Assembly (NCBI GenBank): GCA_029856145.1 | Contig: JAHQWK010000008.1 | Coordinates: 32,001-96,000, forward strand | Reading direction: 5' to 3' | DNA: 64,000 nucleotides | Source of the DNA: Promethearchaeia archaeon | GTDB taxonomy: Archaea > Asgardarchaeota > Lokiarchaeia > Sigyniarchaeales > SOKP01 | Part shown: piece after piece, positions 1 to 64,000 of the stretch | How the letters are laid out: every line of letters starts with the position of its first letter | Position numbering within the stretch: the stretch's first letter is position 1 | The notes under the pieces: generated by a model | What the model was told of the DNA's origin: nothing | Seen by the model: only the letters and a program-made list of their open reading frames with translations | The model's database searches: none | Made by a program: the position numbers and the translations under genes

Positions 1-3000
1 GCATTTAAATCTACAGCTTCTCATACAATTTCTTCTAGTTCCTTTAAAGTATGTCAAGAAACCGCAGAGACAGGTATTTCTACAAGCACAGAGACGATTG
101 GTTGGATTGCAATTGAATCAGGAAAAACAGGAACATTCCAAGGTGTCAAATATGAAACGGGAAGAGGAAATGATGGAAATAAAGATGGCTTTGATGACGA
201 TGGTCACACATTTACATTCTCTCAATCATTTAGTTCTGCTCCCATAATTATTACCAAACAGAATTCATTAAACGCTGGCAATGGCGCATGGGCTCGTTCT
301 TATGGCACTCTTTCTTCAAGCTCTCATATTACATGTTCCGAGGAAGATCAAGTAGGGGATTCAGAACGTAGTCATAATGATGAGACCTTTGGATTTATAG
401 CATTTGAAGAATCTTTATACTCCATAGGATCTACAGATGATCGATTTAGGCCAATATGGGGAACTCAAAATGTTGAAAGTATTAATACAGTATCCTATGG
501 TCAGACTTTTCCAAGTAGTATAGATAACGACGGAAATCTTGTTATCGATAATTCTCTAAAACAAGGAGCAAATTTTCTGGTCAATACAAAAGATAATAGT
601 TCCGTAAATAACTTTTTTTCAGATAGTTATAAATTCTTAACATTTGATACTTCTGGATATGATGCAAGTAAGTATCAGTTAAAAAATATCATTATTAATA
701 TTACAAATTTCTACACCTCTGCAAGCGACTTTCCCTCTTACCAAGATTCACAGAGTTTTGCACTCAAGAACTTTTATGAGGAATTTTTAAATGATCTTCA
801 CGAGTTTAAGATTCGCGTTATAACGCAAAAAGAAAATGCTCAAGATGAAGATGCGTTAGCTTATCTCTGTATTGGCGATTTTAATACATACACTCAAACT
901 ACAACTAATTATTTGAATTATGAAGAGTTTGAGTCGAATGCTATTCAAGGATACCATGTAAGCGATAAATTAGAGTTTACAGAAGATGGTATACAGTTAA
1001 GTGGGATGAGCGGGTTTAACACTAAAGACGCTCCTGAGACTCAGAAATTTAGAGATAATTTCCAGACATCCACATGGAACTTACTAGGCGCATCCGAACC
1101 AGATATCATCTTTACAGAATCAATTGAGCAGGATGCGATGACACGTTCCTTACATCCAAATTCGAATTATAATAGTCAAGAGTTCGATTTATCTTCATTT
1201 AAAATTTCAAATCCTTTTACCTATTGCTTATGGCAGGATACCATAATTAAAGGAACAGAGATCGCCTCATATCCAGATGATACTCGATATGATGATATTA
1301 CATATCAAATATATGGTGCAAATCTATACGGAAGTAATTATGAAATACAAGTTCAGGATAATTATGATTTTGAAGGGGCTAAAACATGGGATCTTGAATA
1401 TCTTATGTTTACTGATATAAATGTCGATTCTATTAAGCTTTATTCTGATTCTGGCACTATTGATGAGACTATTAATGGTAATACATTAAGTGGTACAGCA
1501 CGTGTAGAAGATTTGAAAGAATTATATATTAGCACTACTGACAACTTAGATCATGAGATATCTGTAGATCTTCTGATTTATACAACCGTAGTGGAAGAAT
1601 ATGAGACGTATATTGAAACTCAATCATTTAACTACAATTATTTAACATCGGGTAATAATGATATGCGTGAACTTATCGTTACACGTCCTTCAAGCTTAGT
1701 CTATCAAGGCCCATATATTTATGTATATTCAACTGGAGGTTTTGATGAAACTATTGTTACTTGGAATAGCCGCCCAGCAACTTATGATCTTCTATCACAA
1801 GCAGAGGGTTTGGACGATAGCACTCCTATTACATTCCCAATTAACTTAGGGAAGATTACTGAGAATAATTACTTCAAGATTGATGCTACAGATGGAGGGA
1901 TTGATTATTATAACGATCCTCCCGTAAGATTCACAATAGGCAAAAAACATCAAGAAGGAAGCTTAATGTACATGCAAACCAACATTACTGAAACGCTTAA
2001 GCTTAAGAGCGCTGTCTATCCTTCAAGTACCATAATAACAAAAAACGATCAAATTGTCATTGATTGCAAGGCAGCTACAAATAGTGAAGTTATATTGACT
2101 CTATTTAGTGAGGGTGAGTTTGTGCGTAATTTCACTGTTATAGAGCAAGGAAATCAAGATTACTCTTCACAAATTTTAGTATTTACGACAAATGAGACTA
2201 TTCAGTTCGATCAATTACAATTTACTAGTACACTTGGAAAAGAACAGTATTTTGTCGTTCATTCGATTGATGTGATTGCCGGAGCAAGTGTTATTGATGC
2301 TAAATTATGGACCTATGACTTTACTGGGCGAAATTTATATTCATCTAATACTGTAGAGGAAACTTCATCTAATTTTGCTCTTTTTCAAGATAATTTGTAT
2401 TATAACCTAACTTCGGGCTGGATTAATGATCAATATGAAATCCAAATTGAGTTCGAATTTATACTTCCAGAATCAGAAATGACTGATGTCGATAAAATTG
2501 ATATTAATTTAGTAGGAACGGGGACTGGCGTTTCATTAGGAGGTGCTAAATTTAAATATTTGAATTTAGCGACAGGTCCATATGAGAAAATTGAGTATAC
2601 AAACACAGGTGACACTTACACATTCTCAATCGATAATGTTCAAAAGATATTTGATAGCAGTAGTGCCACATATCAAGTTCACTTCTTAATAACTTTAGGT
2701 TCTTCTGATATTTTCACAGTTCATATAGATAGTGTTAATGCAATTACATATAAGGAGTGGTCTGCTCAACATGATTTATACAGAGCTTCATTTGTGTTTG
2801 AAAGGATACATAGCAATAATAACGCTAGTGTAACCATTGCCGTAAGTGATGAGATTTCATTGACCATAGAAGATTCAAAATTGTATATAAACGGTTATGA
2901 TAACATTATGTCTTTCTATTATAATTGTACTGAACAGCAATGGCACGCATATTTAAATGAAGAAACTACTGATTTACTGGTCAATGCAACAGAGAGTGAA

Positions 3001-6000
3001 CCTACACCAAAATTACGCATAGAATCCAACTACAATTCTACCAGTTACGGTATTATTGTAAAATCAATTGAATCGCAATATTATAAGAGAGTTCGCGATT
3101 CTGCTGATTTCGAAGAATATAAATCTGTCCTTGCGAGTTATAGAGCAGTCCAAGGACACGGAGAGGTAATAGAGCTTGATTCCCGAGATGCCAATATAAC
3201 CCCTGAGAACACCTTTGCTCAAGTATGTGCTGATGTTGATATTATATATTCTTTTCATGATGATATGCAAGAAGAAAATATTTTTTCATATGAATTAATA
3301 CCCACTTTTAGTTCAAGTTCTTTTGATAATCTAACTTCAGTAGTATATGATGAGACTGGGTTTATTTTTAGTTCCGTATCTGATCTTACAATCTACAATG
3401 TAACTTCTGTTGATGGTGATGTTACTAAGACATCTGGAGATTTATCAGATTTAAATGAAAAAGATGATTATAATTGGGTTAAATTTGATTCAGCATGGAA
3501 TACTGAAAGGTATGATAACTCCCCTGAATTTTATAAAACCCCCTCTGGAGCTTCCGGCTCTCCTTCAGAACCCGATGATTGGGATATTAGGGACGAGGGC
3601 ACCTGTAGAGAATATACTGTTATTTCTGGAACATCTTCTGTAAAAGCAGAAGATATATTTTCTTTTAATGGTCTACCAAGTTGGGCAGGTTCAGCAAAAG
3701 ATAAAGAAATTGAAGTGAAAATTTGGTGGGATGACAGTATCGGAGCTACTTTGAAATATTGTAAACTTTATGTTATGGATTGGGGTGATCCTTATGACAC
3801 TGATGACACCTATGTAGAAAAAGCTAGCTTTTACGAAGCTCAATGGGATACTAGGACTATTTCTCTTGCATCGGGCAATATTAATAGATGGCTTGATTAT
3901 AATACAAAACTCTATCAGACAAAAATCAAAATTGAAACGTATGTTGAAGCCAGTCTTCTCCCTGCACTGGATGTAAATATCGAATACCTTTATTTAGATT
4001 TTAAAAAAGATGATAAAGATACTTCTGCCGTTGAGTTTGAGTTTGACGATCTCATAAACGGAGAAAATGATTTCTATGTCTATTTTAGGGGGAAGACTGA
4101 CGGCTTAGACTTTACATCTAAATTACTCATCGACGGTGTGGAAAAACTTTCCTTCAACAACACTTTTGAAGAATATGCGGGATTTGTTAGTGATGTTGAT
4201 TCTATTAAAGTATGGATTGCTGATGATGGAGAAATCTATCACCCCTCATTAGATAACAGAGAAGTCATTTTGGATTATCTGGTGGTAAAATGGGTAAATG
4301 AAGATATCAATTTTACTGTGTATAATAAGGATTCAATCTTGCTTAATTCTTCACTTTCCCATACACAAGCAAGCTCAACTCCAATTGATAGAGGGTTTGT
4401 TGAATATAATCAATATTTTGGGAAAAACACTCTTCATTTCACGCTTAAAAATAGTATCCAGACACCAATTTTTGGGAGGAATAACAGCTTAATTTATGCA
4501 GATCTTGACCTTACCGATTTAGACCTTGATTTCACTCTCTTTCCAGACGAATCCTACGAAGATTTTCCTACAGAACATCAGAACGTAGAAGGAAAGAATT
4601 CAACTCAATATAATACAGATATTCTTAAAGATTATAACGAATACAGTAATAGCAGATTCAAGAACTCCGCTATAGACGATATTCAAATCCCTTTAATGAC
4701 TCCTATTGAGATGGATTTTGGAGATATTAACCTTGATGATTTTTCTGATATTGATTTAGAAATAGTTTTAGATTATGGCCTTGCACTTCAGAATAGAGCG
4801 AAAAATAGCGAGTGGAGTTGGAGGTTCAGGTTAATTTATTATAATTATACTTCAGGGGCTTGGGAAGACTTTAAAGGGCTTTTAAGAGCAAAAAACATGG
4901 GATATGAACGTTCCGTATGGGATCCTTCAAAGAACTTTGCAATGTACCTTCAAAATCCAGAAGTGAATGATTTCATTCCTATTTTAGATGATAACGACAT
5001 TCAGCTAAAGAATCCAATTCTCATTGACAGTATTACCAACGACACATTATCGGATGGAATATTCAAATTGGCGTTTGTATCCTATATTTTACCTGGTAAT
5101 CTATCCATTATGGGTGAGATTTACCAAGGCGAATGTTTCTCATATGAACGTGAAGACCCACTAGTTCCTATTAGTATTTCCCAGACGGTGAATATGCTTG
5201 AATGTATTCTTATAAGTGAATCTAGAGAAATAATATATCCTGAATCATCTGTAGTTGTTAACTTAGAATTAAATGAGAATTTAAAAGCTAATTTAAGCTC
5301 CATTTCCAATTTAGGAGAAATTGTTGCGGTAAAAGGGAGATATATTGATAATAAAGAGATTTTATACGAATATCCAATTCATTCCTATTGGGTCACTGCT
5401 GAAGACGAGCTTGCTTTTAATTCTCCAATGAAATACTTGTTTACTAATGTTACTATTGAGTATGTACCTCAACTTGCTCTTAATTATAACGCTACTGACG
5501 GATATTGGTATTTACCCAATAATGTATTTATAGCAAGTAGGAACTTTAGTCAACCGTTCTTTGTGAGTTCCTTATGCGTAAATAATACCTTCTACGGCAC
5601 ATATATCCATCCAGATGTGGACGTGGGATACACAGTCGGATTTTTAGGTAATCGAACGTATGTGAAATTTGCTGAAAATATTCACCCAGATTCCACAGTA
5701 AAAGGGGCAGTTCATTTTGCTAAAGTTGGATATAAATATCTCTATAAATTCTCCTTAAAAGATGAGCTATTATACTCCTATAATATATTAAATGAAGATA
5801 CTCCGTTAATTGACGGTATATTCCATATAGAACTCAATGCGGGATTTAAGGATGTAATTTATTCTGAGCTCTCCCAAGTTGCCTGTGAAGATTATCAATT
5901 ATTTATTAATATCACTCGTGTTGATACTTACACCGGTGAGACAAGATCTATCGGGTATTCCAGCATTGAATTAGACAGTAGTCTATTAGGGTATCATCTA

Positions 6001-9000
6001 TATAATTTAGATGTTAGCTTAGATGAATTTACCTTTGTTTCTAATGGAAGAGATCTACTAAAAGAAGCAATTACTCGAGGAACACATTATGATTTACAGG
6101 TTACTCTAGAAAGTTCTATTAGTAATTGTATTGTTGATGGTCATTTATTCAAAGGGATGTATGCTCATGAACTTCTTATTGCAAGTTTTGAAATAAAGAC
6201 AGAAGAATCAGAAATGAAATTTAATGGAGACCAAGTACAAACTCCGTATATCCCAATACCTCAAAAGAGTATCATTCTTGCCAGATTAGATACCGCGATG
6301 TACCAATTTAGCGATTTGGATTATAGTTTCGATTTTCTTATTGACGCTATCCGTACTGAAAAATACGCCCTTTATGAGAATATAGATTATATTTTTGATT
6401 CAAGCCAAAGCACAATTATCTTAATAGGCGAGTATAGAGATTATTCTGGGTATCTTTTTGCGGATATAACCTATAAAGCATTTGAATGGAAAGAAGGTTC
6501 TGTTTCGAGTCTGGAACCTATAACACTTACATTTGATAACGATTATGGCAGAAATATTTCAAAATTCTTAGAATTTTCCTTACAATATAATTTAATCCCT
6601 GGATATGAGTTAGAAAAAGTTGACTATACCTCTGGAAGATTAGTGCTGGCAAATGAAGAAAAAAGTTCTGCGTTAATGAATATCTATTTATATAACTTTA
6701 ATGATAATAAATGGGATAAAATTGAGTTTGTTGTATATGACGACTATACGGGAACAAATACCTTCTCGTATGTTGTCGATAGAAACTTTATCACATTTGA
6801 GGATTACTTTAATAAAACAACGGGAGATGAATTTGAAGTTAAAGCTGTTCTTGCCGTAGAAGAGGTTATAGGTGATTATTTTGTATCGCAAGCAAGTTTC
6901 GGGATCACCTCTATTAACGCAAGTATCTATTATGATACTCCTGATACGGAACATACTATAAACCCAGAAATTGAATTTGATGTTGACCTTACCGAATTCT
7001 TTACAGGTGACTCTAAATATTTAGAACAAATAAAAGTAGATTTACAATTTTCAGGAGAGATTGAATTTGATTCCGCTTTTATCTTCTCTCAATATGCTTT
7101 GTTAGAAGAAAATTATAATTTTTATATAAGAAATAAATATCTCGATTTTGAACAGTTTACATTAGAAGATAATACAATTATTCTTTCACGAGAAGAAATT
7201 AATCGCCTAATATTCCATGATATTGAAAATGAAAAATATTACTTACGTGCAAAATTAGAGTATGATTGGACCTGTATTCTTGAGATGAATCTTGGAAGTA
7301 ATTCTAGACTTGAAATTGTTTCTACTCTCAACTTAATTAAATATGATCTATCAGCTTCCTACACTTCATACGAGACCACAAGAATTTCAGCTCAAGAAAT
7401 TGATACTCCGTATGATCTCTGCGAGATAATTGCTCCAGACTATATTGAGACTGATTCAGGTATTTCTGTTTTAGAGAGCGATAATGAAATTGATATTGGT
7501 ATTTTTGGAGGTTTTCTAAGAAATGCAAATACACGACAGAGGTTAATGGTAAGACAGCAATTATATTATACATTCAATGAAAGTACTTCTGGACCACAAG
7601 CGATTTTATTAGATCAAGAATACACCGATGCGATTTTACGGTTTTTGATTCCGCTTGGATATTTAGAGCAGCCATATACTTATTTGATAAATAAGACATA
7701 TTTTACTTTTATAACTGATTTTGAGGTTATAGATGTAAAACTATACCGTTATAATGGTGTTTCAGACGTATTTGTGGCAAATATGACTCCTCATTCAACA
7801 AAAGTAGGTATATTTGAATATACATGGGACGACGTTGAAGGGGATACTGAAACAACTTCTGGTGATACAGTGGAGCTCATGTTCCTCTTAACTGATGTTT
7901 TTGAAAACACTGGAAGTTATCGTTATAATTTTACAACCGATTTCAATCCACCTAATCCAGAAATTTCAATAGGAGACGGTTCAGAAAGTTTTGAAGATTG
8001 TACGGCAGATCCTACCACATCTCTTACGTTTACTCATACTGAGGAAGGATTATACACCGAATATTATAGAATTATTGATAATATGTTAGGTAGTACAACC
8101 GATTGGATTAAATTTAACTCAACTGAGCTTCTTATTTTAGATGATTTAGCTATTCTACCAGAGAACTTTACAATTGAATATAACGTTATCGATGCTGCGG
8201 GAAATGAGAATATTACTTCAATTTATAATTATAATTATCAATACATCACATTTTCAAGGGAAAAATCAATTACCCTTACCGACGATACTATTGATTTGAA
8301 CGGATTTTCTAATAGAGAGATTTCCTTTACCGATACAGGACAGTTTAATAACAGCCAGAATTTAGATGTCTATATTAACGGATTTAGATATGGTACTGCC
8401 TACTTAGATTCTGGCTCATATAGGCTTTCATTCGGCAACGAGAATTCTAAAGAGACTTTGATTGCTTACTCCGACTCATTACTGTCAGACTACATTTATT
8501 CTAATATCAATCCTCTCAACCATATCAGTTGGGAAGTTAGAGAAGATGAATACTATGCTATAGTGAAACATGTGCTTGTGGATAGCGATATTGTCATCAC
8601 CAATCCTCTTACTTATAATATTACGACTGAATTTGAATTGGAACACCTTTATAACAGAGGTTTTGGATTGTCAGACTATATGAGGATAAAGCAAGTATAT
8701 TATATCAACGCTTCAGACGGTAGTAAGATTCCTCTCACTTTAGGTCCTGATTTTATCGTCTATGAGGAAACTGGAATTGTAGATTTCCCAGAGTATTCAG
8801 TTGTCTATAATTTATATGAGAGCATAAGTGAGGTTAAGGATGGAATCATTTATTTCGAGTATGACGCCTCTCCTTTTGCTGACCAATTACGACTTTCGAA
8901 TGCAGATGGTTTTTTCATCAACTTTACCATGCCTTCAGTGTATTATGAACATACAACAATCGAGAAACTTGTTATTAGTTTAAACGATTTTGCCGGCAAT

Positions 9001-12000
9001 TCTTTTGCAAAAGTCTATTATGATATTGATTTACGGCAATACTTCTTAGATAATGTAAAAGGTCAATATGAAGAAGATATTTTTGGTCTAGGTAAAATGA
9101 TGACCATTCCGTTATATATTGATCTGAATGAAATTGCAATTTCCAATATTGATAAACAATTTGATCTTAAATTATTAAAATCTGTTTCCATAACAGTTTC
9201 TGATCATGAAAGATGGCCAGGTTCATTTATTCAAAATTTTGAAAATTATTCTGTTATGAACTTACCTTATCAACGTATAGGAGTTAAAGATATCAAACTA
9301 TATAATTTGATTAGTGATACCATTGAAGCAGATGAACAAGGATATGTAAGCGCCTCTATTATGTTTAGAGCTTCCGATTATTATAATCTCTTTGCTGAAG
9401 CTGAGTTTAATATTAAGAAGCTTGATATTGAGTTTACAAACACTAAAGCTTACGCATATAACCAAGAGATTGACACTTCAGTTGATATGGAATATTCTGA
9501 TTTCATTGAGTTAAATTACCGTTGGAACAATTCTTTAGCTCAAGTATTGCTCAATGATATTGTATATTTGCCTGTGTCTATGATTAATGCCACTTCAGGA
9601 GAAGAACTTGGATATAGTACAGCAAATTGGATAACAAAATTTGATTATGATTCTTTATCAAATTATCTCACAAAATACTATTACTCGAAATTTGAAGTAC
9701 CAAAAACATTAGGCGAAATTGATATTTCCTTTAGCTCTCCGGGCACATCTCTTTTCAATATTACTTTCATAGATGCGCCTACAATTGCTTTAAATGTTAC
9801 TCAAGAATCTCTATCCACAGATCCTATTTATCTTCCAGAGACAGATTATGAGCTTGAGTACGGTCATACCTTATTACTTGAGGGAGCTATACTTGACAAC
9901 GATGAGTATTTAGTAGAAGATAAGGTATATAATTATAAGTATCAAGAAGCACTTGACGGAAAGACAACTCACGCCCTTGACATAGTCTCTCCTTATGGAG
10001 ATCCTGATTTTATTGATAGGGAAGAATTTGCAATTTATTATGTAAATGATGAATTAAAGATCCTTCCATTATTTTCAACGTTAAACGGTCGATATTTCAC
10101 AAATAAGACAATTTTAGATTATAATGAAGATCCCACTATAAGTTACATAGATAATTCATTTGTGCTCAATATTTACTGGAGAAAGAACTCTACAAATTTT
10201 ATTCATTATGATACGAATCTATTAATTACCCATAAAGTTGTCAATGGAAAACCAATTTCTCCAATTTCCTATAGCTCTCTTGATTCATTTGGAAACGATA
10301 AGCAGCAGAACCTAATGGAGATCCCTTTCGCGCGATATGATATGCTTACGAAGAACTGGGTTACTCAAGATACCTTCACTCAACAATTCCGTATTGATAA
10401 AGTGTTGCTTTTTGAGGATGTTGAGAGTTCTGGTACTACTATTAGGGGTCCTTCTTTCGAGGTCGGACAGAATAATATTACTACAGGGATTATCGATATC
10501 GGAGATATATATGAAAATAAAACCGATTCTGAAATATTTGAATTAGTAGATGAGGAAGAATATTCATGGTTAATTAATACGAATGGAGAACTTGTGGTTT
10601 CTGGATTGCCTTATGTATCAGGAGACACCTTCAAAATTTCATATTATGCATATTATCCTGTAGCAATACCCCACTCTCTAAACAGCCCAAGCTCTTCCAT
10701 CGTGTATATCAAAGTAATAAACAACTCAGGATATGAGTTTGAATTCGCTTTAAATACCGATTATAAGTTTTCTGAAGATGGGTATTCTGTGTATTTTCTC
10801 GATTTATACAACTCAATTATTAAAAGTGGTAATTTCTCTATTTTTAATACATTTGAGGTTAAATATACTGCCCCACTTACACGAAAAGTTGATTTATCTA
10901 CCAATATTTTATTGATGCTTCAAGATAATCTTGGCAATGATATTCCTATTGATGTTATTCCTATTGATAACTTAGGATTCTTTGAATATGAACAAGTTCT
11001 TCGAGAAGATAGCCCACTCTCGATCCCTCTTGGTGGGGGCAAGAAGCTTGTTCATATGCTCTTATCTTATTTACCATTAAGTGTCCATAACAAATCTTCT
11101 GGTACTTCCATTTCCATATCATATTCCGATCCTGAGTTCGGAAATATTTATCCATATATAGAGAGTAATAGTTGGGCAAAACCAATAACCATACTTACCA
11201 TCCCCGATAACGTCAAACTCACGATGGTTGAGGATCCATTAGATAATATTGTATTTAGTCAAAAATACTTTGAAGAGAGAGATTATGTATATAATTATAA
11301 TCCTATGGAAGCCTTAGAGGAAGGAGAAGAATATACAAAAGTGATGATTGATGCCCTTGTACAGCAAGAGTATACTTTTGCCTTTAAATTGACAACTGCT
11401 GAAGGAAAATCCATAAACAATTCAATAGTCTGGGCTCATATTGGTCTACTTCCGAAGAGTGAGAAGCAATTCCTAAACGATAGGATGGTTATTGAGGATC
11501 TTGGAATCTCACCATACTTTGAAGCCTTAGGTACCCAAGAAATCACCTTCATAGGTCCTGGTGAAAGTCCTAATAAGATGTTTGGAAAACCACTCCTATA
11601 TGAGACAGATGGCTATAATACTAATTACAGTGCGTACGGACCTTATTACTGGCTCTATTCCACCACCAATGAAAATGGTGAAGCTACATTTGAAGTTTCC
11701 TTTGACCAAGATTATCTTACCGACTTTACTGATATTTTCGGTTCACGCGAAGGGTTTGATTCAGTGGAGGATGTGGTCTTATATCTCCGTGTGTTTAATT
11801 CCTATTTTGACTGGGACGAATTTGAAATTGATACCCCTAATCAATACTTATGCTCAAAGGATGGTATGATCTATAATGGGTCTACCGCATTAAATAATTA
11901 TAACTTTGATAAATTAGCATTACAAGACTCTACATATGTAGAAGGACTAATCAGATTACATAAAAAAGATATTTCCGTAGCTACCAACGATTATTACAGC

Positions 12001-15000
12001 TACCAACTTCCTGATGCCGATCTTGGACAAAACTATGAACCTCTTACTTTGCATCTACGGGTTCATGAAGCAAGCCCAATTCCAAATGGCGAGGCTACAA
12101 ACATCGAATCCCTTACAAAAGTTTATACCAGTTCTGAATTAGAACCACTTCCAGTAAATATTCTAAAGGGAGATTACACATATTATGCCGCTATTCAATT
12201 CTATACCCCTTCGGGAACGTTAGTCGAGACGCTCTATAAAGCAATTGAACCTGCGTATAATGATGGTATTGTAGAGATTGACAATGAGACTGTATATACT
12301 ATTTTAGATAAGCTCGGTCCGGGAATTTCCACCCTTAAAATCCAAATATTAGAATCAGAATCATATAAAGCCTCACCTGTTATTATCATCCCTATCGAAA
12401 TTCAACCGTCAAATTGGATTAAATTTGGGCAAAAGAACTCCCAAATTGATTTAATCAATCCGTTTGTATCAGCATGGGGTGTTGCCTATAACGGCGCTGA
12501 CGAGATGCCTTTTGAATCGTGCTATCCACACTTGATCGGTAGTATGTGGGTTGAACCATTCTTCAATGCTACAGGTGGAGATGAGTCAATTCAAGATTAT
12601 ATTGATATTAATTTAGATTGTACTATCTATAATGATGATGGCACCACCAGTACCTTCCCATTACAAAGTAATATCATGCTACGTCCGGGTAATTGGGACG
12701 GTATTTTAACCTTCGATATCGGTCTAGGTCCTGAATCCGCTTTTCTGATGGGACTTCAATGCGATCTGAACTTATCATTTAGTATAGATTTCAATAGCGA
12801 CAAAATTTTTGAAGATCAGAGGGATGTGTCAATTTACCTATTAGATCTACGGTTAGAAGCCTATCCATCAAGCAGTACACCGATCACCACATGGTCAATC
12901 TATGATGATGGCTTTAGTGATACAACCATTAAAGTAAAGGAATTGGATACGGTAAGCACAAATACTGGCACATTAGACTTAGGAGGAACTCAAAGTGGGG
13001 TAGTGTATGGACAAGAAGTAGCATTCTTATTTGATAATAGCACTTTAGATTATGCTTTAAACGCCGAAAGTGAGCTGTTAAACCTACTAGCTCTTGACGG
13101 AATTGAAGTGATGAAAGTTGCCGGAATTAAAGATGGAGATGAATATAGTTTTATTAAAGACACAGATTATTCAATCCCATATGCTTCTTCTGGAATTCTA
13201 GCTAATGAATCTGCTATTAAATTCTTAGGAAACGATGTACCTGATGAAGGAACAGAATTTTCCATAACCTATAAGCTGAAATTTGATTTCGATACCAATA
13301 AGTATGGAGTTATTACATTAGGTTATACAAGTAATGAGAATGTAAGCTCCATTGAACTTCAATTACATGAAGACTTCTTGCCAACCAGTAATAGTTCCTA
13401 TTCACCATTATTCATTCAATTTACCGATAGATTTACAGGTACAGGCTCTCAGACCGAGTTTACAGTTAATTATGGGTTAAGCGGAGTATCTTCGTGGAGT
13501 AGTGATTATTTTGTTATTTACAACGAGCAAGAATTAATTGATAATTATGGCTCATTTACAAAAACAGTTTCTTCAGGAAGACCAAAATTAACCTTTTCCA
13601 CTGCTCCCCCAAATCAAGCAAAAGTAAATATTACCTATGGAATAAAATCACAATACAACTTATCATATGGATTCCAGAAAGTTGACAAACCATATAGTTC
13701 TTCTGTGAGGTTGATTCAAAATGATGATTATTCTCCAAGTATAAAAGATGAGGCAAATAATGAGTTAGCTACCTACTCACTTTCTGATCCCTCAATGTAT
13801 ATTTCTCTTGATGATTCTGCTGAAAAGACCCTTTTAAAACTGTTAAATATTCCATTGTTATATGATCCAGAAATTAATATGACTTTTGCTTTTGATGGCG
13901 TTCTTTTAGATTTAATTGATAGCTTTGACACTGATTTTAATAACCTTACTATCCAATTTAAATATATCACCAATGATGGATATTATGAATTTTATTCTGA
14001 TCCAATGGTTATTCCACTTGATTATTCAGAAATTTCTCCTGATATTGTAGACAATAGTTATGTTATTTATTATAATAAAGACCTTCAAGCCATCTATGAT
14101 ATGGTGGGTGCCAGCAGTTTTGATATTGAAATTATTTTAAGTCAAGTCGGAAGTAGCGATAATTATATTCCTTATATTTTATTAGAAGAGTTCGAGTACA
14201 TTTCCAATACCCATATTGTAGAAAATTTTGGAAGTATGCCCCTAGATAAATACGGGAATATGGACACAAAAGCAATTGTAAACAGCCCACATTACTATCA
14301 AACATTTAGCCGACCGTTTATCGATTCTGTGTATGGAAGTTCTCCATTTAACTTAATTGATGGAAGCCAAGTGACAGTTGGACTTCAGAACTTACCTAAC
14401 TGCACATTAATTTCAATGGATTCTGATGGAGAGACCTATAACTTCAACTATTTAGGCGACTCCTCAACTCTTACGGTAAATAATACCAATTTCTATATGA
14501 TTCCTAATGTTGCCATGTATATTGATACTTATGGAATCGAAGAAACATTATACCAAGATGGGTATCTTGATTTATATTATGGTTCGGGAACAGAGATTGA
14601 CGGAGAAGAGCGTTATACCGCAAATATTTTAATGGATTATGAAAGTTCTGCAATTGAGGATTACCGATCTTCGATTTCCAATAAGGTTCCTACTTCATGG
14701 GAAGATACTTATAATTTTACTAATCAATTTATAACTACAGACATCATAACTGTACAAGGACGGGTATTTTACCACCAAGTATTTGATTTAGATACTGATA
14801 CAAACAGCTCCTCTTATATTAATGACATATTTCCAAATTATCCAAATACAATCTATTTCGGTTTGCAATTACCTGATAATTTCGATGTAGCTCAAATAAA
14901 GAAAGTTGGCGAGCCATATGAGTACGCATTATCGGTTCATGGATTCCCAACTGGAAAATACCAAGATAAGTATTGTAGACTTCCAGAAACATATAGCGGA

Positions 15001-18000
15001 CCACTCCCCGAAACCGAGTATGTGCTTACATCTTCTGATTACGCATTAGAGTTTTATGAGAACGGGACTGCATATGTTCTTTTCTTCAAACCTGCAAATG
15101 AATTAAGCTCTTATACCGATGATGAAAATAGAATTATGATTGATTATTGGATAAATCACGAATTTTTGAAGAATTCAGATTACTCCATCCATGAAGATCC
15201 TAACGATCCATTTACCTCTCAGATTGACTGGGACTTTGCCTTTACCAGTTTAGATACTTACCACTTGCATCCTGATTTTGACAATGATGCCTTCTTTACT
15301 GTAGAATATTCTGCTTTAGAATGGGAGATATTTGATAGCCAATATATTCATAATGGTACCGATGATTTTACCTTCCAACCACGCGAATATTATAATGTTT
15401 CTGTATTATATACAGGAGGCACAAGTGATCTCTTTAGTGTTCAATATATCGTCCCAGAAGGACAGTATCATGATGATGAAGTACTACTTTCCTATCTTTA
15501 CGCGCTTGCTCAGAAAGGCGATGATGAAGAAACAATGGAAGTATTCTGTGTACCTAATACGGAGACTGTCAATAGCATTGAACAGAATGCTGCAGATTCT
15601 TATAACTATACTATTTATTTCAGCACAATTGAGACATACATTAAAGATACTTATGGTCAAGATTACGAGCTTGTTGACAATTCATATGTATATGTAGCAG
15701 CAAAATATTTTACTACTCAATTAAGATATTCATTGAGCCATACACCATTTAATTATGAATATTTAAGTGCCGGGAACAATCCTTACCATATTGCCCTTTA
15801 TATTGATGATACATTTATTGCTTACTCTTACGAATCCACATTTGATGATTATGTAGAAAAAATTGAGGATGAGTATATTTATTTCCACAATCGATCCTCA
15901 GGTGAAGATGGTTATATTGCTCCATTGAGCAAAATTCACCTTGAATATAAATTTAAGCTTCAACCAGGACTTCTTGATAGGAAAAATTTCCTAATTGTCA
16001 CCTATCCATGGACCAATCAATTTAATACCATAATGGACTCCATTCCTGCATATCGCGAGGAGTATCGTAAACTGAGTGGTGGATCTATCATAAGTCCATT
16101 CGAATACAGTCTTTCTATCGATAACAAGTACAGTATGTACCTAACCTACCGCTTAAACCAGAGGGATTATTATGAAGAGAAATTTGAGATAGCCTCTGAA
16201 CATTACAAGAGCTCTGTGAACGGATACGTTTATGAATTCATGACTCAAGAACTTGATAATTATGTTGATGTAATTGAAGCCAATGGAGAAGAAGCGTTAA
16301 GTGTATATTATTTCGACGGATTCAGTAAAATGAGGTTCTTAGATTCCACTCATTATGAAATTAACTTAGCCCAACGTGAGATCGTGATTAAGAATGATGG
16401 CAATCCACTTGCTTCACCTAATGGCCTCAGTGAATTTTATGTGTCCTTTATCCCAGATGGTCCTGATAGAACGTTTAGTAGTTATAAATTTTCCTATGAG
16501 AAATCCTCTAATATGGCAGATACATTACAAATGCCTTATTGGGACGTTCTCGAAGTAGAAGGTGTAGATGTAGTTCCTAACTTAGATGCGTTTTATTTCA
16601 TGAGCGAAAATGAATCTTCCATCAATAACATTGTATGTTATGCTTCCCAAATTGCCATATATCTTTCAGATAATACAGAAAAGCTAGAATTTAATATAGA
16701 TGGGGCGCTAACGGGATTTGATGAAGATATAATTAATGATATCCATACAGGCGAATTTCTTGCTCTATATATTGATACGAATATTAAGAATATTGAGAGT
16801 TTAGACTATCTTACAATAGAACTTTATGATAGTTCAGATTCATTAATCTCTGGTTTTACTCAAATGATCACCAGAGAAGAACTTGAGCTTTATGATCATA
16901 ATATAAGAATCGAATTGCCAACCAGTACAAATACATTAAAGAAAATACAATTTATCCCAACCTTTAGATCGGACGATGAGTACAGTTCAAATAATAATAT
17001 TGGTATTGCAAGATACCAAACTTTACAATGGGATTCCGAATTGGTATCGATTATGGAAGATGGTCAGAAATATATGCATGTTGAGTTGGAACATGATCTT
17101 AAGACCAATAATTCACAGTTAGCATACATCTATAATGATAAATTAGAGTATCTTACTTTCCCAGAAAATGTGTCGATATCATATACGCTTGAAAATTATA
17201 CTTCTACCATAAGTAAATATATATTACATATTCCAGTCAAATATGTCCATCCTACCACGAATGAAACCGAAGGATTTAGAGAGGAACAGACCTTAGTCCT
17301 ACGCTATAATTCTCCTGTTGATAGTGGAATTGCCATGGGTATTGGAAACATGTATTTTGAAGCGAAAGGATATAATTATGCGGCTCACCCAGATCTTCCA
17401 AAAGCAGAGTTTATGTTAGTAACTGCAAATGATTCTTCTGTATATTCAGAATTTTTAGATGATTATTATTATCAAAATTCGCTTCAATTAACTCCGTTTG
17501 ATACTGAATATAACAATAGATATAAATCTGTAAAAATCGACCTAAATTTGACTTCTTTATATGATTCTACCGGTAAAAATATATTAAACTTTACTCATCT
17601 GATCTTTTCAGTTCCCAATCCTACCTATGAACTTACCATTTCCGAAGTAGTCATCTTAGAAGAGACTCTAGACGCTTCTGAAGAATATGGAAGTATTGAT
17701 AGTAGGCTATGGCAATATACTGAAGCAGAAAGTTTTATTGCAAGCGCTGCCCCAGAGAACGATGAATATCAGTTAACTTTAGAAAATACTCCAATATTCT
17801 ATCCAAGTTTAGAATGGTTAGATTACCTTACCATTTATGATGAAGAAGGTAATTACTATACTGCGGGAATTACTGGAAATGATCATCAACTTCATTTTGA
17901 CTCAGCTACCAGTAAGTTTACTTGGAACCCCTCATTCAATCAATTCCCTGAATATTTTGGTATGGAATTTGAAGAACCTTTGATTGTGAATCCAAACATT

Positions 18001-21000
18001 ACCCTTTATTTCGAATATGCGACCAACACTTCATGGGCTCAACCAATTCTTCTTGAAGTGGAGAACATTGATCTTAGTTCTATTCGAGTGATTTATGATT
18101 ATAATTACTTACTGAAGCCAGAATTTTATGAATGGTACTCTTCGCTCTACAACATGGATCATTCCTATGAGAATATTGCCTATTCTTTCAAAGAAGAATC
18201 TGAATATAGAGTTGTTCAATATTATTATGAAGGATTTACCGTATATACCAGCTCATCAGAATATACCCACACGTTCAATATTGGCGATCTTTCATTTGAA
18301 AATGATTTTGTCAATCTGAGCCTCTATAAAGTAGTTGGAATTACCCCCACCTTAGATTATGAAATTTTAACTGATAACACTAATTACACCATTACATTCA
18401 ACAAAGCCACCAAAGAATTGAAGATCACCGACCTCAACTCTGGAAATGGATTATTAGATACATTTGACCAGATTACTGTCATTCTCAACTACTCTTGTGC
18501 TCCAATCTCAAGTTATACTGAAATTTATTTACGAAAAGAGTTTAACCAGACTTATCTTTCTGATCCAAAGGATACCTTCTATAATTACGTTGATATTGAT
18601 TACAAATACACTACAACAACAGGTGTATTGTTCGCTGAAAACTCGGCTATTTTGACCAGCGATACTACATCATTTATTTCCATTGATTATAGCCGTAATG
18701 CTGATATGAGTGCAAGTAATAAGTTAATTGGCTATGGTTCTGAGCTTTATGATAATTTCGAGATTTATTACGATGATACGTCCATACTATATGTTGCAGA
18801 TGTTGATATGGACGGAGACCCCGACTATAAGCTCACGATTGATGTTGATGGGAACGGGGAACTAGATATTATAAAATATGGTATTGATGATCCTCAAGGT
18901 TCAGGAGAAATTTATTGGCATACTGTTATCCAAGATTTCGAAAATTATCAGGTTTCAGTAGAAAATGATCTTGGCGAAGAAAAAAGGACACAATGGTTTG
19001 ATATAGATGACAGAATTTTTGCCCGTTTCGATTTTAATGTAGGAAAATTGCTTTTATACGCTTTATGTTTACCATTGTTACCATTCTACATTACCAAAAT
19101 GATGTTACCCGATGTGGACTATTGGGCGCAGAAATCCGTTCAAAACGAAGTGAGGAAAGAAGAGCATGTTTATGTATCTTACTATAGTATAAAGGTAGAT
19201 AATGATCGAGACGGTTTACCTGATACTCAAGTTGATTATGAATCCACCGATATCGATATTTACTATGAAATTATGGAGTATCGGGAGACTATTTTAGCAG
19301 CAAAAACTCAGAATATCTTCACAATATTAGGTGAATATGTTGCAAGAAGTATTTCTTCATTGTTTGATGGACCAAGAAATGACATTGTATTTAATAAGTA
19401 TCTCACAAAAGATCATCTGGAGTCTGGAAATTTTAGTTCTTGTCATTGGTACGTAAGGGCAAATGCTCCAGTATTAACTTCTACCTATCGCAAGTTTACT
19501 GAGAATGTCACCACTACATATATTGATAGTTTTAGCAAATCGACATTAACTGTAATCGATTTTGATGATGAAGGAGAGATTGAAGAGCAAAGAACATACA
19601 CTGATGATTTTGAAAATTTTGAAGTTGGACTAGACGAGTTTTTCTCCGATTTAGTTGAAGAACACTCTATAACAGATATTAATACAGGACAAGAATCTGA
19701 AATAAGTTTTGATCCTGATTTACCATTTACCCATTTTGAAAATCTTACATGGGATACACAGACATGGGGACCTGATGGAGTTCCTGTAAAGTATGACTCC
19801 TTATATGTCGAGGGAGATGGGTATAATTATACTTCAAACGCTTTCGAGAAGACAATCATCCTTAGAATTCCAAATAGATATTCATTATATGAGGATTACG
19901 GGGTAACTTCACGATACAAGACAAGGAATAGCGGATGGGCTGAATTTACAGCAACAGGGATGCTTATTAGACCCCTTGATGGTAAGGTATATTATACTTC
20001 TGATGCAGAAGCATTTGCTGAAGGAACAGCTAAGACCGACGGCTTTTATTTCTATGTAGATAGCGACTCAAATGGATTCTATGAGACAGTCTATATCTTA
20101 AGCGATACATATCTAAGAACTGACGCATCTGGGCTATTACAGTTTAACGTAATGGCAATAGGATATAACTATGACGGTTACCATGATCTCGTTCCGTACG
20201 AGAGATTAGGAAAGACAGCACTGCCAGTTTCTGACCTCGACAATTTAGGACATGAATCAACAAAATTTGGAACCGATTGGGTCTATAATTTTAATAACCT
20301 ACGTAATTGCAGACTCTTATGGGAAGAATTGACACCTTTAGAAGAATTAGGGTTAAAGCCAAAAGATCATATTTTTGAAATTTATAAACTTGTGGAACCA
20401 AGTGAACAGAATAGTAAATTCTCTTCATTATTCTACGATGTGAGGCACGAAACCTATTCAAATGCGTGGGAACAATATAGGAAACAATTAGTAGGAGATA
20501 TCATTGAGCAAGTGTTTATGTCCGTGACTGCAGGAATTCTTAGCGCATTTGTAGAATCTACTATATGTATAGCAACATTTGGCTTTGGAACAGCTCTAGC
20601 CAAGTTTTTAGGCGCACTTACATACTTTTTAACATACACTTTAATGACTAAGCTTTCCATCGATATCAAACTCCAAGCATCTCAAGCACGTGAGCGTTCT
20701 AACACCTTTTATGCAATTTCACAAGAGAATTATGAGCCTACCTCACTCAACCATAAAGCACCTGGTGATAGATATCTTCAAGATTCGATGGCGGCAGCTC
20801 TTATAGGACATCCCGGAGGATATTATACCACAATTAGTGGAGGTGAACCCGGAAATCAATATACCGCTCAAGCTTTAGTGAGTCCGCCAAATCTATACCG
20901 TGTGAGAAACGCATTTGCGGGATTTGGTGCTTTATTATGGGGAAATTTATGGAACATGGGAGAATCCGACCCTGATGTGTTTACAGCTCTTGATTTTGAT

Positions 21001-24000
21001 GATCGAAACTTAGACTATCTTCTGCATACCAGCGAGCTACCATCTTATAACCAAAAAGAACATTACACGTACGAAAACACTGTGAGATCTACCAACCTCT
21101 ATAATATTTATAAATTTACCACATTAGGATATCTCGAGAATGAAATAAAGGATGCTTCTAATAATCAGTTAAATACCATAAGACCTACATGTGTTGATGG
21201 ACAACCCCTTTATGAATTTGTAGACGGAGATCAATATGAACAAGTATTACCACAGCAAGTATTATTTAGACCAATTATTTTAAGTGAACGACGTTATTCT
21301 AAATTAGCACCAGTATCAGGCCATCTTACTGTTACTACTCAATGTAAGGATTATGGAAATACAAAAGGTGTAGATCCATACGAAATGACACCTTTGGAAG
21401 TTCAAGCAGGGTATAAAGCAAAGATCCCTCTCATGAATGATAGTTTTTACTATCCATTAATATCAGTTATTATTGATATCGTGAAGGAATCTGACTCTGA
21501 GACTGGACATTTCGCAAAGAATCTCATTATCAATAGCTCGTATTATAGGCTTGATTCTGGGAATTTATATTTCACTAAATCACTTGAGACAATCATTTCA
21601 GAAAAATATCCTGAATTTGAGACGGTATTAAGCCAAACATGGATAGAAGAGTTCCTTGATTGCGTAATTTATTACAATGTTCACATATATTTTGAAGTTT
21701 TTGTTCCCGATACTACAGAACAGACTCATCAATTAGCATTAGCCCAGACGACTTTCTACACAATCATGGATTATTTCAATCAGTATACTTATGCAGAGGT
21801 TTCGGCAAATATGATTTCAGAAATTGCATATACTGAGACACTAACCTTTTGGTCTACCTTAATCAGTGCCCCTCTTATCTTTTTAGGCTCTTGGGCTGTG
21901 AAAGGTTCCGATCAAATGATAGGTAAAGCGGGAATGGAATTAGTGAAAGCAGGCACTTCATCTATGCAACAACAAATCCGTAAAATGCTTATTAGACAAG
22001 TCATTGGTATAGCTCTAGCACCCCTTCAAGAAGTCCTTCAAGAGATCATCCAAGATGGCTTTATGGAGGCTGTAATTGAGAACGTGGTAGATATTTGGGG
22101 CTATTCAGATGATTTAGGATATTGGCTATCCTCGTTAGCCACTTCAGCGAGAGAAACGACAGGCGCATTAGGACGATTAGCCCTTGGTATTGATAACGAT
22201 ACGAAGTTAAACTTCATGTCTATTTTATCTTTAGCAAAAGCGAGATTAACTGGGGATACTGAATTAAGAACCAATGTTATGAACAATCTCCAGCAAGAAC
22301 AACAAGCTGACCTACAAAGACAAGCAGAAATGGGCATGTGGCAAAAACTCTGCAAATCAGGCTTTCTCAAAGGCTTTCTCATGCTCATCCCAAGCCTCTT
22401 TTTCGGCTCATTTAGCTTCATGTTCATAACCAGCTTTACGAATATGGTTGAAGGAGCGACTTCACTTGGACCACAGCTCTATAGCGAGTATAAGGCTAGA
22501 AGACAGGTGAATGAACATACTGAAGCTAAGACTGAGTTAAACTCCATGCTCAAAGATGACCCATCTATGTCTATGGACAATCTGTGGCTTAAAAACATGA
22601 GAAGACCTTCCAATCCCGATATAGAAGCTCTTAATAATCGATTTAGAGAACTTCAGCAAGATCCAAATGGTGATACAAAGACCGACTTAGAAGAATCTCC
22701 TATTGTAGATGTTTCCAGACTTACTAATCCCAACCCTAAGATTGATGAGTTAATACAACAATTCAAGCTTACAGACAAATTCCAAGAAATTCAAATAAAT
22801 AGTTGGATTTCAGAGCTCGGTCAAGACGCTCGTTTTGAGAGTAAGAAGGCAGAGCTAAAACGTGTAGCTGAGAATAAAAAGACAATTGACTTCGCCGGAC
22901 AAGTTGAGGCAATAAGAAAAATTATAAGGAATGCCCTAGAAGATTATCCGACACAATTAAGATATATGGATTATACAGGAGTCGTTCTCTATGACCCCAA
23001 GCATATAGGGTTCGGATTCAGATTAGGGCCAAATGCAAATCCAAAGATTTCTGGAATTTTACAATTCAGGGAAGATTTTCCTGAAACGCTGTCGACTGAG
23101 GATTACGCAAATGAGTTACAAAAGGCTTATGACGTTAAGACGCCTTTACAAGTTTGCTTATATAAGCAAGGAGAACTGATCTTAATGCCTAGAACCACTC
23201 AGTCTCATGCGGAATGGTTGAAGCAACACGGACATAATATCAAGACAGATAAAATTGTATTGATTCCAAAAAGCAAAGTAAGCAGTTTTAAGAATAAATA
23301 TCTTCCGACATACTCTAAGGGTGCTTGGGACTCTTCAAAGACCAGTCCTTACTTCGCAGAATTTAAATTGTTTATAGACGCAATAGAATCTACTTTAACA
23401 TATCATAGCGTAATTAATAAGCGGTCTGATATTAACACAATATTAAGGTTGAGTGAAGCCAATCCTAGTATCGACACATTAGATAAAGAAATATACCTCC
23501 TATCTAAGACGAATTTAGACGGTACTCCTAGTTCTAGGGTTAATTGGAATAAAGCAGAGGAGACACTTAACACATGGCTTGTCCGAATCCTTAATAACAT
23601 TGAATCAAGCTCAAGAATAGCTCCAAAAGATAAAGGTAGAGTGATACAGTCAATTAAAGCAATTTTTAATAACTATTATGAAATTTCAGGCTATAAATTT
23701 AAACATCCATTATATCGGGATGCAAAATTAACACTTTATCAGGTAGGTGAAGTATTGACAAGGATAGGAGCCATGACCACATTTTCAATTGAGAAATTAG
23801 ACGAATTACTCAAGACTGTGAATAAGCCAGGAGTTAGTAGTCTTTATAGGAACTTACAGAGGAATTCCGAAAGTAGACCTAGAACTACGACGGTTGAAGC
23901 ATTGCGCGATAACATTATTTTAGCAGCTACAAGTGCTGGCATTAGCCTTACCAAATCTCACGAGAAGCTCATCCAAGATATATTTAATGCTTATAGAGAT

Positions 24001-25458
24001 AAAGTTAATGACTTTAGATTAGCTAAAAATCAATTATCCGGTTATGATAGGACTTACCGACTGGAATTGATTCAAGATTTAATAGATAAATGTGGGCCCC
24101 TCCGACATGTATTAGCGATATCTATACGAGATTTTAACAAACTAGTGTTTAAAAAGGATCATAAATCCTTTACTGGAGGTTTCTTGAACCCAAGTAACGC
24201 TCGGGATCGCCCTATGCATAACACCATATTTGAGATTATCTACAATTCGGATGATTGGTCTACAAAGACCTTTAAGGATCTTGGAATATCTATGTCATAT
24301 AGTGAACTCAGGCAAATGAGAGCTGATATCAAGAATTTGGTGTTTGATTGGATTATTAAGGCTAAATTTCGACCTGCGCTCTTCAATACAAGACTTCTTC
24401 GAACTTCCAACTCTGTCGCTCCAGAGTTAGATCTTGTCTATTCTCTTTGGGTTGCTGCTAGGCGAAAGACTGGTAGCCCAAAGTGTGATTTCGAAGCAAT
24501 TTATAAATTACGATTGTTAGGTGATAGTCCAATTCAATATAATTTAAAGGAAGGCAGTGTATTTAGTGAAGATTCTTTGAAGCTGTTTAAGCTTACTATA
24601 CAGAAGTGGCTAAGGCGAGAAACCGACATTAGGAAACCAAGCCCAGACAGACGTAAGGTTGTTGCTTATGAAAAAGCGCTCAATAAAATCGGATTTTATG
24701 CACAAATCCGTAAGAAAGACCTCAGAGGCAGTCCAAAAGGAAGATCTCCTAGCACTCGAGGAGAATTTAATAAAGAACAAGCGAAGGTTTATAATGTTAT
24801 CCTCGGTTTGGGACGTCATTTAGGGTTCGATCCTGCTTTCTTTAGACCTGTTGAAGACCAAATGTTTGACATGAATGCTGGAGTTAAACAAAAATTGAAG
24901 GCATTAGGAAAGAAGCTTTACATATACGTCCGACATCATTTCAAGAACAATCCCGACCGTGCGTCGATCTCCATCATGGATCAGGTTATCACCCACTCTG
25001 GTACTCACTTTTACTGGGAAAATCTTATATCAGAAGATGAAGCACTCGTAGCAATCCAAGTGCTTGAAAATCTTGTAAAATATAACCGTAGGATTGATGC
25101 GACAGATATAAAAAATGAATTCAAGAAATTTGACAGGGAATATAGGTGGATTATGGCAAACTGGTTAAATGATCCAGATTTTGATGAAAATCTAAAGAAA
25201 TTTAACGATAGGAAAGATGATATTAAAGCTATGACGATTGACGAATTCATCTATACACATTATCGAAAGACGTATGATAAATTTATTAAAGTCTTACTGA
25301 AGACAGAGCATATTGGAATTCTAGCCATCATTCAAGCTATGCATCCGAATGTTGATGTTTCAGGATTGGTGAGTCTCGGGAAAAATAGCAATTACATAGG
25401 ACCTTACTCGACAGTATTTGCTGAAATCTTGAAGATGTATAAGTATCCGGTTTACTGA
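1..25458 (+). CDS. Giant secreted/surface protein (at least 8485 aa, 5' end outside window), polymorphic-toxin-like architecture
   Basis: Frame 1 has no stop from base 1 (AFKSTASHTISSSSFKVCQE...) into the listed 913..25458 ORF, so TTG913 is not the true start. D/E/Y/S/T/N-rich body with many NxS/T sequons, H-type-lectin-like repeat at the left edge, DxDxDG motifs, several hydrophobic helices, K/R-rich C-terminal ~870 aa. Confidence 0.9.
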   Translation, partial: AFKSTASHTISSSSFKVCQETAETGISTSTETIGWIAIESGKTGTFQGVKYETGRGNDGNKDGFDDDGHTFTFSQSFSSAPIIITKQNSLNAGNGAWARSYGTLSSSSHITCSEEDQVGDSERSHNDETFGFIAFEESLYSIGSTDDRFRPIWGTQNVESINTVSYGQTFPSSIDNDGNLVIDNSLKQGANFLVNTKDNSSVNNFFSDSYKFLTFDTSGYDASKYQLKNIIINITNFYTSASDFPSYQDSQSFALKNFYEEFLNDLHEFKIRVITQKENAQDEDALAYLCIGDFNTYTQTTTNYLNYEEFESNAIQGYHVSDKLEFTEDGIQLSGMSGFNTKDAPETQKFRDNFQTSTWNLLGASEPDIIFTESIEQDAMTRSLHPNSNYNSQEFDLSSFKISNPFTYCLWQDTIIKGTEIASYPDDTRYDDITYQIYGANLYGSNYEIQVQDNYDFEGAKTWDLEYLMFTDINVDSIKLYSDSGTIDETINGNTLSGTARVEDLKELYISTTDNLDHEISVDLLIYTTVVEEYETYIETQSFNYNYLTSGNNDMRELIVTRPSSLVYQGPYIYVYSTGGFDETIVTWNSRPATYDLLSQAEGLDDSTPITFPINLGKITENNYFKIDATDGGIDYYNDPPVRFTIGKKHQEGSLMYMQTNITETLKLKSAVYPSSTIITKNDQIVIDCKAATNSEVILTLFSEGEFVRNFTVIEQGNQDYSSQILVFTTNETIQFDQLQFTSTLGKEQYFVVHSIDVIAGASVIDAKLWTYDFTGRNLYSSNTVEETSSNFALFQDNLYYNLTSGWINDQYEIQIEFEFILPESEMTDVDKIDINLVGTGTGVSLGGAKFKYLNLATGPYEKIEYTNTGDTYTFSIDNVQKIFDSSSATYQVHFLITLGSSDIFTVHIDSVNAITYKEWSAQHDLYRASFVFERIHSNNNASVTIAVSDEISLTIEDSKLYINGYDNIMSFYYNCTEQQWHAYLNEETTDLLVNATESEPTPKLRIESNYNSTSYGIIVKSIESQYYKRVRDSADFEEYKSVLASYRAVQGHGEVIELDSRDANITPENTFAQVCADVDIIYSFHDDMQEENIFSYELIPTFSSSSFDNLTSVVYDETGFIFSSVSDLTIYNVTSVDGDVTKTSGDLSDLNEKDDYNWVKFDSAWNTERYDNSPEFYKTPSGASGSPSEPDDWDIRDEGTCREYTVISGTSSVKAEDIFSFNGLPSWAGSAKDKEIEVKIWWDDSIGATLKYCKLYVMDWGDPYDTDDTYVEKASFYEAQWDTRTISLASGNINRWLDYNTKLYQTKIKIETYVEASLLPALDVNIEYLYLDFKKDDKDTSAVEFEFDDLINGENDFYVYFRGKTDGLDFTSKLLIDGVEKLSFNNTFEEYAGFVSDVDSIKVWIADDGEIYHPSLDNREVILDYLVVKWVNEDINFTVYNKDSILLNSSLSHTQASSTPIDRGFVEYNQYFGKNTLHFTLKNSIQTPIFGRNNSLIYADLDLTDLDLDFTLFPDESYEDFPTEHQNVEGKNSTQYNTDILKDYNEYSNSRFKNSAIDDIQIPLMTPIEMDFGDINLDDFSDIDLEIVLDYGLALQNRAKNSEWSWRFRLIYYNYTSGAWEDFKGLLRAKNMGYERSVWDPSKNFAMYLQNPEVNDFIPILDDNDIQLKNPILIDSITNDTLSDGIFKLAFVSYILPGNLSIMGEIYQGECFSYEREDPLVPISISQTVNMLECILISESREIIYPESSVVVNLELNENLKANLSSISNLGEIVAVKGRYIDNKEILYEYPIHSYWVTAEDELAFNSPMKYLFTNVTIEYVPQLALNYNATDGYWYLPNNVFIASRNFSQPFFVSSLCVNNTFYGTYIHPDVDVGYTVGFLGNRTYVKFAENIHPDSTVKGAVHFAKVGYKYLYKFSLKDELLYSYNILNEDTPLIDGIFHIELNAGFKDVIYSELSQVACEDYQLFINITRVDTYTGETRSIGYSSIELDSSLLGYHLYNLDVSLDEFTFVSNGRDLLKEAITRGTHYDLQVTLESSISNCIVDGHLFKGMYAHELLIASFEIKTEESEMKFNGDQVQTPYIPIPQKSIILARLDTAMYQFSDLDYSFDFLIDAIRTEKYALYENIDYIFDSSQSTIILIGEYRDYSGYLFADITYKAFEWKEGSVSSLEPITLTFDNDYGRNISKFLEFSLQYNLIPGYELEKVDYTSGRLVLANEEKSSALMNIYLYNFNDNKWDKIEFVVYDDYTGTNTFSYVVDRNFITFEDYFNKTTGDEFEVKAVLAVEEVIGDYFVSQASFGITSINASIYYDTPDTEHTINPEIEFDVDLTEFFTGDSKYLEQIKVDLQFSGEIEFDSAFIFSQYALLEENYNFYIRNKYLDFEQFTLEDNTIILSREEINRLIFHDIENEKYYLRAKLEYDWTCILEMNLGSNSRLEIVSTLNLIKYDLSASYTSYETTRISAQEIDTPYDLCEIIAPDYIETDSGISVLESDNEIDIGIFGGFLRNANTRQRLMVRQQLYYTFNESTSGPQAILLDQEYTDAILRFLIPLGYLEQPYTYLINKTYFTFITDFEVIDVKLYRYNGVSDVFVANMTPHSTKVGIFEYTWDDVEGDTETTSGDTVELMFLLTDVFENTGSYRYNFTTDFNPPNPEISIGDGSESFEDCTADPTTSLTFTHTEEGLYTEYYRIIDNMLGSTTDWIKFNSTELLILDDLAILPENFTIEYNVIDAAGNENITSIYNYNYQYITFSREKSITLTDDTIDLNGFSNREISFTDTGQFNNSQNLDVYINGFRYGTAYLDSGSYRLSFGNENSKETLIAYSDSLLSDYIYSNINPLNHISWEVREDEYYAIVKHVLVDSDIVITNPLTYNITTEFELEHLYNRGFGLSDYMRIKQVYYINASDGSKIPLTLGPDFIVYEETGIVDFPEYSVVYNLYESISEVKDGIIYFEYDASPFADQLRLSNADGFFINFTMPSVYYEHTTIEKLVISLNDFAGNSFAKVYYDIDLRQYFLDNVKGQYEEDIFGLGKMMTIPLYIDLNEIAISNIDKQFDLKLLKSVSITVSDHERWPGSFIQNFENYSVMNLPYQRIGVKDIKLYNLISDTIEADEQGYVSASIMFRASDYYNLFAEAEFNIKKLDIEFTNTKAYAYNQEIDTSVDMEYSDFIELNYRWNNSLAQVLLNDIVYLPVSMINATSGEELGYSTANWITKFDYDSLSNYLTKYYYSKFEVPKTLGEIDISFSSPGTSLFNITFIDAPTIALNVTQESLSTDPIYLPETDYELEYGHTLLLEGAILDNDEYLVEDKVYNYKYQEALDGKTTHALDIVSPYGDPDFIDREEFAIYYVNDELKILPLFSTLNGRYFTNKTILDYNEDPTISYIDNSFVLNIYWRKNSTNFIHYDTNLLITHKVVNGKPISPISYSSLDSFGNDKQQNLMEIPFARYDMLTKNWVTQDTFTQQFRIDKVLLFEDVESSGTTIRGPSFEVGQNNITTGIIDIGDIYENKTDSEIFELVDEEEYSWLINTNGELVVSGLPYVSGDTFKISYYAYYPVAIPHSLNSPSSSIVYIKVINNSGYEFEFALNTDYKFSEDGYSVYFLDLYNSIIKSGNFSIFNTFEVKYTAPLTRKVDLSTNILLMLQDNLGNDIPIDVIPIDNLGFFEYEQVLREDSPLSIPLGGGKKLVHMLLSYLPLSVHNKSSGTSISISYSDPEFGNIYPYIESNSWAKPITILTIPDNVKLTMVEDPLDNIVFSQKYFEERDYVYNYNPMEALEEGEEYTKVMIDALVQQEYTFAFKLTTAEGKSINNSIVWAHIGLLPKSEKQFLNDRMVIEDLGISPYFEALGTQEITFIGPGESPNKMFGKPLLYETDGYNTNYSAYGPYYWLYSTTNENGEATFEVSFDQDYLTDFTDIFGSREGFDSVEDVVLYLRVFNSYFDWDEFEIDTPNQYLCSKDGMIYNGSTALNNYNFDKLALQDSTYVEGLIRLHKKDISVATNDYYSYQLPDADLGQNYEPLTLHLRVHEASPIPNGEATNIESLTKVYTSSELEPLPVNILKGDYTYYAAIQFYTPSGTLVETLYKAIEPAYNDGIVEIDNETVYTILDKLGPGISTLKIQILESESYKASPVIIIPIEIQPSNWIKFGQKNSQIDLINPFVSAWGVAYNGADEMPFESCYPHLIGSMWVEPFFNATGGDESIQDYIDINLDCTIYNDDGTTSTFPLQSNIMLRPGNWDGILTFDIGLGPESAFLMGLQCDLNLSFSIDFNSDKIFEDQRDVSIYLLDLRLEAYPSSSTPITTWSIYDDGFSDTTIKVKELDTVSTNTGTLDLGGTQSGVVYGQEVAFLFDNSTLDYALNAESELLNLLALDGIEVMKVAGIKDGDEYSFIKDTDYSIPYASSGILANESAIKFLGNDVPDEGTEFSITYKLKFDFDTNKYGVITLGYTSNENVSSIELQLHEDFLPTSNSSYSPLFIQFTDRFTGTGSQTEFTVNYGLSGVSSWSSDYFVIYNEQELIDNYGSFTKTVSSGRPKLTFSTAPPNQAKVNITYGIKSQYNLSYGFQKVDKPYSSSVRLIQNDDYSPSIKDEANNELATYSLSDPSMYISLDDSAEKTLLKLLNIPLLYDPEINMTFAFDGVLLDLIDSFDTDFNNLTIQFKYITNDGYYEFYSDPMVIPLDYSEISPDIVDNSYVIYYNKDLQAIYDMVGASSFDIEIILSQVGSSDNYIPYILLEEFEYISNTHIVENFGSMPLDKYGNMDTKAIVNSPHYYQTFSRPFIDSVYGSSPFNLIDGSQVTVGLQNLPNCTLISMDSDGETYNFNYLGDSSTLTVNNTNFYMIPNVAMYIDTYGIEETLYQDGYLDLYYGSGTEIDGEERYTANILMDYESSAIEDYRSSISNKVPTSWEDTYNFTNQFITTDIITVQGRVFYHQVFDLDTDTNSSSYINDIFPNYPNTIYFGLQLPDNFDVAQIKKVGEPYEYALSVHGFPTGKYQDKYCRLPETYSGPLPETEYVLTSSDYALEFYENGTAYVLFFKPANELSSYTDDENRIMIDYWINHEFLKNSDYSIHEDPNDPFTSQIDWDFAFTSLDTYHLHPDFDNDAFFTVEYSALEWEIFDSQYIHNGTDDFTFQPREYYNVSVLYTGGTSDLFSVQYIVPEGQYHDDEVLLSYLYALAQKGDDEETMEVFCVPNTETVNSIEQNAADSYNYTIYFSTIETYIKDTYGQDYELVDNSYVYVAAKYFTTQLRYSLSHTPFNYEYLSAGNNPYHIALYIDDTFIAYSYESTFDDYVEKIEDEYIYFHNRSSGEDGYIAPLSKIHLEYKFKLQPGLLDRKNFLIVTYPWTNQFNTIMDSIPAYREEYRKLSGGSIISPFEYSLSIDNKYSMYLTYRLNQRDYYEEKFEIASEHYKSSVNGYVYEFMTQELDNYVDVIEANGEEALSVYYFDGFSKMRFLDSTHYEINLAQREIVIKNDGNPLASPNGLSEFYVSFIPDGPDRTFSSYKFSYEKSSNMADTLQMPYWDVLEVEGVDVVPNLDAFYFMSENESSINNIVCYASQIAIYLSDNTEKLEFNIDGALTGFDEDIINDIHTGEFLALYIDTNIKNIESLDYLTIELYDSSDSLISGFTQMITREELELYDHNIRIELPTSTNTLKKIQFIPTFRSDDEYSSNNNIGIARYQTLQWDSELVSIMEDGQKYMHVELEHDLKTNNSQLAYIYNDKLEYLTFPENVSISYTLENYTSTISKYILHIPVKYVHPTTNETEGFREEQTLVLRYNSPVDSGIAMGIGNMYFEAKGYNYAAHPDLPKAEFMLVTANDSSVYSEFLDDYYYQNSLQLTPFDTEYNNRYKSVKIDLNLTSLYDSTGKNILNFTHLIFSVPNPTYELTISEVVILEETLDASEEYGSIDSRLWQYTEAESFIASAAPENDEYQLTLENTPIFYPSLEWLDYLTIYDEEGNYYTAGITGNDHQLHFDSATSKFTWNPSFNQFPEYFGMEFEEPLIVNPNITLYFEYATNTSWAQPILLEVENIDLSSIRVIYDYNYLLKPEFYEWYSSLYNMDHSYENIAYSFKEESEYRVVQYYYEGFTVYTSSSEYTHTFNIGDLSFENDFVNLSLYKVVGITPTLDYEILTDNTNYTITFNKATKELKITDLNSGNGLLDTFDQITVILNYSCAPISSYTEIYLRKEFNQTYLSDPKDTFYNYVDIDYKYTTTTGVLFAENSAILTSDTTSFISIDYSRNADMSASNKLIGYGSELYDNFEIYYDDTSILYVADVDMDGDPDYKLTIDVDGNGELDIIKYGIDDPQGSGEIYWHTVIQDFENYQVSVENDLGEEKRTQWFDIDDRIFARFDFNVGKLLLYALCLPLLPFYITKMMLPDVDYWAQKSVQNEVRKEEHVYVSYYSIKVDNDRDGLPDTQVDYESTDIDIYYEIMEYRETILAAKTQNIFTILGEYVARSISSLFDGPRNDIVFNKYLTKDHLESGNFSSCHWYVRANAPVLTSTYRKFTENVTTTYIDSFSKSTLTVIDFDDEGEIEEQRTYTDDFENFEVGLDEFFSDLVEEHSITDINTGQESEISFDPDLPFTHFENLTWDTQTWGPDGVPVKYDSLYVEGDGYNYTSNAFEKTIILRIPNRYSLYEDYGVTSRYKTRNSGWAEFTATGMLIRPLDGKVYYTSDAEAFAEGTAKTDGFYFYVDSDSNGFYETVYILSDTYLRTDASGLLQFNVMAIGYNYDGYHDLVPYERLGKTALPVSDLDNLGHESTKFGTDWVYNFNNLRNCRLLWEELTPLEELGLKPKDHIFEIYKLVEPSEQNSKFSSLFYDVRHETYSNAWEQYRKQLVGDIIEQVFMSVTAGILSAFVESTICIATFGFGTALAKFLGALTYFLTYTLMTKLSIDIKLQASQARERSNTFYAISQENYEPTSLNHKAPGDRYLQDSMAAALIGHPGGYYTTISGGEPGNQYTAQALVSPPNLYRVRNAFAGFGALLWGNLWNMGESDPDVFTALDFDDRNLDYLLHTSELPSYNQKEHYTYENTVRSTNLYNIYKFTTLGYLENEIKDASNNQLNTIRPTCVDGQPLYEFVDGDQYEQVLPQQVLFRPIILSERRYSKLAPVSGHLTVTTQCKDYGNTKGVDPYEMTPLEVQAGYKAKIPLMNDSFYYPLISVIIDIVKESDSETGHFAKNLIINSSYYRLDSGNLYFTKSLETIISEKYPEFETVLSQTWIEEFLDCVIYYNVHIYFEVFVPDTTEQTHQLALAQTTFYTIMDYFNQYTYAEVSANMISEIAYTETLTFWSTLISAPLIFLGSWAVKGSDQMIGKAGMELVKAGTSSMQQQIRKMLIRQVIGIALAPLQEVLQEIIQDGFMEAVIENVVDIWGYSDDLGYWLSSLATSARETTGALGRLALGIDNDTKLNFMSILSLAKARLTGDTELRTNVMNNLQQEQQADLQRQAEMGMWQKLCKSGFLKGFLMLIPSLFFGSFSFMFITSFTNMVEGATSLGPQLYSEYKARRQVNEHTEAKTELNSMLKDDPSMSMDNLWLKNMRRPSNPDIEALNNRFRELQQDPNGDTKTDLEESPIVDVSRLTNPNPKIDELIQQFKLTDKFQEIQINSWISELGQDARFESKKAELKRVAENKKTIDFAGQVEAIRKIIRNALEDYPTQLRYMDYTGVVLYDPKHIGFGFRLGPNANPKISGILQFREDFPETLSTEDYANELQKAYDVKTPLQVCLYKQGELILMPRTTQSHAEWLKQHGHNIKTDKIVLIPKSKVSSFKNKYLPTYSKGAWDSSKTSPYFAEFKLFIDAIESTLTYHSVINKRSDINTILRLSEANPSIDTLDKEIYLLSKTNLDGTPSSRVNWNKAEETLNTWLVRILNNIESSSRIAPKDKGRVIQSIKAIFNNYYEISGYKFKHPLYRDAKLTLYQVGEVLTRIGAMTTFSIEKLDELLKTVNKPGVSSLYRNLQRNSESRPRTTTVEALRDNIILAATSAGISLTKSHEKLIQDIFNAYRDKVNDFRLAKNQLSGYDRTYRLELIQDLIDKCGPLRHVLAISIRDFNKLVFKKDHKSFTGGFLNPSNARDRPMHNTIFEIIYNSDDWSTKTFKDLGISMSYSELRQMRADIKNLVFDWIIKAKFRPALFNTRLLRTSNSVAPELDLVYSLWVAARRKTGSPKCDFEAIYKLRLLGDSPIQYNLKEGSVFSEDSLKLFKLTIQKWLRRETDIRKPSPDRRKVVAYEKALNKIGFYAQIRKKDLRGSPKGRSPSTRGEFNKEQAKVYNVILGLGRHLGFDPAFFRPVEDQMFDMNAGVKQKLKALGKKLYIYVRHHFKNNPDRASISIMDQVITHSGTHFYWENLISEDEALVAIQVLENLVKYNRRIDATDIKNEFKKFDREYRWIMANWLNDPDFDENLKKFNDRKDDIKAMTIDEFIYTHYRKTYDKFIKVLLKTEHIGILAIIQAMHPNVDVSGLVSLGKNSNYIGPYSTVFAEILKMYKYPVY

Positions 25459-25509
25459 CCAAATCACTAATCCCAAACACCCCAAATATTTAAATAGCAA
25501 AAGAGATAT

Positions 25510-25956
25510 ATGATTCTTATGAGAGATAAACGAGCAATTATTATCAAGAGCCCGCGATTACAGAAAATTAGGAACAATTTAAGGCTTCTGTTGCTTAAAG
25601 CGGCAAGAACAGAACGAGAAAGATTATATAAAGAATGGAGGGGGTTTCTGGTTGGCTCAGAGGGTAAAAGGCACTCCATAAAAGAATTTTCTCCAGATAA
25701 ATTAGAACAGTTCAGAAATCTTCAAGAGCAAGAAGAAATCTTGAAAAGCATATCAGATAGATCTATTTGTAAATGTATTGCGTGCGGGAAAGCGGATCGG
25801 GACATGGTGTACAATAAGGCTTATGATGCGTGGTACTGCACAGATTGCTATGGGTTGGAGCGGTCGGTTGCTCAGAGGCGGACTAAAACGCGAGAGAGAG
25901 GATCGAAGTCATGCGAAGAGAAAGCCCTCGAGGAGCACTCCAAGACTTTTCTGTAG
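25510..25956 (+). CDS. Small basic Zn-finger protein (CxCxxC...CxxC)
   Basis: 148-aa ORF with CKCIACG and WYCTDCY motifs, 51 bp after the giant gene, followed by a T-tract. Confidence 0.75.
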   Translation: MILMRDKRAIIIKSPRLQKIRNNLRLLLLKAARTERERLYKEWRGFLVGSEGKRHSIKEFSPDKLEQFRNLQEQEEILKSISDRSICKCIACGKADRDMVYNKAYDAWYCTDCYGLERSVAQRRTKTRERGSKSCEEKALEEHSKTFL

Positions 25957-25970
25957 TTATCGCATGGTCT

Positions 25971-26007
25971 CTTTTTTGTTTTTCTTTTTTGCTTTTTGTC
26001 TTATTTT
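25971..26007 (+). terminator. Oligo-T archaeal-type terminator
   Basis: cttttttgtttttcttttttgctttttgtcttatttt just after the stop of 25510..25956. Confidence 0.55.
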
Positions 26008-26200
26008 CATGGATCTATAATTTTATAATCTATAATTATTTCTATTACTCCAAGAAAAATGCTGCGAAATTTTGCTTGTGTGGGTACTTGAATTTGATTT
26101 CTTTCTCCTATATAGATCTAAATCTTCTTAGGTCAAAGTTCACTATCTTGTGAAGTTGGGACCTCAATTTATTAATTTGATAATTTTTTTAGAACAACAA

Positions 26201-26223
26201 TAAAAAAAAGAAAAATAAAAAAA
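26201..26223 (-). terminator. Oligo-T terminator of actin gene
   Basis: A-tract on + (T-tract on -) about 50 bp downstream of the actin stop. Confidence 0.5.
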
Positions 26224-26272
26224 CTTAATATATTAATTCCCATTGGTTTTTTACATGAAACTGCTTAATGGA

Positions 26273-27418
26273 TCAGAAGCACCGGTGAATTACCTGTGGG
26301 CCCATCTCTTTATATTCTCTACGAGTAACCCACATTCTATGAAACGTCTTTAGTGAACTCAGAATTGAACCACCAATCCATACTGAGTACATACGCTCAG
26401 GTGGGGCAATTATTTTGACGTCTACACTCTCTGGGATTTGCTCTTTGATTTCTTTCGTTAATCTTTCCTTAATCCCGGGGAACATAGTGCTTCCGCCCGA
26501 GAGAACGATGTTGCTATATAGATCTCTTCGAAGATCGACGTCACATTCTGAAATGGCGCCTACAATCACATCATCTAAAGGCTCAAGTTCTTTTCCGATA
26601 ACAGAAGGGTTGAAGAAACACTCAGGTGCTAAGAATCGCTCTACACCGACGTTGATGGTCTCTCCGTCAGGGAGCATATAACTTTTCTCCATTCCAGCGA
26701 CCTTCTTACTCAGCATCATCTCTTTTTCAGGATCAATCGCCACATAGCACAGCTTCTCTTTTATATCTCTCACAATCTCTTTTTCTGCTGATGTTGTGAA
26801 AGAATATCCCTTTTGTCGAAGAAGTCTCTGTAAATAGGTTGTAATATCCCGACCAGCGAGATCGATTCTTTGAATAGCATGACTTAAGGCAAATCCCTCG
26901 AAAATTGGTACAACGTGGGATACACCATCACCAATATCTATAACACACCCAGTAGTACGACCAGAAGCATAAAGACTCAATACTGCTTGCATTGCTACGT
27001 AAAGAGCAGGTGTATTAAAAGTCTCAAACATAATTTCAGCCATTTTCTCACGGTTTGGGCGTGGGTTCAATGGCGCTTCTGTTAAAAGTACTGGATGTTC
27101 ACTTGGATCGATACGCAAGTCAGTATAAAACGTGTAATGCCAGATTTTCTCCATAGCAGTCCAGTCTTCAATGATACCATGTTCAACAGGGAACATTAAC
27201 TTTAAAACGCCTTTTAATTGCATAGCTTCCTCACCAATATAGTATTCCCGAGTATAGTGCTCAACATCAGTCATGATGCTTTCATACTTGGGATATCCAA
27301 TTAGTGTAGGGAAGACTGACCTTGGTTGATCCTCACCAGCAAATCCATTTTTGGAGATTCCGGTACCATTATCAACAACCAGGGCTTTTGCGTTTAAAAA
27401 GCTTTCTTCCTCTGCCAT
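26273..27418 (-). CDS. Actin (Lokiactin, eukaryote-like actin)
   Basis: Canonical actin motifs: [99 protein letters not shown]-terminal HRCF. Confidence 0.98.
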
Positions 27419-27874
27419 ATTTCTAATTCAGCTCTTAATTTTAATTATTTTTTTAATTCGATTAATTTCTTCGATTATATTATATAAACTATTTTTTAAA
27501 CAAAACTTATTGTTAATTTTTTCTTATTATTTATCCTTTAAATTGATAAATTGTAAGATTAAAATTAAAATAATAATAATGCACGCATTTATAAATTTTA
27601 TGTTATAAAAATCATTATAAATGTATGTAAAATCGCTTTTAATTATATGTACAAATCTATTTGGAATATGGTCATTTAGAACAACAAATTTCATGTTTAA
27701 CTTTAATTTATTCTTTTTGTCATCATAATTTACACAAAAATTAGTAATAATTGAAAATATCTTAATGAGAATTCAATAAAAAAACTTATTTAAATAAAAA
27801 TCTAATTAGTAACTTGATAAGAAAGAGGGTATTTCCCTAATTATATAAATTATTACGAAAGAGGATTTAAAGAC

Positions 27875-28849
27875 TTGCCAGAGAGTGGAACAATATTATA
27901 TGATTTAAATAAGGTTTTTATTCCCTGTCGAACAGTTTTAGAAATGGAGGCACTAACCTCGTTATTTCTTGAATTTTATAATTATGATAAGATCAAGGAA
28001 ATACCACAAAGCCAGCCAACAAGCCAAAAATTAATTGAAAAATTTCATGTATTAGATTGTCGACCCCTTGAACACATTATAAAATATTTCATAGATGTTA
28101 TTGTAGGCAAAATGAAACCTATTGTAATGTATGAAAGAGATCATCATGATAGATTTAGGATGGGAAATGTAGAAGCATACACAAAAACAAGATTATGTTT
28201 ATTTTTCGCGTTACATCGACTAAAGCTTAAGTTTTTAGTTATTAAGAACTTTATGGGTAAATTTAAAGATAGATATTATAAATTAGACATTTTGAAAGAC
28301 CAAGGGAATCTGGGAGCCCATTCTTTTCTTTCTGCTTTTTATGAGGATTATTACAAGAAAAATGAAATGAATCTTAAACTCATGTTATCTTCAAAAAGAA
28401 TGTCAGAAAGAGTAAGCAAATTAATGGATACTTCAGATACCATAACTAATGAGGATATAATCAATGCTATTACATTTAAAAAATTTCTTGATGATAAAAA
28501 TAGAATTAAATTTATCATGAAAGAGATAAAGGCATCTCTTTTTGTCTGTAGGGTAATGTTTGCCCAAATGGATGTATACAATCCTTTTACACTGGCAAAA
28601 GAAACTAATATTGATGCAGAGGAGATGATGATAAGCCAAGATTTCATTCCAGAGCTAATTCCTGCAATCTCTCAATGTTATGCGGAGAACCATATGCCAC
28701 AACTTGAAGATTGTTTTACCGCCTATGAATTTATGATGAATAGAGTATTAGAAGGAATAAATTTTGCCGTAGAAATCGCTTCAGGGGGGCAGATAATACT
28801 CGATTTAGATAGTACCATCTATAATACAGGAAACATCTTTGAACTTTAG
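27875..28849 (+). CDS. Hypothetical protein (324 aa), divergent from actin
   Basis: Long ORF with a TTG start preceded by GAGGA; no recognisable motif. Confidence 0.75.
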   Translation: MPESGTILYDLNKVFIPCRTVLEMEALTSLFLEFYNYDKIKEIPQSQPTSQKLIEKFHVLDCRPLEHIIKYFIDVIVGKMKPIVMYERDHHDRFRMGNVEAYTKTRLCLFFALHRLKLKFLVIKNFMGKFKDRYYKLDILKDQGNLGAHSFLSAFYEDYYKKNEMNLKLMLSSKRMSERVSKLMDTSDTITNEDIINAITFKKFLDDKNRIKFIMKEIKASLFVCRVMFAQMDVYNPFTLAKETNIDAEEMMISQDFIPELIPAISQCYAENHMPQLEDCFTAYEFMMNRVLEGINFAVEIASGGQIILDLDSTIYNTGNIFEL

Positions 28850-28946
28850 TGTGGAATAACTTTCATTAAAACTGGACTCATTAAATATTTTATAATTTAG
28901 ACTCTATTTTTCCTTCAACAATTAAAAAAATAACAAGCTTATCAAT

Positions 28947-29096
28947 ATGAAGAATGAAAAATTAAAAATGAAACGTGAAGTTTGGGAATATCTCAGGCAA
29001 TATAGACAAGCACCATATCAAAAAAGATACGTAGAATTATTAAGTATGAAAGAAATTTTTGATATGAAAAAGTGTAAAATAGAAGGAGAAAAATAA
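28947..29096 (+). CDS. Possible small basic protein (49 aa)
   Basis: Own translation MKNEKLKMKREVWEYLRQYRQAPYQKRYVELLSMKEIFDMKKCKIEGEK*; fills the gap between two convergent genes; below the ORF-track cutoff. Confidence 0.3.
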   Translation: MKNEKLKMKREVWEYLRQYRQAPYQKRYVELLSMKEIFDMKKCKIEGEK

Positions 29097-29123
29097 ATTT
29101 AAATAAATCTAATTCTGAAATAT

Positions 29124-30233
29124 CTATTTGTTCTTTAAAGTGTTTTCTGCTCTTTCTATTTTCTTATTGCTCCATTCCTTAACTTTAGTCAACATTTCCA
29201 TTTTATTATTTGGCCTATTTAATTCAATTGGTTCTTTAATGTAACCTTTATTTAGAGCATTATTATAAATTTTTTCACCTATTTTAGTCCTAATTATTGC
29301 AGTAGTTAATTTTTCTTGTGAACCAAGACCTCCAAAAGAAATATCCGCATAAATATTGGAAAAATCATCGCATGCATAGCAAGCAGGACGTCCAATATCG
29401 TGTAAATCTGAGAATGAAATACTTAATGTATTCCCATTTTTAAAGTATAATATAAGATCTTCTCGGACGTTCATACTTTCAACATCTTCAAATGAAAAAT
29501 TGAGCTTATCTTCCAGTTTTTTCCTATCTTCATCATTAAATGAGAAGTTCAGATAACAAAACAGACCTAATGTATACTTAACAATATGTGCAGGTAGAAT
29601 ACTTAATTCTTGCATTTTTCTAATTGAATTTATTTGACACGGCGTTCCTACAACAGCTATATTTAATAAATCGGGACTCATAACTTTTTTCAATGCAATA
29701 TTCGCCGGTATGAATGTATTATATTTTTCCAAACCAACTACTTGGCTAGAGAAGTCGAAATGAGATCCTGCAGCTTCAATTAAATCCTCTTTACTTATAG
29801 CTAAAAATGAAGTTCGATTAAAAGGACCTTTCCTTTTACAAACGACTGCTCCATCTATTAACTTATTATCTAATAAATAACTCAAAATTGCTGTTACAGC
29901 ACCACCATCAGTTGCATTATTTCTAATTTCTTCTGAAGATGCATGACATGAAGCTATTTTCAACTGATTTCCTATAGGAGGATCATAGCTGAATTTTTTA
30001 TTCAACTGATCGTTTAGTACATGAGTTTGAGGACACACAAAATAACAAATACCACATTTAAGACATTTATCTTTATCTATGTATTTTGGGGGTCCTGATT
30101 CCGACATTTCAATAGCTTTTAATTCCCCAGCTGAGCAAAAACTAACACATCCACCACATTCTCCACACAATCCTTTTTCATGAACTTCTATTATCAAATC
30201 TTCAAATGTTTTTGTGACTGCACTATCAGCCAA
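29124..30233 (-). CDS. Coenzyme F420 hydrogenase/dehydrogenase beta-subunit family (FrhB/FdhB-like) with N-terminal ferredoxin
   Basis: CGECGGCVSFC and CLKCGICYFVCP ferredoxin motifs; ATDGGAVTAIL, VVGTPCQI, LGLFC, CYACDDF, ADISFGGLGS. Confidence 0.9.
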   Translation of the reverse strand: MADSAVTKTFEDLIIEVHEKGLCGECGGCVSFCSAGELKAIEMSESGPPKYIDKDKCLKCGICYFVCPQTHVLNDQLNKKFSYDPPIGNQLKIASCHASSEEIRNNATDGGAVTAILSYLLDNKLIDGAVVCKRKGPFNRTSFLAISKEDLIEAAGSHFDFSSQVVGLEKYNTFIPANIALKKVMSPDLLNIAVVGTPCQINSIRKMQELSILPAHIVKYTLGLFCYLNFSFNDEDRKKLEDKLNFSFEDVESMNVREDLILYFKNGNTLSISFSDLHDIGRPACYACDDFSNIYADISFGGLGSQEKLTTAIIRTKIGEKIYNNALNKGYIKEPIELNRPNNKMEMLTKVKEWSNKKIERAENTLKNK

Positions 30234-30284
30234 TTTTTTTCACCTATTTTTTATAAATTTTTAAAAATATTTATTCTTATTAAT

Positions 30285-31124
30285 TTAATACTCATCAGGT
30301 AGTTCCTTGAGCTCAGCAAGAGAAAATACGGGTCCATCAGTACAAATAAACTTGTTTCCGATATTACAGCGCCCGCATTTTCCAATCCCACACTTCATTC
30401 TCGCCTCTAGACTGTTCAAAATGGCTTCTGGCCCCCAATTTAGCTCTTCCATAACAGCAATTGTAGTTTTAATCATTATTGGTGGTCCACAGATAACTGC
30501 AACGGCATTATCAGAACTTGGGCCAACTTTTTTAACGATAGGTGCGACAAATCCTACTTCTTCCGTCCATCCCTCTGCTTCACGATCAATAGTTAAAACT
30601 ACCTTAATGTCATCTCGTTTTTTCCATTCATCTAGAATATCTGTATATAATACTTCTCCAGGATCACGGTTGCCGTATATAACCGTTATATCACCGTAAT
30701 CTTTTCGATGTTTCTCATCTAGTAAGTAAATTACCAACGATCTGAGTGTCGAAAACGCGAAACCTCCTCCAATAACCACGATATTTTTTCCTTTCATTTC
30801 CTCTACGGGCCAGCCATTTCCACAAGGACCTCTTACCCCAACTATGTCTCCTTCTTCACAATTATGAAATCCTGACGTAACAGTACCCATTTTCTTAATA
30901 GTAAACATAATGGTTCCTTCTTCAGTAGGGGATGAAGCTATCCCTATAGGACATTCACCTTTTCCTATTAAGCTAATTTCGGCAAATTGTCCAGGAATAT
31001 AATCAAATTTCTTATAATCTTCTTCTTTCTTAAACTCTAATTCAATAGTCTTAATATCATTCACTTTATTCTCAGAGACTATCGATTTAACTGTTGTAAG
31101 ATAAGGTATGTAAGGATTAGGCAA
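30285..31124 (-). CDS. FAD/NAD(P)-binding [2Fe-2S] oxidoreductase (FlxA/AsrB/HydG-like)
   Basis: PGQF, VRGPCGNG, VIGGGFAF, ICGPPIM, MKCGIGKCGRCNIG...CTDGPVF. Confidence 0.92.
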   Translation of the reverse strand: MPNPYIPYLTTVKSIVSENKVNDIKTIELEFKKEEDYKKFDYIPGQFAEISLIGKGECPIGIASSPTEEGTIMFTIKKMGTVTSGFHNCEEGDIVGVRGPCGNGWPVEEMKGKNIVVIGGGFAFSTLRSLVIYLLDEKHRKDYGDITVIYGNRDPGEVLYTDILDEWKKRDDIKVVLTIDREAEGWTEEVGFVAPIVKKVGPSSDNAVAVICGPPIMIKTTIAVMEELNWGPEAILNSLEARMKCGIGKCGRCNIGNKFICTDGPVFSLAELKELPDEY

Positions 31125-32178
31125 CTACTTTTTCACCCTCTTTTTTTTCTATATTTTTTATTTTATCTAATATTACTCGAAGATCATTATTAGCAGGACA
31201 TACAATAACACATCTACCGCAGCCTACACAGCCTAATAAATCATAATTTGTAGGATAATAACTGAACTTATGCATAATTCGGTTCCGGCAGCGTTGGATT
31301 TTAGTATCTCTAGGATTATGACCACTTGTTTCCATTGTATAAAGACACGATTGACAAGTATCCCAGATCCTAATTCTTCTACCTCGATTATTATAATGAT
31401 CTGTTTCATCAATAACATCAAAACAAGTACATGTTGGACATAAATAAGCACAAGAACCACATCCTATACAAGATTCACTGATCTCGTCCCATACAGAGTG
31501 TTCAAAACTGGTTTCTAAGTTTTTTACGATAGCATCAACATCAATCTTTGTAGTTATTGATTCCTCTGCTGTTTTTGCCAATTCCTCTGCTTTTTTCAAA
31601 TCATTCTTAGAAGCATCAGAAAGCCATGGTAACTTTTGAATTAATTTTTTCCCTTTATCACTGATTCCTTCAACTAAGTAAGTTTCTCCTAAATCAGTTA
31701 GAAATACATCCATATTCTCTTTATTGAAAGGATTTCCACCAACAGATGTGCAAAAGCATGTAGATCTTGGATTATTGCAACCGATTCCTATGAGTGTTGT
31801 ATTTTCTTTTTTCTTTAAATAGATTTCATCCTTTGAATTACCATGAAATGAAAAGAAATTGGCAAATAATTCAAAACTATAAGCATCACATGGTCGGATT
31901 CCAAAAATCAAGATTTTTTGGTCTAAATCCTGTCTATCAGTAATTTCAACATCTTTCTCATCTAATGTGTATTCAAATAACACTTCATTTTGAGGAAATA
32001 AGACTGATTTCGGTGGAATCTTTGAATTCAAATAATCCAGAACAATATCCTTTGGATTTTCAATCTTCTCGAAAGCAACGTTTCCCTTTTTATTAATAGG
32101 AGCAAAAAAGTTATACTCTCCTACAAACTCATTATATAATTTTCCAATTTGATCCTTTTTCAATATTTTTTGTTCCAT
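31117..32178 (-). CDS. 4Fe-4S dicluster protein (FlxB/AsrA-like)
   Basis: PPKSVLFPQ, GIRPCD, CFCTSVGG, CIGCGSCAYLCPTCTCF, RIMHKF, CVGCGRCVIVCP. Confidence 0.9.
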   Translation of the reverse strand: MEQKILKKDQIGKLYNEFVGEYNFFAPINKKGNVAFEKIENPKDIVLDYLNSKIPPKSVLFPQNEVLFEYTLDEKDVEITDRQDLDQKILIFGIRPCDAYSFELFANFFSFHGNSKDEIYLKKKENTTLIGIGCNNPRSTCFCTSVGGNPFNKENMDVFLTDLGETYLVEGISDKGKKLIQKLPWLSDASKNDLKKAEELAKTAEESITTKIDVDAIVKNLETSFEHSVWDEISESCIGCGSCAYLCPTCTCFDVIDETDHYNNRGRRIRIWDTCQSCLYTMETSGHNPRDTKIQRCRNRIMHKFSYYPTNYDLLGCVGCGRCVIVCPANNDLRVILDKIKNIEKKEGEKVVA

Positions 32179-32194
32179 TCTTTAATTCACCTTT

Positions 32195-33205
32195 TTAATC
32201 TTCCTCCAACATAAACTCTTCTGCATCCTCCATTTTGAAATCCATCATTGGAGGAACGGTTTCCGCATTGAGTCCTGAAGTATAATCAAATCGTTCTTTC
32301 ACGATTTTTTCCAATTTTCTTGTGATAATATTTAGGTCAATACCAACTGGACATACTGATGAACAAGCTCCACACGCTACACATCTACCCGCTAGATGTT
32401 GTGCTCGAACTAAATGAAATACTAATATATCCCGGAACTCAGTAGTTTTACCAAACCATATAGGCTTATTTTGATCCACAAAACAAAGATTGCAATAACA
32501 TGCTGGACAAGCTTGACGACAGCTGTAACATAGAGTACATACTTGTAAAGCATCTTTTATATATGTCCATTTCTCGTCAGCCGATTTTGATTCAAATTCA
32601 GCAATATCTGAAAATTCATCATGAATTGAGTCTAATTCTTGGCATTCCCCAACACATGTCTCTTCAGTTGCAGAAGGAGATTTTATTTGACAAACTTTGC
32701 ATAGTTCATTAATATATTGATCATAGGGAAATTTTTTCTCCCAATTTTTCCCTTTTACAATGATATCATCTCCAGATATAGAAACATCAAGAATCTCCTT
32801 TTCGCCAATTTCCAGATCGATTTTACTTCTGTTGACAATTCCATTGCAATTAAACCCTATCATCTTTATTTTATCTAGATTCACTTGTTTCTCAGCAGCC
32901 AAAAGGTTTACTGCCCTACCAACACAACCTTTCGCGACAATCCCAATTCTCAAAGAATTTCCTTCTGAATCACAAAGTTGAGGCATTAAAGGAGCTAAAT
33001 ATCTAGCCAAATTAATATAACATAAATTATTCCAGATTAATTTGTCTACATCTTCTTCTTTTCTAACAATAATTAGTGTAGAACTTAAAGGTATAGTGCC
33101 TTGAGAATAACCAATTACTATATCAACTTGATTTTCGCTAAGTAATTTTTTAGCATTTTCTCTTATTGAGTTTGTAATTTCCTTATTATCTGTTTCGATT
33201 ACCAT
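32195..33205 (-). CDS. Fe-S protein, FlxC / FdhB-like subunit
   Basis: CTLCYSCRQACPACYC and HLAGRCVACGACSSVCP. Start more likely ATG 33205 (GGAGTGGTG upstream) than 33217. Confidence 0.85.
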   Translation of the reverse strand: MVIETDNKEITNSIRENAKKLLSENQVDIVIGYSQGTIPLSSTLIIVRKEEDVDKLIWNNLCYINLARYLAPLMPQLCDSEGNSLRIGIVAKGCVGRAVNLLAAEKQVNLDKIKMIGFNCNGIVNRSKIDLEIGEKEILDVSISGDDIIVKGKNWEKKFPYDQYINELCKVCQIKSPSATEETCVGECQELDSIHDEFSDIAEFESKSADEKWTYIKDALQVCTLCYSCRQACPACYCNLCFVDQNKPIWFGKTTEFRDILVFHLVRAQHLAGRCVACGACSSVCPVGIDLNIITRKLEKIVKERFDYTSGLNAETVPPMMDFKMEDAEEFMLEED

Positions 33206-33207
33206 TC

Positions 33208-33663
33208 TTAACACCACTCCTTTTGAAATTTAATATTTGGCCCTAATTCCTTAACAATCTTTGTAGCTTTCCTAATTAGCACAGCAAAACGTTCTCCTTC
33301 CGCAGCAGAGGCCCACATAAAATTAACCCTGCCTGGTTCAATCCCAAAAAATTCAAGAAGTTCCTTTAATATAGCAAATCGTCTCCTCGCTACGAGATTT
33401 CCACTTATATAGTGACAATCTCCTGGATGACATCCAGAAATAACGACACCATCCCAGCCATCTGTTAAACTTTTTATAATAAAATAGGGATTAACCCGTC
33501 CAGAACAAGGAACTCTTACGATTCTTATATTTGGAGGATATTGGATTCTACTAACTCCCGCTAAATCAGCTCCAGCATAAGAGCACCAATTACATAAAAA
33601 TGCAATTATTTTTGGTTCCCATTTCTTATCAACTTTCTTTTCTTCTAAAACAGTTTCTGTCAT
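33208..33663 (-). CDS. mvhD: Methyl-viologen-reducing hydrogenase delta subunit (MvhD/FlxD) [2Fe-2S]
   Basis: FLCNWCSYAGADLAG, VPCSGRV, GCHPGDCHY, WASAAEGERF. Confidence 0.95.
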   Translation of the reverse strand: MTETVLEEKKVDKKWEPKIIAFLCNWCSYAGADLAGVSRIQYPPNIRIVRVPCSGRVNPYFIIKSLTDGWDGVVISGCHPGDCHYISGNLVARRRFAILKELLEFFGIEPGRVNFMWASAAEGERFAVLIRKATKIVKELGPNIKFQKEWC

Positions 33664-33667
33664 TTTT

Positions 33668-36600
33668 TTATAACCTAGCTGTTATCATTTGATATATTTG
33701 TTCACTTGTAAAGCCTAATATATCGATTGCACTACATCGACAATTCCCACTACAAGCTCCACATCCTTTACATAATACTTGATTAATTGATGCTACTAAT
33801 CCAAAACGTCTATCTTCAATTAACTCTATCGCATTATACGCACAATTATCTACACACATTCCACACCCTATACAACGAGACATATCAATTACTGCTGTTT
33901 TACCTTCCGCTTCAATTTCATCCTTTGAAAGAATTGTACATGCTCTTGAAACAGCAGCATTAGCTTGTGAAATTGAATCCTCAATAGTTTTTGGACAGTG
34001 AGCTAATCCCGCAACAAATACTCCTTCCGTAGCGAAGTCTACTGGACGAAGCTTGACATGGGCTTCTAAATAAAAATTATCATCATTTAAAGGTACTTTT
34101 AACATTTTAGCAAGTTCTTCATTTTCCTCGTGAGATGCTACAATTCCAGCACTTAATACTAATAAATCTGCGGGGATTGATAAGTTTCCCGCTTTTGCAG
34201 TCTTCACTTTTATATTTAATGAAGAATTCTCAGCAACAATTTCTGGAGGATTATCTTCATCATATCGAAGGAAAATGACTCCATCTTCTCTTGCTTTTCT
34301 ATAATATTTTTCTTTAAATCCATAAGTTCTAATATCTCGAAATAAAATAGTAACTTCCGTAGATGGATTTAATTTTTTAACTAGTAAAGCGTTTTTAATC
34401 GCTTCTGCGCAACACATTTTACTGCAATAAGGATGTTCATCGTTTCTTGAACCAACGCATTGAATCATAACAACTGATTTTTTATTCTTAATAACGCTAT
34501 CTGTGTTTAGCATTTCTTCAAACTTTGATTGAAGAACTACATTTTTATTTTGACCATAGAGAAACTCTTTTGGCTCATATTCTTTGGCTCCTGTAGCTAA
34601 AATAACGACTCCATGATCAAATTCTGCTCTTTCTTTTTTAGGACCGTGAATCACTGAAGTTTTAAAGTTCCCAATATATCCATCTAGACTTTCTATTTTA
34701 GCATTAGTATATACATGAACAAATTTATTAGACTTAACCTTTTCAATTAGGTTTTTTAAATAAGCTTGAACATCTCCTCCTTCAAGAGTATGATAAATAT
34801 GTATAGCAAAACCTCCTAATTCTGCTTCTTTTTCAACTAAATGAGTCTCAATTTCTTGACTTGCAATATTCAGAGCAGCAGTCATGCCGCTTATTCCACC
34901 ACCGATTACCATTGCCTTCTGTGTCACTCCTAACTTAATTCTGTCTATTGGTGCTATTCGCCTTGCTTTATTGACTGCCATTCTCACGAGATCTTTTGCT
35001 TTTTGCGTAGCCTCTTCTGGTTGGTTCATATGAACCCAAGAACACTGATCTCTGATATTAGCCATCTGAAATAGGTATCTATTCAATCCTGCTTCTCTAA
35101 TTGTTTCTTGGAATAAAGGTTCATGAGTTCTTGGTGTACACGATGCAACTATAACTCGATTAAGGTGATATTCTTCTATTTTTTCTTTTATTATCCCTTG
35201 AGTATCAGCAGAACATGTATATAAATTACGATCTGCCATAACAACATTTGGGAGAGTACTTGCATATCTAGTCACTTCTGGAACATCCACATATCCACCT
35301 ATATTAATTCCGCAATGACAAACAAATACACCAATTCTAGGAGGTTGTCCTGCCACGAAAATTTCTGGGGGTAATGTTTTTTCTGTAATTAATGTTCCTC
35401 TCTCTTCGTATAATATTTGATGGACACATCCAGCTGCGGCGCTTGCTTGAGTGACTGTTTCAGGGATATCTTTTGGTTGAGAAAAAGCACCACAAGCAAA
35501 GATACCGGGTCTTGAGGTTTGTACTGGATTAAAAACATCCGTTTTTGCAAATCCAAATTCGTTTAATTCAATTCCAAATTTCTCAGCAAGATATTTTGCA
35601 TCATCTGGTGGATTTAATCCAACACCTAAAACCACCATATTATAATCTTCTTCAATCACTTTCCCATCCTCAGTTTCATAACGGAGTCTTAAATCTTTTG
35701 TCTCAGAAACTTCTGTAATCGAAGAAATTCTGCTTCTAATATACCGGATACCGTATTCTTTTTGAGCTCTAATAATATATTTATCAAAATCTTTTCCATA
35801 AGCTCTTATATCCATACTGAAAATGGTAGGTTTTACTTCATGTTGGTGTTCATGAGCAATCACAGCTTCTTTTGCTGTATACATGCAACACACAGAAGAA
35901 CAATAAGGCTGCCCTTCTCCTGTATAATCCCGAGATCCTATACATTGAAGGAAAGCAACTTTTTCTGGAATATCACCATCGGAGGGTCTGAGAACTCTTC
36001 CAGCATAAGGGCCACTTGCACTTAATATACGTTCAAACTCTATACTCGTGACCACATTCTTATATTTCCCATAACCATATTTATTAGCTGCTTGAGGGAC
36101 AAATTCATCAAATCCCGGCGCAAGAACTATTGACCCTACATTAATATCTACTTCTTCATCTTCTCGTTCATATTCTACTGCTTTTGCTTTACAAACTCCA
36201 GCACACACTCCACAACCAATACAAAAATCCTTATTAATTGCATATACGAGTGGAACAGCTTGAGGATATTTTACAAATGTAGCAGCATATTTAGCTATAC
36301 CCTCATTAAAAATATCAATCGCTTCCACAGGACAATTTCTGCCACAAACCCCACATCCAGTACATATATCTGGATTGATATATAAAGATTTTTTTTTAAC
36401 TTTAACTGTAAAATTTCCTGCTTCTCCTGAAACATCTAAAATTTCACAATTAATACTTAAATCAATATTTTGATGACGTCCAGTTTCAACTAATTTTGGG
36501 CTTACTATACACATTGCACAGTCATTAGTAGGAAATGTTTTGTCTAATTGAGCCATTACACCGCCTATACTTGTTGTGGACTCAATTAAATAAACTCTAT

Positions 36601-36682
36601 AACCAGAATCTCCTAAATCTAGTGCTGTTTGGGAGCCCCCTATTCCAGCACCTACAACCATTACAGCTCCAACTTTTTCCAT
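33668..36682 (-). CDS. hdrA: Heterodisulfide reductase subunit A-like, double-FAD-module form (1004 aa)
   Basis: GAGIGG, QLDKTFPTNDC, QCIGSRD...CSSVCCMY, GVFVCHCG, ASCTPRTHEPLF, NIRDQCSWVH, second GGGISG module, EAHVKLRPVDF, C-terminal ferredoxin. Confidence 0.95.
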   Translation of the reverse strand: MEKVGAVMVVGAGIGGSQTALDLGDSGYRVYLIESTTSIGGVMAQLDKTFPTNDCAMCIVSPKLVETGRHQNIDLSINCEILDVSGEAGNFTVKVKKKSLYINPDICTGCGVCGRNCPVEAIDIFNEGIAKYAATFVKYPQAVPLVYAINKDFCIGCGVCAGVCKAKAVEYEREDEEVDINVGSIVLAPGFDEFVPQAANKYGYGKYKNVVTSIEFERILSASGPYAGRVLRPSDGDIPEKVAFLQCIGSRDYTGEGQPYCSSVCCMYTAKEAVIAHEHQHEVKPTIFSMDIRAYGKDFDKYIIRAQKEYGIRYIRSRISSITEVSETKDLRLRYETEDGKVIEEDYNMVVLGVGLNPPDDAKYLAEKFGIELNEFGFAKTDVFNPVQTSRPGIFACGAFSQPKDIPETVTQASAAAGCVHQILYEERGTLITEKTLPPEIFVAGQPPRIGVFVCHCGINIGGYVDVPEVTRYASTLPNVVMADRNLYTCSADTQGIIKEKIEEYHLNRVIVASCTPRTHEPLFQETIREAGLNRYLFQMANIRDQCSWVHMNQPEEATQKAKDLVRMAVNKARRIAPIDRIKLGVTQKAMVIGGGISGMTAALNIASQEIETHLVEKEAELGGFAIHIYHTLEGGDVQAYLKNLIEKVKSNKFVHVYTNAKIESLDGYIGNFKTSVIHGPKKERAEFDHGVVILATGAKEYEPKEFLYGQNKNVVLQSKFEEMLNTDSVIKNKKSVVMIQCVGSRNDEHPYCSKMCCAEAIKNALLVKKLNPSTEVTILFRDIRTYGFKEKYYRKAREDGVIFLRYDEDNPPEIVAENSSLNIKVKTAKAGNLSIPADLLVLSAGIVASHEENEELAKMLKVPLNDDNFYLEAHVKLRPVDFATEGVFVAGLAHCPKTIEDSISQANAAVSRACTILSKDEIEAEGKTAVIDMSRCIGCGMCVDNCAYNAIELIEDRRFGLVASINQVLCKGCGACSGNCRCSAIDILGFTSEQIYQMITARL

Positions 36683-36695
36683 TTTTTTATCTCCT

Positions 36696-37457
36696 CTATA
36701 ATTTGTGAAACGTTGGTGTAATTCCTAATAATTCTCCGAAATCAACTTGACCTCGACTTTTTAAAGTTACCATATGTTCTAATACAATACTTGAATCTAT
36801 TTTTAATTCTTTTGCTAAGTCTTTTACAGACTTAGACTCTTTTTCCAATAATCCTAAAATTCTATGCCGATTATATTCATCTTTGATTGCTAGATCAAAA
36901 ATTTCATTAAATTTATCAAGTGATACAGTTTCTCCATACACATTTTCTTGTTCTGTAATTTTTCTTTCTCTTCCAACAAGTGCCCTCATTCGATCGCCTC
37001 CCGCAGCTTCTTCAATAGCTTTTAATTTCTCAAGAGTTTCATCATCTGGATTATCTTTTCCCGCAGGAGATGGCCCAAGTGTTTTAATATGATCTGTAAA
37101 TTCTGTTATCATTGAAGCATATCTGGCACCTTCTGAGGCAGACACCCAATCCAATCTTACTCTATCGTCAAAATCAATAAGTTTAAGGAATCTTTTTACC
37201 ATATCAAATTTCTTCTCTGCCTCGTAATTTCCTTCAAGATAATGACAGTCTCCTAAATGGCATCCTAAAACAATTACACCATCAGCCCCAACTCGGAGCG
37301 CTTCAAAAATAAATTTTGGGTCTACTCGACCACTACACATAACCCTTATTACTCTAATATTTGGGGGGTATTGCATTCTGCTAACTCCAGCTAAATCTGC
37401 TCCCGCATAAGAACACCAATTACATAAAAATCCTAAAATTTTCGGTTCAAAACTCAT
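36696..37457 (-). CDS. mvhD: MvhD-like protein with C-terminal extension ending in a winged HTH
   Basis: FLCNWCSYAGAD, VMCSGRV, GCHLGDCHY; C-terminus SVKDLAKELKIDSSIVLEHMVTLKSRGQV is HTH-like. Start at ATG 37457 (MSFEPK) with GGAGGT at 37468-37473. Confidence 0.88.
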   Translation of the reverse strand: MSFEPKILGFLCNWCSYAGADLAGVSRMQYPPNIRVIRVMCSGRVDPKFIFEALRVGADGVIVLGCHLGDCHYLEGNYEAEKKFDMVKRFLKLIDFDDRVRLDWVSASEGARYASMITEFTDHIKTLGPSPAGKDNPDDETLEKLKAIEEAAGGDRMRALVGRERKITEQENVYGETVSLDKFNEIFDLAIKDEYNRHRILGLLEKESKSVKDLAKELKIDSSIVLEHMVTLKSRGQVDFGELLGITPTFHKL

Positions 37458-37461
37458 GATA

Positions 37462-39144
37462 TTAAATACCTCCAAATGCATATATTTCAGATAAAATTTG
37501 CTCATCTGTAAAATGCCTTATTATTATAGCATGACTAGTACAAGTTGCTCCACAAACCCCGCAACCCTTACAAAGTACTTGAGTTATTTCAATCTCGTCA
37601 TTCTCATTCTTGCTTATGGCTTTATATGGACAAACCGTTATACAGATTTCACATCCTGTACATAGACTTTTATTATATTCAGGTAGAAACGATGTGGCAC
37701 CCTCTACTTCTATAGTATCATGAGAAATAATTGTACTTGCCCTTGCAGATGCAGCATAACCTTGAGTTATGGATTCTGTAATATCTACAGGCCATTTTGC
37801 TGCTCCACATATGAAAATCCCATCTGTTGCGAAATCCATAGGGCGTAGTTTTACGTGAGCTTCTAAAAAGAATTTATTTTCTTCTAATGGAACTTTTAGC
37901 ATTTGAGCTAATTCCTTATTGTCATCATTTGCGATTAAAGGTGTTGATAAAACAAGGAGATCGTAGGAAATACTTATCTCTTCTCCAATATATTCATTAA
38001 ATACTTTTATTGTATTCTCTTCTACAATAGGCTCTTTCTCGAGCTTATAACTCATAAAAACAATTCCTGCTTCTCTTGCTCTTCTATAATATTCTTCATA
38101 ATAAGTTCCAGGAGTATACAAATCTCTAAATAATATTGTTATATTTGCTTCAGGATTTTTCTCTTTAATGATTAAGGCGTTTTTCAAAGCAGTCATACAA
38201 CATACATTCGAGCAGTAAACTCTCTCATCATTACGAGCGCCTACACATTGTATCATTACAATGTCTTTAGCATTTACTTCATTATTTCTTAATTTATCTT
38301 CTAATTCATATTGAGTAATTCTAATATTACCATCATAACCAAATTTTCCAGTTGGGGTTAATAAAGAAGCTCCAACAGCAACGACAATAACACCTATAGT
38401 TAAGTCGATATTTTTATCTTTTTGATCAACCTCAATCTCAAAATTACCTACAAAACCTTCAATATTCTTTACTTTTGCTGAAGTATAAACAGTTAAATTA
38501 GGATTGCTCTCAACTCTTTTCTTCAAACTTGCTAAAAGTTCAGAGGCATCTTGGCTTGTAGGGAATAATTTATTAATAATATTAAGTTTTCCACCTAATT
38601 CATTTGCTTTTTCTACTAAATGAGTTTCAAATCCTTGATTCGCTAAGCTAAGAGCAGCAGTCATCCCGGCGACACCTCCACCTATAACCATTGCGGTAGG
38701 AGTTGCATCAACTACTATATTTTCGAGCGCTTCAAGTTTAGCAGCTTTTGCCACACCCATTCGAATAACCTCTTTCGCTTTTTCAAGAGCTTCTTTAGGG
38801 TGTTTCATATGAACCCAAGTACATTGGTCACGAATATTTACAAATTGAAAAAGATACTCGTTAAGCCCCTCAGCTTTGACACAATCACGAAAAAGAGGCT
38901 CGTGGGTTCTTGGAGTGCATGAAGCAACAACTACACGATTTAGATTATGCTCTTTAATTCCATTTTTAATCTGTGTTAATCCTGTTTCTGAACAAGTATA
39001 CAAATTATCTTCAGTAAACACAACATTGGGTAAATTTTTAGCATATTCTGCTACTTCTTTAACATCTATAAGGCCTCCTATATTTGAGCCACAGGAACAA
39101 ACAAAAACTCCAATACGGACATCTTCCTCTATTTTTTCAGACAT
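37462..39144 (-). CDS. hdrA: HdrA-like protein equivalent to the C-terminal half of the 1004-aa HdrA
   Basis: GVFVCSCG, ASCTPRTHEPLF, NIRDQCTWVH, GGGVAGM, QCVGAR..CSNVCC, EAHVKLRPMDF, terminal 2x[4Fe-4S]. Confidence 0.92.
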   Translation of the reverse strand: MSEKIEEDVRIGVFVCSCGSNIGGLIDVKEVAEYAKNLPNVVFTEDNLYTCSETGLTQIKNGIKEHNLNRVVVASCTPRTHEPLFRDCVKAEGLNEYLFQFVNIRDQCTWVHMKHPKEALEKAKEVIRMGVAKAAKLEALENIVVDATPTAMVIGGGVAGMTAALSLANQGFETHLVEKANELGGKLNIINKLFPTSQDASELLASLKKRVESNPNLTVYTSAKVKNIEGFVGNFEIEVDQKDKNIDLTIGVIVVAVGASLLTPTGKFGYDGNIRITQYELEDKLRNNEVNAKDIVMIQCVGARNDERVYCSNVCCMTALKNALIIKEKNPEANITILFRDLYTPGTYYEEYYRRAREAGIVFMSYKLEKEPIVEENTIKVFNEYIGEEISISYDLLVLSTPLIANDDNKELAQMLKVPLEENKFFLEAHVKLRPMDFATDGIFICGAAKWPVDITESITQGYAASARASTIISHDTIEVEGATSFLPEYNKSLCTGCEICITVCPYKAISKNENDEIEITQVLCKGCGVCGATCTSHAIIIRHFTDEQILSEIYAFGGI

Positions 39145-39151
39145 ATTATTT

Positions 39152-40456
39152 TTATCCTCCTTTAATTACTTCCGCTGCTTTTGCTGCTGCCCCACTTGCC
39201 TCAGCAACAGAACGAGGTATATCCATTGGTTCACGAGCACAACCACATGTGAAAATACCTTCTACACTCGTTTCTACCGGAAAAAATGGATCAGTTTTTA
39301 TAAAATTATATTTATTTAATTCAATTCCTAACACATCTGCTAATTTATCAATCCCCTCTGATGGGATAATACACGTTGCTAAAACAGCTAAATCTACTTT
39401 AATCTGTTTTATTTCTGATGTATCAAGATCTTCATAAGTGATAATAGGACTTTCATCCTCATCTATATCAATATGTGAAACTTTACTTTTAATATATTTA
39501 ATATTATATTCATCCTCTCCTCTATGGAGAAAAGATTGAAATCCTTTCCCTCCCGCTCTCATATCAATATAAAAAGCATATGATTCTAAATCATTATTAT
39601 GTTCATATGCTATCATTGCTGCTTTTGTACAATACATGCAACATATAGAAGAACAGTACTTTTGATCTCTATCTGAACGTGAACCTATGCATTGTAGAAA
39701 AGCAATTTTTTTAGGGTCCTCCCCATCAGATAACCTTCTCAAATGCCCATCAAGTGGACCAGAAGCACAAATTAACCGTTCAAATTCTAAGGAAGTCACT
39801 ACATTTCTATATTTCTTATAACCATATTTTGTTAGAGGATTGACATCTTCCATCAAACCATATCCTGGTGCAACAATTATACAACCAACATTTTCAAATT
39901 CTAAAATTTCATCTTTTTGTGTAAGATCAATTGCTTCTGCACCGCAATTCGTAGCACATAGCCCACAAATTCCATAATTTAGATATACACATGAATTTTT
40001 ATCAACAATATAAACAGGAGGAACTGCTGCAGGGAAGGGGATATATACAGCTGCCATATTTTTCAAATTAGCATCAAAATAATTTGGAACGCCTCGTACA
40101 GGGCAAATTGTAGCACAATCTCCACAATTTGTACAAACATCCTCCTTTACATAACGGGCACGTTTAAGAACTTCTACTGTGAAATCCCCACTTATACCCT
40201 CTATCTTTTGTACTTCTGAAAGAGTATAAAGACTAATATTTGGATGCCTATAACATTCTGATAATTTTGGTGCCAAAATACAAATTGAACAGTCTAAGGT
40301 GGGAAATGTCTTATCTAATTGTGCCATTTTTCCTCCAATAACAGGACTTTTTTCTATTAAATGGACTTTTATTCCCATATCTCCCAAATCCAAAGCTGCT
40401 TGAATACCTGCAATACCTGCTCCAATAATAAGAGCACTTTTAGAATTATCTACCAT
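39152..40456 (-). CDS. hdrA: HdrA-like protein equivalent to the N-terminal half of the 1004-aa HdrA
   Basis: GAGIAG, QLDKTFPTLDC, inserted ferredoxin, EFERLICASGP, QCIGSR..CSSICCMY, PMDIPRSV. Confidence 0.92.
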   Translation of the reverse strand: MVDNSKSALIIGAGIAGIQAALDLGDMGIKVHLIEKSPVIGGKMAQLDKTFPTLDCSICILAPKLSECYRHPNISLYTLSEVQKIEGISGDFTVEVLKRARYVKEDVCTNCGDCATICPVRGVPNYFDANLKNMAAVYIPFPAAVPPVYIVDKNSCVYLNYGICGLCATNCGAEAIDLTQKDEILEFENVGCIIVAPGYGLMEDVNPLTKYGYKKYRNVVTSLEFERLICASGPLDGHLRRLSDGEDPKKIAFLQCIGSRSDRDQKYCSSICCMYCTKAAMIAYEHNNDLESYAFYIDMRAGGKGFQSFLHRGEDEYNIKYIKSKVSHIDIDEDESPIITYEDLDTSEIKQIKVDLAVLATCIIPSEGIDKLADVLGIELNKYNFIKTDPFFPVETSVEGIFTCGCAREPMDIPRSVAEASGAAAKAAEVIKGG

Positions 40457-40473
40457 TCAAACCACTATTTTAT

Positions 40474-41568
40474 TTATTTCTTCACTTTTAGTGAAGTCAT
40501 TTTTTTTAACCAATTAATTTTTTTAGGTTGCCATTCGGAAATCTGATCTGCTGGAATAATATATCTTTCAATATACCCTGTTGCGAGTAAAGAATCTATT
40601 AAACTATGCCCCTTTTCATTTCGAGTAAGAATCATTGAATAACCAGTAGGAGCTCCAGATGCTCCAATACTAAGATCTGAAAATCTACCTACAAATTCAT
40701 CACATTCGTGGCAATGATTTCTAACTGCTTCATCAAGATCTTTAATACTAACTTCTTTTACCGTGTCCTCTTTTGACGTGACAAAGAAATTCTTCTTAAT
40801 ATTTGTTTTCTTAATATTTGAAGGGTTTATTTGTGTTTTAGACTTTAAAATTTCTATCAATTTATTATAATCAAAATTTTCAAAACAAAATAGGCCAATT
40901 ATTACACTTATAACATGGGCAGGTTTAATATGTAAAAGTTTCATCTTACTAATTGCCCTACATTGGCACGGGGTCCCAACAAATGCAATACGTAATTGAT
41001 CGCTATCATAAATTCTTTTCTTGTGAGAAATTATTTCTTCTGCAACTTGAGTTAAATCTTTTAAAGGCAAGATATTGGATGATATTGAATACCGTGTACC
41101 TGCGGATTTTGCTAATTCATCTTTACTATATATTATTTTAGGTATTGGTTTAAAATTATCGTCATATTCAGATACAATTGCCGCGTCTATATTATTAGTA
41201 TCAAACAAATACGTTAAAATAGTCGAGACAATACCCCCATCTTGTCCAACTTCTTGTATTTTTGCATTTGTTGTTTTCGCAGCAAAAATATCAATAATAT
41301 TCCCAAGTTCATCTTTAACGAGATGAGCTTCTTTTAATCTGTCTAATAAGGGTTCAGTTTGAGGACAAATATAATAACAATATCCACATTCTTTACAATT
41401 CTCAACACTTTTATCGGATTTAAACTTTGGAGTATAATTATCCATCTCGATAACATTAAATGCTTGATTTTCACAATATGCAATACAAGCGCCGCAAGCA
41501 CAACATCTATTAACTGAGATTACATCTTTCTGTAGATTTTCAAATGTTTTTATATCTGCTAATCCCAT
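40474..41568 (-). CDS. Second FrhB/FdhB-family F420-interacting subunit
   Basis: CCACGACIAYC, CKECGYCYYICP, GQDGGIVS, FVGTPCQ, IGLFC, CHECDEF, SDLSIG. Confidence 0.9.
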   Translation of the reverse strand: MGLADIKTFENLQKDVISVNRCCACGACIAYCENQAFNVIEMDNYTPKFKSDKSVENCKECGYCYYICPQTEPLLDRLKEAHLVKDELGNIIDIFAAKTTNAKIQEVGQDGGIVSTILTYLFDTNNIDAAIVSEYDDNFKPIPKIIYSKDELAKSAGTRYSISSNILPLKDLTQVAEEIISHKKRIYDSDQLRIAFVGTPCQCRAISKMKLLHIKPAHVISVIIGLFCFENFDYNKLIEILKSKTQINPSNIKKTNIKKNFFVTSKEDTVKEVSIKDLDEAVRNHCHECDEFVGRFSDLSIGASGAPTGYSMILTRNEKGHSLIDSLLATGYIERYIIPADQISEWQPKKINWLKKMTSLKVKK

Positions 41569-41624
41569 TTTTTACCAAATCTTTTTTTTAAGTTTAATAA
41601 TTAATTGTATATTTTATTGAAATT

Positions 41625-42488
41625 TTAAAATCCTTCTAATAATTTTGTAGCTCGAACTCGATGAAAATTCAATCCTAATTCTTCAGGTTTAAACCCAAAT
41701 GCGAGTGCTATTAATTCTGAGAGATAAAAAACTGGGAAATTATAACCATTTTCTTTTCCTTTACTCAGTTCTCGTTGATTGAAATCAAATTGTTGAAAGC
41801 ATGCAGGGCATACTAAGGTAATACAATTCGCTCCAGATTCTTGAATTGATTTGAATTTATTATCAATCATTTGAAGAGAAATTTCTTTATCTGATTTATC
41901 AAGAGGATTTCCACAACATTCCATCTTCAACTCATACTCTATAGAGTCTGCTCCTATTGCTTTAACTATTTCATCAATAGTTACTGGATTAAAAGGATCA
42001 TCCCAATTAATAATCTCAGAAGGTCTTAAATAATGACATCCATAATGAACCGCTACTTTAAATCCATTTAAAGGATGAACCACATTCTCTCTCACTTTAT
42101 CAAGATTTTCATAAAGAACCTGAGCAAAATGTTTTACTTCTGTGTTTCCGTCATATTTTTTTCCTACTTTTTTTAAAACTTTATTTACTTCATCCTTTAC
42201 ATCTGGATCTTTTCTAATAAAATGATTCACTCCTTTTAGTGTTTCGACACAACCAGAACAAAAAGATATAATTCCACCATTATCATTTGATAAGCTTAAA
42301 TTTCTTGCTCCTAAAGCTAACCAAGTTTTATGATCTATAAGCTCTATTCCTGTAGGATCAGGACAACAACTAAATCCATCAACATCATTCAATTTAATAT
42401 CAAGCTTTTCAAATACCTTTCTTGATGATGCTTCTAAGAACGGAAGCCTAGCTGGGATTACACACCCTAAAAATAAATCATAAGACAT
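41625..42488 (-). CDS. hdrB: Heterodisulfide reductase subunit B
   Basis: Two CCG-type domains: FLGC, SCCP, CSGC, VHYGCHYLRP, ECCG, VCPACFQQFD. Confidence 0.95.
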   Translation of the reverse strand: MSYDLFLGCVIPARLPFLEASSRKVFEKLDIKLNDVDGFSCCPDPTGIELIDHKTWLALGARNLSLSNDNGGIISFCSGCVETLKGVNHFIRKDPDVKDEVNKVLKKVGKKYDGNTEVKHFAQVLYENLDKVRENVVHPLNGFKVAVHYGCHYLRPSEIINWDDPFNPVTIDEIVKAIGADSIEYELKMECCGNPLDKSDKEISLQMIDNKFKSIQESGANCITLVCPACFQQFDFNQRELSKGKENGYNFPVFYLSELIALAFGFKPEELGLNFHRVRATKLLEGF

Positions 42489-42491
42489 ACT

Positions 42492-42989
42492 TTATGCCTC
42501 CTCCTTTGGAATGTTGCTTTCAAAATTAGTTTCCTTTAAAATTTTCTTTATTTCATCAACCGGTGCTGTTTTTATCGATGGAAGTCCTAATTTCTCTCGT
42601 CTGGCTATAATGGCTTTTGAATATGGAAGTGCAACTCCATTCTCTAAAACAGCCCTCCCCTGTGAAATAAAAGCTTCAGGAACATTGCCAGTAAGAAAAC
42701 ACTTATTTTTTATCAATGTAAAAATTTCGGTAATCTCAACCTTTTGAGGACATAGCTCAACACAAGTCTGACAAGTGGAACAAAGCCAAGGATTAGGATC
42801 TTGCTTTTCTATCAACTTATCTTTTAAACCCAAAATTGCTTCTTCAATAATTTTTCTAGGATTATAACTTCCTTGAGTTATCAGAGCAACAGGGCACCCA
42901 CCACTACAAGTACTACACTGATAGCAGTAGCTTAAAGAAGCATTATGTTTTAATACTTCATTTCGAAACTCAAAATTTATTACAGACAT
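42492..42989 (-). CDS. hdrC: Heterodisulfide reductase subunit C
   Basis: CYQCSTCSGGCP and WLCSTCQTCVELCPQ; directly upstream of hdrB. Confidence 0.95.
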   Translation of the reverse strand: MSVINFEFRNEVLKHNASLSYCYQCSTCSGGCPVALITQGSYNPRKIIEEAILGLKDKLIEKQDPNPWLCSTCQTCVELCPQKVEITEIFTLIKNKCFLTGNVPEAFISQGRAVLENGVALPYSKAIIARREKLGLPSIKTAPVDEIKKILKETNFESNIPKEEA

Positions 42990-43566
42990 GTCTAAAAGTT
43001 TTATTATCCATCTACTAGATGATTAGAAAAATAATAGAGATTTAATAAATTTTTTAGAAAATTTCAATAACCAAATGCTTTAAATTTGTTATATATTATC
43101 AAAATTATAAAATTGGCGGTGCATTTTGACCACCTAATTCCCCTTATTGTGTATTTCTTCTAATCTTAGTAATTTTTTATAGGTAATTTTTTGGAACATT
43201 GAATAAAAGATAGATTTAGTGATCGAGAGCGATCAAAAACCCCCAAAATTGTTTAATTCTTTTAGTCATTTTTTTAACGATCGATTATAAAAATAATTCT
43301 GATCTATTTCAGTAATTTGGATTATTATTTTTGGATAAAAATATCTTTTTGCACTATGGATGGTCAATATTGATCGCATGGATCGAATAATGTTCATCAC
43401 ATGATCTATTTTTTCATAAATCGCTGTTTTCGAAACATAAAATGTCGAAAAGCGGTAATATTTAAATATGAAAAGTGATAATAGTATTTTAGTGATAAAT
43501 AATAATTAATAATATCAGAAGTTTTATAAAAAATTAATATACAATTTATAAGAAGTGATAAAAAAA

Positions 43567-43824
43567 ATGTGTAATAGTTGTAATTGCGACGCATATGACC
43601 AATGCTCGATAGTTGGTTACATGCCTGTTGGATTCTGTTGTACTAAATGTTATCTTTATAACGAGATGCACACGTGTTTAAAATCCACTGTGAAGGAGAA
43701 AGTGTCTAAGATTGAACCTGTGAGTGCTACGATTGAAGATGGTGTTTTAAAAGTCGTAGTTAGGAAAGATGAAAAAGAAGTTCCATTAGTGATTGACTTA
43801 GATAAACAGTTTGGCTCTGAATAG
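43567..43824 (+). CDS. Small Cys-rich protein with alpha-crystallin-like C-terminal strands
   Basis: MCNSCNCDAYDQC...FCCTKC...HTC, then VSATIEDGVLKVVVRK; ATG 43567 preferred over GTG 43555. Confidence 0.7.
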   Translation: MCNSCNCDAYDQCSIVGYMPVGFCCTKCYLYNEMHTCLKSTVKEKVSKIEPVSATIEDGVLKVVVRKDEKEVPLVIDLDKQFGSE

Positions 43825-43870
43825 AATTTTCTAAATTTATTTTATTTTTCATCGAAGTCTAGGCATTACG

Positions 43871-43933
43871 AGAAAAAGTAAAAGGGTCAGTTCCCCAGCA
43901 AGTCCTTGAATAAAACGAGCGGGTGAGGTGAGT
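43871..43933 (+). repeat. Structured dispersed repeat, right-truncated copy
   Basis: agaaaaagtaaaagggtcagttccccagcaagtccttgaataaaacgagcgggtgaggtgagt; ends 5 bp from the ferredoxin stop. Confidence 0.9.
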
Positions 43934-43938
43934 TTCTC

Positions 43939-44160
43939 TTATTCCCATGCGGAATGATCTAAAATTGCGTTTGTTGGACACACATCTTGACACGCCATAC
44001 AATCAGTACACTCTCCAATATTCTCTGCTATGATTTTTCCATTAACTAATTTATAAACTTCTACAGGACACGCAATGATACAGTCCTCTGCACCAATGCA
44101 TCTGTCCAAGTCAATTTCAACCCAATGATCTTGATCTTCCCATTTTTTAATATTTACCAT
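43939..44160 (-). CDS. 2x[4Fe-4S] ferredoxin
   Basis: CIGAEDCIIACP (one Cys replaced) and CTDCMACQDVCP. Confidence 0.92.
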   Translation of the reverse strand: MVNIKKWEDQDHWVEIDLDRCIGAEDCIIACPVEVYKLVNGKIIAENIGECTDCMACQDVCPTNAILDHSAWE

Positions 44161-44293
44161 TTTTAGAATTCTCTTAGAATATTTAAGTTAAAATCAATTC
44201 ATTTTCTCTTTTTCTTCTTAAGGGTTGTTAAAATCTATTTAAATTTATAATTTATTCTTATTTTTCTAAAGCTTCTTTATTACCGTCGGAAAT

Positions 44294-45343
44294 CTAGTAT
44301 AAACGTAGAAAATTGAGAAATACTAATAAAAATCCTAATATAATGGTTAGTAAAAACAAATAAAAAGAATATACATTCCATTTATAGTGCCAAGTTCTTT
44401 TTTTGAGATCCCTCTTTCTTGATTTTTTGAAGCCAGTAATAGCTCCGGGTATGACAAGAATGATAGAAATTAAAGCTATTATACCATGAATAGTATAAAG
44501 TATGGCTCCTCTGTTTAAGAAGGTAGAGATAATCCAATATAAGAAAACACTTAAAGAAGTGAGAAAATAGCCAATACCAACGGTAATATGGAATTTCCTA
44601 TTTACAAATTTAGGAAGATCGTGAAAAAATTCAGTTACTGGAGACCTTTTTAATCCTGTCATAATAGCAACCCCTCCGAAAAGTAAAGAAATCGACAATA
44701 ACACAGCATGCCAAATCCAATCTGAGAAAGGTGTAATTGAAGCATCATCACTCCATCCTCGACTTTCCCAAAAACCTATATAATCATAATTTACAATCTC
44801 CATCCTAACGACCCATTTCACCCATTTATACCCTAGATGGTTTGGAGCAACAACTCTAACAGGAAATCCTTGTTCGACGGGAAGAACTTCACCATTCATT
44901 TCATATGCTAAAAGAACATTAGCCATACGTGCTTCTTCAATTGTCAAAGAGGAAGAATAATTATCTGCAGCATAAAAAACAACATCTATGGCCCCAGGTT
45001 TTACTTCCGCTAAATCTAGTAAATCCTTAACGGGAATTCCCTTCCATATTGCTGTAGCATATGGTCCATCAACACATTTTAGTGTAGCTAAAACCTCTTG
45101 TGAAGGTTGAGAAGTAAAGTTGGAATACGTAAAAGTCAAATTATTGTTGATATGTCCATTAATCGTTAATGTCCAATTATTTATCTCAATATGGGGAATT
45201 TCCCCCTTGCTTACTACAAAAAATTGATCATTAGGAGTAATAATAGCTCTACTAATTACGACTCCAGTCAATCCAATTAACGGAAGACATAACAAAATAA
45301 GAATTCCAATGTATTTTAAAAATATCTTTCTTTTTCTGTTCAT
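44294..45343 (-). CDS. Sulfite-oxidase-family molybdopterin oxidoreductase fused to a 4-TM His-containing membrane domain
   Basis: TPNDQFF, LKCVDG (Mo-ligand Cys), WKGIPV, LAYEMNGEVLPVEQGFPVR, GYKWVKWV, GFWESRGW; N-terminal anchor; four C-terminal helices each with a His. Confidence 0.88.
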   Translation of the reverse strand: MNRKRKIFLKYIGILILLCLPLIGLTGVVISRAIITPNDQFFVVSKGEIPHIEINNWTLTINGHINNNLTFTYSNFTSQPSQEVLATLKCVDGPYATAIWKGIPVKDLLDLAEVKPGAIDVVFYAADNYSSSLTIEEARMANVLLAYEMNGEVLPVEQGFPVRVVAPNHLGYKWVKWVVRMEIVNYDYIGFWESRGWSDDASITPFSDWIWHAVLLSISLLFGGVAIMTGLKRSPVTEFFHDLPKFVNRKFHITVGIGYFLTSLSVFLYWIISTFLNRGAILYTIHGIIALISIILVIPGAITGFKKSRKRDLKKRTWHYKWNVYSFYLFLLTIILGFLLVFLNFLRLY

Positions 45344-45502
45344 AGAATATTCTTCAAATCTGAAATATATAATATTTTATAAGAGAATTAAAGAGTTATG
45401 ATAATCGCTTACAATTAAATCAATTAAGATTCCCTAATTTTAAAATTTCCTTGCTATAAATTATAAGATTCATATTTAAAATTATGTATTTTAAAAAAAA
45501 TG

Positions 45503-45515
45503 AAAAGGGTCAGTT
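45503..45515 (+). repeat. Left-end remnant of the structured repeat
   Basis: aaaagggtcagtt, a 13-bp exact match to the repeat's left end, in an intergenic gap. Confidence 0.6.
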
Positions 45516-45604
45516 AATGCGGTTTTTTTTAGTAAATAAGGAAGATCTATAGTGAATTTTATTAAAATTAATACAATTAGATAATGAATAAAAATTAAAA
45601 AAAA

Positions 45605-47335
45605 TTATTTATATTTCTTATAAAATACGAGTCCTATTACTGCTATGGCTAGATATATTAGGTAATAATTACCGAAAGGAATTATATTCGGTTCTTCTTT
45701 AGCAATTCCAACTATTGCGAAAATACCCAAGTGATCTACACTGATTAGAACTTTTCCATCTCCAAGATCTATAAAATCTATTTTTTCCCACACTAAAGTA
45801 TCCATACTGAACCACCAAACTTCTATAGCCTTATATTTATTTACGTCGAAGTCAATGGTGATAGTTACAGGACCTTCCAAATTACTGGATTTGTTTATTA
45901 ATAAGTCAATGTACAGCAGACCATTTTTAAGGGATGCATATGTTGGATTATCAACCAACCCAGCAAAGAGTAAATGGGTAGCTTCAGAAACTGAAATCTC
46001 TACATTGATATCAAACTCTGTTGTACCATATGGGATGATGTTGAAATTATACCTTCCCTCGATTATTGTTGAATTTTTATAATATAAGAACCCCTGGTCA
46101 AAATTTGTTAAAGAAATACTATTATTCATGTATTTTATAATTCCATTTGGGAAATATTCTAAGTAATACACAATTTCTTGAGTTGATTTACGGATAATTT
46201 TTATCCAGTATTCACCATAAATTATCCTGTATTCTAAATCAAAATCCGGATCATACATTCTTATATTATCAAGCAGGTGATATAGATCAATACCCTTAGT
46301 TCCTTTTGGAACTAACAATGGCTGTCCACTCATGAAATATTCACCCGTCCTCATCAATAAATCTTCATTGGCAACAGCAATGGTAATATTTGAAGAGTCT
46401 AAAATCCAAGTTTCTGTTGGCCAATTCCATATAAAAATGTCTGCTCTGACTTCTTGAAATCCAGTTAATCCAAAATATGAGGATTTTGTAGAATTGATAA
46501 AGTCTATGATTTCTATTTTGTATTCCATTTTAAATAGGGATTTTCCCCCTGTATAAAAGATATCTCCAATATCTACGGCCCATTCAATGTCATCAAGAGG
46601 ATTAAAATCAAATATCCTAGTGAAATTAAGAGTAATACTATATGGAACCGTTCCTTGAATAGTAGTGTAAATTTCCCCAGTTTTTAATGTACCATTATTA
46701 TAATATTCTAATTTTACATATTCCCCGGATCCTGTACTGTTTTCAAGTAATATCGTATTAGGATCTGGAAATGATATGATTGGGGTTATATCGCCTCCTA
46801 AAAACATTATACAATCATCCTTCATTCTTTCAGCACACCATTGTATCATTAAACCATTGGTTCCATTTATTGGAATAAAAGGAGATGGGATTAGAGACAT
46901 GTAGGGATCAAATCCCAAGAAATCACCAACTCCCCCGTATGTAAAATTGACTAAAGAACAATTTACTATACCATAAGGCATTTCTTCTAATGAGTTGGTA
47001 GTTGTATTAAAAAATAAGTTTTTTAATTGGATTCCATAATAGTCGACACCAGTTCCTTTATAATTATTGAAATAAGTAATATCTGAGATATTATAGATAA
47101 CTCTAAATGGTCCAAAGAGAAGTTCAGTGCCATTATAATATCTAAGTTCCCAACCAACAACCGTACCCTCATCAAAATCCCAATAAATATTATCATTTGG
47201 AGGATCCAGAGGGGGATCGAAAGGTGTCGAAGCTACAGTATTTCTGATATTCAAATTTATCATTGAGAACAACAATATTAATGTAAATATTACTGACAAT
47301 ATTAAAACTCTATTTTTAACCATTTTGGATTTCAC
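45605..47335 (-). CDS. Secreted cell-surface glycoprotein with Loki-CTERM-like C-terminal anchor
   Basis: Signal peptide, many NxS/T sites, VDHLGIFAIVG, then IPFGNY-hydrophobic helix-KKYK. Confidence 0.85.
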   Translation of the reverse strand: MKSKMVKNRVLILSVIFTLILLFSMINLNIRNTVASTPFDPPLDPPNDNIYWDFDEGTVVGWELRYYNGTELLFGPFRVIYNISDITYFNNYKGTGVDYYGIQLKNLFFNTTTNSLEEMPYGIVNCSLVNFTYGGVGDFLGFDPYMSLIPSPFIPINGTNGLMIQWCAERMKDDCIMFLGGDITPIISFPDPNTILLENSTGSGEYVKLEYYNNGTLKTGEIYTTIQGTVPYSITLNFTRIFDFNPLDDIEWAVDIGDIFYTGGKSLFKMEYKIEIIDFINSTKSSYFGLTGFQEVRADIFIWNWPTETWILDSSNITIAVANEDLLMRTGEYFMSGQPLLVPKGTKGIDLYHLLDNIRMYDPDFDLEYRIIYGEYWIKIIRKSTQEIVYYLEYFPNGIIKYMNNSISLTNFDQGFLYYKNSTIIEGRYNFNIIPYGTTEFDINVEISVSEATHLLFAGLVDNPTYASLKNGLLYIDLLINKSSNLEGPVTITIDFDVNKYKAIEVWWFSMDTLVWEKIDFIDLGDGKVLISVDHLGIFAIVGIAKEEPNIIPFGNYYLIYLAIAVIGLVFYKKYK

Positions 47336-47500
47336 TAAATTTATTTATAAGGTATTAGGAATAATAGAATATTTAAATGTTTCTCACACCCCGAATTAAA
47401 TTGAATTTTTCATATTCCAGTAAGAAAACTGATTTCTGTTAAATTTGCTTAATTGGTACATTTTATAGTCTGAAAATTAGATTTAAATTTAACTGTTCCA

Positions 47501-47521
47501 GAAAAAGTAAAAGAGTCAGTT
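47501..47521 (+). repeat. Left-end remnant of the structured repeat
   Basis: gaaaaagtaaaagagtcagtt matches gaaaaagtaaaagggtcagtt (43872) at 20 of 21 positions. Confidence 0.75.
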
Positions 47522-47735
47522 TATTATTTACAACAAATATTTATAGTTCGATATAAAAGGTCATCTTATTAATTTTGATGATCATAAAAAAAAAAAATAA
47601 AAAAAAATTGTATCTAATAATATATTTTACCAACAAACGCTCTTTTAGCGTCAAACTGGGCCTTAACATTTTTGTAATATTCATAACCATTTTCCATTTT
47701 TTTTTCCACCATTTTTTTTGTTTAATTTTTTTTTG

Positions 47736-47891
47736 AGTGTGTATAATTTTTTATTCTCTGATCATAAAGTGTGTATTATCATATTTAAATGTTGTGGATC
47801 GAAGTGTGTATTACAAATCACAGAAAATGTGAATATTGTGAAAAGCAATGTTTTAATTATGTTCTATTATCTTTTTTAAAAGTGTGTATTA
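47736..47891 (+). repeat. Direct repeats AAGTGTGTATTA (3 exact + 1 partial)
   Basis: Exact copies at 47767, 47802 and 47880; AGTGTGTAT at 47736. Confidence 0.8.
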
Positions 47892-48098
47892 TAAAAATGA
47901 ATTACACAAAAAAATTCTTAAAAAGTCTAATAATTGCTGATTTGATTCTTTGTTTCTTTAAAAACACTCAATATTATTTTTGATAAATTGACCTATTTAG
48001 GCATTTCTTATGAAATATAAAATTGCAGAAGAAGATCGAGAGAAAAAAAATAGAAAAGAGTCTATAAAAAAGACAATAAAACATTTGGTAGTTCAATA

Positions 48099-48200
48099 TA
48101 AAGGGTCAGTTCCCCGACAAGTCCTTTAATAGAATGAGTGGGTGAGGTGAGTATTCAAAGGAATAAATCAGGGAACTGGTGGTATAATTGTGTGTTCAGT
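48099..48200 (+). repeat. Structured dispersed repeat, full copy
   Basis: aagggtcagttcccc...gggaactggtggtataattgtgtgttcag; arms CAGTTCCC/GGGAACTG. Confidence 0.95.
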
Positions 48201-48274
48201 TCAGTAAATAAGGAAAATATTGATATTTTCTTTGAATTATTGACTTTAAGAAATTAAGATTGAGAGAAGAAGCT

Positions 48275-49372
48275 TTAATATGATTTAAATTCCCATTTAT
48301 CTAAATGCATATACATCGACCTTAGAATACTTGTTGTGTATGGCTCTCCGGATATTTCTTTAATATCTAGGAAAGCTTTTGTTATGTGTTTACAGAACTT
48401 CATACTCTTCATTCTTTTATTTATATAATTAGGACAGTCATGCTTAATAATTCTATTTTTTAAATCAATAAGTAAATTGTAATCTTGTCTCGATCCTGCA
48501 ATAACACTAAAAATTGTTTCACTGTTTACCATACCCCGAGTTTTCAGTTTAACATTCTTAATTTTTCGATTTTCGCGATCTACGTCTAATCTCGAGAAAT
48601 ACGTGATTAAATCCTCAAAACATAATTCTTTTGAACTCATTAATTCAGGGATAGGCCATTTGTCAAAAAGCATGTGCCTTCCAGCGACTAAAATATTAAT
48701 CTCTCCTGCATTTATTTCTTTAAGTGCTCTTGATAGATCCCATACCGTGGACCCAACTGTGAACACATCATCTATTATTAATACATCTTTTTCTTGGAGA
48801 TCATTAACATCTATTTTGTGAACCCCTTGGATATCATTAAATCGTTCTTCTAGTGTTTTTCCTTTATTTTTTCCTGTATCTTTCAATTTAAATGTTTTTT
48901 CAATAATACTTTCTAAATTAAATCCCAATTTTTTCAATTTTTTTAAAAAGGGATTAACAAGGTAAATGCATTGATTTTTCTCGTCTCTATTATACTTAGG
49001 GGGTATCGTTATATATGCTGTATTTTCAAATAAATCAATATTTTGGGTAAAGATGTAGGATAACCCATCTGCTAACAGTTTTCCCGCATATTTTTTAAAT
49101 TTTTCTCCTTTTTTAAATTTTAAAAGAGAAATAAGTTCAGAAAGAATGTTAATCGGGATTTTATAATTACCAATTTCATAAGCATGATATATACCTAATG
49201 TTTTGACTTTGTTAAAATACCATTCCTTAACTATATCGGGTGGAAGTGAGCAATTCAAGCATAAATCTAGACCTTTTTCCACTTGATTCATACACTTTAA
49301 GCAGAAAGGTTCTTGAATTAATCTTATTGGAATTTTCCCCTCGAGATAATAGGTATCCTTAAGATTTGTCAT
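48275..49372 (-). CDS. ComF-like phosphoribosyltransferase with N-terminal double Zn ribbon and C-terminal SWIM-like finger
   Basis: CLKC..CLNC; ERFNDIQG; PRPP-binding VLIIDDVFTVGST; HDCPNY...FCKHI. Confidence 0.85.
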   Translation of the reverse strand: MTNLKDTYYLEGKIPIRLIQEPFCLKCMNQVEKGLDLCLNCSLPPDIVKEWYFNKVKTLGIYHAYEIGNYKIPINILSELISLLKFKKGEKFKKYAGKLLADGLSYIFTQNIDLFENTAYITIPPKYNRDEKNQCIYLVNPFLKKLKKLGFNLESIIEKTFKLKDTGKNKGKTLEERFNDIQGVHKIDVNDLQEKDVLIIDDVFTVGSTVWDLSRALKEINAGEINILVAGRHMLFDKWPIPELMSSKELCFEDLITYFSRLDVDRENRKIKNVKLKTRGMVNSETIFSVIAGSRQDYNLLIDLKNRIIKHDCPNYINKRMKSMKFCKHITKAFLDIKEISGEPYTTSILRSMYMHLDKWEFKSY

Positions 49373-49397
49373 TTATGTTTCAAGAAAAAGAAAGTTA

Positions 49398-50408
49398 CTA
49401 ATATTTAAAAAGATTAGTTTGAACAACTGAATCTTTTTCTTTAGATTTTATTTGCTCTCTTTCTTCATATTCGAATAAGAGCATTTCTGCTATATAATCA
49501 ACATCATTTACATTACTAATTTTAGCTCCCCCCTTCTCCTTGATGATTTTGTTAGGAACATAAGCTTGCTCACATTCTTCAATTGGTTCTACTGCGATTG
49601 CTGGTTTTCCTTGTTCATCCCCAAAGCGTAACTGCCATTGAGTTCCACTAAACTTGTTTCCTTCCACAACAATATTTCCTAACCCTAATCCGCTTGTAAT
49701 TCGGTTCCTTATCTGCAATGCGCGTTTAGTTACGCTTTTGTAAGGGAATCTTTCAGATATTAAAGCTCCATTTGTCACAAGTTCCTTCACTAGTCTTTGA
49801 TTTTCTTTAGGATAAAGATTTAATATTCCGGAGGCAATAACACCTATAGCTCTCCCCCCGTTTTCAAGAGCACTCTCTATTGCGATTGTGTCGATACCTC
49901 TTGCGAATCCGCTGACAACCGTAAATCCTAATTCTGAGAATCTTTTTGCTATTGATCTTGCCATTTCTTTTCCATATTTTGTTGGATTTCTGGAGCCAAT
50001 AATTGCAACTGCTTTAAAATCTTGAGGATTAATTTCACCTTTTATAAATATTAGTTTTGGAGGTTGCTTAAGGAATTTTAAAATGGGAGGGTATCCTGTA
50101 TCAAAATAACTGAAACATTTTATTTGATTACTTTCACAAATTCTTAAATCTTGTTCTATTCTGTTAAAAACCTTGTTACTTTTTCTTTTTCCGAATTTGG
50201 TTATTTTCTCATCAAGCCCTCTAATTTGGGCGTTAAAATTGGTTTTTAAGCTTAGAAGGAATGACTTAAACTTATTTTCAGAAAAAGAAACAATTTCATT
50301 AAAGGAAAAGTCGTTCTTCTTAATGATTTTCAGGACAGATAACGGGAGTGATACTTCTCTACTTAAAAAAATGTAATCAATTAAATTTGACTGTTCCAGA
50401 ATTATCAC
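49398..50408 (-). CDS. dprA: DNA-processing protein DprA/Smf
   Basis: YPPILK..QPPKLIFIKG, VAIIGSRNPTKYG, VVSGFARGIDT, YPKEN, RNRITSGL, VVEG. Confidence 0.93.
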   Translation of the reverse strand: MIILEQSNLIDYIFLSREVSLPLSVLKIIKKNDFSFNEIVSFSENKFKSFLLSLKTNFNAQIRGLDEKITKFGKRKSNKVFNRIEQDLRICESNQIKCFSYFDTGYPPILKFLKQPPKLIFIKGEINPQDFKAVAIIGSRNPTKYGKEMARSIAKRFSELGFTVVSGFARGIDTIAIESALENGGRAIGVIASGILNLYPKENQRLVKELVTNGALISERFPYKSVTKRALQIRNRITSGLGLGNIVVEGNKFSGTQWQLRFGDEQGKPAIAVEPIEECEQAYVPNKIIKEKGGAKISNVNDVDYIAEMLLFEYEEREQIKSKEKDSVVQTNLFKY

Positions 50409-50644
50409 ACTATTTGGAAGCTAAAAATTGTATAAAACTATATACAGAGAGTAAGTTTTTTAATCTTCTTATTCATTAATGATTAATTTTCAATATAAGA
50501 TTAATCATTAATCTTTTTAAATTGTTTTTCTTTACCGAATCTTCTTTTTAATTTATACTTATAAAAATTAATTGAACAAAAAGCTTATCATTTTCTTTTA
50601 TACACATAGTTCCAGATATTATGTTGTATAATAAATTAGACAAG

Positions 50645-50754
50645 AGAAAAGTAAAAGGGTCAGTTCCCCGACAAGTCCTTTAATAGAATGAGTAGGTGAG
50701 GTGAGTATTCGAAGGAATGAATCAGGGAACTGATGGTAGAATTGTGTGTTCAGT
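50645..50754 (+). repeat. Structured dispersed repeat, full copy
   Basis: Near-identical to 53275-53380. Confidence 0.95.
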
Positions 50755-50819
50755 AAATGTGATTTTATTAGAAAAAATAAAAGTAAGATTTTTTACGCAT
50801 TGGCTAAATTCTACATATA

Positions 50820-51878
50820 TTATTCTTTTGAAGATGGATAATCACACTTAGTAGTTGGTTTAGTTTTCAATGCCAAGCGTTCTCGTTTCCAATCTTCTAT
50901 TCCCACGACTTTAAGGTTTTTTAAGAGTTCAAGTCCCTCAAAATTTTCAACAGGATTATCCCATAAACTTAGTTCCCTTAAATTAACTAAATTCTCAACA
51001 TTTTGCGTCTGCATTATTTTATTGTTGCTTAAATCTAAGTCTTCTAATTTCCATAACGAATCTAACCCCTCAATCTCAGAAATTTTGTTTTGTGCTAAGC
51101 TCAATCGCTTTAAATTTAGCAGACTTTCCAATCCTTTTATCTTAGAAATTTCATTTGCATCCAAATACAAATATTCCAAATTCTTAAGACTTTCTAGACC
51201 TTGTATTTCTTTAATTTTATTAGCACCAAGAATTAATTCTTTTAAATTACGTAAATTCTCAAGACCTTTTATCTTAGAAATTTCATTTCTATCTAAATAC
51301 AGATATTCTAAGTTCCTGAGACTCTCTAAACCTTCTAGTTCTTTAATTTTATTAGAACTGAGAATTAATTTCTTCAAATTATTTAAATTCTCAAGACCTT
51401 TGATTTCTGTAATATTATTCTCGTGAATGTTTAAAATCTCTAATTTTCTGAGCTCCTCCAGCCCTTTTATCTCAGTAATTTCATTTTGAGTGAGAATTAA
51501 CTTTTTTAAGCTAATTAAAGTGCCAAGCCCTTCTATATTTTTGATGGGATTACCATGATAATTAGCATCTCCAAAGTATAAACCTTCTAATTTCCTAAGG
51601 TTCGCTATTCCTTCAACCTTGGTAACGTAGTTCCCACTTATGTTTAAGAATTTTAGGTCTGTAAGATTCTCAAGATTCTCAAGTTTATCAATAATATTTC
51701 CCATAAGATACAATACTTCTAAATTATTCAATGTATCCAACCCCTCAACCTCAGAAAGACTACACGGAATAGTTATAAGCTCTAACTTATTATTATGAGC
51801 AAAATATTTTTTTCCTCGAATAATAGCATACTCTTCAGAATTTTTATCTGCCATCTCCAAGATATTTTTACGAAACAT
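50820..51878 (-). CDS. Leucine-rich repeat protein (SDS22/internalin-like), paralog 1
   Basis: 22-aa repeats LxxLxLxxNxIxxIxGLxxLxx. Confidence 0.95.
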   Translation of the reverse strand: MFRKNILEMADKNSEEYAIIRGKKYFAHNNKLELITIPCSLSEVEGLDTLNNLEVLYLMGNIIDKLENLENLTDLKFLNISGNYVTKVEGIANLRKLEGLYFGDANYHGNPIKNIEGLGTLISLKKLILTQNEITEIKGLEELRKLEILNIHENNITEIKGLENLNNLKKLILSSNKIKELEGLESLRNLEYLYLDRNEISKIKGLENLRNLKELILGANKIKEIQGLESLKNLEYLYLDANEISKIKGLESLLNLKRLSLAQNKISEIEGLDSLWKLEDLDLSNNKIMQTQNVENLVNLRELSLWDNPVENFEGLELLKNLKVVGIEDWKRERLALKTKPTTKCDYPSSKE

Positions 51879-51956
51879 ACCTATATATATTTATGGGCAG
51901 TGATAACTATGAGAGTTCCATAAAAATAAAGAAATTAATTATTTCTAATATTCTTT

Positions 51957-52063
51957 AAAAAAGTAAAGGGTCAGTTCCCCGAAAAGTCCTTGAATAAAAC
52001 GAGTGGATGAGGTGAGTATTCAACGGAAAGGCGCAGGGAACTGGTGATAGAATTGTGTGTTCA
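51957..52063 (+). repeat. Structured dispersed repeat, full (diverged) copy
   Basis: Same arms; internal substitutions (ttgaata/tattcaa inner stem). Confidence 0.93.
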
Positions 52064-52126
52064 TGTTATCAAATTTAATTTTACTAGAAAAAATAAAAGT
52101 AAGATTACTTACGCATTAGCTAAATT

Positions 52127-53194
52127 TTACGTATAATATTCTTTTGAAGATGGATAATCACACTTAGTAGTTGGTTTAGTTTTCAATGCCAAACGCTCTC
52201 GTTTCCAATCTTCTATTCCCACGAATCGAAGATTTTTCAAGGAATTAAGCCCTCCAAACTCTTCAATAGGATTTTTCTCTAAAGTGATTACTTCTAAATT
52301 TGCTAAATTCTCAAGACCTTGAATTTGGGTTATGTTGTTCTCATCTAGCGCTAGACTTTCTAACTTCCATAACGAATCTAACCCCTCAATCTCAGAAATC
52401 TTGTTTTGTGTTAAACTCAATCGCTTCAAATTTAGTAGACCTTCCAACCCTTTTATCTTAGAAATTTGATTTCGTTCTAATTCTAAATGCTGCAAATTCC
52501 TGAGGTTATTTAAACCTTTGATTTCTTTAATTTTATTAGATTCAAGAACTAATTGTTTTAGATTGCTTAATTTATCAAGACCTTTGATCTCTGAAATTTT
52601 ATTCATGCCTAAATCTAATAATTCCAATTTTTTAAGGTTATCTAAACCTTTTATTTCCCTAATTTCATTAAGACCGAGATATAATTCTCTCAAATTGCTT
52701 AGTTTATCAAGACCTTTAATTTCTGTTATTTTATTTTGATCTAATTGTAAGATCTCTAAATTTCTAAGGTATTCTAACCCCTTTATCTCAAATATTTCAT
52801 TTTGAAAGAAAGAAAGCTTCTTTAAGTTGGTTAACGTGTTTAATCCTTTAATTTCTGAAATGGGATTGCCATGATTATTACCGTCTCCAAACCATAAAGT
52901 CTCTAGATTCGTTAAATTTTCTAAACCTTCGATATCAGTAATATAATTTCCACTTAAAATCAAAAGCTTTAAGTTCGTGAGGGCCTTTAGATTTTCAAGT
53001 CTCTCAATGCTATTAGTATTGAGAACCAATGTTCTTAAATTTTCTAAATTCTCGAGGCCTTCAATTTCAGAAAGACTACATGTGACATCAATGAGCTCTA
53101 ATACATTATCACAAATAAAATGTTTCTTTCCACGAATAAGAACATATTCCTCAGAATTTTTGTCTGCCATCTCTAAGATATTTTTACGAAGCAC
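52127..53194 (-). CDS. Leucine-rich repeat protein (SDS22-like), paralog 2
   Basis: Same repeat type; N-terminus and last ~28 aa nearly identical to paralog 1. Confidence 0.95.
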   Translation of the reverse strand: MLRKNILEMADKNSEEYVLIRGKKHFICDNVLELIDVTCSLSEIEGLENLENLRTLVLNTNSIERLENLKALTNLKLLILSGNYITDIEGLENLTNLETLWFGDGNNHGNPISEIKGLNTLTNLKKLSFFQNEIFEIKGLEYLRNLEILQLDQNKITEIKGLDKLSNLRELYLGLNEIREIKGLDNLKKLELLDLGMNKISEIKGLDKLSNLKQLVLESNKIKEIKGLNNLRNLQHLELERNQISKIKGLEGLLNLKRLSLTQNKISEIEGLDSLWKLESLALDENNITQIQGLENLANLEVITLEKNPIEEFGGLNSLKNLRFVGIEDWKRERLALKTKPTTKCDYPSSKEYYT

Positions 53195-53274
53195 ACCTAT
53201 ATATATTTATGGGCAGTGATAACTATGAGAATTCCATAAAAATAAGGAAATTAATCATTTCTAATATTCTTTTA

Positions 53275-53380
53275 AAAAGTAGAAGGTCAGTTCCCCGACA
53301 AGTCCTTTAATAGAATGAGTGGGTGAGGTGAGTATTCAAAGGAATGAATCAGGGAACTGATGATAGAATTGTGTGTTCAG
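53275..53380 (+). repeat. Structured dispersed repeat, full copy
   Basis: TCAGTTCCC...GGGAACTGA outer stem; TCCTTT.AATA/TATT.AAAGGA inner stem. Confidence 0.95.
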
Positions 53381-53424
53381 CTCAGTAATTTTGAATTTAC
53401 CAGAAAAAATAAAAGTAAGATTAC

Positions 53425-53691
53425 TTACGCATTAGCCAAATATTCGTTTAGCACGATGTTTAATTCTACTTCTGAGTTTTGGATCTTCTTCAACAGATTC
53501 CTCAGTCCATACTCATTTAATAGTAGCTCGATGAGATTCTTATAAACTGCGGTAATATTATCTTTACCAGCTTCATAATAAAATTTATCATCACTAAGGG
53601 TAAGATCTAAAAGATCATATAAACCTTTCAAGGCGTCCTTTATATTTTCAAAATTCCTTACTGCTTTTTCTTTCGTTTTTGAACTATTCAT
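53425..53691 (-). CDS. Hypothetical helical protein (88 aa)
   Basis: ATG with strong SD TGAGGTGAG and an upstream TTTATATA box; its C-terminal codons recur elsewhere with synonymous changes. Confidence 0.85.
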   Translation of the reverse strand: MNSSKTKEKAVRNFENIKDALKGLYDLLDLTLSDDKFYYEAGKDNITAVYKNLIELLLNEYGLRNLLKKIQNSEVELNIVLNEYLANA

Positions 53692-53722
53692 TTAACTTAC
53701 TCACCTCAATATTATTATGTAA

Positions 53723-53746
53723 ATGATCATATATAAAGATGATCAT
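53723..53746 (-). promoter_or_regulatory. TATA box flanked by two ATGATCAT palindromes
   Basis: atgatcat-atataaag-atgatcat about 32-55 bp upstream of the 88-aa gene start. Confidence 0.55.
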
Positions 53747-53958
53747 TATGCATAATTTTTCCGTCGTAGAACATATATCAGTATAGTGGGATTGATCACC
53801 CCTCGTCGATCTCAATTATATTTTTTTTACTAATTTAATCATTGAAGGAAATCTCAATTATAATGATGTCAATATACATTAATTTCGATAGCGAAGATTG
53901 ATCATTAATAACGAAAATCATTAATTGATATTGATTTTTGATTGAAAAACAAAATTAA

Positions 53959-54198
53959 AAAAAAGAATTAATTTCTGTATTATTCTCTTTAGGTTCTGGT
54001 TTAATAGCATTATTACTTGCGAAATATACTGTATTATATCTCGGAGGTCATGGGAAAACACCAAAAAATCAACCTACAGGGAATCTAAAAGGTTTTAAAC
54101 AGGATGATAAAAGCACTGCTGCACTATTATTTGGCATTGGGAGTTTATTGATGGGAATGTTATTTCTAGAACTAGGTTGTGCCTTGGCTGACGAATAA
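53959..54198 (+). pseudogene. 5'-truncated hydrophobic remnant resembling the C-terminus of 55707..57017
   Basis: Open frame KKELISVLFSLGSGLIALLLAKYTVLYLGG...STAALLFGIGSLLMGMLFLELGCALADE* with no start codon near its 5' end. Confidence 0.55.
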
Positions 54199-54361
54199 AA
54201 AATCTCAAAAAATAATTTATAAAAAACATTTTTTTTATATATAAATATAAGTCTCTTAATTTTCAATTTATAAATAAAGACACAAACAAATTGATCTAAT
54301 TTAAGATTGAAAAACCTTTATGAAAATAAATCATAATCATTAAAAATTAAAAATTAGAAGC

Positions 54362-55339
54362 ATGAAAATAAAAATAAGAACAGCAAAATATAAACATAGT
54401 GGAGAACCTTTACAATTTAAAAAAATTGATATAGAATGTAAAGGCGCAGGAGTAAAAGAGGATCCATTTATATTGGATTCTTCTTCAGATATCCCTAATG
54501 ATTTTGAAATATTAGAATCTAAAGTACACATAATTATAAAAAATTGTCATGTTAACTCTTTAGTGTTAGGATATTCTAAGAACATCACTATAAAAGAGTG
54601 TTCTTTTAGAGCTGTATTTTTATACCATTGTGCTGATATAACAATAAATAAATGTCATATTAATTTTATGACTCTCAATGTATGTCGAAATTGCTTATTA
54701 AAGAATTCAAAATTCGATACAGAATTCAAGATATTTAAATGTTATAACAACACATTTAAAGCATGTGAATGGGATATATTTTTTGATTCAAATGACTTAA
54801 GTAGAGGAAATATCCTTGAAAGTATTGATGATCCTTTTATTGAAGATATCTTAGAAATACAAAAACCTTTAGTAAAAACAACAGATTCGTTTGCTATTTC
54901 AACATCTACTTTTTGGCATGGCGTTATTTTAAAAGATATCGAATGTCAAGGAACTGGAACAGTAAAGGATCCCATTATAATTGATAATTCAAATGTAAAA
55001 AAAATTGACCTAAAAGATATTGTAATATACCATAATAGACATCATGTTATCTTTAGAAACTTAACATTAAAAAAAATAAAGATATATGACAGTAAACATG
55101 TGACACTTGAAGGTTGTGATATTTCAAAGTCAATTCATCTAAAATTTTGTTCAGATATTAAAATTAGATCAATTTCAATGAAATTATTAAAATTTGGTGC
55201 ATGTCAAGATACATTCGTAGAAAACTCTGAAATTAAAGAACTTGATATATATAAAGGATATGAAGGATTTGTAAATTTAAGTAAATGTACTTTTAATAAA
55301 ACAAACGAAAACACTATTAAACATATCATATTTTCTTAG
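54362..55339 (+). CDS. Right-handed beta-helix protein, internally duplicated
   Basis: Two IECxGxGxxxDPxIxD modules, each followed by (S/C)xNITIxxC-type parallel beta-helix repeats; no signal peptide. Confidence 0.8.
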   Translation: MKIKIRTAKYKHSGEPLQFKKIDIECKGAGVKEDPFILDSSSDIPNDFEILESKVHIIIKNCHVNSLVLGYSKNITIKECSFRAVFLYHCADITINKCHINFMTLNVCRNCLLKNSKFDTEFKIFKCYNNTFKACEWDIFFDSNDLSRGNILESIDDPFIEDILEIQKPLVKTTDSFAISTSTFWHGVILKDIECQGTGTVKDPIIIDNSNVKKIDLKDIVIYHNRHHVIFRNLTLKKIKIYDSKHVTLEGCDISKSIHLKFCSDIKIRSISMKLLKFGACQDTFVENSEIKELDIYKGYEGFVNLSKCTFNKTNENTIKHIIFS

Positions 55340-55706
55340 AGAGATACAAAGGTTCATTTTTTTTTTAAATCTTAGCTACTATTTCCGAATCTCTTTTTTT
55401 CAATTTTTCACTGACAATTTCTATATAGTATAAAAATAAACGTCCAGTTAAATTAATGATAAATGAGGAAATTGTTAGATAACTTAGATTATTAGCTCCT
55501 CTGCCTTCCCCTCTAATACCGATAAAATTAAAGTTCCAATCATATAAAACATCACTGTTATTAGCTTCTATTATAATAATAATTGATATAGTTGTAAGAA
55601 TTATACAAGAAAGTGATGCCTAGTTAATCAAAAATAATATTTTCGTCAAGGAAAAATTACAATATCTAAATATAATGCTAAATATTTTAATTTCAAAACA
55701 AGAGAC

Positions 55707-57017
55707 GTGTCTACCAAATTGAACGGCACTTCCGCGGTCATGATGAACTTACCGATTTCTGTGCTCCAATATGTCCCCTGGTTCTGTGACTTCTCTAATT
55801 CTCCGATGGGCGCAAAGCCCGAAACCTTCGGAGAATGGTTCTGGAAACCGCTGGTCGCTCTAGCGAAAGCAATTGTCGGCGTCTTTGTCACCATAGTAAT
55901 GGCTATCGTAGAACTTGTAAAGTTGATCATCGATTTCTTTATCCAAATTTTCATGGACATCTTACCAATTCTAGGATATATACTATGGCTAATAATTCGC
56001 ACATTAATATTAATTTTCATTTGGATAATGTTTGTATTTACACTTTTAACAATATTAATTTTGTTGGTATCAACAATCGGATTAGGTCTTATCTTAGATA
56101 TATTTATGAATCTTGATATTAAGACTTCTTCAAATAGCGTAATTATAAGTGGTGATCTTTATTTATCCTTCAATTACAATATAGCTATAGAATATAATGA
56201 TTTTCTTTGTTTTTATATCCCTTCAATTAAGGCTTATCTTAATACTACTGATTTTGTTCTTGAATATTCTTTTAATTTTGGCTCAACAGATTTAAATATT
56301 ATAGAATTTAACAACTCACTGTTTGATGATTTATCTGAAAGTGGGCCAAATCAATCTTCAGAATCACTTCCAAAAATAAGTGGTATTTCATCGGTATTTA
56401 GCAATGGATTTGAATTTCTCTCTGGTTTAGGTTTTACAATGTCAGCGCTAGGAATACTTGTTGGTTTACAAGCAGGTATTTTAGCATTTAACTCAAATGA
56501 TCTTTATAACAACATAATATTTATCGTAGGAATTGCTTTATTCATAGCCAGTGTAATATTATTAGTTATTAAAATTTTGATTGATCCAGAAGAATTTTCA
56601 CAATGGATGCTTTGGGGTATGGGAGTAGGATGTATTATTTCTGCAATTAGGTTTTTCAAAACGAAAGATTACATTGATGATACCTTTCAATATAAAGCTT
56701 GGCATAGAAAAAAAGCCGGAGATAAAGATTTCTTTTCTATGCTCAAAAATATAAAGCTCATATGTGGTGGTGTTGGGTTTGGTTTAAGTATTGCAGAAAT
56801 GTTTGGTGATTGGGATGATAATGAAATATATAAGGTATGTTCAGCAATATTTTCGGTAATAGCAGGTTGTTTATCTCTAAAACTTGCAAATCATGCTTTG
56901 ATTATGTTAAAGGGGAAAAATAGAACTTACAAAACTAGAATTGCAGGTATTTATGGAGGAGGAAGTCTTATCCTAGCAGCAATCCTCTTTTCAATTGCGG
57001 CATGGAGTAATAATTAA
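55707..57017 (+). CDS. Multi-pass membrane protein, probably a detached C-terminal module of a larger protein
   Basis: 436 aa, GTG start without SD, long amphipathic/hydrophobic helices, sharp GC drop after the first ~250 bp. Confidence 0.75.
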   Translation: MSTKLNGTSAVMMNLPISVLQYVPWFCDFSNSPMGAKPETFGEWFWKPLVALAKAIVGVFVTIVMAIVELVKLIIDFFIQIFMDILPILGYILWLIIRTLILIFIWIMFVFTLLTILILLVSTIGLGLILDIFMNLDIKTSSNSVIISGDLYLSFNYNIAIEYNDFLCFYIPSIKAYLNTTDFVLEYSFNFGSTDLNIIEFNNSLFDDLSESGPNQSSESLPKISGISSVFSNGFEFLSGLGFTMSALGILVGLQAGILAFNSNDLYNNIIFIVGIALFIASVILLVIKILIDPEEFSQWMLWGMGVGCIISAIRFFKTKDYIDDTFQYKAWHRKKAGDKDFFSMLKNIKLICGGVGFGLSIAEMFGDWDDNEIYKVCSAIFSVIAGCLSLKLANHALIMLKGKNRTYKTRIAGIYGGGSLILAAILFSIAAWSNN

Positions 57018-57144
57018 AAATAAATTTATAACAAATTTTTTTTTATAATATTATAGAAATTGCATTATTAGAACTTAATTAACAGGACATAATATTTATA
57101 AATTATAAAATAATCATCCAAATAGTTTTAAAGTAAAGTGGAGT

Positions 57145-57783
57145 TTGATGGAGGAAAAATTTAAAAACTTCCTTGAGGAGGATGAAAAAATTTTATGGAT
57201 ACGAAAACAAAAAAAGAATTTATTGTTGATTATACCATTTGGTATTAAAGTAGGAATAATTTCTTCTTTCATTTTCTTAATTTTAATTTTGATAACAATA
57301 ATCTTAGAAACGATTTTAGGGATTGTAATTATTATATCAATTTTTGTGATTATAATTTGGTGGATAATCTTGTACATCAACCATCATATTAATAGAATGA
57401 AAAAAATATTACAATTATCTTCAAATGAATTAAGACAATATGATTTTATTGAAATTATTACGAGTAAGCGCTATATTCGGAAGAGTTATTTATTAAATTA
57501 TTTTAAAGATTTTTTAAAATATCCTAAAAATGTAATAGAACAAATTGGCGACATCGTATTTATAAAGCTAGATTTTATTGAAAAAGTTATTGTGGAATAT
57601 AAGTTTAGAAGGATAGGGTTATTTCTAAAAGGCTATAAACCAAAATTTTTTAATGATACAGATTTTTTCATAGAATTTACTGAAAACGACTTTGATGAGC
57701 TTTTAAAAATATTAATAAATACTCTAAATTTGGAAAAGAAAGAATCAAATCCCATTTTTGAGGAATATTTCAAAAAAAAGTAA
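57145..57783 (+). CDS. Membrane protein (LxxxEKILW + 2 TM + soluble domain), immunity-like
   Basis: FLEEDEKILW N-terminus, two TM helices, very AT-rich; GGAG upstream of ATG 57148. Confidence 0.8.
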   Translation: MMEEKFKNFLEEDEKILWIRKQKKNLLLIIPFGIKVGIISSFIFLILILITIILETILGIVIIISIFVIIIWWIILYINHHINRMKKILQLSSNELRQYDFIEIITSKRYIRKSYLLNYFKDFLKYPKNVIEQIGDIVFIKLDFIEKVIVEYKFRRIGLFLKGYKPKFFNDTDFFIEFTENDFDELLKILINTLNLEKKESNPIFEEYFKKK

Positions 57784-57787
57784 TATG

Positions 57788-58027
57788 TTATTGATTTGAA
57801 TAAGCTTCTTTTAATCCAATATATTTATTCCAGGAGTTAAAGAAAGCATGCATATATATATAAGAATTAATGAGTTCAATTACATAGGATTTTCCTTCAT
57901 CCGTTATTTCTATCGCATATCTTGGTCTAAAACGTTTATCCTTAAAATTTAATTTTTGTAGGATAAAAATATGACCACATTTATCACACAAATCAGGCAA
58001 ATGACAAAAGGGATTTAGCTGTTTCAA
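57788..58027 (-). CDS. Doubtful ORF or remnant, wHTH-wing-like motif
   Basis: YAIEITDEGKSYV resembles the PadR/MarR wing; TTG start, no SD. Confidence 0.3.
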   Translation of the reverse strand: MKQLNPFCHLPDLCDKCGHIFILQKLNFKDKRFRPRYAIEITDEGKSYVIELINSYIYMHAFFNSWNKYIGLKEAYSNQ

Positions 58028-58126
58028 AATATCAAATGAATTTACAAGAGCTCCATGGCACAGGATATTATAGTTCTAAACGAAATAGTTAATAGAAAAT
58101 TCAATACAGATTAGGAGGTAACTAAA

Positions 58127-58225
58127 ATGTTTAAAAGAAATAAAGGATTTAGGATCTCTGAATTTCTTATCCAAAATATTACTATTAATAAAATTATTCA
58201 AAATTTGCTTAACGACAATAACTAG
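58127..58225 (+). CDS. Small ORF (32 aa) with strong SD, or truncated gene
   Basis: AGGAGGT 7 nt before ATG; MFKRNKGFRISEFLIQNITINKIIQNLLNDNN*. Confidence 0.35.
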   Translation: MFKRNKGFRISEFLIQNITINKIIQNLLNDNN

Positions 58226-58244
58226 ATCCATAGAACATATTATT

Positions 58245-58925
58245 ATGAAATTTACAATTTATAGGAATTATAATTTTGGAAGATTGCTCTTAACTGAGGA
58301 TATTGATATAGAATGTGAAGGAGAAGGGACAGAGGAAGATCCACTTATAATTATACCCTCAGAGAAAATCCCTACAAATTTCTTTCTAAAAAACTCCAAA
58401 ATTCGAGTAATTTTAAAAAATTTTAATACACACAATATCAGTTTAATTTCTTGTTTGAATGTAACGATTGAAAAATGTAAATTAAATAAATTTTTTATAT
58501 TAGAAAGTCATGACATTGAAATTAAAAGTACATCCTGTCATTATTTAAAAATATTAAAATCCTCGTATATTAATATTGAAAATTCCTTTTTTGAGAGGGT
58601 AAAAGTGAAGAATTCAATAAATAAAATATTATTAAGAGATTGTACTATTAATCGAATTAAAAGAAACCATTTTAATAATATTCAATTTGATAAATGTAAA
58701 ATTTTAAATCCATATTCGTTTAAATCAATAAATTTTCTATTAAAAGACAATAAAAGAGCAATACTTATAGTTGCAGTTATTACTATTATTATAATAGTAG
58801 GAGTAATTTTAGCACTATATAACTTTGTATTATTATTAATATTTATCCCAGTTTTAATATTCATTAAATGGTATTTTAGTTTTAAGGAAGAAAGAGAAGT
58901 GAGAAAAAGAAAAAAGTTAGAATAA
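58245..58925 (+). CDS. Beta-helix protein with C-terminal TM hairpin, paralog of 54362..55339
   Basis: IECEGEGTEEDPLII + beta-helix repeats + hydrophobic tail + basic end. Confidence 0.8.
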   Translation: MKFTIYRNYNFGRLLLTEDIDIECEGEGTEEDPLIIIPSEKIPTNFFLKNSKIRVILKNFNTHNISLISCLNVTIEKCKLNKFFILESHDIEIKSTSCHYLKILKSSYINIENSFFERVKVKNSINKILLRDCTINRIKRNHFNNIQFDKCKILNPYSFKSINFLLKDNKRAILIVAVITIIIIVGVILALYNFVLLLIFIPVLIFIKWYFSFKEEREVRKRKKLE

Positions 58926-59291
58926 TATATATTGTAAGAAAAAATTCATTAATGTAACTTTAAATATTCTTAATTATAGAAACAAAAAGCTAGAGATGTA
59001 ATCGCGGGGGGGCTAATTTTAATGTTTTTAGCATCTGGTTTTAGCTTCTTTTGTGCTTTCTCTCCTATATTTCGACGTATAGTAGAATGATGTAGAAAAT
59101 TATATTTTTAATTTTTAATTCTTTATTATATAAAGAATCCGAAAATATACGCAAAGGTAAATTAATAAATGGAGCTACTCCACGAGTTTATAAATTAACC
59201 AATTTAGAATTACGGAAAGATAATTTACTAGATCAAGATTTTTGATTGTAAATAAAAGATAAGATATAAAAAAAGAAATATTATTATTAGT

Positions 59292-59528
59292 TTAATGATG
59301 AATAGGGCGTCCTTTCTTATGGATAGATTTACCTACTACAGCTTCACTACCTTCGAGTACCATTTCTGAAATTGTAGGGTGGCTATGGATGGTCTCTCCA
59401 ATATCATGAATGGTTAACCCATGTTGCATTGCTAGTGCTATTTCAGCTATCAATTCGGGGGCTTCAGTTCCAATACAGGAAGCACCGAGAATTTTATGTG
59501 TAGTTTTATCAGCAAGAACCATAAAGAA
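59292..59528 (-). pseudogene. Duplicated 3' end of lpdA (copy 2)
   Basis: FFMVLADKTTHKILGASCIG...HSHPTISEM...GRPIHH* aligns to the last ~78 aa of 61517..62998. Confidence 0.93.
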
Positions 59529-59695
59529 CAAATATCAGATTTCAAAATTCAAGGCCTTCAAACTTTTCAATAGGATTTGAAATCAAATTTCCCCTTAAAT
59601 TTAGTCTTTTTAAATTTATATTTGAATCAACGCTTTTATCTTTGAAATCTCATTTCAATTATATTAACAATTAATATGATAAAAAAGAAAAAAAG

Positions 59696-60244
59696 TTAAA
59701 AATTTATTACTTCCGGATTGCTTTTAAAGAATTTTTTAAAAGATTTTCCATTCGTAACATACATTCCAGAAAGTTTTTCTCCAATTAATTTTCTTGATTC
59801 GGGTAATTTCTTTTTAATAGCAGCAGGTATACCTACTGCCAAAGATCTACGTGGAAGTTCTTGATTTATTAAAACAGCTCCAGCAGCAATTTGAGATCCT
59901 TCTTCAACTTTAGTTCTATGTAAAACATTAGATCCAATGCCTATTACACACCCATTTTCTATTGTACAAGGGCCGTGTATCATTGCATGGTGTCCTATTA
60001 TACAATTATCGCCAATGTCAACAAAAGAACCTACCTCCATATGAATAGTAACATTTTCTTGAATGCTGGTGTTTTTTCCAATTTTAATAGGACCGAAATC
60101 TCCACGTAAAACTACTCCAAACCAAATATTACTTCCCTCGTCAATTGAGACATCTCCAACTATTACAGCAGTAGGAGCAATATAAACAGATTCATGTATT
60201 TGGGGTTTTTTTCCTGTTCTCGGACTTGCCATAATTATTGGCAA
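59696..60244 (-). CDS. Gamma carbonic anhydrase family (YrdA/PaaY-like hexapeptide repeat protein)
   Basis: IAPTAVIVGDV, IWFGVVLRGD, IQENVTIH, IGHHAMIHGPC; GGTGA SD upstream. Confidence 0.92.
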   Translation of the reverse strand: MPIIMASPRTGKKPQIHESVYIAPTAVIVGDVSIDEGSNIWFGVVLRGDFGPIKIGKNTSIQENVTIHMEVGSFVDIGDNCIIGHHAMIHGPCTIENGCVIGIGSNVLHRTKVEEGSQIAAGAVLINQELPRRSLAVGIPAAIKKKLPESRKLIGEKLSGMYVTNGKSFKKFFKSNPEVINF

Positions 60245-60330
60245 AATTAATCACCTTAAACAATTTACTAAATTATTAAAAATTAGAACGCTCTTTTATT
60301 GATAAAAATACGTAGTGATATTTAACATTA

Positions 60331-60582
60331 TTGTCAAAGGTCAACAATATTAATCAGAAAGATTTTCCTGCAAACACTACATTTATCTCTAACGGAACAA
60401 TTAATGTAGATTTATGGAATAATGCCTTAGAGGGATTAATAACTATTGTCTTCTATGCAAATGATACATCAGGGAATATTGGATCTGCATCCGTTCTTAT
60501 AACAAAGAAGATTCCCTCTAAAGCAATAATTCTAGGATAAAACACATTTTGGATGATTGGAGCGATTTTTGGAGGGGTGTAG
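60331..60582 (+). pseudogene. C-terminal remnant of a Loki-CTERM surface protein
   Basis: ITIVFYANDTSGNIG Ig-like strand, then I-L-G-stop-NTFWMIGAIFGGV: a degraded IPGY-type sorting signal. Confidence 0.6.
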
Positions 60583-60750
60583 CTCTGATAAGAAAGTTTA
60601 AAGAAAAAGCAAAAAATTAATCTTTCTTAAATATAATTTGAAATAATAAGAAATATACCAATTTAGGATTACAGAAAGGTAAATTACTAGATCAAGATTT
60701 TAGATTGAGCACAAAAGATAAGATATGAAAAAAGAAATATTATTTTTAGT

Positions 60751-60987
60751 TTATTGATGAATAGGACGTCCTTTTTTGTGTATAGCTTTTCCTACAACCG
60801 ATTCTGCTGCTTCAAGTACCATCTCCGAAATGGTCGGATGAGAGTGAATTGTCTCTGCAATGTCATGTATCGTTAACCCATGTTGCATTGCTAATGCTAT
60901 TTCAGCTATCAATTCGGGGGCTTCAGTTCCAATACAAGATGCTCCTAAGATTTTATGGGAGCTTTTATCAGCTAAAATCATTAAGAA
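60751..60987 (-). pseudogene. Duplicated 3' end of lpdA (copy 1)
   Basis: FLMILADKSSHKILGASCIG...GRPIHQ*; same 5' breakpoint as copy 2. Confidence 0.93.
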
Positions 60988-60989
60988 AC

Positions 60990-61019
60990 GTTCTTAATGA
61001 ATATTTAGCAAATGCGTAA
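60990..61019 (+). pseudogene. 3' remnant of the 88-aa gene (inverted)
   Basis: GTT CTT AAT GAA TAT TTA GCA AAT GCG TAA = VLNEYLANA*, identical in protein to the end of 53425..53691. Confidence 0.85.
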
Positions 61020-61072
61020 GAATCCTTTTTTCTGATTTTACATTTTCTCTTAAATTTAATTTAATGCCCTAA

Positions 61073-61176
61073 ACTGAACACACAATTCTATCATCAGTTC
61101 CCTGATTCATTCCTTTGAATACTCACCTCACACACTCATTTTATTCAAGGGTTTGCCGGGGAACTGACCCTTTTAC
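61073..61176 (-). repeat. Structured dispersed repeat, full copy, inverted
   Basis: Reverse complement of the 53275 copy; its GTAAAAGGG end overlaps the TAA of 61173..61409. Confidence 0.95.
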
Positions 61177-61409
61177 CTTAATTTGTAAAATCTTTTACCA
61201 TCTTTAATTTCCGTTTCGACTAAACCCTGTTTTTCTAACATCCTTAATTTAAAATTCACATAATAGTAATCCATGGTATCTTTAGCTTCTTTTAGGTTAA
61301 ATATAATATCGTTTACACTTTGAAATTCCCTAGTTAAAGATTTTAAAATAATTTCTTCTGTAACTATTTCTATATCAGATTCTTGGTGAAGATTTTTAAC
61401 TTTCTTCAT
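61173..61409 (-). CDS. Small winged-helix-like protein
   Basis: ILKSL...SVNDII...KLRMLEKQGLVETEIKDGKRFYKL wing motif. Confidence 0.7.
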   Translation of the reverse strand: MKKVKNLHQESDIEIVTEEIILKSLTREFQSVNDIIFNLKEAKDTMDYYYVNFKLRMLEKQGLVETEIKDGKRFYKLR

Positions 61410-61516
61410 ACAAATAGTAATTAACGATTTCTTTCTTTTATTAAATTTTGATTCCTTTTAATTATTTTTCAACTTTTTGTTCTTAATAAGTAAAATATAA
61501 ATTAAAAAAATAGGCT

Positions 61517-62998
61517 TTAATGATGAATAGGGCGTCCTTTCTTATGGATAGATTTGCCGACTACGGCTTCACAACCTTCCAGTACTAATTCTGAAATTGT
61601 GGGATGACTGTGAATCGTTTCTGTTACCTCGTGAATGGTTAGACCATGTTTCATCGCTAAAGCTATTTCTGCTATTAATTCGGAGGCTTCAGCTCCGATA
61701 CAAGATGCACCGAGAATTTTATGTGTAGTTTTATCAGCCAGTACCATAATGAAACCTTCTTCTTCTCCCATACATTTAGCTTTACTGAGTGATTGATATG
61801 GAAATTGTCCCATTAACACATCAAAACCCAGATTCTTTGCTATCTTCCTTCTATATCCAACAGAACCGATATTAGGAGAAGTAAAAATGGTTGCTGGTAC
61901 GACAGTATAATCTGTTTTCATTTCTTCTGAAGGAAAACCTCCAATACTTGTTAAGGAATTAGCTACCGCAACATCTGCTTCGTGATAAGCAACATGAGCA
62001 AGCATAATTCCACCCGTCACATCACCTATTGCGTATACTCCCTTCACTGCGGTTTCTAAAGTTTTCGGATTTACTTTAATAGCTCCTCTTTCTGTTTCAA
62101 TACCTACCACCTCAAGTCCTATATTTTTGGATTCTTTTGCACGTCCTATTGATACTAAGCACAAATCTGCTTCAAATATATCTTTTTCAGCATTTTCTGT
62201 TTGATCACGAGGAACATCAGCGGAACAAGTTGTCGCCTTTACACCATTTCCTGTATTTTCTACAGATAGCACGTTTTTTGCTGTATGAATATCTATGCCA
62301 AGATTTTCAAATTTTTTTTGAAGTACTTTAACAATCATTGGTTCTTCAGTAGCAATAGGAGAGGAAAGATATTCTAACATAGTAACCTTACTTCCAAAAG
62401 TTGCAAAGATATTAGCAAATTCACAACCTATAACTCCAGCACCTATAATTAATAATCGTTTTGGAATTATCTTAAAATTAGGATCTAGAATATCGTCACT
62501 CGTTAAAATTCTTTCATGATCGATATTGAAAGCAGGAATTAAAGCTGGAGATGATCCAGTAGCAATAATTATTCTTTTTGCTTTAATAGTTGTATTTTTT
62601 TCACCTTCAATTGAGATTTCGAATCCAGTATCAATATTTCCTCCGATTATCTTCCCAAATCCATTATAAATATCGTTTTTCCAACCCTTCTCTAAAGCTT
62701 CAATTCCATCTACTAATTCTTTTACCACCTGATTTTTCCGTTCTACAGCTTTAGAAAAAGAGAGTTTGAAATCAGAAACTTCTATTCCAAATTCATCAGC
62801 TTCTTTAATTTTTTCGATTAAATGAGAAGATGCATATAAAGCTTTTGTAGGAATACAACCTCTATTAAGACATGTACCTCCCAGTTTATCTTTTTCAATT
62901 AAAGCAACTTTTGCACCGTATTGTGCCGCTCTAATAGCTGAATGATAGCCTCCAGGCCCTGCTCCGATAATAGCTAAATCATATTGGTTTTCACTCAT
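61517..62998 (-). CDS. lpdA: Dihydrolipoamide dehydrogenase
   Basis: GAGPGGY, GGTCLNRGCIPTK, ATGS, GAGVIGCE, AIGDV, MLAH, HSHPTISE. Confidence 0.97.
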   Translation of the reverse strand: MSENQYDLAIIGAGPGGYHSAIRAAQYGAKVALIEKDKLGGTCLNRGCIPTKALYASSHLIEKIKEADEFGIEVSDFKLSFSKAVERKNQVVKELVDGIEALEKGWKNDIYNGFGKIIGGNIDTGFEISIEGEKNTTIKAKRIIIATGSSPALIPAFNIDHERILTSDDILDPNFKIIPKRLLIIGAGVIGCEFANIFATFGSKVTMLEYLSSPIATEEPMIVKVLQKKFENLGIDIHTAKNVLSVENTGNGVKATTCSADVPRDQTENAEKDIFEADLCLVSIGRAKESKNIGLEVVGIETERGAIKVNPKTLETAVKGVYAIGDVTGGIMLAHVAYHEADVAVANSLTSIGGFPSEEMKTDYTVVPATIFTSPNIGSVGYRRKIAKNLGFDVLMGQFPYQSLSKAKCMGEEEGFIMVLADKTTHKILGASCIGAEASELIAEIALAMKHGLTIHEVTETIHSHPTISELVLEGCEAVVGKSIHKKGRPIHH

Positions 62999-63388
62999 TT
63001 TTTCATCATATCATATTTATTAAATTAGGTTCAGAAATAAAATTTTTAACGTTAATATTTAATTTAAATTCTTCTGTGATAGTAAAAATCTTCAAAATAT
63101 TAATTATTTTTTAAAAAAGAAACAATAGACTTATCGATATTAGTCATAAAAATGATTGTAAAACGTACATGATCTCATTAGATCTTTAACATATTATTAT
63201 GAAAAAGGGGAATATACATAAAAAAAGGCACTAATATTATGAAAACACTGTAATTAATTATAAATAGTAAAAAGATTTGTTCCTCTGCTCTTTTGATGTA
63301 TGAATTAATAAACAAGTTATCATATTTTACTAGTAGAGCAAATAAAGTTTTATTGAATTTTTATCAAATTACTCAAAATTTCAAAATT

Positions 63389-63808
63389 ATGGATATAATT
63401 GATCAGAAAATATTAGAACTACTTAAAGAAAATAGTAGAATCTCATTCAATAAGATATCTGAAAATATAAATAAAACAGAAGCAACTGTTAGAAGAAGAG
63501 TAAAAAGACTGAAAGACGAAGGAATAATACAAAAATTTACTATTGATTATGATATCGATACTGGACAAAAAATTTATGCAACTATAAAAATTGAGCCTGA
63601 CTTTAAGGACGTTAAACGAATATTGAAAGAATTACTCAGCATTGAAGAAGTTTCTAATATATGGCGTTTATCAGGTGATTGTGGTTTACTTTTGAAGGTG
63701 GATCTTGACTCAATTGAAAAATTTAACCCTTTGATTGAGGATAAAATATCACAAATTACTGGAATAAAGATTATCGAAACTTGCTTCATCACTGATGTTA
63801 TTAAGTAA
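63389..63808 (+). CDS. Lrp/AsnC family transcriptional regulator
   Basis: MDIIDQKILELLKENSRIS...EATVRRRVKRLKDEGII; RAM domain LSGDCGLL. True start likely ATG 63389, not 63293. Confidence 0.93.
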   Translation: MDIIDQKILELLKENSRISFNKISENINKTEATVRRRVKRLKDEGIIQKFTIDYDIDTGQKIYATIKIEPDFKDVKRILKELLSIEEVSNIWRLSGDCGLLLKVDLDSIEKFNPLIEDKISQITGIKIIETCFITDVIK

Positions 63809-64000
63809 TGTTTATTTAAGCTTTTTTTAAGTCTTATAAATTATTATCATTAAAAATCTAATTTTCTCTATATAAATTTCAATCAATTTTTAATAAAATG
63901 AAGTAGAAACAGTATGATGTACAGAAAGAACGCAAAAAATAAATAACATAAATAATAAATCTTAAATCAATTTAGTAAAAAAAAAAGTATTTAAAGATTA

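Follow-up and report, generated by a model that had tools for sequence, protein, structure and literature searches.

A basic tail with an HNH-like fold and a zinc-ribbon partner gene as a candidate toxin-immunity cassette on a giant Asgard membrane protein

Giant gene and its protein

The window, that is, the whole 64,000-nucleotide stretch of DNA that was analyzed, begins inside a giant gene of a Loki-type Asgard archaeon, the 3' two-thirds of which occupy positions 1..25458 of the forward strand as one open frame with a stop codon at 25456-25458. The frame extends upstream of the window, and the full gene (G000:C7:19248-57458) encodes 12,736 aa. The size of "8,500+ aa" given by an earlier sequence-only reading was thus too low. 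The window encodes 8,485 residues of the protein, and residue numbers below refer to this portion. The neighboring genes are an actin gene and an Hdr/Flx operon. The protein consists, in order, of a basic N-terminus of 204 residues, approximately 14 transmembrane (TM) helices, a 9,400-aa acidic ectodomain, a C-terminal membrane module, and a basic tail, and is membrane-anchored at both ends (polytopic). The ectodomain carries lectin and Ig-like domains (Laminin_G_3, Big_13, and H_lectin), all of which lie upstream of the window portion, and Pfam gave zero matches across the 8,485 window-encoded residues. No signal peptide was found on the giant protein, nor was a releasing peptidase, a known pre-toxin or trafficking domain, a VENN-type motif, or a secretion partner.

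A switch from acidic to K/R-rich sequence ahead of the tail had been described from the sequence, and this switch was found to be real. When the protein was divided into 100-aa blocks, the net charge ranged from 0 to -24 up to aa 7400 and from 0 to +13 from aa 7601 (nt 22801) onward, with 14-24 K+R per 100 aa in the latter, the turn being near nt 22,800. Overall, K+R amounted to 5.6% in the ectodomain (net -10 per 100 aa) and 16.3% in the tail (net +4.7 per 100 aa). The cytoplasmic N-terminus contained 19.6% K+R, and the composition of the tail resembled that of the cytoplasmic segments of the giant protein. The final strongly hydrophobic, TM-like segment ahead of the tail was located at 22372..22428 (aa 7458-7476, forward strand, Kyte-Doolittle 1.91), and four to six candidate hydrophobic segments were counted ahead of the tail in total. 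As one of these, aa 6347-6368, has acidic stretches with Ca-loop-like motifs on either side, the segment count cannot decide whether the tail lies inside or outside. Composition alone bears on this question, and it favors the cytoplasm.

Domain organization of the tail

Following the last hydrophobic segment, a linker was assigned to 22441..23268 (aa 7481-7756, forward strand), where the identity to homologues drops. The linker ends in a conserved D-K-I-V-L-I-P strand, which aligned with the final strand of a beta-grasp of the ThiS type in the homologue P0042; a ThiS-like beta-grasp ending in GG at the tail junction was seen in P0042 only. A language-model atlas search with the linker returned no usable match. 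The tail itself was divided into two parts on the same strand. Part A (23269..24723, aa 7757-8241) is an all-helical scaffold of approximately 485 aa beginning at a conserved PSPY motif. Part B (24724..25455, aa 8242-8485; approximately 245 aa) comprises an HNH-fold domain and a C-terminal helical bundle, and is the portion retained in orphan fragments. A VIA-align search with the whole 729-aa tail gave generic helix bundles only (Z <= 8.4) and no specific fold for part A.

The tail had also been described as helical, which agreed with the AlphaFold2 (AF2) prediction, in which the last 729 aa are almost entirely helical apart from a single beta-beta-alpha unit (mean pLDDT 90.4). This core was located at 24925..25026 (forward strand) and consisted of the strand YVRHH (8309-8313), a loop, the strand QVITH (8328-8332), and the helix SGTHFYWENL (8333-8342), with a local pLDDT of approximately 80-95. 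AF2 models with pLDDT values of 90.4 and 92.6 carried the unit at the HNH-like motif, YVRHHFKNNPDRASISIMDQVITHSGTH, which spans aa 8309-8336 and nt 24925-25008. The motif had been recognized in the sequence-only reading, but its position was given there as 24931-25009 and was off by two codons at the start. H8312, H8313, D8327, H8332, and H8336 are candidate catalytic or metal residues.

Fold and sequence searches

The likeness to a His-Me finger (HNH) nuclease site, proposed from the spacing of the motif residues, gained support from the beta-beta-alpha unit predicted at the motif and from two shape searches that returned mostly HNH nucleases. In the VIA-align comparison with 48,161 PDB representatives, just 60 chains reached Z >= 2, and approximately 22 among the best 31 rows were HNH nucleases. 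The best match was Cap5 (7rwk_B; Z 5.6, rmsd 2.7, 91 aa), and the other HNH matches included the HNH domains of Cas9 and IscB (with 4oge_A at Z 4.2), McrA, GVE2, ZRANB3, and T4 endonuclease VII, with the tail domain being 6-10% identical to the closest structures. In the ESM-Atlas shape search, HNH clusters occupied 8 of 10 rows, with a TM of at most 0.51. The structural Z scores of VIA-align were modest, with a maximum of 5.6.

A check for a beta-beta-alpha-Me fold by AlphaFold and Foldseek had been suggested, and its outcome was divided: AlphaFold placed the unit at the motif, but Foldseek against the PDB gave zero rows with E <= 0.001 for either the whole tail or the HNH domain. No match to the tail, the HNH domain, the partner protein described below, or a stand-alone paralogue was obtained from Pfam, NCBIfam, PADLOC, and PHROGs at E <= 0.1-1. 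The tail domain was likewise unmatched by the curated HNH models (Pfam HNH, HNH_2-5, and the Tox-HNH families), and no toxin or immunity family in the sequence libraries matched the tail or the partner. The rows obtained from PDB sequence and profile searches were weak and short of significance (calcyphosin EF-hand, E 0.005; SSO1986, E 0.015), and the profile search matched no HNH family.

Conservation of the motif and of the tail family

In 40 aligned homologues, H8312 and H8336 were each conserved in 39, H8313 in 35, R8311 in 34, S8322 in 32, T8331 in 30, and D8327 in 28. H8313 was replaced by E or Y in five, and position 8332 was D in 25 of the 40, with H being found in the giant protein under study and its closest relative. 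Within the HNH-fold domain, conservation peaked at the canonical HNH positions. Taken jointly with the toxin-immunity explanation discussed below, it is on balance probable that the domain belongs to a hitherto unrecognized sequence family, which has R-H-H..S..D..T-D/H-x3-H as its signature.

A break in BLAST similarity at aa ~7757 had made the tips of P0013, P0014, P0050, and P0095 candidates for unrelated tips. This was rejected by hhalign for P0013, P0095, and P0050, which aligned to the tail profile with probabilities of 99.9%, 99.3%, and 92.6%, respectively, while the P0014 tail was tied to the family by BLAST to P0095 and P0013 only. All examined tails, including the BLAST-negative ones, belong to a single homologous family. 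Since every tail is homologous, the characteristic variety of tips with unrelated toxins is missing, and unrelated toxins on a shared body were not observed. When part A was used in a word-based search for homologues that might carry other warheads, only eight close homologues were returned. The part A profile matched 23/81 genomes, a figure that counts part A matches whatever follows them.

Partner gene and predicted complex

Downstream of the giant gene, a gene encoding a 148-aa zinc-ribbon protein lies at 25510..25956 on the forward strand, with CxxC motifs at residues 89-92 and 110-113; its homologues start at positions corresponding to the second ATG (25519). The sequence TTTAAATA (25489..25496, forward strand), which precedes the first ATG by 21 nt, may be an archaeal TATA box and, judged by its letters, would supply the partner gene with its own promoter. 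A T-rich tract 3' of the partner gene (25957..26010, forward strand) is likely the terminator for both the giant and the partner genes; no comparable tract was found between the two. The partner protein has a Cys4 zinc site, is without a signal peptide, and is basic (34 K+R vs 22 D+E). A homologous CxxC..CxxC gene with the same orientation lay 3' of the tail in approximately 20 of the 22 loci examined and was absent at two loci. The pairing holds in three contexts, namely the giant gene, a stand-alone paralogue, and orphans. Elsewhere, the partner domain occurs as a fusion with LRR repeats and in solitary copies.

When the HNH domain and the partner were modeled together, the median ipSAE was 0.80, while the best control reached 0.00; the ipSAE mark was calibrated on solved complexes, 58/80 of which reached it, and on mismatched pairs, 2/110 of which did. 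The prediction runs agreed in at least 45% of the contacts, and the pLDDT of the partner was at least 75. The predicted interface involves residues 66-70 and 92-101 of the HNH chain, which flank H8312/H8313 and include H8336. By this prediction, the partner covers the HNH face, and it is a candidate immunity or antitoxin protein.

Exchange, orphan cassettes, and distribution

Tip swapping among homologues had been proposed as a check, and it was positive, with the history of the tail and the downstream gene being discordant with that of the body. The body of the giant protein was 50.8% identical to P0042 and 32.7% to P0004, while its tail was 23.6% identical to P0042 and 43.7% to P0004, and the zinc-ribbon protein was 33.9% identical to the P0042-type and 52.7% to the P0004-type. 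The discordance is a three-taxon identity comparison and concerns exchange among homologous tails only. Judged from these identities, the tail and the partner share one history that is at odds with that of the protein body. Moreover, the actin gene beside the locus was 98.4% identical to that of genome G011, which is without a giant body, but the adjacent zinc-ribbon gene was only 57% identical.

Start-less tail stubs accompanied by intact partner genes were found in four genomes (G017, G003, G015, and G141), and G013 carries six partner genes or fragments in an array. Within the 81 genomes of the family, the partner family was present in 51, the HNH domain in 26, and the partner without the HNH domain in 27; the HNH domain was found in 0 of the 160 other genomes searched in the phylum. 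A separate search for related loci among genome contigs, with the single protein as the query, gave no match. Up to 11 partner copies occurred per genome, and the source genome carries four partner genes and one HNH domain. Soluble stand-alone paralogues of 533-544 aa with their own partner gene, as well as minimal HNH-plus-partner pairs, exist without any delivery part.

Interpretation and alternative explanations

The joint exchange of the cassette and the decayed stubs with surviving partners are the signature of a polymorphic toxin and its cognate immunity gene. Accordingly, it seems somewhat likely that the HNH-fold tail and its zinc-ribbon partner constitute a polymorphic toxin-immunity cassette on a giant membrane protein. 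This explanation draws on the fold, the motif conservation, the gene pairing, the predicted interaction, the discordant history, and the orphan relics observed here; the tail would cut nucleic acid and be toxic, the partner would neutralize it, and the tail would arrive in another cell. The polymorphic-toxin interpretation of the sequence-only reading stood with respect to the HNH-like fold, the tip exchange, the orphan cassettes, and the lectin/Ig ectodomain, but not with respect to the single tail family, the polytopic ends, and the missing signal peptide. Most likely, the zinc-ribbon partner would cover the nuclease face and hold the nuclease inactive. The tail and the zinc-ribbon gene would move jointly as a cassette between different giant-protein bodies, and ageing cassettes would decay to start-less tail stubs while the zinc-ribbon genes remain whole and accumulate. 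The lectin- and Ig-bearing giant membrane protein may serve as a display or delivery vehicle. A doubtful extension of this explanation is that, in one family of Loki-type Asgard archaea, doubly membrane-anchored proteins of 11,000-12,700 residues pass the HNH tail into neighboring cells for kin discrimination or competition without a secretion system, which would be a new way for proteins to cross archaeal envelopes, with release possibly at the ubiquitin-like beta-grasp junction and a separate zinc-ribbon immunity protein for each tail type. The cytoplasm-like tail, the soluble paralogues, the LRR-fused partner, and the two partner-less loci count against the toxin-immunity interpretation, as do the missing matches in the sequence libraries and Foldseek, the modest Z scores, the single tail family, the membrane anchors at both ends, the missing signal peptide, releasing peptidase, VENN-type motif, and secretion partner, and the replacement of H8313 in five homologues.

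Some of these observations would fit a tail that acts in the cell producing it. The tail may be a membrane-tethered effector in the producer cytoplasm, held by a zinc-ribbon antitoxin and turned against the producer's own DNA once the ectodomain senses a virus, a foreign cell, or damage, which would follow an abortive-infection or toxin-antitoxin logic instead of delivery to neighbors. The cytoplasm-like composition, the paralogues and minimal pairs without a delivery part, and a partner whose Cys4 zinc site and missing signal peptide are typical of intracellular proteins all agree with such an effector; the closest structures are those of Cap5, a self-killing CBASS effector, and the patchy, family-restricted spread is that of defence genes. 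However, the 27/81 partner-only genomes and the tandem partner arrays fit protection from the toxins of others better than an own antitoxin, PADLOC gave no match, a 9,400-aa lectin/Ig stalk would be an odd sensor, and, given the ambiguous count of membrane passes ahead of it, the tail may lie outside. We regard self-action, together with its abortive-infection logic, as unlikely. A non-toxic role appears rather improbable. In that case, the tail would be a housekeeping or regulatory module (DNA- or metal-binding, or a controlled processing nuclease), for example in DNA handling at the membrane during cell-cell DNA exchange, with the zinc-ribbon protein serving as an obligate subunit or as a specificity factor instead of an inhibitor. 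An obligate subunit should not outnumber its enzyme by far, in genomes as well as in copies, nor should it stay intact next to enzyme stubs that have no start or be replaced (57% identity) beside a flanking gene that is 98% identical, and the patchy presence (26/81 in the family, 0/160 elsewhere in the phylum) speaks against a core function; even so, all family members have homologous tails, the four-His beta-beta-alpha unit could be a structural zinc site, the usual D at 8332 is H in the giant protein and its closest relative, the partner is basic, zinc ribbons often bind nucleic acid, and the partner family occurs in further contexts (the LRR fusion and solitary copies). Finally, the HNH likeness might be fortuitous, in which case the tail would be a helical domain on the cytoplasmic side of a giant adhesin, followed by an unrelated small ORF. 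No HNH family was matched by sequence profile, the Foldseek E-values were all > 0.1, and the Z scores lay under the usual noise ceiling for single matches, but two independent shape searches agreed on HNH families, conservation within the domain is highest at the canonical positions, the downstream gene is kept with the tail in approximately 20 loci and co-varies with it, and the predicted complex passed all controls, which makes chance resemblance very improbable.

Significance

Among known organisms, the Asgard archaea are the nearest relatives of eukaryotes, and their cells live in close physical contact with those of their partners. To our knowledge, almost nothing is known of how they recognize, compete with, or harm one another, and the locus described here provides a concrete, testable candidate for such recognition or competition. 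The HNH-fold nuclease family and the zinc-ribbon family of binding partners would both be new, and both are invisible to sequence annotation. The cassette behaves in population-genomic terms like bacterial toxin-immunity weapons, and its carrier ranks among the largest prokaryotic proteins. Delivery of the tail would imply an archaeal mechanism, so far unknown, that carries a protein of 700 residues from cell to cell, whereas a tail acting in the producer would be a suicide or regulatory nuclease coupled to the surface. Under either possibility, the genomes with the partner alone point to an arms race that is widespread in the family.

Comparison with known systems

The tail shares with Cap5 of CBASS and with the HNH domains of Cas9 and IscB a beta-beta-alpha-metal core with flanking helices, but it is without a SAVED sensor, RuvC, or guide-RNA context. 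A common fold is no proof of a common function.

CdiA/CdiI contact-dependent inhibition and Rhs C-terminal displacement were taken as further comparison systems (PMC3150448). Like them, the giant-gene locus combines a giant stalk, a putative C-terminal toxin region, and an adjacent gene for a predicted cognate binding protein, and orphan CT/immunity modules occur without translation starts. In contrast to them, the locus is without CdiB, a TPS domain, FHA or Rhs/YD repeats, and a VENN or PxxxxDPxGL boundary, and the orphans of G017 and G011 are scars of a whole giant gene that was lost instead of arrays behind an intact gene. Moreover, archaea have no outer membrane.

Within the library covered, the literature search returned nothing on the tail family of the giant protein; the matches were predicted archaeal polymorphic toxins (PMC6393860) and unrelated giant Asgard proteins (aloposon Otus/Ephialtes). 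Compared with polymorphic toxin systems as defined by Zhang, de Souza, Anantharaman, Iyer & Aravind 2012 (PMC3482391), the tips of the giant proteins form one homologous family where those systems have many unrelated toxin folds, a large unit (approximately 730 aa) that includes the helical scaffold is exchanged, and neither the tip nor the partner matches a known Tox or Imm family. The giant protein also differs in being polytopic at both ends and in having no signal peptide, trafficking domain, releasing peptidase, or demarcation motif. The likeness to these systems lies in the combination of a lectin/Ig stalk and a C-terminal domain of nuclease fold in a surface protein of very large size, and in a small same-strand gene directly downstream that co-varies with the tip. 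Furthermore, as in these systems, the tip and the downstream gene are exchanged apart from the body, start-less orphan tips occur with intact partners, and surplus partner genes are found in solitary and tandem form.

The colicin E7/E9 DNases with their Im proteins have unrelated delivery parts, and a sequence relationship with the tail was not detected. The partner described here is a Cys4 zinc-ribbon protein, unlike the four-helix Im, and most homologues have D instead of H at position 8332. Nevertheless, the tail has, like the colicins, an H-H dyad ending strand 1 and a polar residue ahead of strand 2, and the giant protein carries the helix H-x3-H (H8332, H8336). The colicin DNases also resemble the present system in their overall arrangement, in which one homologous nuclease family has many specificities, each with its own small binding protein, a predicted one in the present system.

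Layout of the giant protein

The giant frame was already open at nt 1 of the window and closed at a stop codon at 25456–25458 (+ strand); it starts 12.7 kb upstream of the window in the genome and encodes 12,736 residues at full length. The flip from acidic to basic composition proposed by the sequence-only reading was borne out, the net charge per 100-aa block lying between 0 and −24 until aa 7400 (window reading-frame numbering) and between 0 and +13 from aa 7601 (nt 22801). From hydropathy and charge, the layout was derived as a basic N-terminus of 204 residues (K+R 19.6%) without a signal peptide, about nine transmembrane helices, a basic soluble region of 516 residues, about five further transmembrane helices, an acidic ectodomain of 9,388 residues (K+R 5.6%, net −10 per 100 aa), a membrane module of 4–6 hydrophobic segments, a linker of 280 residues, and a basic tail of 729 residues (K+R 16.3%). 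The ectodomain gave Laminin_G_3 and Ig-like matches and a weak H-lectin match, and the N-terminal region (full-protein aa 1–1210, L002:5248–8900, upstream of the window) gave no Pfam match. As transmembrane clusters occupy the N-terminal part and a membrane module precedes the tail, the protein is predicted to be anchored in the membrane at both ends. The pass count before the tail is ambiguous; thus, the membrane side of the tail is not derivable by counting. By composition, the tail resembles the cytoplasmic parts of the protein.

P0042, a long homologue belonging to this protein family (L024:4001–12655), was called at only 2,884 aa within an open frame of 2,990 aa, with unrelated genes 340 nt upstream. 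Its alignment begins at window aa 5562, without the N-terminal membrane region; the gene could be truncated, or the protein could be a short form.

An HNH-like domain in the tail

The tail consists of a helical scaffold (part A, from aa ~7757) and a terminal domain (part B, aa 8242–8485). When 1.84 billion representatives were searched exhaustively with HMMER, the last 1,006 residues had 100 relatives, mostly metagenome fragments with 22–71% identity, and no part of the tail was recognised by any curated sequence library. The motif YVRHHFKNNPDRASISIMDQVITHSGTH, in which a His-Me finger nuclease site had been suspected, is present at aa 8309–8336 (nt 24925–25008), although its start had been placed two codons too late. 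The AlphaFold2 model of the tail, built from a 52-sequence alignment, had a mean pLDDT of 90.4 and was all-helical except for one strand-loop-strand-helix unit located exactly at this motif; the last 244 residues modelled alone reached 92.6. Foldseek returned no match with either the tail model or the HNH-domain model. In an exhaustive VIA-align search with the HNH-domain model, only 60 of 48,161 chains gave Z of at least 2, and HNH nucleases made up about 22 of the top 31 rows, including Cap5 (7rwk_B, Z 5.6, rmsd 2.7, 91 aa; 7rwm_A, Z 4.8), the HNH domains of Cas9 and IscB, McrA, GVE2 HNH, ZRANB3, and T4 endonuclease VII. In an independent shape search of the ESM Atlas, 8 of the 10 rows were HNH clusters (TM ≤ 0.51). 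The predicted HNH assignment rests on the agreement of the two shape searches, as each score alone is modest. The proposed His-Me finger was supported by the modelled beta-beta-alpha unit and the HNH-dominated shape searches, but not by Foldseek or the sequence libraries.

Among 40 homologues, conservation within the domain was highest at the residues expected of a His-Me finger. Strand 1 ends with H8312 (39/40) and H8313 (35/40); D8327 was kept in 28, and H8336, on the helix, in 39; position 8332 is D in 25 homologues and H in the window's protein. The helices after the core (window ~25000–25200, aa 8331–8393) gave a weak profile match to a calcyphosin-like EF-hand protein (E 0.005). Their conserved positions are D128, W147, F153, L157, and N161 (A2 numbering), and their surface lies partly within the predicted partner interface.

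The partner gene and its predicted binding

Directly after the giant gene, the ORF at 25510–25956 (+) encodes a 148-aa zinc-ribbon protein with two CxxC pairs, hereafter the partner. Of 22 loci examined, about 20 have a partner homologue behind the tail and in the same orientation, the exceptions being genomes G193 and G003; in G193, a 560-aa LRR protein (L031:6219–7898(+)) takes its place behind the giant gene. The pair occurred at the end of giant genes (window, P0042, and P0004, another long homologue), behind soluble stand-alone paralogues of 533–544 aa, whose chromosomal locus is syntenic among G017, G002, and G011, and behind start-less tail stubs. Proteins of 488 aa in G232 (L035:4840–6303(−) and L036:5188–6651(+)) begin with the partner domain, the rest being leucine-rich repeats (LRR_14, E 3e-38).

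When the HNH domain was modelled in complex with the partner, the median ipSAE was 0.80, and the best control scored 0.00. In calibration, 58 of 80 solved complexes attained that mark, as did 2 of 110 mismatched pairs; these counts hold only roughly because custom alignments were used. At least 45% of contacts were common to the runs, and partner pLDDT was at least 75. The interface included HNH-chain residues 66–70 and 92–101, which correspond to strand 1 as far as R8311 and to the H8336-bearing helix, together with both zinc knuckles of the partner. The model supports binding of the partner over the putative catalytic face.

TTTAAATA (from window 25489) precedes the partner gene's first ATG by 21 nt, and partner homologues align from the second ATG (25519). 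A leaderless transcript from its own promoter would fit this arrangement.

Exchange of tail and partner

Against P0042, identity was 50.8% for the protein body (1,680 aa), 23.6% for the tail (729 aa), and 33.9% for the partner; against P0004, the values were 32.7%, 43.7%, and 52.7%, respectively. Other bodies 50–63% identical to that of the window carried tails of at most 24% identity. These sequence comparisons suggest that the tail travels with its partner, independently of the body. Identity to homologues begins to drop in the linker, and several BLAST alignments end at a conserved strand, DKIVLIP, near aa 7757. The tails past this point were still homologous (hhalign probabilities of 99.9%, 99.3%, and 92.6% against the same profile); therefore, the exchanged units are variants of one family, and unrelated toxins as exchanged tips were ruled out. 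Tip swapping, as raised by the sequence-only reading, was accordingly seen as a discordant tail and body history, but every exchanged end came from one homologous family.

Just before the tail, aa 2072–2126 of P0042 matched Pfam ThiS (E 1e-4; 23.2 bits, cutoff 22.5). This segment is ubiquitin-type beta-grasp-like and ends with a GG (...VAIMPHIGG); processing of the protein could take place here, at the exchange boundary. The window counterpart (23098–23271, aa ~7700–7757) has the aligned last strand DKIVLIP, without the GG and without a Pfam match.

A bona fide actin gene (26273–27418 (−); Pfam Actin, E 1.5e-132) is convergent to the giant and partner genes. In G011, the actin gene is 98.4% identical to that of the window and the adjoining partner gene only 57%, and the giant gene beside them is reduced to its last 30 codons.

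Relics and surplus partner genes

A remnant in G017 retains the last 272 residues of a giant gene (63% identical) and an intact partner gene (66%), with no giant body found within 13 kb upstream. Stubs in G003, G015, and G141 lack start codons and have the same domain boundary as their starting point, at profile positions 457–488; some start-less stubs have lost the His pair. In G013 (contig C35, L019:8411–11542), the partner gene recurs in tandem as six copies or fragments, and one HNH stub lies within the array, which precedes another giant-gene homologue whose start is ~3 kb away.

In one set of 81 family genomes, the partner family was found in 51 (up to 11 copies), the HNH domain in 26, and tail part A in 23; 27 had partners without the HNH domain. 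Alongside its single HNH domain, the source genome carries four partner genes. Its three further, solitary partner members outside the window (C30:71146–71541, C4:22913–23221, and C22:1181–1441) adjoin no tail or HNH domain, and one has an internal stop. A search of 160 other genomes of the phylum, outside this family, did not find this HNH domain.

Toxin–immunity reading and its alternatives

Archaeal polymorphic toxins have already been predicted (PMC3482391, PMC6393860), and giant Asgard proteins unrelated to that of the window have been described (PMC8813620); the literature searched made no mention of the tail, the partner, or the chassis described here. Because a nuclease fold, an adjacent co-varying predicted binding partner, cassette exchange, start-less orphans, and surplus partners occur together, we lean towards reading these features as the genomic syntax of a candidate polymorphic toxin–immunity system. 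The pair might instead be a non-toxic nuclease and its subunit; this is quite unlikely, as partner-only genomes and intact partner genes beside dead stubs speak against it. A self-acting, membrane-tethered toxin–antitoxin or abortive-infection system is also conceivable, albeit improbable. Both alternatives are kept alive by the same departures from known polymorphic toxins. Unlike those, the candidate toxin–immunity system of the window has a single homologous tip family, exchanges a large scaffold along with the nuclease-fold domain, and has no recognisable secretion or release device; moreover, its protein is predicted to be membrane-anchored at both ends, its tail is cytoplasm-like in composition, and soluble stand-alone forms exist.

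What the first reader, a model, noticed from the sequence alone, without database searches (positions are those of the whole stretch)
43871..61176. Unrecognised ~105-bp nested-hairpin repeat family (5 full + 3 truncated copies)
Seen: full copies at 48099, 50645, 51957, 53275 and 61073 (inverted); truncated at 43871, 45503 and 47501. Consensus AAAGTAAAAGGG-TCAGTTCCC-CGACAAG-TCCTTTAATA-GAATGAGTGGGTGAGGTGAG-TATTCAAAGGA-ATGAATCA-GGGAACTGA-TGATAGAATTGTGTGTTCAG, with outer and inner stems and bulges. Variants A>G in the right arms (GGGAACTGG, TTCGAAGGA) keep T/U-G wobble pairs only on the GGGTCAG strand, which is opposite to most adjacent genes. That hints this strand is the one that folds. Inference: ncRNA, REP/IS200-IS605-derived hairpin, or an attC-like ssDNA recombination site.
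Basis: partly seen in the sequence, partly recalled or inferred. Interest (0 to 1): 0.85.

Follow-up and report, generated by a model that had tools for sequence, protein, structure and literature searches.

The report
Asgard hairpin blocking own ribosome site
In one group of Asgard archaea, a small gene ends in an RNA hairpin whose loop matches that same gene's ribosome-binding site, probably silencing it, and the "repeats" are leftover copies of this hairpin pushed aside each time foreign genes were inserted behind the gene.

Summary
The repeats are real (5 full, 1 half, 3 stubs) and occur only at this locus of a Lokiarchaeia (Promethearchaeota) genome. They are not attC, REP or IS ends, and match no Rfam family. 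In relatives the empty locus holds ONE copy, just behind a conserved 88-aa gene (p88, 53425-53691, minus strand). The loop pairs over 10-14 bp with p88's own ribosome-binding site (53698-53708) in all 24 genomes with the close orthologue. That site is unique in 3.55 Mb, pairing survives G-C > G.U > A-U changes, and the nearest outgroup lacks both hairpin and extended site. The extra copies are displaced 3' ends left when variable cargo (DprA/PRTase, LRR, Argonaute, SIR2-TPR) was added behind p88. Breakpoints vary, no recombinase is linked, and 13 genes elsewhere or nearby show the same scar. Best reading: a new archaeal anti-Shine-Dalgarno regulatory RNA on a homology-driven insertion hotspot. 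Expression and p88 function are untested. Earlier scan notes flagged the loop match on this same DNA only.

The parts
53287..53360 (-). Primary (resident) hairpin: 11-12-bp outer stem, small internal loop, 8-bp inner stem with one bulged base, 20-25-nt open C/U-rich loop
   Evidence: fold z -6.7 on minus versus -2.7 on plus; orthologous single copy in empty loci; model R1
53324..53334 (-). Anti-RBS loop motif (UACUCACCUCA on the minus strand), the most conserved part of the loop
   Evidence: columns 31-40 are 91-100% conserved; opening cost 0.26 kcal/mol; pairs with 53698-53708
53270..53286 (-). U-rich tract after the hairpin; probable transcript 3' end and the fixed end of every duplicated unit
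   Evidence: T-rich in all orthologues; copy homology mostly ends 2-22 nt beyond the stem; terminator role inferred
53425..53691 (-). p88: conserved 88-aa acidic, all-helical, non-hydrophobic protein of unknown function, named hits only in Asgard MAGs
   Evidence: 72-94% identical orthologues; crude pN 0.06 versus pS 0.70; no Pfam, NCBIfam or PADLOC hit; generic helical fold; GRAVY -0.40
53698..53708 (-). p88 ribosome-binding region TGAGGTGAGTA (Shine-Dalgarno GAGGUGA plus flanks), target of the loop
   Evidence: the 10-mer occurs only here and in the five repeats in 3.55 Mb; best of 3061 start regions against the conserved loop
53723..53746 (-). p88 promoter: TATA box flanked by two ATGATCAT palindromes (candidate operator)
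   Evidence: sequence; TATA box conserved in orthologues; function inferred
51957..52125 (-). Displaced copy 1: hairpin, spacer and last 6 codons of p88
50645..50809 (-). Displaced copy 2: hairpin, spacer and last 6 codons of p88
48099..48207 (-). Displaced copy 3: hairpin and part of the spacer; hybrid with copy 53275 in two assemblies lacking the 5.2-kb interval
47502..47563 (-). Two terminal stubs (47502-47521; 47530-47563, the latter sharing the flank of copy 48099)
45503..45546 (-). Stub: 3' end of the element, close to a remnant of the 48099-type flank (core apparently deleted)
43874..43933 (-). Oldest displaced half copy next to p89, cut just after the anti-RBS motif
60980..61179 (+). 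Inverted copy with the last about 12 codons of p88, joined back to back to an lpdA 3' fragment
   Evidence: same junction type in G056; p88 and hairpin are inverted relative to lpdA in G065, G074, G075, G057
60751..60995 (-). Displaced lpdA 3' end (codons about 414-492)
59292..59528 (-). Second displaced lpdA 3' end (codons about 416-493)
61517..62998 (-). lpdA (dihydrolipoamide dehydrogenase family), right core anchor
   Evidence: Pfam; adjacent to p88 in empty loci
43555..43824 (+). p89: Cys-rich conserved gene, left core anchor, convergent on the hairpin in empty loci
48275..50408 (-). Cargo: DprA plus ComF-like PRTase pair (ShosTA-like defence module or DNA-uptake pair)
   Evidence: ShosA 1e-56, ShosT 4e-7; dprA and comF below cut-offs
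50820..53194 (-). Cargo: two leucine-rich-repeat genes, each followed by a displaced copy
   Evidence: Pfam LRR
43939..47335 (-). Older cargo: small ferredoxin, molybdopterin oxidoreductase, 576-aa secreted/membrane protein

Best explanation
The element is a structured 3'-terminal RNA of the 88-aa gene p88, read on the minus strand. Two stems hold out a loop that pairs with p88's own Shine-Dalgarno region and so shuts off or tunes translation, most likely in cis as a 5'-3' fold-back (a kissing-type contact). The multi-copy array is a by-product. Foreign DNA carrying a relative's p88 3' end and hairpin plus cargo is added by homology-anchored recombination (single crossover of circularised DNA, or homology-facilitated illegitimate recombination). 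This restores an intact hairpin behind p88 and pushes the old 3' end outward, where it decays. Recombination between copies also removes or swaps cargo. SHOWN here: single-copy ancestral position, strand asymmetry, unique and conserved loop-RBS complementarity, polar array with fixed 3' and variable 5' ends, the same scar at 13 genes. INFERRED: transcription, cis geometry, repression, the recombination pathway, and why p88 needs repression.
For: One copy between p89 and p88 in empty loci. Strong model hits fall in exactly the 24 genomes with the close p88 orthologue, and the hairpin stays with p88 through inversions. Minus-strand folding. Target 10-mer unique in the genome; ranked first of 3061 start regions. 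Duplex of 10-14 bp in 24/24 genomes; one position shows G-C, G.U (G034, L136) and A-U (G111, G124, L135) but never A-C; G068 has a C-G swap plus G.U. Outgroup orthologue L220 at the same locus lacks both hairpin and extended RBS; more distant homologues lack the hairpin. Pairing-breaking changes in 6/27 displaced versus 0/19 resident copies. Variable breakpoints, +33 to about +200. 16 of 17 nearby gene-end fragments lie on the predicted side, all on the same strand, with no shared motif. Hybrid repeats in L142, L148, G041, G037 and G034.
Against: No expression data. Double-sided covariation inside the hairpin does not exceed shuffles; stems are mostly invariant. Loop-RBS covariation rests on two or three independent events. 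Most spacers contain U-tracts that could end the p88 transcript before the hairpin. Unconstrained whole-mRNA folding gave the 5'-3' pairing in only one of five genomes (the program cannot model kissing contacts). Many displaced copies keep the motif intact (21/27). Some breakpoints recur (17 nt into p88 in G000 and G072), which a site-specific enzyme would also give. The L142/L148 hybrids could be assembly collapse over a 61-bp identical stretch.
Confidence: 0.6

Rival explanations
1. The hairpin is a separate small RNA (own promoter, or cut from the p88 3' UTR) acting in trans on the p88 RBS, possibly as antitoxin of a harmful p88. Displaced copies could then still work, and the pair would keep the insertion site intact.
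For: U-tracts often follow the p88 stop; a stable hairpin with exposed loop and its own U-tract is typical of such RNAs (own knowledge); 21/27 displaced copies keep a pairing motif, even where stems have drifted; every insertion leaves an intact copy behind p88.
Against: No conserved TATA box in the spacer of about 45-80 nt. p88 is 88 aa, acidic and non-hydrophobic, sits at a core syntenic site, is absent from viral contigs, and its homologues exist without any hairpin. A second candidate target (CDC48-like start region) did not co-vary.
Confidence: 0.2
2. The hairpin is a folded single-stranded DNA recombination site (attC-like) used by a recombinase encoded elsewhere, making a new integron-like cassette array.
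For: Stem, unpaired spacer, bulged stem and variable loop resemble attC architecture; the array is polar with one or two genes per interval in this window; a DUF5680 gene travels between hybrid copies in G037 and G034; integrons are common in Asgard MAGs (PMC9668308); relatives have unlinked tyrosine recombinases.
Against: No RYYYAAC/GTTRRRY ends; breakpoints scatter over about 170 nt, including inside p88; cargo lies in both orientations and reaches about 11 kb; lpdA and 12 other genes show the same scar without a hairpin; no recombinase seen in the fetched hotspot regions; does not explain loop-RBS co-variation.
Confidence: 0.1
3. The plus strand is the RNA and shows a copy of the p88 RBS as a decoy for a protein or the ribosome.
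For: Same 11-mer as the RBS on the plus strand; terminal-pair wobbles favour plus; some orthologues fold about equally or better on plus.
Against: Weaker folding in all five window copies; 17 versus 3 inner wobbles; mismatches between loop and RBS are mostly those that give G.U on the minus strand; the U-tract is 3' only on the minus strand.
Confidence: 0.05
4. It is an ordinary terminator-type hairpin between convergent genes, or an IS200/IS605, REP or MITE relic, amplified by neutral local duplication; the RBS match is a historical accident.
For: Lies between convergent p89 and p88; copies within a genome usually resemble the resident copy.
Against: Loop motif is as conserved as the stems while the rest of the loop varies in length and sequence; co-variation with the RBS; different cargo between copies, not duplicated genes; one locus per genome; no Y1 transposase found.
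Confidence: 0.05

Closest known systems
Type I toxin mRNAs with 5'-3' long-distance SD sequestration (Helicobacter aapA/IsoA, hok/Sok)
   Same: An anti-SD far downstream of a short ORF pairs with the SD (PMC6733600; PMC8594479); short transcript ending in a stem and U-tract.
   Different: Archaeal; anti-SD displayed in the loop of a self-contained hairpin instead of in an end-to-end stem; protein is 88 aa and non-hydrophobic (type I toxins 20-60 aa); no antisense antitoxin identified; toxicity untested.
Methanosarcina mazei sRNA162 (archaeal RBS-masking sRNA)
   Same: Single-stranded region pairs with and masks an RBS in an archaeon (PMC3510493).
   Different: sRNA162 is a separate transcript whose RBS target is in trans; here the only conserved target is the gene immediately upstream on the same strand.
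Sequential-displacement arrays: Vibrio cholerae T6SS immunity arrays, Rhs/CDI orphan tips
   Same: New DNA added at an anchor by homology-facilitated recombination shifts the old 3' end outward and builds a polar, integron-like array without an integrase (PMC5361080).
   Different: Here the displaced piece is a regulatory RNA with a few codons, the cargo is unrelated to the anchor gene, and the same scar occurs at many housekeeping genes of the genome.
Integrons and CALINs (attC arrays), reported in Asgard MAGs
   Same: Hairpin repeats interspersed with accessory genes, no integrase nearby (PMC9668308).
   Different: No R boxes, no fixed crossover, mixed orientation, multi-gene cargo with own upstream regions, conserved single copy at a core site.
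tRNA/tmRNA-targeted genomic islands (own knowledge)
   Same: Intact RNA gene restored on one side, displaced 3' fragment on the far side, tandem stacking.
   Different: Target is not a tRNA or any Rfam RNA; no integrase seen in the cargo; breakpoints vary.

Membership tests
attC / integron or CALIN | R'' (RYYYAAC) and R' (GTTRRRY) at the ends of the site | tested here: not met
   no such pair in any copy on either strand; the stem reads GTT first, AAC last
attC / integron or CALIN | Fixed crossover point; co-oriented single-gene cassettes | tested here: not met
   breakpoints +33 to about +200; mixed orientation and intervals up to about 11 kb
attC / integron or CALIN | IntI tyrosine recombinase (may be absent in CALINs) | tested here: inconclusive
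   none in G000, but five relatives have unlinked ones that G000 lacks, so the assembly may miss it
REP / IS200-IS605 ends | Dispersed copies or paired left/right ends, with Y1 transposase | tested here: not met
   all copies at one locus; single copy at a fixed core site in relatives; PF01797 not found in G000, 97% complete
Known Rfam RNA families | Score above gathering threshold | tested here: not met
Type I toxin-antitoxin | Anti-SD sequence that sequesters the SD of the short ORF | tested here: met
   computed complementarity, uniqueness and co-variation; pairing not shown experimentally
Type I toxin-antitoxin | Small (20-60 aa), usually hydrophobic protein | tested here: not met
   88 aa, GRAVY -0.40, highest 19-residue hydropathy 0.47
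Type I toxin-antitoxin | Toxicity neutralised by a separate antisense RNA | not testable with these tools
   needs expression and transcript mapping
RBS-masking regulatory RNA (cis or trans) | Accessible seed complementary to a specific RBS, conserved by compensatory change | tested here: met
   few independent events
RBS-masking regulatory RNA (cis or trans) | Transcribed, and represses translation | not testable with these tools
   no RNA data available
Homology-driven displacement hotspot | Displaced anchor 3' ends downstream of variable cargo, variable breakpoints, no dedicated recombinase | tested here: met

The most novel reading that the evidence does not exclude
p88 and its hairpin form an archaeal RNA-controlled addiction module of a new type (soluble helical toxin, loop-displayed anti-SD RNA that also works from displaced copies). 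Because losing the hairpin would be lethal, every insertion must bring a new copy, which turns the site into a self-renewing, integrase-free platform for defence genes in Asgard archaea.
Probability: 0.15. Interest if true: 0.88.

Novelty: new variant of a known kind. Interest (0 to 1): 0.62.

Why it matters
My paper searches found nothing on RNA-based translation control in Asgard archaea. This is a concrete RNA-target pair, absent from Rfam, with natural compensatory variants that can be rebuilt as a reporter in a tractable archaeon or in vitro. It suggests that SD sequestration by a distant 3' element, described for bacterial toxin mRNAs, also exists in relatives of eukaryotes. It also points to a route by which Lokiarchaeia gain genes without mobile-element enzymes: homology-anchored addition that leaves displaced gene ends, seen at 13 genes of one genome. 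Such arrays can be mistaken for integrase-less integrons. Limits: one subclade (24 of 135 genomes of the family), no known function for p88, no expression data.

Tried and rejected
Rfam at gathering and E-value thresholds: nothing. Viral contigs: neither hairpin nor p88. Model R1 found nothing in 125 sampled genomes outside the family. A loose pattern scan of all species genomes gave Promethearchaeota hits plus scattered bacterial hits that I treated as chance and did not follow up. p88: no Pfam, NCBIfam, PADLOC or Atlas name; fold searches gave only generic helical matches, best Z 7.5. The 50%-representative search never left the queue. A small ORF after the plus-strand SD-like motif is not conserved (ATG missing in two window copies). 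Inversion between the two 11-mers flanking p88 was never seen (24/24 same orientation). H/ACA, C/D-box and SECIS readings were considered by eye only and dropped: the conserved loop motif is explained by the RBS and no Rfam model scores. A CDC48-like gene as second target failed co-variation. Distant p88 homologues have no downstream anti-RBS. The 436-aa ORF at 55707 does not match the C-terminal part of the 8181-aa ORF. Literature searches found no description of this element.
Full report
OBSERVATION. Five full copies are 81-93% identical, the 43874 copy is a half, and the two short stubs share a 13-mer found five times in the 3.55-Mb genome, all in this locus. A further stub lies at 47530-47563. 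The window also encodes an actin and heterodisulfide-reductase-type genes, and named relatives are Promethearchaeota such as Loki_b32, so the host is a Lokiarchaeia-type Asgard archaeon. Rfam has no match.

THE ANCESTRAL STATE IS ONE COPY. In G068, G091, G111, G124 and several metagenome contigs the order is hdrC, p89, one element, p88, lpdA, with the element about 45-80 nt behind the p88 stop. Other genomes carry unrelated cargo there and two to four copies. A covariance model finds strong hits in 24 of 135 family genomes. These are the same 24 that have the close p88 orthologue. Three more genomes have only decayed copies, and none of 125 sampled genomes outside the family has a hit. Where p88 is inverted relative to lpdA, the hairpin moves with it. 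The element therefore belongs to p88.

STRAND. The minus (p88-sense) strand folds better in all five copies (z -4.2 to -7.0 versus -1.5 to -2.8). It gives an 11-12-bp stem, a small internal loop, an 8-bp bulged stem, an open loop and a 3' U-tract. True two-sided covariation inside the hairpin is not above shuffles. Structure support is therefore conservation, wobble asymmetry and energy, not covariation.

THE LOOP TARGETS p88'S OWN RBS. The 5' part of the loop (53324-53334) is as conserved as the stems, while the rest of the loop varies in length and sequence. It is the exact complement of 53698-53708, the Shine-Dalgarno region of p88. That 10-mer occurs only there and in the five repeats, and p88 ranks first of 3061 start regions against the conserved loop (-18.6 kcal/mol, next -17.0, mean -4.6). 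Opening the loop costs 0.26 kcal/mol, and the duplex is stronger than one with a textbook 16S anti-SD (-11.5; that sequence is from my own knowledge, since the 16S 3' end is not assembled). All 24 genomes keep 10-14 bp. At one position G-C changes to G.U (G034, L136) and to A-U (G111, G124, L135), never to A-C; G068 swaps U-A for C-G and adds a G.U. Matched pairs beat all 20,000 permutations, but the genomes are related and only two or three independent events underlie this. The nearest outgroup orthologue (L220, 67% identical, also convergent on a p89-size gene next to hdrC) lacks both the hairpin and the extended RBS, and more distant homologues lack the hairpin. Displaced copies break pairing more often (6/27 versus 0/19), though most keep it. 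Whether the contact is in cis or by a separate RNA is open: there is no conserved TATA box in the spacer, but U-tracts there could end the p88 transcript. Repression of translation is inferred from the bacterial and archaeal precedents below. p88 is under strong purifying selection, acidic, non-hydrophobic and helical, with no named family.

WHY THERE ARE MANY COPIES. The p88-adjacent copy is always intact. Other copies keep the RNA's 3' end up to the U-tract but start at scattered points, from mid-loop to about 21 codons inside p88. In the window, integrity falls with distance from p88. This is the pattern left when incoming DNA bearing a relative's p88 3' end, hairpin and cargo recombines in, restores the hairpin and displaces the old end. 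The neighbour lpdA shows the same scar with no hairpin: two fragments here, and breakpoints near codons 427, 449 and 463 in relatives. Genome-wide, 14 nearby 3' fragments of 13 genes and 3 nearby 5' fragments are all on the gene's strand, and 16 of 17 lie on the predicted side (p 1.4e-4), with no shared breakpoint motif (crude ORF calls, and some may be decayed paralogues). The inverted 61073 copy is joined back to back to an lpdA fragment, as expected of a circle from a donor with the inverted arrangement that entered through lpdA (inference; similar junction in G056). Hybrid copies show recombination within the repeat. G041 has a half native, half window-like copy, and a DUF5680 gene travels with the same right arm in G037 and G034. 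Two assemblies with an identical p88 protein lack the 5.2-kb LRR-LRR-DprA-PRTase interval and carry one hybrid copy, while six have the LRR gene next (collapse over a 61-bp identical stretch is not excluded). No tyrosine, serine or Y1 recombinase was found in G000. That is weak evidence, since five relatives have tyrosine recombinases, though none on the hotspot contig. Cargo is rich in defence-type genes: a ShosTA-like DprA/PRTase pair here, and Argonaute, SIR2-TPR and TIR proteins in relatives.

COMPARISON. It works like the 5'-3' SD sequestration of aapA and hok mRNAs (PMC6733600, PMC8594479) or the RBS masking of archaeal sRNA162 (PMC3510493). It fails type I toxin membership on protein size and hydrophobicity. 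The array works like the Vibrio T6SS and Rhs displacement arrays (PMC5361080). It resembles the Asgard CALINs (PMC9668308) only in outline: R boxes, a fixed crossover and uniform orientation are not met. I found no paper describing the element. Earlier scan notes on this same DNA raised the loop-RBS match and the displaced ends; I had reached both before reading them and tested them across genomes.

VERDICT. Real feature; new variant of known kinds (anti-SD regulatory RNA plus homology-driven displacement hotspot). Approximate odds: loop-RBS pairing on the minus strand is functional 0.75; extra copies are displaced ends from homology-anchored insertion 0.75; full model 0.6. Interest 0.62.

Noticed in passing
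window 913-25458 (+): An 8181-aa open reading frame with no Pfam match in either half, just upstream of the actin gene.
   Followed up: partly
G000 contigs C1, C3, C9, C11, C24, C25, C29, C7: Twelve other genes have a displaced copy of their 3' end nearby, mostly 0.8-9 kb downstream, suggesting a genome-wide integrase-free route of gene gain.
   Followed up: partly
window 60979-60999: The lpdA and p88 fragments meet at a 9-bp inverted repeat with a 3-nt spacer (first pointed out by an earlier scan note); could be microhomology or a recombinase half-site.
   Followed up: partly
window 53723-53746: ATGATCAT palindromes flank the p88 TATA box; similar words lie between hdrC and p89 (about 43370-43420). 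Possible shared regulator; an AsnC/Lrp gene lies at 63293.
   Followed up: no
window 48275-50408: DprA plus zinc-ribbon ComF-like PRTase; the only DprA found in the genome. Defence (ShosTA-like) or DNA uptake.
   Followed up: partly
L064:6339-9755 (G041): Prokaryotic Argonaute (PADLOC 6e-63) with two unannotated neighbours as cargo in the same hotspot.
   Followed up: partly
G000 whole assembly: No tyrosine recombinase found, although five relatives each have one of XerA size; probably a gap in the assembly.
   Followed up: partly
G091, G111, G124: Three genomes labelled as another genus (3 of 42) carry the same p89-hairpin-p88-lpdA block; transfer or labelling not examined.
   Followed up: no
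window 54362-58925 (+): Low-GC (26%) cargo between p88 and lpdA, including two similar-looking beta-helix-like proteins and a 436-aa ORF that looks like the cut end of a larger membrane protein.
   Followed up: partly
L116 (G028:C84), L117 (G024:C15): In more distant relatives p88 homologues (two in tandem in G024) are divergent from tandem p89-like genes next to hdrC, so the gene pair predates the hairpin.
   Followed up: partly

Follow-up and report, generated by a model that had tools for sequence, protein, structure and literature searches.

The window analysed here is a 64,000-nt stretch of a Promethearchaeia contig, and the locus of interest lies between two conserved genes. One of them is a minus-strand gene of 88 aa (53425-53691), hereafter the anchor, which encodes a protein of three helices without a known family and is conserved in Promethearchaeota. 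Its leader contains an extended Shine-Dalgarno 11-mer (53698-53708, minus strand), the target of the hairpin loop described below. The far border of the array is formed by ZF89, a convergent Cys-rich gene of 85-89 aa on the plus strand (43555-43824). Across some 21 genomes of the genus the anchor is 74-94% identical, and the repeat always lies about 50-75 nt downstream of it, indicating that the 88-aa gene is a conserved anchor and not a cassette, as the initial annotation had it. The anchor protein gave no Pfam, PADLOC or Atlas match, an HMM search for homologues returned only 65 relatives, and the AlphaFold model (pLDDT 79) produced only generic helical structure matches. We also observed that the leaders are rich in GATC.

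The blocks between the repeat copies hold the genes previously assigned to them, and all seven cargo genes in this genome (G000) are on the minus strand, as had been proposed. LRR protein 2 (355 aa, 52127-53194) and LRR protein 1 (352 aa, 50820-51878; 65% identity to LRR2) together make up a 1316-bp tandem unit of 76% identity. They are followed outward by a DprA-family, ShosA-like protein (49398-50408) and a PRTase-domain protein that is weakly ShosT-like (48275-49372). The block at 47566-47924, which had been described as non-coding and iterated, is indeed non-coding but turned out to be a captured chromosomal scrap, a copy (83% over 368 bp) of an intergenic stretch on contig C26, where the source sits downstream of a 110-aa gene. 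The remaining cargo consists of a 576-aa surface/membrane-anchored protein (45605-47335; 70% to the G016 copies), a molybdopterin oxidoreductase fused to a cytochrome b561-like membrane part (44294-45343) and a 2x[4Fe-4S] ferredoxin (43939-44160). The junction between the ferredoxin and the most distal repeat copy, r1, is common to L051 and G016.

Eight copies of the repeat are present at the locus, seven direct and one inverted; all seven of the copies reported earlier were located and face the same way, on the minus strand, whereas the inverted one had been missed. The copy in the anchor 3' region, r7 (approximate span 53273-53441), contains the intact 72-nt hairpin (53288-53359) with its anti-Shine-Dalgarno loop (53324-53334), followed by a U-tract (about 53273-53287). 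The displaced copies, likewise with approximate spans, are r6 (51957-52128) and r5 (50646-50809), each with a displaced anchor end (the last codons in r6), the 3' UTR and a full hairpin (at 51972-52043 and 50661-50732, respectively), and r4 (48093-48200), with a full hairpin (48107-48178) and part of the 3' UTR. Only the hairpin 3' tip and U-tract are present in r3 (47509-47521) and r2 (45503-45515), and the loop and 3' arm in r1 (43873-43933), the original copy adjoining the convergent gene. The inverted copy r8 (60980-61179, plus strand), which comprises the last 12 anchor codons and a full hairpin (61095-61166), is a relic of a local inversion.

With regard to the 5' edges (r6 -112, r5 -109, r4 -56, r3 and r2 about +37, r1 -1), the proposed increase in truncation with distance from the 88-aa gene is evident from r6 through r5 and r4 to r3 and r2, but not for the most distal copy, r1, which is longer than r2 and r3. 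AAAAG(G/A)GTCAGTT was confirmed as the shared end motif: its five exact matches in the genome (3.55 Mb) are all located no more than 18 kb from the locus, and since it is confined in this way, the 13-nt copies r2 and r3 are not chance matches. Both r4 and r5 differ from r7 by 1-2 nt only, and the sequence of r6 is nearer to the L053 allele than to r7. The copies are almost limited to one locus per genome, in contrast to the dispersed family B repeats. A MITE or REP reading was ruled out, the copies being locus-bound.

The repeat is a 72-nt hairpin in the 3' region of the conserved anchor gene and not an attC-type site, and comparison of loci indicates that it is a host regulatory RNA element selected for pairing with the anchor leader. 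The loop is complementary to the anchor's own Shine-Dalgarno leader in 31/31 loci, the pairing extends over at least 10 bp in 29/29 loci and also in G101 and G083, and it is retained in all 29 proximal copies versus 24 of 39 displaced ones, although the loci compared are related to each other and these counts are not independent. Because two independent compensatory changes (in G033 and in G101/G083) tie the loop to the Shine-Dalgarno leader, the 3' hairpin represents an Asgard cis-regulatory RNA with comparative support; G:U intermediates of the pairing were seen in L055 and G001. The extended Shine-Dalgarno 11-mer occurs six times in the genome, namely in five hairpin copies and the anchor leader, and of the 49 genes that share this Shine-Dalgarno core, a single one shows an antisense match no more than 250 nt from its stop codon. 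Anchor homologues without the hairpin also lack the extended leader.

In the outer stem, every one-sided change yields G:U on the gene's strand, and the folding z on that strand ranged from -3.7 to -5.8; stem covariation alone was not significant in the covariation test. Rfam covariance models assigned the hairpin to no family (one chance match only, E 0.97), and the anti-Shine-Dalgarno RNA element is not described in the literature searched. Readings of the hairpin as tRNA, SECIS, C/D or H/ACA were dismissed by eye, their motifs being absent, and a weak RNA-model match in G050, from another family and with no anchor gene nearby, was excluded from the counts. The hairpin pattern was unmatched on viral contigs, hence no phage attP was found.

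Hairpin and U-tract would end the transcript of the 88-aa gene, and the loop would base-pair with the Shine-Dalgarno leader of the same mRNA in a 5'-3' long-distance interaction. Such pairing should block translation, the block being relieved by trimming of the 3' end or by binding of the antisense 3' UTR of ZF89 to the loop. Covariation between aligned leaders and loops shows the pairing; repression and release are what we infer from it.

Besides the locus in G000, relatives provide both empty and filled states. Six loci are empty, with the 88-aa gene, a single repeat copy and the convergent 89-aa gene, whereas all 14 filled loci have a repeat copy at both ends and cargo that is mostly species-specific, so that gene content varies among relatives. 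G017 and G076 differ by a break at the repeat, on the side facing the 88-aa gene, as had been anticipated; the displaced proximal copy in G064 is G026-like, and one module ends in the repeat in both G001 and G062. Taken together, the empty loci, the filled loci, the G017/G076 break and G064 support the serial, polarised gain of DNA by the 88-aa gene, mostly anchor-proximal and with one new copy per gain. In contrast, co-orientation is not a general rule and holds only in G000, since the cargo genes of relatives divide into 35 that are co-oriented and 22 of opposite orientation. The cargo in relatives consists of multi-gene blocks of up to about nine genes in either orientation, and the islands span only 0.4-17 kb. 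The edges of the copies are ragged (5' from -148 to about +37, 3' mostly from +47 to +74), and recent duplications (94-97% identical) begin at differing points within the anchor CDS or UTR. On the 3' side the edges concentrate at the U-tract, and on the 5' side several fall at -4, a class that may represent one old event per clade.

An insertion-with-duplication scar is also found at lpdA and at about 20 other gene ends without the hairpin. The intact lpdA (61517-62998, minus strand), a dihydrolipoamide dehydrogenase-like gene named from sequence motifs, has a 3' end that groups with G006, while two displaced lpdA 3' ends on the same strand group with G072 (60751-60981) and lie nearest L050/L053 (59292-59531; 90% to L050). 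The three ends fall in different lineages, two of the placements having 99% bootstrap, and these groupings indicate that the displaced ends derive from other lineages. Eight loci show a duplicated lpdA 3' end, all of them with additional DNA behind lpdA; the duplication is absent from every locus in which lpdA directly adjoins the anchor. Across the genome, a displaced copy of the 3' end lies downstream of 20 genes, and a displaced copy of the 5' end upstream of seven.

The explanation we favour, with moderate confidence, is a regulatory hairpin and a scar array built by RadA-type single-crossover capture of relatives' DNA, with selection keeping the proximal hairpin; integron-like in look, the array was most likely built by ordinary homologous recombination. 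Donor DNA from related Lokiarchaeia would carry the anchor 3' end, the hairpin and the donor's own cargo, and a single homologous (RadA-type) crossover would integrate it; the donor molecule would be circular, or else a second, illegitimate joint would complete the insertion. With every such event, a complete gene end and hairpin would come to lie by the anchor, older cargo would shift outward and a displaced copy would be left whose 5' edge is the end of the donor fragment. Selection would preserve the proximal hairpin, and displaced copies would decay. Comparison of aligned loci shows the insertion with duplication, from which we infer the RadA-type enzyme and the circular intermediate; RadA-family genes are present. 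Both the variable length of the anchor duplications and the donor alleles in the duplicated segment (the lpdA ends, and r6 near L053) are as expected from capture. On the other hand, the homology of 13-60 bp in r1-r3 is small for RadA, and these copies therefore need later erosion or microhomology joints. The near-identity of r4 and r5 to r7 could reflect in-situ copying or gene conversion just as well as import.

In E. coli, RecA-dependent single crossovers of circles with a truncated gene end gave duplications of 109-950 bp (PMC3240628). This homology-driven single crossover, or HFIR, resembles the situation here in that a homologous gene end anchors foreign DNA, a duplication of variable length is left and only a RecA/RadA-type enzyme is needed. 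However, the bacterial cases are rare laboratory events, whereas the pattern read here from sequence is archaeal, natural and repeated genome-wide.

The hairpin or its 3' tip might instead serve as a site-specific recombination site on which a XerA-like or unrecognised recombinase acts in trans, with the array integron-like and the ragged 5' edges due to decay, which we consider unlikely. Flanking copies at all filled loci, the 13-nt tip shared by the minimal copies, the G017/G076 breakpoint and the module end shared by G001 and G062 would all suit such a site. Moreover, the stem-bulge-stem shape resembles attC, 51/54 genus genomes have a gene for a XerA-like recombinase that could work in trans, and a fixed cut site could account for the concentration of 3' edges at the U-tract and of several 5' edges at -4. 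Yet none of the eight copies has a pair of attC cores (RYYYAAC...GTTRRRY) on either strand, and no Xer/dif (IMEX, pdif) site of about 28 bp with an 11-6-11 dyad was seen by eye in the alignment. The differing starts of the fresh duplications, the near restriction of copies to one locus unlike family B, the cargo in either orientation, the equal scars at hairpin-free gene ends and an RNA under selection likewise speak against the dedicated non-attC site of an integron-like system that had been proposed. In line with the initial annotation, no integrase was found in cis. Genome-wide family searches gave no tyrosine recombinase (PF00589), serine recombinase, reverse transcriptase or Y1 transposase in G000 (97% complete), and the locus contigs examined were free of matches to tyrosine, serine and Y1 recombinases.

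CALINs lack IntI by definition. Integrons and CALINs, including archaeal ones (Ghaly et al. 2022, PMC9668308), share with the locus tandem accessory modules split by a folded repeat, variable content with growth at one end, copies more similar within a lineage, absence of an integrase in cis and an Asgard host. Unlike them, the locus has no attC core and gave no IntI match, and its repeat is a host mRNA element that is single in the empty locus; its edges are ragged, with no one fixed crossover nucleotide, and multi-gene blocks occur in both orientations, single-gene cassettes of one orientation being found only in G000. Tandem genomic islands at tRNA or gene 3' ends have integrase attL/attR sites and displaced gene fragments. 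The locus resembles these in its intact proximal gene and in displaced 3' fragments that decay distally, and differs in having no integrase on the examined contigs, a span of only 0.4-17 kb and a crossover point that is not fixed.

It is decidedly improbable, in our judgement, that site-specific import is absent and the hairpin serves both convergent genes (as a sense element for the anchor and as antisense 3' UTR/terminator for ZF89), such that only hairpin-duplicating insertions survive and unequal crossing-over expands the array. Nearly every examined ZF89 gene does retain an adjoining repeat copy, usually loop and 3' arm, while the 5' arm decays, and LRR1/LRR2 form a tandem unit; however, ZF89-side loops have often lost pairing to the leader, and the internal copies r2-r5 with their unrelated cargo, the foreign lpdA alleles and the 20 other gene-end scars are left unexplained. 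Survival of this kind is probably a contributing filter and not the cause. Copies made as 5'-truncated anchor cDNA, or as Tn7-like or HUH scars at the gene end, have very little probability and are largely refuted: the fixed 3' end at the U-tract and the variable 5' ends look like retrocopies, but the genome has no reverse transcriptase, the locus contigs have no Y1 transposase, the cargo is multi-gene DNA in both orientations, 5'-end scars exist too, and the duplications are 13-230 bp as against the 5-bp target duplications of Tn7. In favour of Tn7, housekeeping genes of Asgard archaea are targets of such elements (10.1101/2025.07.27.667033).

Under homologous capture, integron-looking arrays in Lokiarchaeia can form without any integrase, and the gene-end duplications with foreign alleles point to frequent capture from neighbouring species, which bears on how relatives of eukaryotes acquire accessory and defence genes. 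Anti-Shine-Dalgarno control of the sort proposed here is known mainly from bacterial toxin mRNAs. As in the type I toxin-antitoxin mRNAs hok/Sok and aapA/IsoA (PMC6733600), an anti-Shine-Dalgarno at the mRNA 3' end is predicted to pair with a small gene's ribosome-binding site, sequestration of the Shine-Dalgarno in cis being indicated computationally by complementarity and compensatory changes, and the convergent transcript could supply the antisense RNA, with the ZF89 3' UTR as candidate. The locus differs in its helical, apparently soluble 88-aa protein in place of a short hydrophobic peptide, in the position of the anti-Shine-Dalgarno in a hairpin loop (kissing/pseudoknot geometry) and in being single-copy and chromosomal. 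It is doubtful that the anchor gene and its hairpin make up an RNA-controlled toxin/addiction module that has the ZF89 3' UTR as antisense partner and is selected as an integrase-free platform exchanging repeat-bounded modules, including defence genes, among Lokiarchaeia; if true, this would be the first type I-like system of Asgard archaea, and the module would be a capture platform because every insertion must restore the hairpin. The locus also calls for caution with repeat-based cassette calls, because the same genome holds a truly dispersed family of short sites, family B, which behaves differently.

Read on the strand of the conserved 88-aa gene (the anchor; window 53425-53691, minus strand), the repeat folds as a hairpin of 72 nt with a U-tract behind it; folding z-scores are -3.7 to -5.8, compared with -1.0 to -2.5 for the opposite strand. 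One-sided changes in the outer stem all yield G:U on the anchor strand; a covariation test of the stem gave no significance, and an Rfam search with the repeat gave no matching family. The best-conserved part of the repeat is the hairpin loop, ACTCACCTCA, which is perfectly complementary to the leader of the anchor itself, TGAGGTGAGT. Loop and leader pair over at least 10 bp in 29 of 29 loci, plus two further loci (below, G numbers denote related genomes, L numbers their locus contigs and C numbers contigs of the source genome). Compensatory changes were seen twice: in G033 both loop and leader are altered, and G101 and G083 have a different pair altered on both sides; a G:U intermediate of the loop-leader pair is seen in L055 and G001. 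The pairing is lost in 15 of the 39 displaced copies and in no proximal copy. The 11-mer involved occurs six times in the genome, in five hairpin copies and the single anchor leader. The Shine-Dalgarno core is shared by 49 genes, and an antisense match after the stop codon occurs in just one of them, the anchor. Where anchor homologues have no hairpin, the extended leader is missing as well.

Comparison of the loci shows that the leader pairing of the proximal hairpin is under purifying selection, and the sequences make a strong case that RNA-RNA pairing masks the anchor's ribosome-binding site. By analogy with the hok and aapA mRNAs (PMC6733600), this pairing would repress anchor translation. 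At the sequence level, the anchor RNA is similar to the mRNA lock of type I toxin mRNAs. No regulatory RNA of this sort in Asgard archaea was described in the literature searched, and the RNA is the more surprising and better-supported part of the findings compared with the gene-capture array. A distant anchor paralogue (25% identity) lies at C7:166756-167025, with counterparts in most genomes of the genus; in the source genome it has no hairpin copy nearby.

The source genome measures 3.55 Mb with a G+C content of 30%, and relatives of the anchor protein are mostly labelled Promethearchaeota/Lokiarchaeota. The seven repeat copies of the initial annotation, five long and two of 13 nt, are present where it placed them, but an inverted eighth copy (r8, 60980-61179) had been overlooked. 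Genome-wide, the end motif common to the copies is matched exactly five times, always at the array locus, and r8 contains one of these matches. The cargo gene assignments of the initial annotation were also confirmed, except that the supposed iterated non-coding block (47566-47924) is a copy of a C26 intergenic stretch (83% identity). The DprA and PRTase pair (48275-50408) resembles in sequence ShosTA, a toxin-antitoxin system directed against phages (PADLOC ShosA, E 1e-56; ShosT weak, E 4e-7), the alternative being a DprA/ComF competence pair. Also among the cargo, 57788-58027 is a fragment that matches a segment of a 209-aa C28 gene at 86% identity, and at 44294-45343 a molybdopterin oxidoreductase is fused to a membrane domain resembling cytochrome b561, an arrangement like MsrPQ in a single chain. 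The regions upstream of the two small genes are rich in GATC (7 in 560 nt, 42990-43555; 5 in 300 nt, 53692-53991) relative to 2.9 per kb genome-wide.

Of the genomes searched, 24 of 54 in the genus and 3 of 32 in a sister genus contain the repeat, almost always at the same single locus with the order lpdA (dihydrolipoamide dehydrogenase-like), anchor, repeat, the convergent Cys-rich gene ZF89 and an hdr operon. Six loci are empty (L044, L055, L056, L061/G119, G101 and G083), with a single copy in a gap of 150-200 bp. Each of the 14 filled loci whose two borders fall on a single contig has a copy at either end, locus counts not being independent because the loci share ancestry and several ZF89-side copies date to one event per clade. 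The cargo (0.4-17 kb) mostly differs between these 14 loci. G017 and G076 are 95% identical from one repeat onward, with additional DNA in G017 on the anchor side, and the displaced copy in G064 is most similar to the proximal copy of G026. It had been proposed that cassette gain or loss would break at the repeat; the loci differ in content and gain DNA in association with the repeat, and the proposal therefore holds at the species level. One and the same 6-kb gene block (loci in G001, G023, G007 L072 and G033 L047) lies between repeats in G001 (L036:4183-10313), while in G023 it precedes lpdA; blocks therefore change position inside the region. Copy r8 and the inverted layouts of G010, G016, G028 and G006 record local inversions. 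On a second contig of G033 lies an incomplete copy of the type seen in a different clade, possibly contamination.

Comparison of the loci shows that insertions duplicate a target stretch of variable length, lie mostly on the anchor side and involve DNA from relatives. We infer that a fragment consisting of gene end, hairpin and cargo enters through a single RadA-type crossover; RadA-family genes were found, and in E. coli single-crossover integration of circularised DNA gave duplications of 109-950 bp (PMC3240628). A block between direct copies could then loop out and re-enter at another site, so that the locus would behave as a cassette array does although it is not an integron. The locus fits both features of homology-driven capture that are open to testing, and no capture array of this sort in Asgard archaea was described in the literature searched.

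A recombinase acting in trans on the repeat seems unlikely to us; minimal copies do share a retained tip and offer little length for homologous recombination, and a XerA-like gene occurs in 51 of 54 genus genomes, located away from the locus. It was not found in the source genome (97% complete), probably owing to an assembly gap. The evidence speaks against an integron-type site: the outcome is that of an integron array, but the locus fails three defining integron features, with no attC core on either strand of the repeat, mixed cargo orientation in relatives (35 co-oriented, 22 opposite, multi-gene blocks being frequent) and variable duplication starts. No match to a tyrosine, serine or Y1 recombinase lies on any locus contig examined. 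The starts of recent duplications (94-97% identity) are scattered between a point 86 nt within the anchor CDS and the tip of the hairpin, and most of the ends fall in the U-tract. Selection would be expected to set the same 3' limit, since an unbroken hairpin is required and the stop of the following gene comes about 50 nt later.

The neighbouring lpdA serves as a control. Although it lacks a hairpin, duplication of its 3' end is seen in eight loci, and the window contains two such duplicates. All eight have additional DNA behind lpdA; there is no duplication in loci where lpdA abuts the anchor, and in some loci with DNA behind lpdA no copy was detectable. The 5' edges of the duplicates range from -244 to -29. 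Across the source genome, a displaced 3' copy lies downstream of 20 genes and a displaced 5' copy upstream of 7; the reverse arrangements were counted 5 times and once, most of them being mirror matches of the same pairs. In the tree of lpdA 3' ends, that of intact lpdA (61517-62998) groups with G006 (99/93), the fragment at 60751-60981 with G072 (99/96), and the fragment at 59292-59531 comes closest to L050/L053. The displaced hairpin r6 (51957-52128) differs at 7 positions from that of L053 and at 10 from the intact proximal copy r7, and LRR1 and LRR2 stand as far apart (65% identity) as they do from the LRR of G062; the duplicated ends therefore include alleles of other species. The three lpdA ends, from different lineages, together with conflicting anchor and lpdA trees in G030, point to interspecies recombination around the locus.

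Other repeats occur in the source genome. Family B, a dispersed palindromic repeat of 29-38 bp between accessory genes, has 11 copies there (sites on C26 at 86452, 89323, 90422 and 91521, and on C30, C9, C15 and C17) and is also found in 50 of 53 other genus genomes; it has a better claim than the hairpin repeat to being a true recombination site. Two intergenic families lie on C12, C15, C23 and C26: family C, with seven copies mostly 50-125 nt upstream of genes and promoter/operator-like, and family D, with four.

Follow-up and report, generated by a model that had tools for sequence, protein, structure and literature searches.

A recurrent insertion hotspot at the 3' end of an 88-aa gene in Lokiarchaeia and a downstream hairpin complementary to the gene's own Shine-Dalgarno region

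The 3' end of p88, a gene of 88 codons, anchors an insertion hotspot found in about half of its genus, across one group of Lokiarchaeia. Modules of unrelated cargo at this site are bordered by copies of a hairpin of ~90 nt (HP), some of which still carry the last codons of p88, and the sequence of the hairpin loop allows it to pair with the Shine-Dalgarno region of p88 itself, an arrangement that is new here. The starting point was a window of 64,000 nucleotides from a Promethearchaeia archaeon (GCA_029856145.1 JAHQWK010000008.1:32001-96000), to which all coordinates refer. We found no description of either HP or the hotspot in the literature, and little is known about gene uptake and arrangement in Asgard archaea. 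The Asgard elements so far described are viruses, tRNA-targeting elements and transposons (PMC8813620, PMC11529989). The locus provides a defined, comparable hotspot with empty and filled states over about 25 species-level genomes, and its defence- and sensing-like cargo, with no recombinase in sight, makes a route of gene gain testable.

Orphan gene ends and the anatomy of the locus

According to the initial annotation, the last codons of p88 (LANA-stop), its 3' UTR and a hairpin recur behind the stop of each of two leucine-rich repeat (LRR) genes, and this was confirmed. The pattern TTRGCNAATGCGTAA occurs four times in the window, against 0.00 expected from 100 shuffles, at 50793-50807(-), 52109-52123(-), 53425-53439(-) and 61005-61019(+). 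The match at 53425-53439 is the real end of p88 (53425-53691); three matches are direct (the p88 end and one per LRR gene) and one is inverted. In the alignment, LANA-stop, 3' UTR and hairpin downstream of the LRR1 and LRR2 stops are in register with the sequence 3' of p88, and repeat families D4-D6 of the window have a spacing of 1311/1316. At its 5' edge, a repeated module of gene tail, T-rich 3' UTR and HP carries these orphan codons. A longer inverted remnant, VLNEYLANA-stop at 60990-61019, likewise proved to be as described, with 5 of 30 bases changed relative to the p88 end, all of them third-position and synonymous. The earlier list of copies had missed those at 48098-48184 and 43879-43933 and two vestiges of ~20 nt. 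All copies in the 3.55-Mb assembly (G000) are confined to one 18-kb stretch. Unitigs identical to the window were found in metagenome runs from three studies, which indicates that its sequence is no one-off artefact; since these unitigs end where repeats begin, the unit order rests on the assembly. The features of the locus are as follows.

53425..53691, minus strand: p88, the 88-aa anchor gene (ORF; predicted helical protein without known family)
53698..53708, minus strand: p88 Shine-Dalgarno region UGAGGUGAGUA, predicted target of the HP loop (11-mer count and covariation with the loop across genomes)
53279..53439, minus strand: X3, the real last 5 codons of p88, 3' UTR and HP (core 53279-53365; 91.5 bits)
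53195-53273: TATA-like promoter region belonging to LRR2
52127..53194, minus strand: LRR2 cassette gene, 355 aa (Pfam LRR_4, E = 2.7e-50)
51963..52123, minus strand: X2, orphan LANA-stop (52109-52123), UTR and HP (51963-52049; 91.3 bits)
50820..51878, minus strand: LRR1 cassette gene, 352 aa (protein 65% identical to LRR2)
50652..50807, minus strand: X1, orphan LANA-stop (50793-50807), UTR and HP (50652-50738; 87.7 bits)
49398-50408, minus strand: cargo, DprA/SLOG-like gene (Pfam DNA_processg_A, E = 4e-54)
48275-49372, minus strand: cargo, ComF/PRTase-like gene (NCBIfam comF, E = 3.8e-11, under the curated cut-off)
48098..48184, minus strand: X0, HP-only copy behind the DprA/ComF pair, without gene-tail remnant (94.4 bits)
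43939..47335, minus strand: cargo, a 576-aa protein without assignment, a molybdopterin oxidoreductase with a cytochrome-b-like domain and a 73-aa ferredoxin (Pfam)
~47500-47525 and ~45498-45520, minus strand: ~20-nt vestiges of the HP 3' end (read from the sequence)
43879..43933, minus strand: X-1, distal 5'-cut HP copy (27.4 bits), followed by a genus-conserved flank
43555..43824, plus strand: g89, convergent 89-aa Cys-rich gene, conserved distal border of the island (tblastn)
60990..61175, plus strand: X4, inverted stub VLNEYLANA-stop (60990-61019), UTR and HP (61089-61175; 96.8 bits)
61173-61409: convergent 78-aa gene adjoining X4
59292-59531 and 60751-60993, minus strand: two orphan 3' ends of an lpdA-like gene (Pfam Pyr_redox_dim)
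within 59292..60993: hexapeptide-transferase gene between the two lpdA-like orphans
61517..62998, minus strand: intact lpdA-like pyridine-nucleotide disulphide oxidoreductase (Pfam; synteny)

The flank 3' of X-1 is conserved in at least 20 loci. By tblastn, g89 was recovered at 71-91% identity in 17 other loci, adjoined every time by the last HP copy; it has no Pfam match. ARAGORN found no tRNA or tmRNA in the window between 43000 and 63500, so the anchor is not a gene of that kind. An Rfam search of 49-64 kb returned only a chance-level match (EBv-sisRNA-1, E = 0.73), and a scan for bacterial-type promoters and terminators also stayed at chance level.

The LRR genes form a tandem of 2.12 units of 1316 bp (78% identity over 1489 nt), the only units repeated head to tail with their cargo. 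Because the X1-X3 UTRs are the nearest relatives of one another and both LRR orphans have one common junction, we attribute these orphans to one junction event and later duplication of the unit, not to two arrivals. LRR1, LRR2 and the LRR gene of G062 fall into one unresolved clade, and the window and G062 junctions could represent one event plus a deletion. Outside this array, X4 is the stub of a second p88 copy with its hairpin, in type and orientation that of G006/G028, with which its UTR, hairpin and GCA codon agree.

The two lpdA orphans match residues 414-493 of the lpdA-like protein (tblastn, 88% and 80% identity) and have the same start codon. They are equally far (83.5% and 75%) from the resident gene and from the genes of other species, with no close relative among 13 genomes, and the intact lpdA tail tracks the rest of its gene, both parts being closest to G006. 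Their omega of 0.07-0.10 at dS 0.8-1.8 indicates that they diverged within working genes. Orphans of this gene measure 79, 67, 58, ~18 and ~15 codons, the last four in other genomes. Coding character is kept in the duplicated gene ends, to judge from this omega and from the synonymous changes in X4 (5/5) and G061 (2/2).

The hotspot across genomes

Covariance model R1 detected one to five HP copies in 24 of the 54 genomes of the genus, mostly on one contig within a genome and beside p88 wherever they were mapped. The conserved backbone runs from the lpdA-like gene, which by synteny keeps its place upstream of p88 in the genus, through p88 and HP to the convergent g89. The reading of the window in which DNA inserts at the p88 3' end is supported: the locus is a recurrently used hotspot anchored there, orthologs in other Lokiarchaeia/Promethearchaeota have variable cargo downstream, and gene-end remnants with distal copies were found in G007, G061 and G062. 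Strains with an empty site had been suggested as a check, and they exist: a single HP is present in four genomes, namely G033 and, in the sister genus, G083, G101 and G119. This distribution makes the empty site the likely ancestral state. Contiguous filled islands, of 0.4-16 kb, were recovered from 13 genomes; all 13 have an HP copy at both ends, and copies often lie between modules too. The place of insertion is the ~55 bp between HP and g89.

The cargo is heterogeneous, with 51 of 87 ORFs being singletons. Its proteins include LRR, Ank-TIR, SIR2-TPR, DprA with ComF-like, GNAT, MarR and ferredoxin types, and are often defence-like. Orientation is uniform in the window and mixed in other genomes. 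We found no recurrent recombinase in the cargo, and the 25 of 113 families listed for these ORFs include no integrase family. G000 (97% complete) is without any PF00589 match, and the PF00589 matches of G023, G064, G001, G062 and G036 are on other contigs only.

Where a p88 tail remnant is kept, it measures 15 nt (in the window, twice, at one junction), 30 nt (X4), 42 nt (G062), 63 nt (G007) or 84 nt (G061), corresponding to starts at codons -5, -10, -14, -21 and -28. Many other HP copies have no coding remnant and begin in the UTR, ~10-22 nt ahead of the stem, or inside the hairpin, and the 3' edges lie anywhere between +3 and about +35 nt. Repeat identity is 80-98% over lengths of 100-230 nt; the repeat of G036 is the hairpin alone (102 nt, 98% identical). 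Because remnant starts differ and many copies are remnant-free, the constant element is the hairpin and not a crossover in the coding sequence. The view that the duplicated unit starts inside p88 holds for the window orphans, X4, G007, G061 and G062, and fails for the many copies that start in the UTR or HP. Aligning the remnants, which had been expected to map the crossover, gave no defined point: starts differ in every independent case, and only the hairpin is invariant.

The flanking repeats of G007 are 94.6% identical over 204 nt, and the 28 remnant codons of G061 show two differences, both synonymous. In both genomes the cargo between the duplicated borders is unduplicated, which identifies these cases as insertions rather than tandem duplications. 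The distal HP of G064 is a chimera: window-type sequence makes up its leader and 5' half, G004-type sequence its 3' half, and the two meet in the conserved core. Together with the lpdA orphans, this copy makes exchange between lineages visible. Copies within one genome are closer to each other than to copies elsewhere; the repeat edges seen today may thus have been shaped by gene conversion, so that the breakpoints listed here are perhaps not the original ones.

The hairpin and the ribosome-binding site of p88

The HP loop, AUACUCACCUCA, is the exact complement of p88's own Shine-Dalgarno region. The Shine-Dalgarno 11-mer has six occurrences in the genome, which are the p88 site and, as reverse complement, the loops of five HP copies; it is otherwise absent. 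A loop complementary to the ribosome-binding site (RBS) over 11-13 nt is present at all 39 ortholog loci with a hairpin within reach (39/39), with duplexes of -15 to -19 kcal/mol. Compensatory changes are seen on two occasions: RBS G to A with loop C to U at five loci, with G.U intermediates (n = 2), and RBS U to C with loop A to G in G033. No disruptive combination occurs among the loop/RBS pairs of the ortholog loci. The pairing has been kept through evolution in the manner of an antisense or anti-RBS regulatory RNA.

On the sense strand the hairpin folds at -27.3 kcal/mol (z = -6.1), compared with z = -1.9 for the antisense strand, and its stems hold 31 G.U pairs versus 14 A.C pairs. Across genomes the copies are 73% identical per column with an invariant loop. 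Covariation values in the stems were no better than those of shuffles, and the alignment of 53 HP copies fitted to the model added only isolated compensatory pairs. Since the stems lack significant covariation, the fold rests on conservation and energy. Taken together, these patterns argue that HP is a functional RNA element on the sense strand of p88. It most likely throttles p88 translation, whether it acts in cis, as the 3' UTR, or is a small RNA that acts in trans, although a single DNA-binding protein that reads both loop and RBS sites could in principle account for the loop/RBS covariation. HP would be an unrecorded RNA element with a specific, covarying target identified from sequence alone, and a 3'-encoded loop predicted to mask the ribosome-binding site of its own gene would give the study of post-transcriptional control in Lokiarchaeia a concrete starting point. 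In one run labelled metatranscriptomic, which is probably DNA, a contig covering 53343-53689 (p88 into HP) has a depth of 22.7, and the other contigs of that run reach at most 9; this coverage is given no weight as a sign of expression.

The hairpin is restricted to the p88 ortholog group: distant paralogs (38-56% identity, metagenome loci) have no complement to their own RBS downstream. Orthologs are 67-94% identical, come only from Lokiarchaeota/Promethearchaeota MAGs and are all annotated 'hypothetical'. The p88 protein has no Pfam or NCBIfam match and none in the ESM Atlas. Its AlphaFold model (pLDDT 88) has three helices, two of them forming a helical hairpin, and a floppy tail made up of residues 72-88; a Foldseek comparison with the PDB gave nothing at E <= 0.001.

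Among RNA regulators that mask a ribosome-binding site are the type I antitoxin RNAs and the 3'-to-5' fold-back of hok mRNA. HP resembles them in being a stable stem-loop with a loop complementary to the Shine-Dalgarno of a small neighbour. It differs from them in lying downstream on the same strand as p88 without overlapping the gene, in a complement of just 11-13 nt, in its Asgard host and in having no Rfam match; p88, moreover, is a soluble helical protein and not a short hydrophobic toxin.

Possible origins of the duplicated borders

We favour duplicative recombination at the p88 3' module, with HP as an RBS-masking RNA, as the explanation of the locus, and consider it moderately probable. 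It takes up the locus anatomy, the ancestral empty site, the recurrence with differing breakpoints, the heterogeneous cargo and the covarying loop-RBS complementarity described above. Recombination would run through HP and the variable stretch around it, duplicating both, by single-crossover (Campbell-type) integration of DNA already bearing a copy of the module or by unequal exchange, whether of one copy with another or of one allele with another. Later events would be unit duplication, small deletions and copy-to-copy inversions. For the window, one junction event would have joined the end of an LRR cassette to p88 codon -5, and the fused unit would later have been duplicated. We infer that recombination is driven by homology and is not enzyme-directed, and that selection for the p88-hairpin linkage allows only duplicative insertions to survive. 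The initial annotation, whose model is partly supported overall, had incoming DNA restore the gene and push the old end downstream; that part is unsupported, because a single-crossover insertion takes the 5' edge of the orphan from the incoming molecule and not from the resident gene. Public contigs, which break at the repeats, showed no recombination intermediate, circle or population variant. The joints in four runs are all short-sided (20-29 nt), lie at repeats and are untrustworthy, and no empty or single-unit form was seen within the species. A single ancient duplication of HP, with cargo turnover by flanking homology, would explain the copy at both ends; the differing gene-tail remnants are the sole argument for recurrence against it.

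Several other origins have to be weighed against duplicative recombination. If all copies had arisen within the lineage by tandem duplication and unequal crossing-over, with cargo differing through loss and no incoming DNA, one would point to the 2.12 tandem units of the window, the shared junction of both LRR orphans, the mutually closest X1-X3 UTRs and the single LRR clade with G062. The remaining modules (DprA/ComF, oxidoreductase/ferredoxin, Ank-TIR, SIR2-TPR, GNAT and others) are mutually unrelated, however, with the 51 singletons among them, and G007 and G061 hold unduplicated cargo inside duplicated borders. As the sister genus also holds a single-copy empty site, the distal HP of G064 is chimeric and the lpdA orphans look foreign, such an origin is improbable. 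An element that integrates site-specifically in the last codons of p88, bringing a replacement end and displacing the native one downstream, would have precedents in phage 21 and e14 at icd, tRNA-gene islands and tycheposons, which integrate at the 3' end of a gene with a replacement end. The locus shares with these systems displaced or duplicated 3' ends at module borders, largely synonymous differences (X4, G061 and the lpdA orphans, at omega ~0.1) and module boundaries that look like serial integrations stacked at one anchor; both window lpdA orphans, too, begin at one codon. Yet the p88 start points shift with each independent case, many copies carry no remnant, and lpdA orphans elsewhere begin at other points, so that independent insertions have no fixed crossover or core in common. 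The repeats, 100-230 nt long with variable edges, contain no short identical core, and the three direct UTR copies of the window are mutual nearest relatives. No element-borne integrase was found, either among the families listed for the islands examined or in G000, and the PF00589 matches of the five relatives lie apart from the locus. The essential part of the anchor would here be a regulatory hairpin, as predicted, and not a tRNA. We regard such an element as decidedly doubtful. Copies of the p88 transcript's 3' end made by reverse transcription and truncated at the 5' side would fit the shared end near a T-run behind HP and the nested 5' starts, the outermost of which is at -84 nt in the coding sequence and the innermost within HP, but are very improbable: the copies sit at one locus, mostly direct and at module borders rather than dispersed, their 3' edges vary as well (to about +35 nt into the flank), and poly-A tracts, target duplications and a locus-linked reverse transcriptase are all absent. 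A transposable element or MITE was also considered and rejected, there being one locus per genome and no flanking duplications seen.

HP might instead act as an attachment site in a cassette system of the integron type, in which some recombinase recombines the hairpins and the tail remnants are incidental. The attC sites of integrons are conserved in structure and variable in sequence, with RYYYAAC ... GTTRRRY ends, and CALINs are clusters of attC without an integrase. The likeness lies in the array of platform gene, hairpin and then cargo units each closed by an imperfect hairpin, co-oriented in the window. The G036 repeat is just the hairpin, many distal copies turn to HP sequence near model positions 28-30, beside the invariant core, and the G064 chimera switches at that core-adjacent place too. 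Against this, none of the genes conserved alongside the array is a candidate for the enzyme: the only conserved neighbours, p88, lpdA and g89, are not recombinase-like, and no IntI-type tyrosine recombinase was found next to it in G000 or the five relatives with PF00589. HP is conserved in sequence and not in structure alone, its stem arms CAGTTCCCTGA / TCAGGGAACTG, read from the alignment, do not fit attC cores, and the characteristic attC ends are absent. The predicted RNA target, through RBS pairing, already explains the conservation of the loop. The '5'-cut' distal copies stand at one place by g89 in relatives and may be a single inherited variant; cassettes here bring their own promoters, and cargo orientation in relatives is mixed. 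An integron-like system is therefore unlikely, if the least so of these alternatives. In a further scheme, which we consider quite improbable, p88 and its anti-RBS hairpin would form an addiction-like or gatekeeper pair, HP serving as the joint of an integrase-free platform through which units of cargo plus hairpin excise and insert. Each unit would then add a copy of a p88-silencing RNA, tying cargo gain and retention to the control of p88.

For homology-driven exchange, close parallels are the 'minimal mobile elements' of Neisseria and the defence-island hotspots of E. coli and Pseudomonas, which are flanked by core genes and exchanged by homologous recombination. Conserved flanks, some empty sites and unrelated, often defence-like cargo without a dedicated recombinase are common to them and the p88 locus. 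Here, in contrast, the 3' module of the left flank has further copies, some of them with coding remnants, at the distal border and between modules. A simple replacement from flank to flank yields no such duplication, and in this respect the p88 locus differs from those hotspots.

Copies of the p88 3' end in the window

What is repeated at this locus is a 3' regulatory module belonging to p88, the 88-aa anchor gene; it comprises the gene's tail, its 3' UTR and a hairpin of about 90 nt. When the entire 3.55-Mb assembly was searched, the module was found solely in one 18-kb stretch. It occurs there in more copies than the initial annotation had listed: the LRR copies were confirmed, and a hairpin-only copy (X0), a truncated copy (X-1) and two vestiges were added.

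Features of the locus (window coordinates, strand)
43555-43824: g89, the convergent Cys-rich 89-aa gene
43879-43933, minus: X-1, 5'-cut hairpin copy, abutting a ferredoxin gene
~45500 and ~47500: two ~20-nt vestiges of the hairpin element's 3' end with a T-run
48098-48184, minus: X0, hairpin-only copy behind the DprA/ComF-like pair
50793-50807, minus: orphan LANA-stop of module X1, after LRR1 and followed by the DprA-like gene
50820-51878, minus: LRR1 gene
52109-52123, minus: orphan LANA-stop of module X2, after LRR2
52127-53194, minus: LRR2 gene, preceded by a short promoter-like stretch
53279-53365, minus: hairpin of module X3, directly after p88 and behind its last five codons (LANA-stop) and T-rich UTR
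53425-53691, minus: p88
59292-59531 and 60751-60993, minus: two orphan ends of the neighboring lpdA-like gene (last ~79 codons, frame intact)
60990-61175, plus: X4, inverted copy

From p88 to 43.9 kb, each minus-strand cargo block terminates in a hairpin copy or vestige. The observation that orphan last codons of p88 accompany the repeat was correct and highly non-random, with the 15-mer TTRGCNAATGCGTAA occurring 4 times against 0 expected. The LRR units have a period of 1311-1316 bp and form a mosaic (50780-53460, minus strand): they share 93-97% identity in the promoter/N-terminus and over the final ~75 nt of the gene together with the junction, but only 60-75% in the repeat region of the gene and 78-87% in the hairpin region, as expected from end conversion or diversifying change in the repeats. 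Because both LRR orphans have an identical junction with the LRR gene end, they point to one junction-forming event. The LRR protein of a relative (G062) resembles LRR2 at its N terminus and neither LRR1 nor LRR2 at its C terminus. Between the vestige at ~47500 and X0 lies a gene-free, extremely A/T-rich stretch of ~550 bp (47540-48080) with long homopolymer runs, which shows small indels and variants in public contigs.

The same locus in relatives

Orthologs of p88 (67-94% identity) were found only in Lokiarchaeota/Promethearchaeota MAGs and are always annotated as hypothetical. The hairpin covariance model R1 was positive in 24 of the 54 genomes of the genus and in 3/32 genomes of one sister genus, with no positives in 19 other sampled genera of the order. 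Genomes carry 1-5 hairpin copies, mostly on one contig, and these adjoin p88 at every mapped site. The conserved backbone runs from the lpdA-like oxidoreductase through p88, the hairpin and a conserved flank of ~55 bp to g89.

Empty sites, which had been sought as a check on the initial annotation, are present: four genomes (G033 and, in the sister genus, G083, G101 and G119) have the bare backbone without insert, in which just ~55 bp of free DNA separates the hairpin from g89. By outgroup comparison, this is likely the ancestral state. Contiguous filled p88-g89 islands of 0.4 to ~16.6 kb occur in 13 genomes, and all 13 have one hairpin copy beside p88 and another beside the flank and g89, often with more between modules. 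Since filled islands keep both the p88-hairpin pair and the hairpin-flank-g89 junction, insertion has always come with hairpin duplication and variable neighboring sequence. In the window's closest relatives, G010 (L031), G028 (L033/L057), G016 (L030/L058) and G006 (L032/L056), the p88-hairpin pair has the reverse orientation with respect to lpdA and g89, and the hairpin copy adjoining g89 is oriented opposite to that of the pair, the arrangement that inversion between inverted hairpin copies should produce. The proposal of a hotspot that adds DNA at the 3' end of p88 while the gene stays whole was borne out, and the locus behaves like an island hotspot that is driven by recombination and whose anchor ends are duplicated. 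It fits none of the known families.

The hairpin and the p88 ribosome-binding site

On the sense (p88) strand, the hairpin is predicted to form two stems, an outer one of 11 bp and an inner one of 8 bp, around a ~30-nt loop (-27.3 kcal/mol, z = -6.1, versus z = -1.9 for the antisense strand). The stems are too conserved to show significant covariation; across 35 distinct strong copies, their pairs comprise 591 Watson-Crick, 31 G.U and 14 A.C, and the G.U versus A.C counts mildly favor the sense strand. The key observation concerns the loop, whose invariant AUACUCACCUCA is reverse-complementary to UUGAGGUGAGUAAG; the latter is the Shine-Dalgarno region of p88 and lies 8-9 nt ahead of its start codon. 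In the whole genome, the 11-mer TGAGGTGAGTA occurs 6 times, once at the p88 RBS and, on the opposite strand, in five hairpin loops, and its reversed control does not occur. A loop-RBS duplex of 10-12 bp (-15 to -19 kcal/mol) is predicted at 39/39 ortholog loci with a hairpin within reach, and no disruptive combination was seen among them.

RBS and loop combinations at the 39 loci
31 loci: RBS UGAGG, loop CCUCA, Watson-Crick
5 loci: RBS UAAGG, loop CCUUA, compensated
2 loci: RBS UGAGG, loop CCUUA, G.U intermediate
1 locus (G033): RBS GAGCA, loop GCUCA, compensated with one G.U

From these sequence comparisons, we conclude that the hairpin is probably an RNA element pairing with the RBS of p88, and it may act in cis, as part of one mRNA, or as an independent small RNA. 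It is also conceivable that the match is read at the DNA level, with a single protein binding both the loop and RBS sites. This anti-RBS hairpin, carried by the anchor gene, appears to be previously unrecorded. One contig (53343-53689) spans p88, crosses the T-run and extends into the hairpin; its depth is 22.7, compared with at most 9 elsewhere in the same run, which is labelled metatranscriptomic and flagged as probably DNA, and is taken only as a lead for expression or read-through.

Breakpoints, orphan ends and possible routes of insertion

Remnants of the p88 coding end lie upstream of distal hairpin copies in several genomes, each with a different start point.

Coding remnants
15 nt: window X1 and X2
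30 nt: window X4
42 nt: G062 (IDLNIVLNEYLANA and stop), ~70 nt behind its LRR gene
63 nt: G007, repeat of 204 nt at 94.6%
84 nt: G061, 2 synonymous differences and an altered stop codon
none: G036, repeat of 102 nt at 98% identity beginning 10 nt before the stem
none: window X0, beginning ~22 nt before the stem

Distal copies beside g89 lack the 5' arm in G004, G026, G030, G007, G013, G023, G036 and X-1, the 3' edges fall anywhere between +3 and about +35 nt within the conserved flank, and the sole part common to all copies is the 3' half of the hairpin. The remnant breakpoints are mutually unrelated, which argues against a defined crossover in the coding sequence, where the initial annotation had placed it, and in favor of the hairpin module as the recombining unit. 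In G007 and G061, duplicated borders surround unduplicated cargo, so these are insertions and not tandem duplications. The distal hairpin of G064 is chimeric, with a leader and 5' half of window type and a 3' half of G004 type that switch in the conserved core, which points to probable recombination inside the hairpin between diverged lineages. An inner copy in G062 (L052:5795-5884) is missing ~40-50 nt of the 5' arm. Two similar TTGA(A/T)TAC words (TTGAATAC), which in the intact copy stand in the leader and in the loop stem, border the gap, and the loss resembles slippage between such short repeats. The copies have likely undergone gene conversion, since X0, X1 and X3 have hairpins that are 95-97% alike amid differing surroundings, and such conversion may blur the original breakpoints.

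X0-X3 are similar to G010 and G062. X4 matches the G006/G028 type in its UTR (including two small insertions), hairpin and GCA codon, and its orientation relative to lpdA is that of the intact p88-hairpin pair in G006, G016 and G028, which together argue that it is the stub of another p88-hairpin module, a second resident one. It appears to be cut at about codon -10 and lies outside the LRR array. Its five differences from the live p88 end are all synonymous, which fits two alleles that diverged while working genes. X4 and an lpdA orphan adjoin head to head at their 5' edges, and the junction is a 9-bp inverted repeat, CATTAAGAA-ACG-TTCTTAATG (60976-60996), whose perfectly matching arms are 3 nt apart; this suggests a microhomology or fold-back junction.

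The two lpdA orphans share a ~100-bp flank at their 3' side that the intact gene does not have, and orphans in other genomes differ in length. They are 83.5% and 75% identical to the resident tail, and identity to the corresponding tails in 12 other species is 72-85%, so that they are not nearer to their own genome than to others. Compared with intact genes, they give an omega of 0.07-0.10 at dS 0.8-1.8, within the range of true orthologs; they did not decay in place, but diverged inside working genes before being brought together, a history that supports between-lineage exchange. The resident lpdA tail tracks the remainder of the gene, with G006 closest for both parts. The foreign-looking piece here is the orphan and not the intact end, which suggests the reverse of the earlier view that incoming DNA pushes the old end downstream; that view finds no support here.

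Insertion could have taken either of two routes. In one, incoming circular or circularized DNA that carries a copy of the module undergoes a single crossover with the resident one; in the other, two alleles or two copies of the chromosome exchange DNA unequally or illegitimately. General recombination would fit better than a site-specific enzyme because both edges are variable, identity is 80-98% over 100-230 nt and copies are chimeric, and because later events include duplication of the LRR-pair unit, small deletions (G062) and inversions between opposite copies. No recurrent recombinase was found among the 87 ORFs of 21 islands. Phage_integrase (PF00589) had no match anywhere in the window's assembly (97% complete), probably because of an assembly gap; in five relatives it matched on other contigs only, each genome having one XerA-sized gene (311-315 aa). 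Selection keeping p88 joined to its silencer would leave only duplicative insertions to be seen.

The cargo downstream of p88 orthologs proved variable, as had been anticipated, with 51/87 island ORFs having no relative in any other of the 21 islands. The sole family found in several genomes is the LRR protein (7 genes, 5 genomes). Other cargo includes GNAT proteins, MarR-type regulators, ferredoxin, molybdopterin oxidoreductase, DUF401, and Ank-TIR and SIR2-TPR proteins (L038:3583-4833, L034:8184-10310, L054:1332-3455 and L049:12620-13870); because of these last two among relatives' cargo, the hotspot resembles a defense island. The DprA/SLOG-like and ComF-like PRTase genes (48275-50408, minus strand) form a two-gene module with hairpin copies on both sides, and could be defense-type or linked to DNA uptake.
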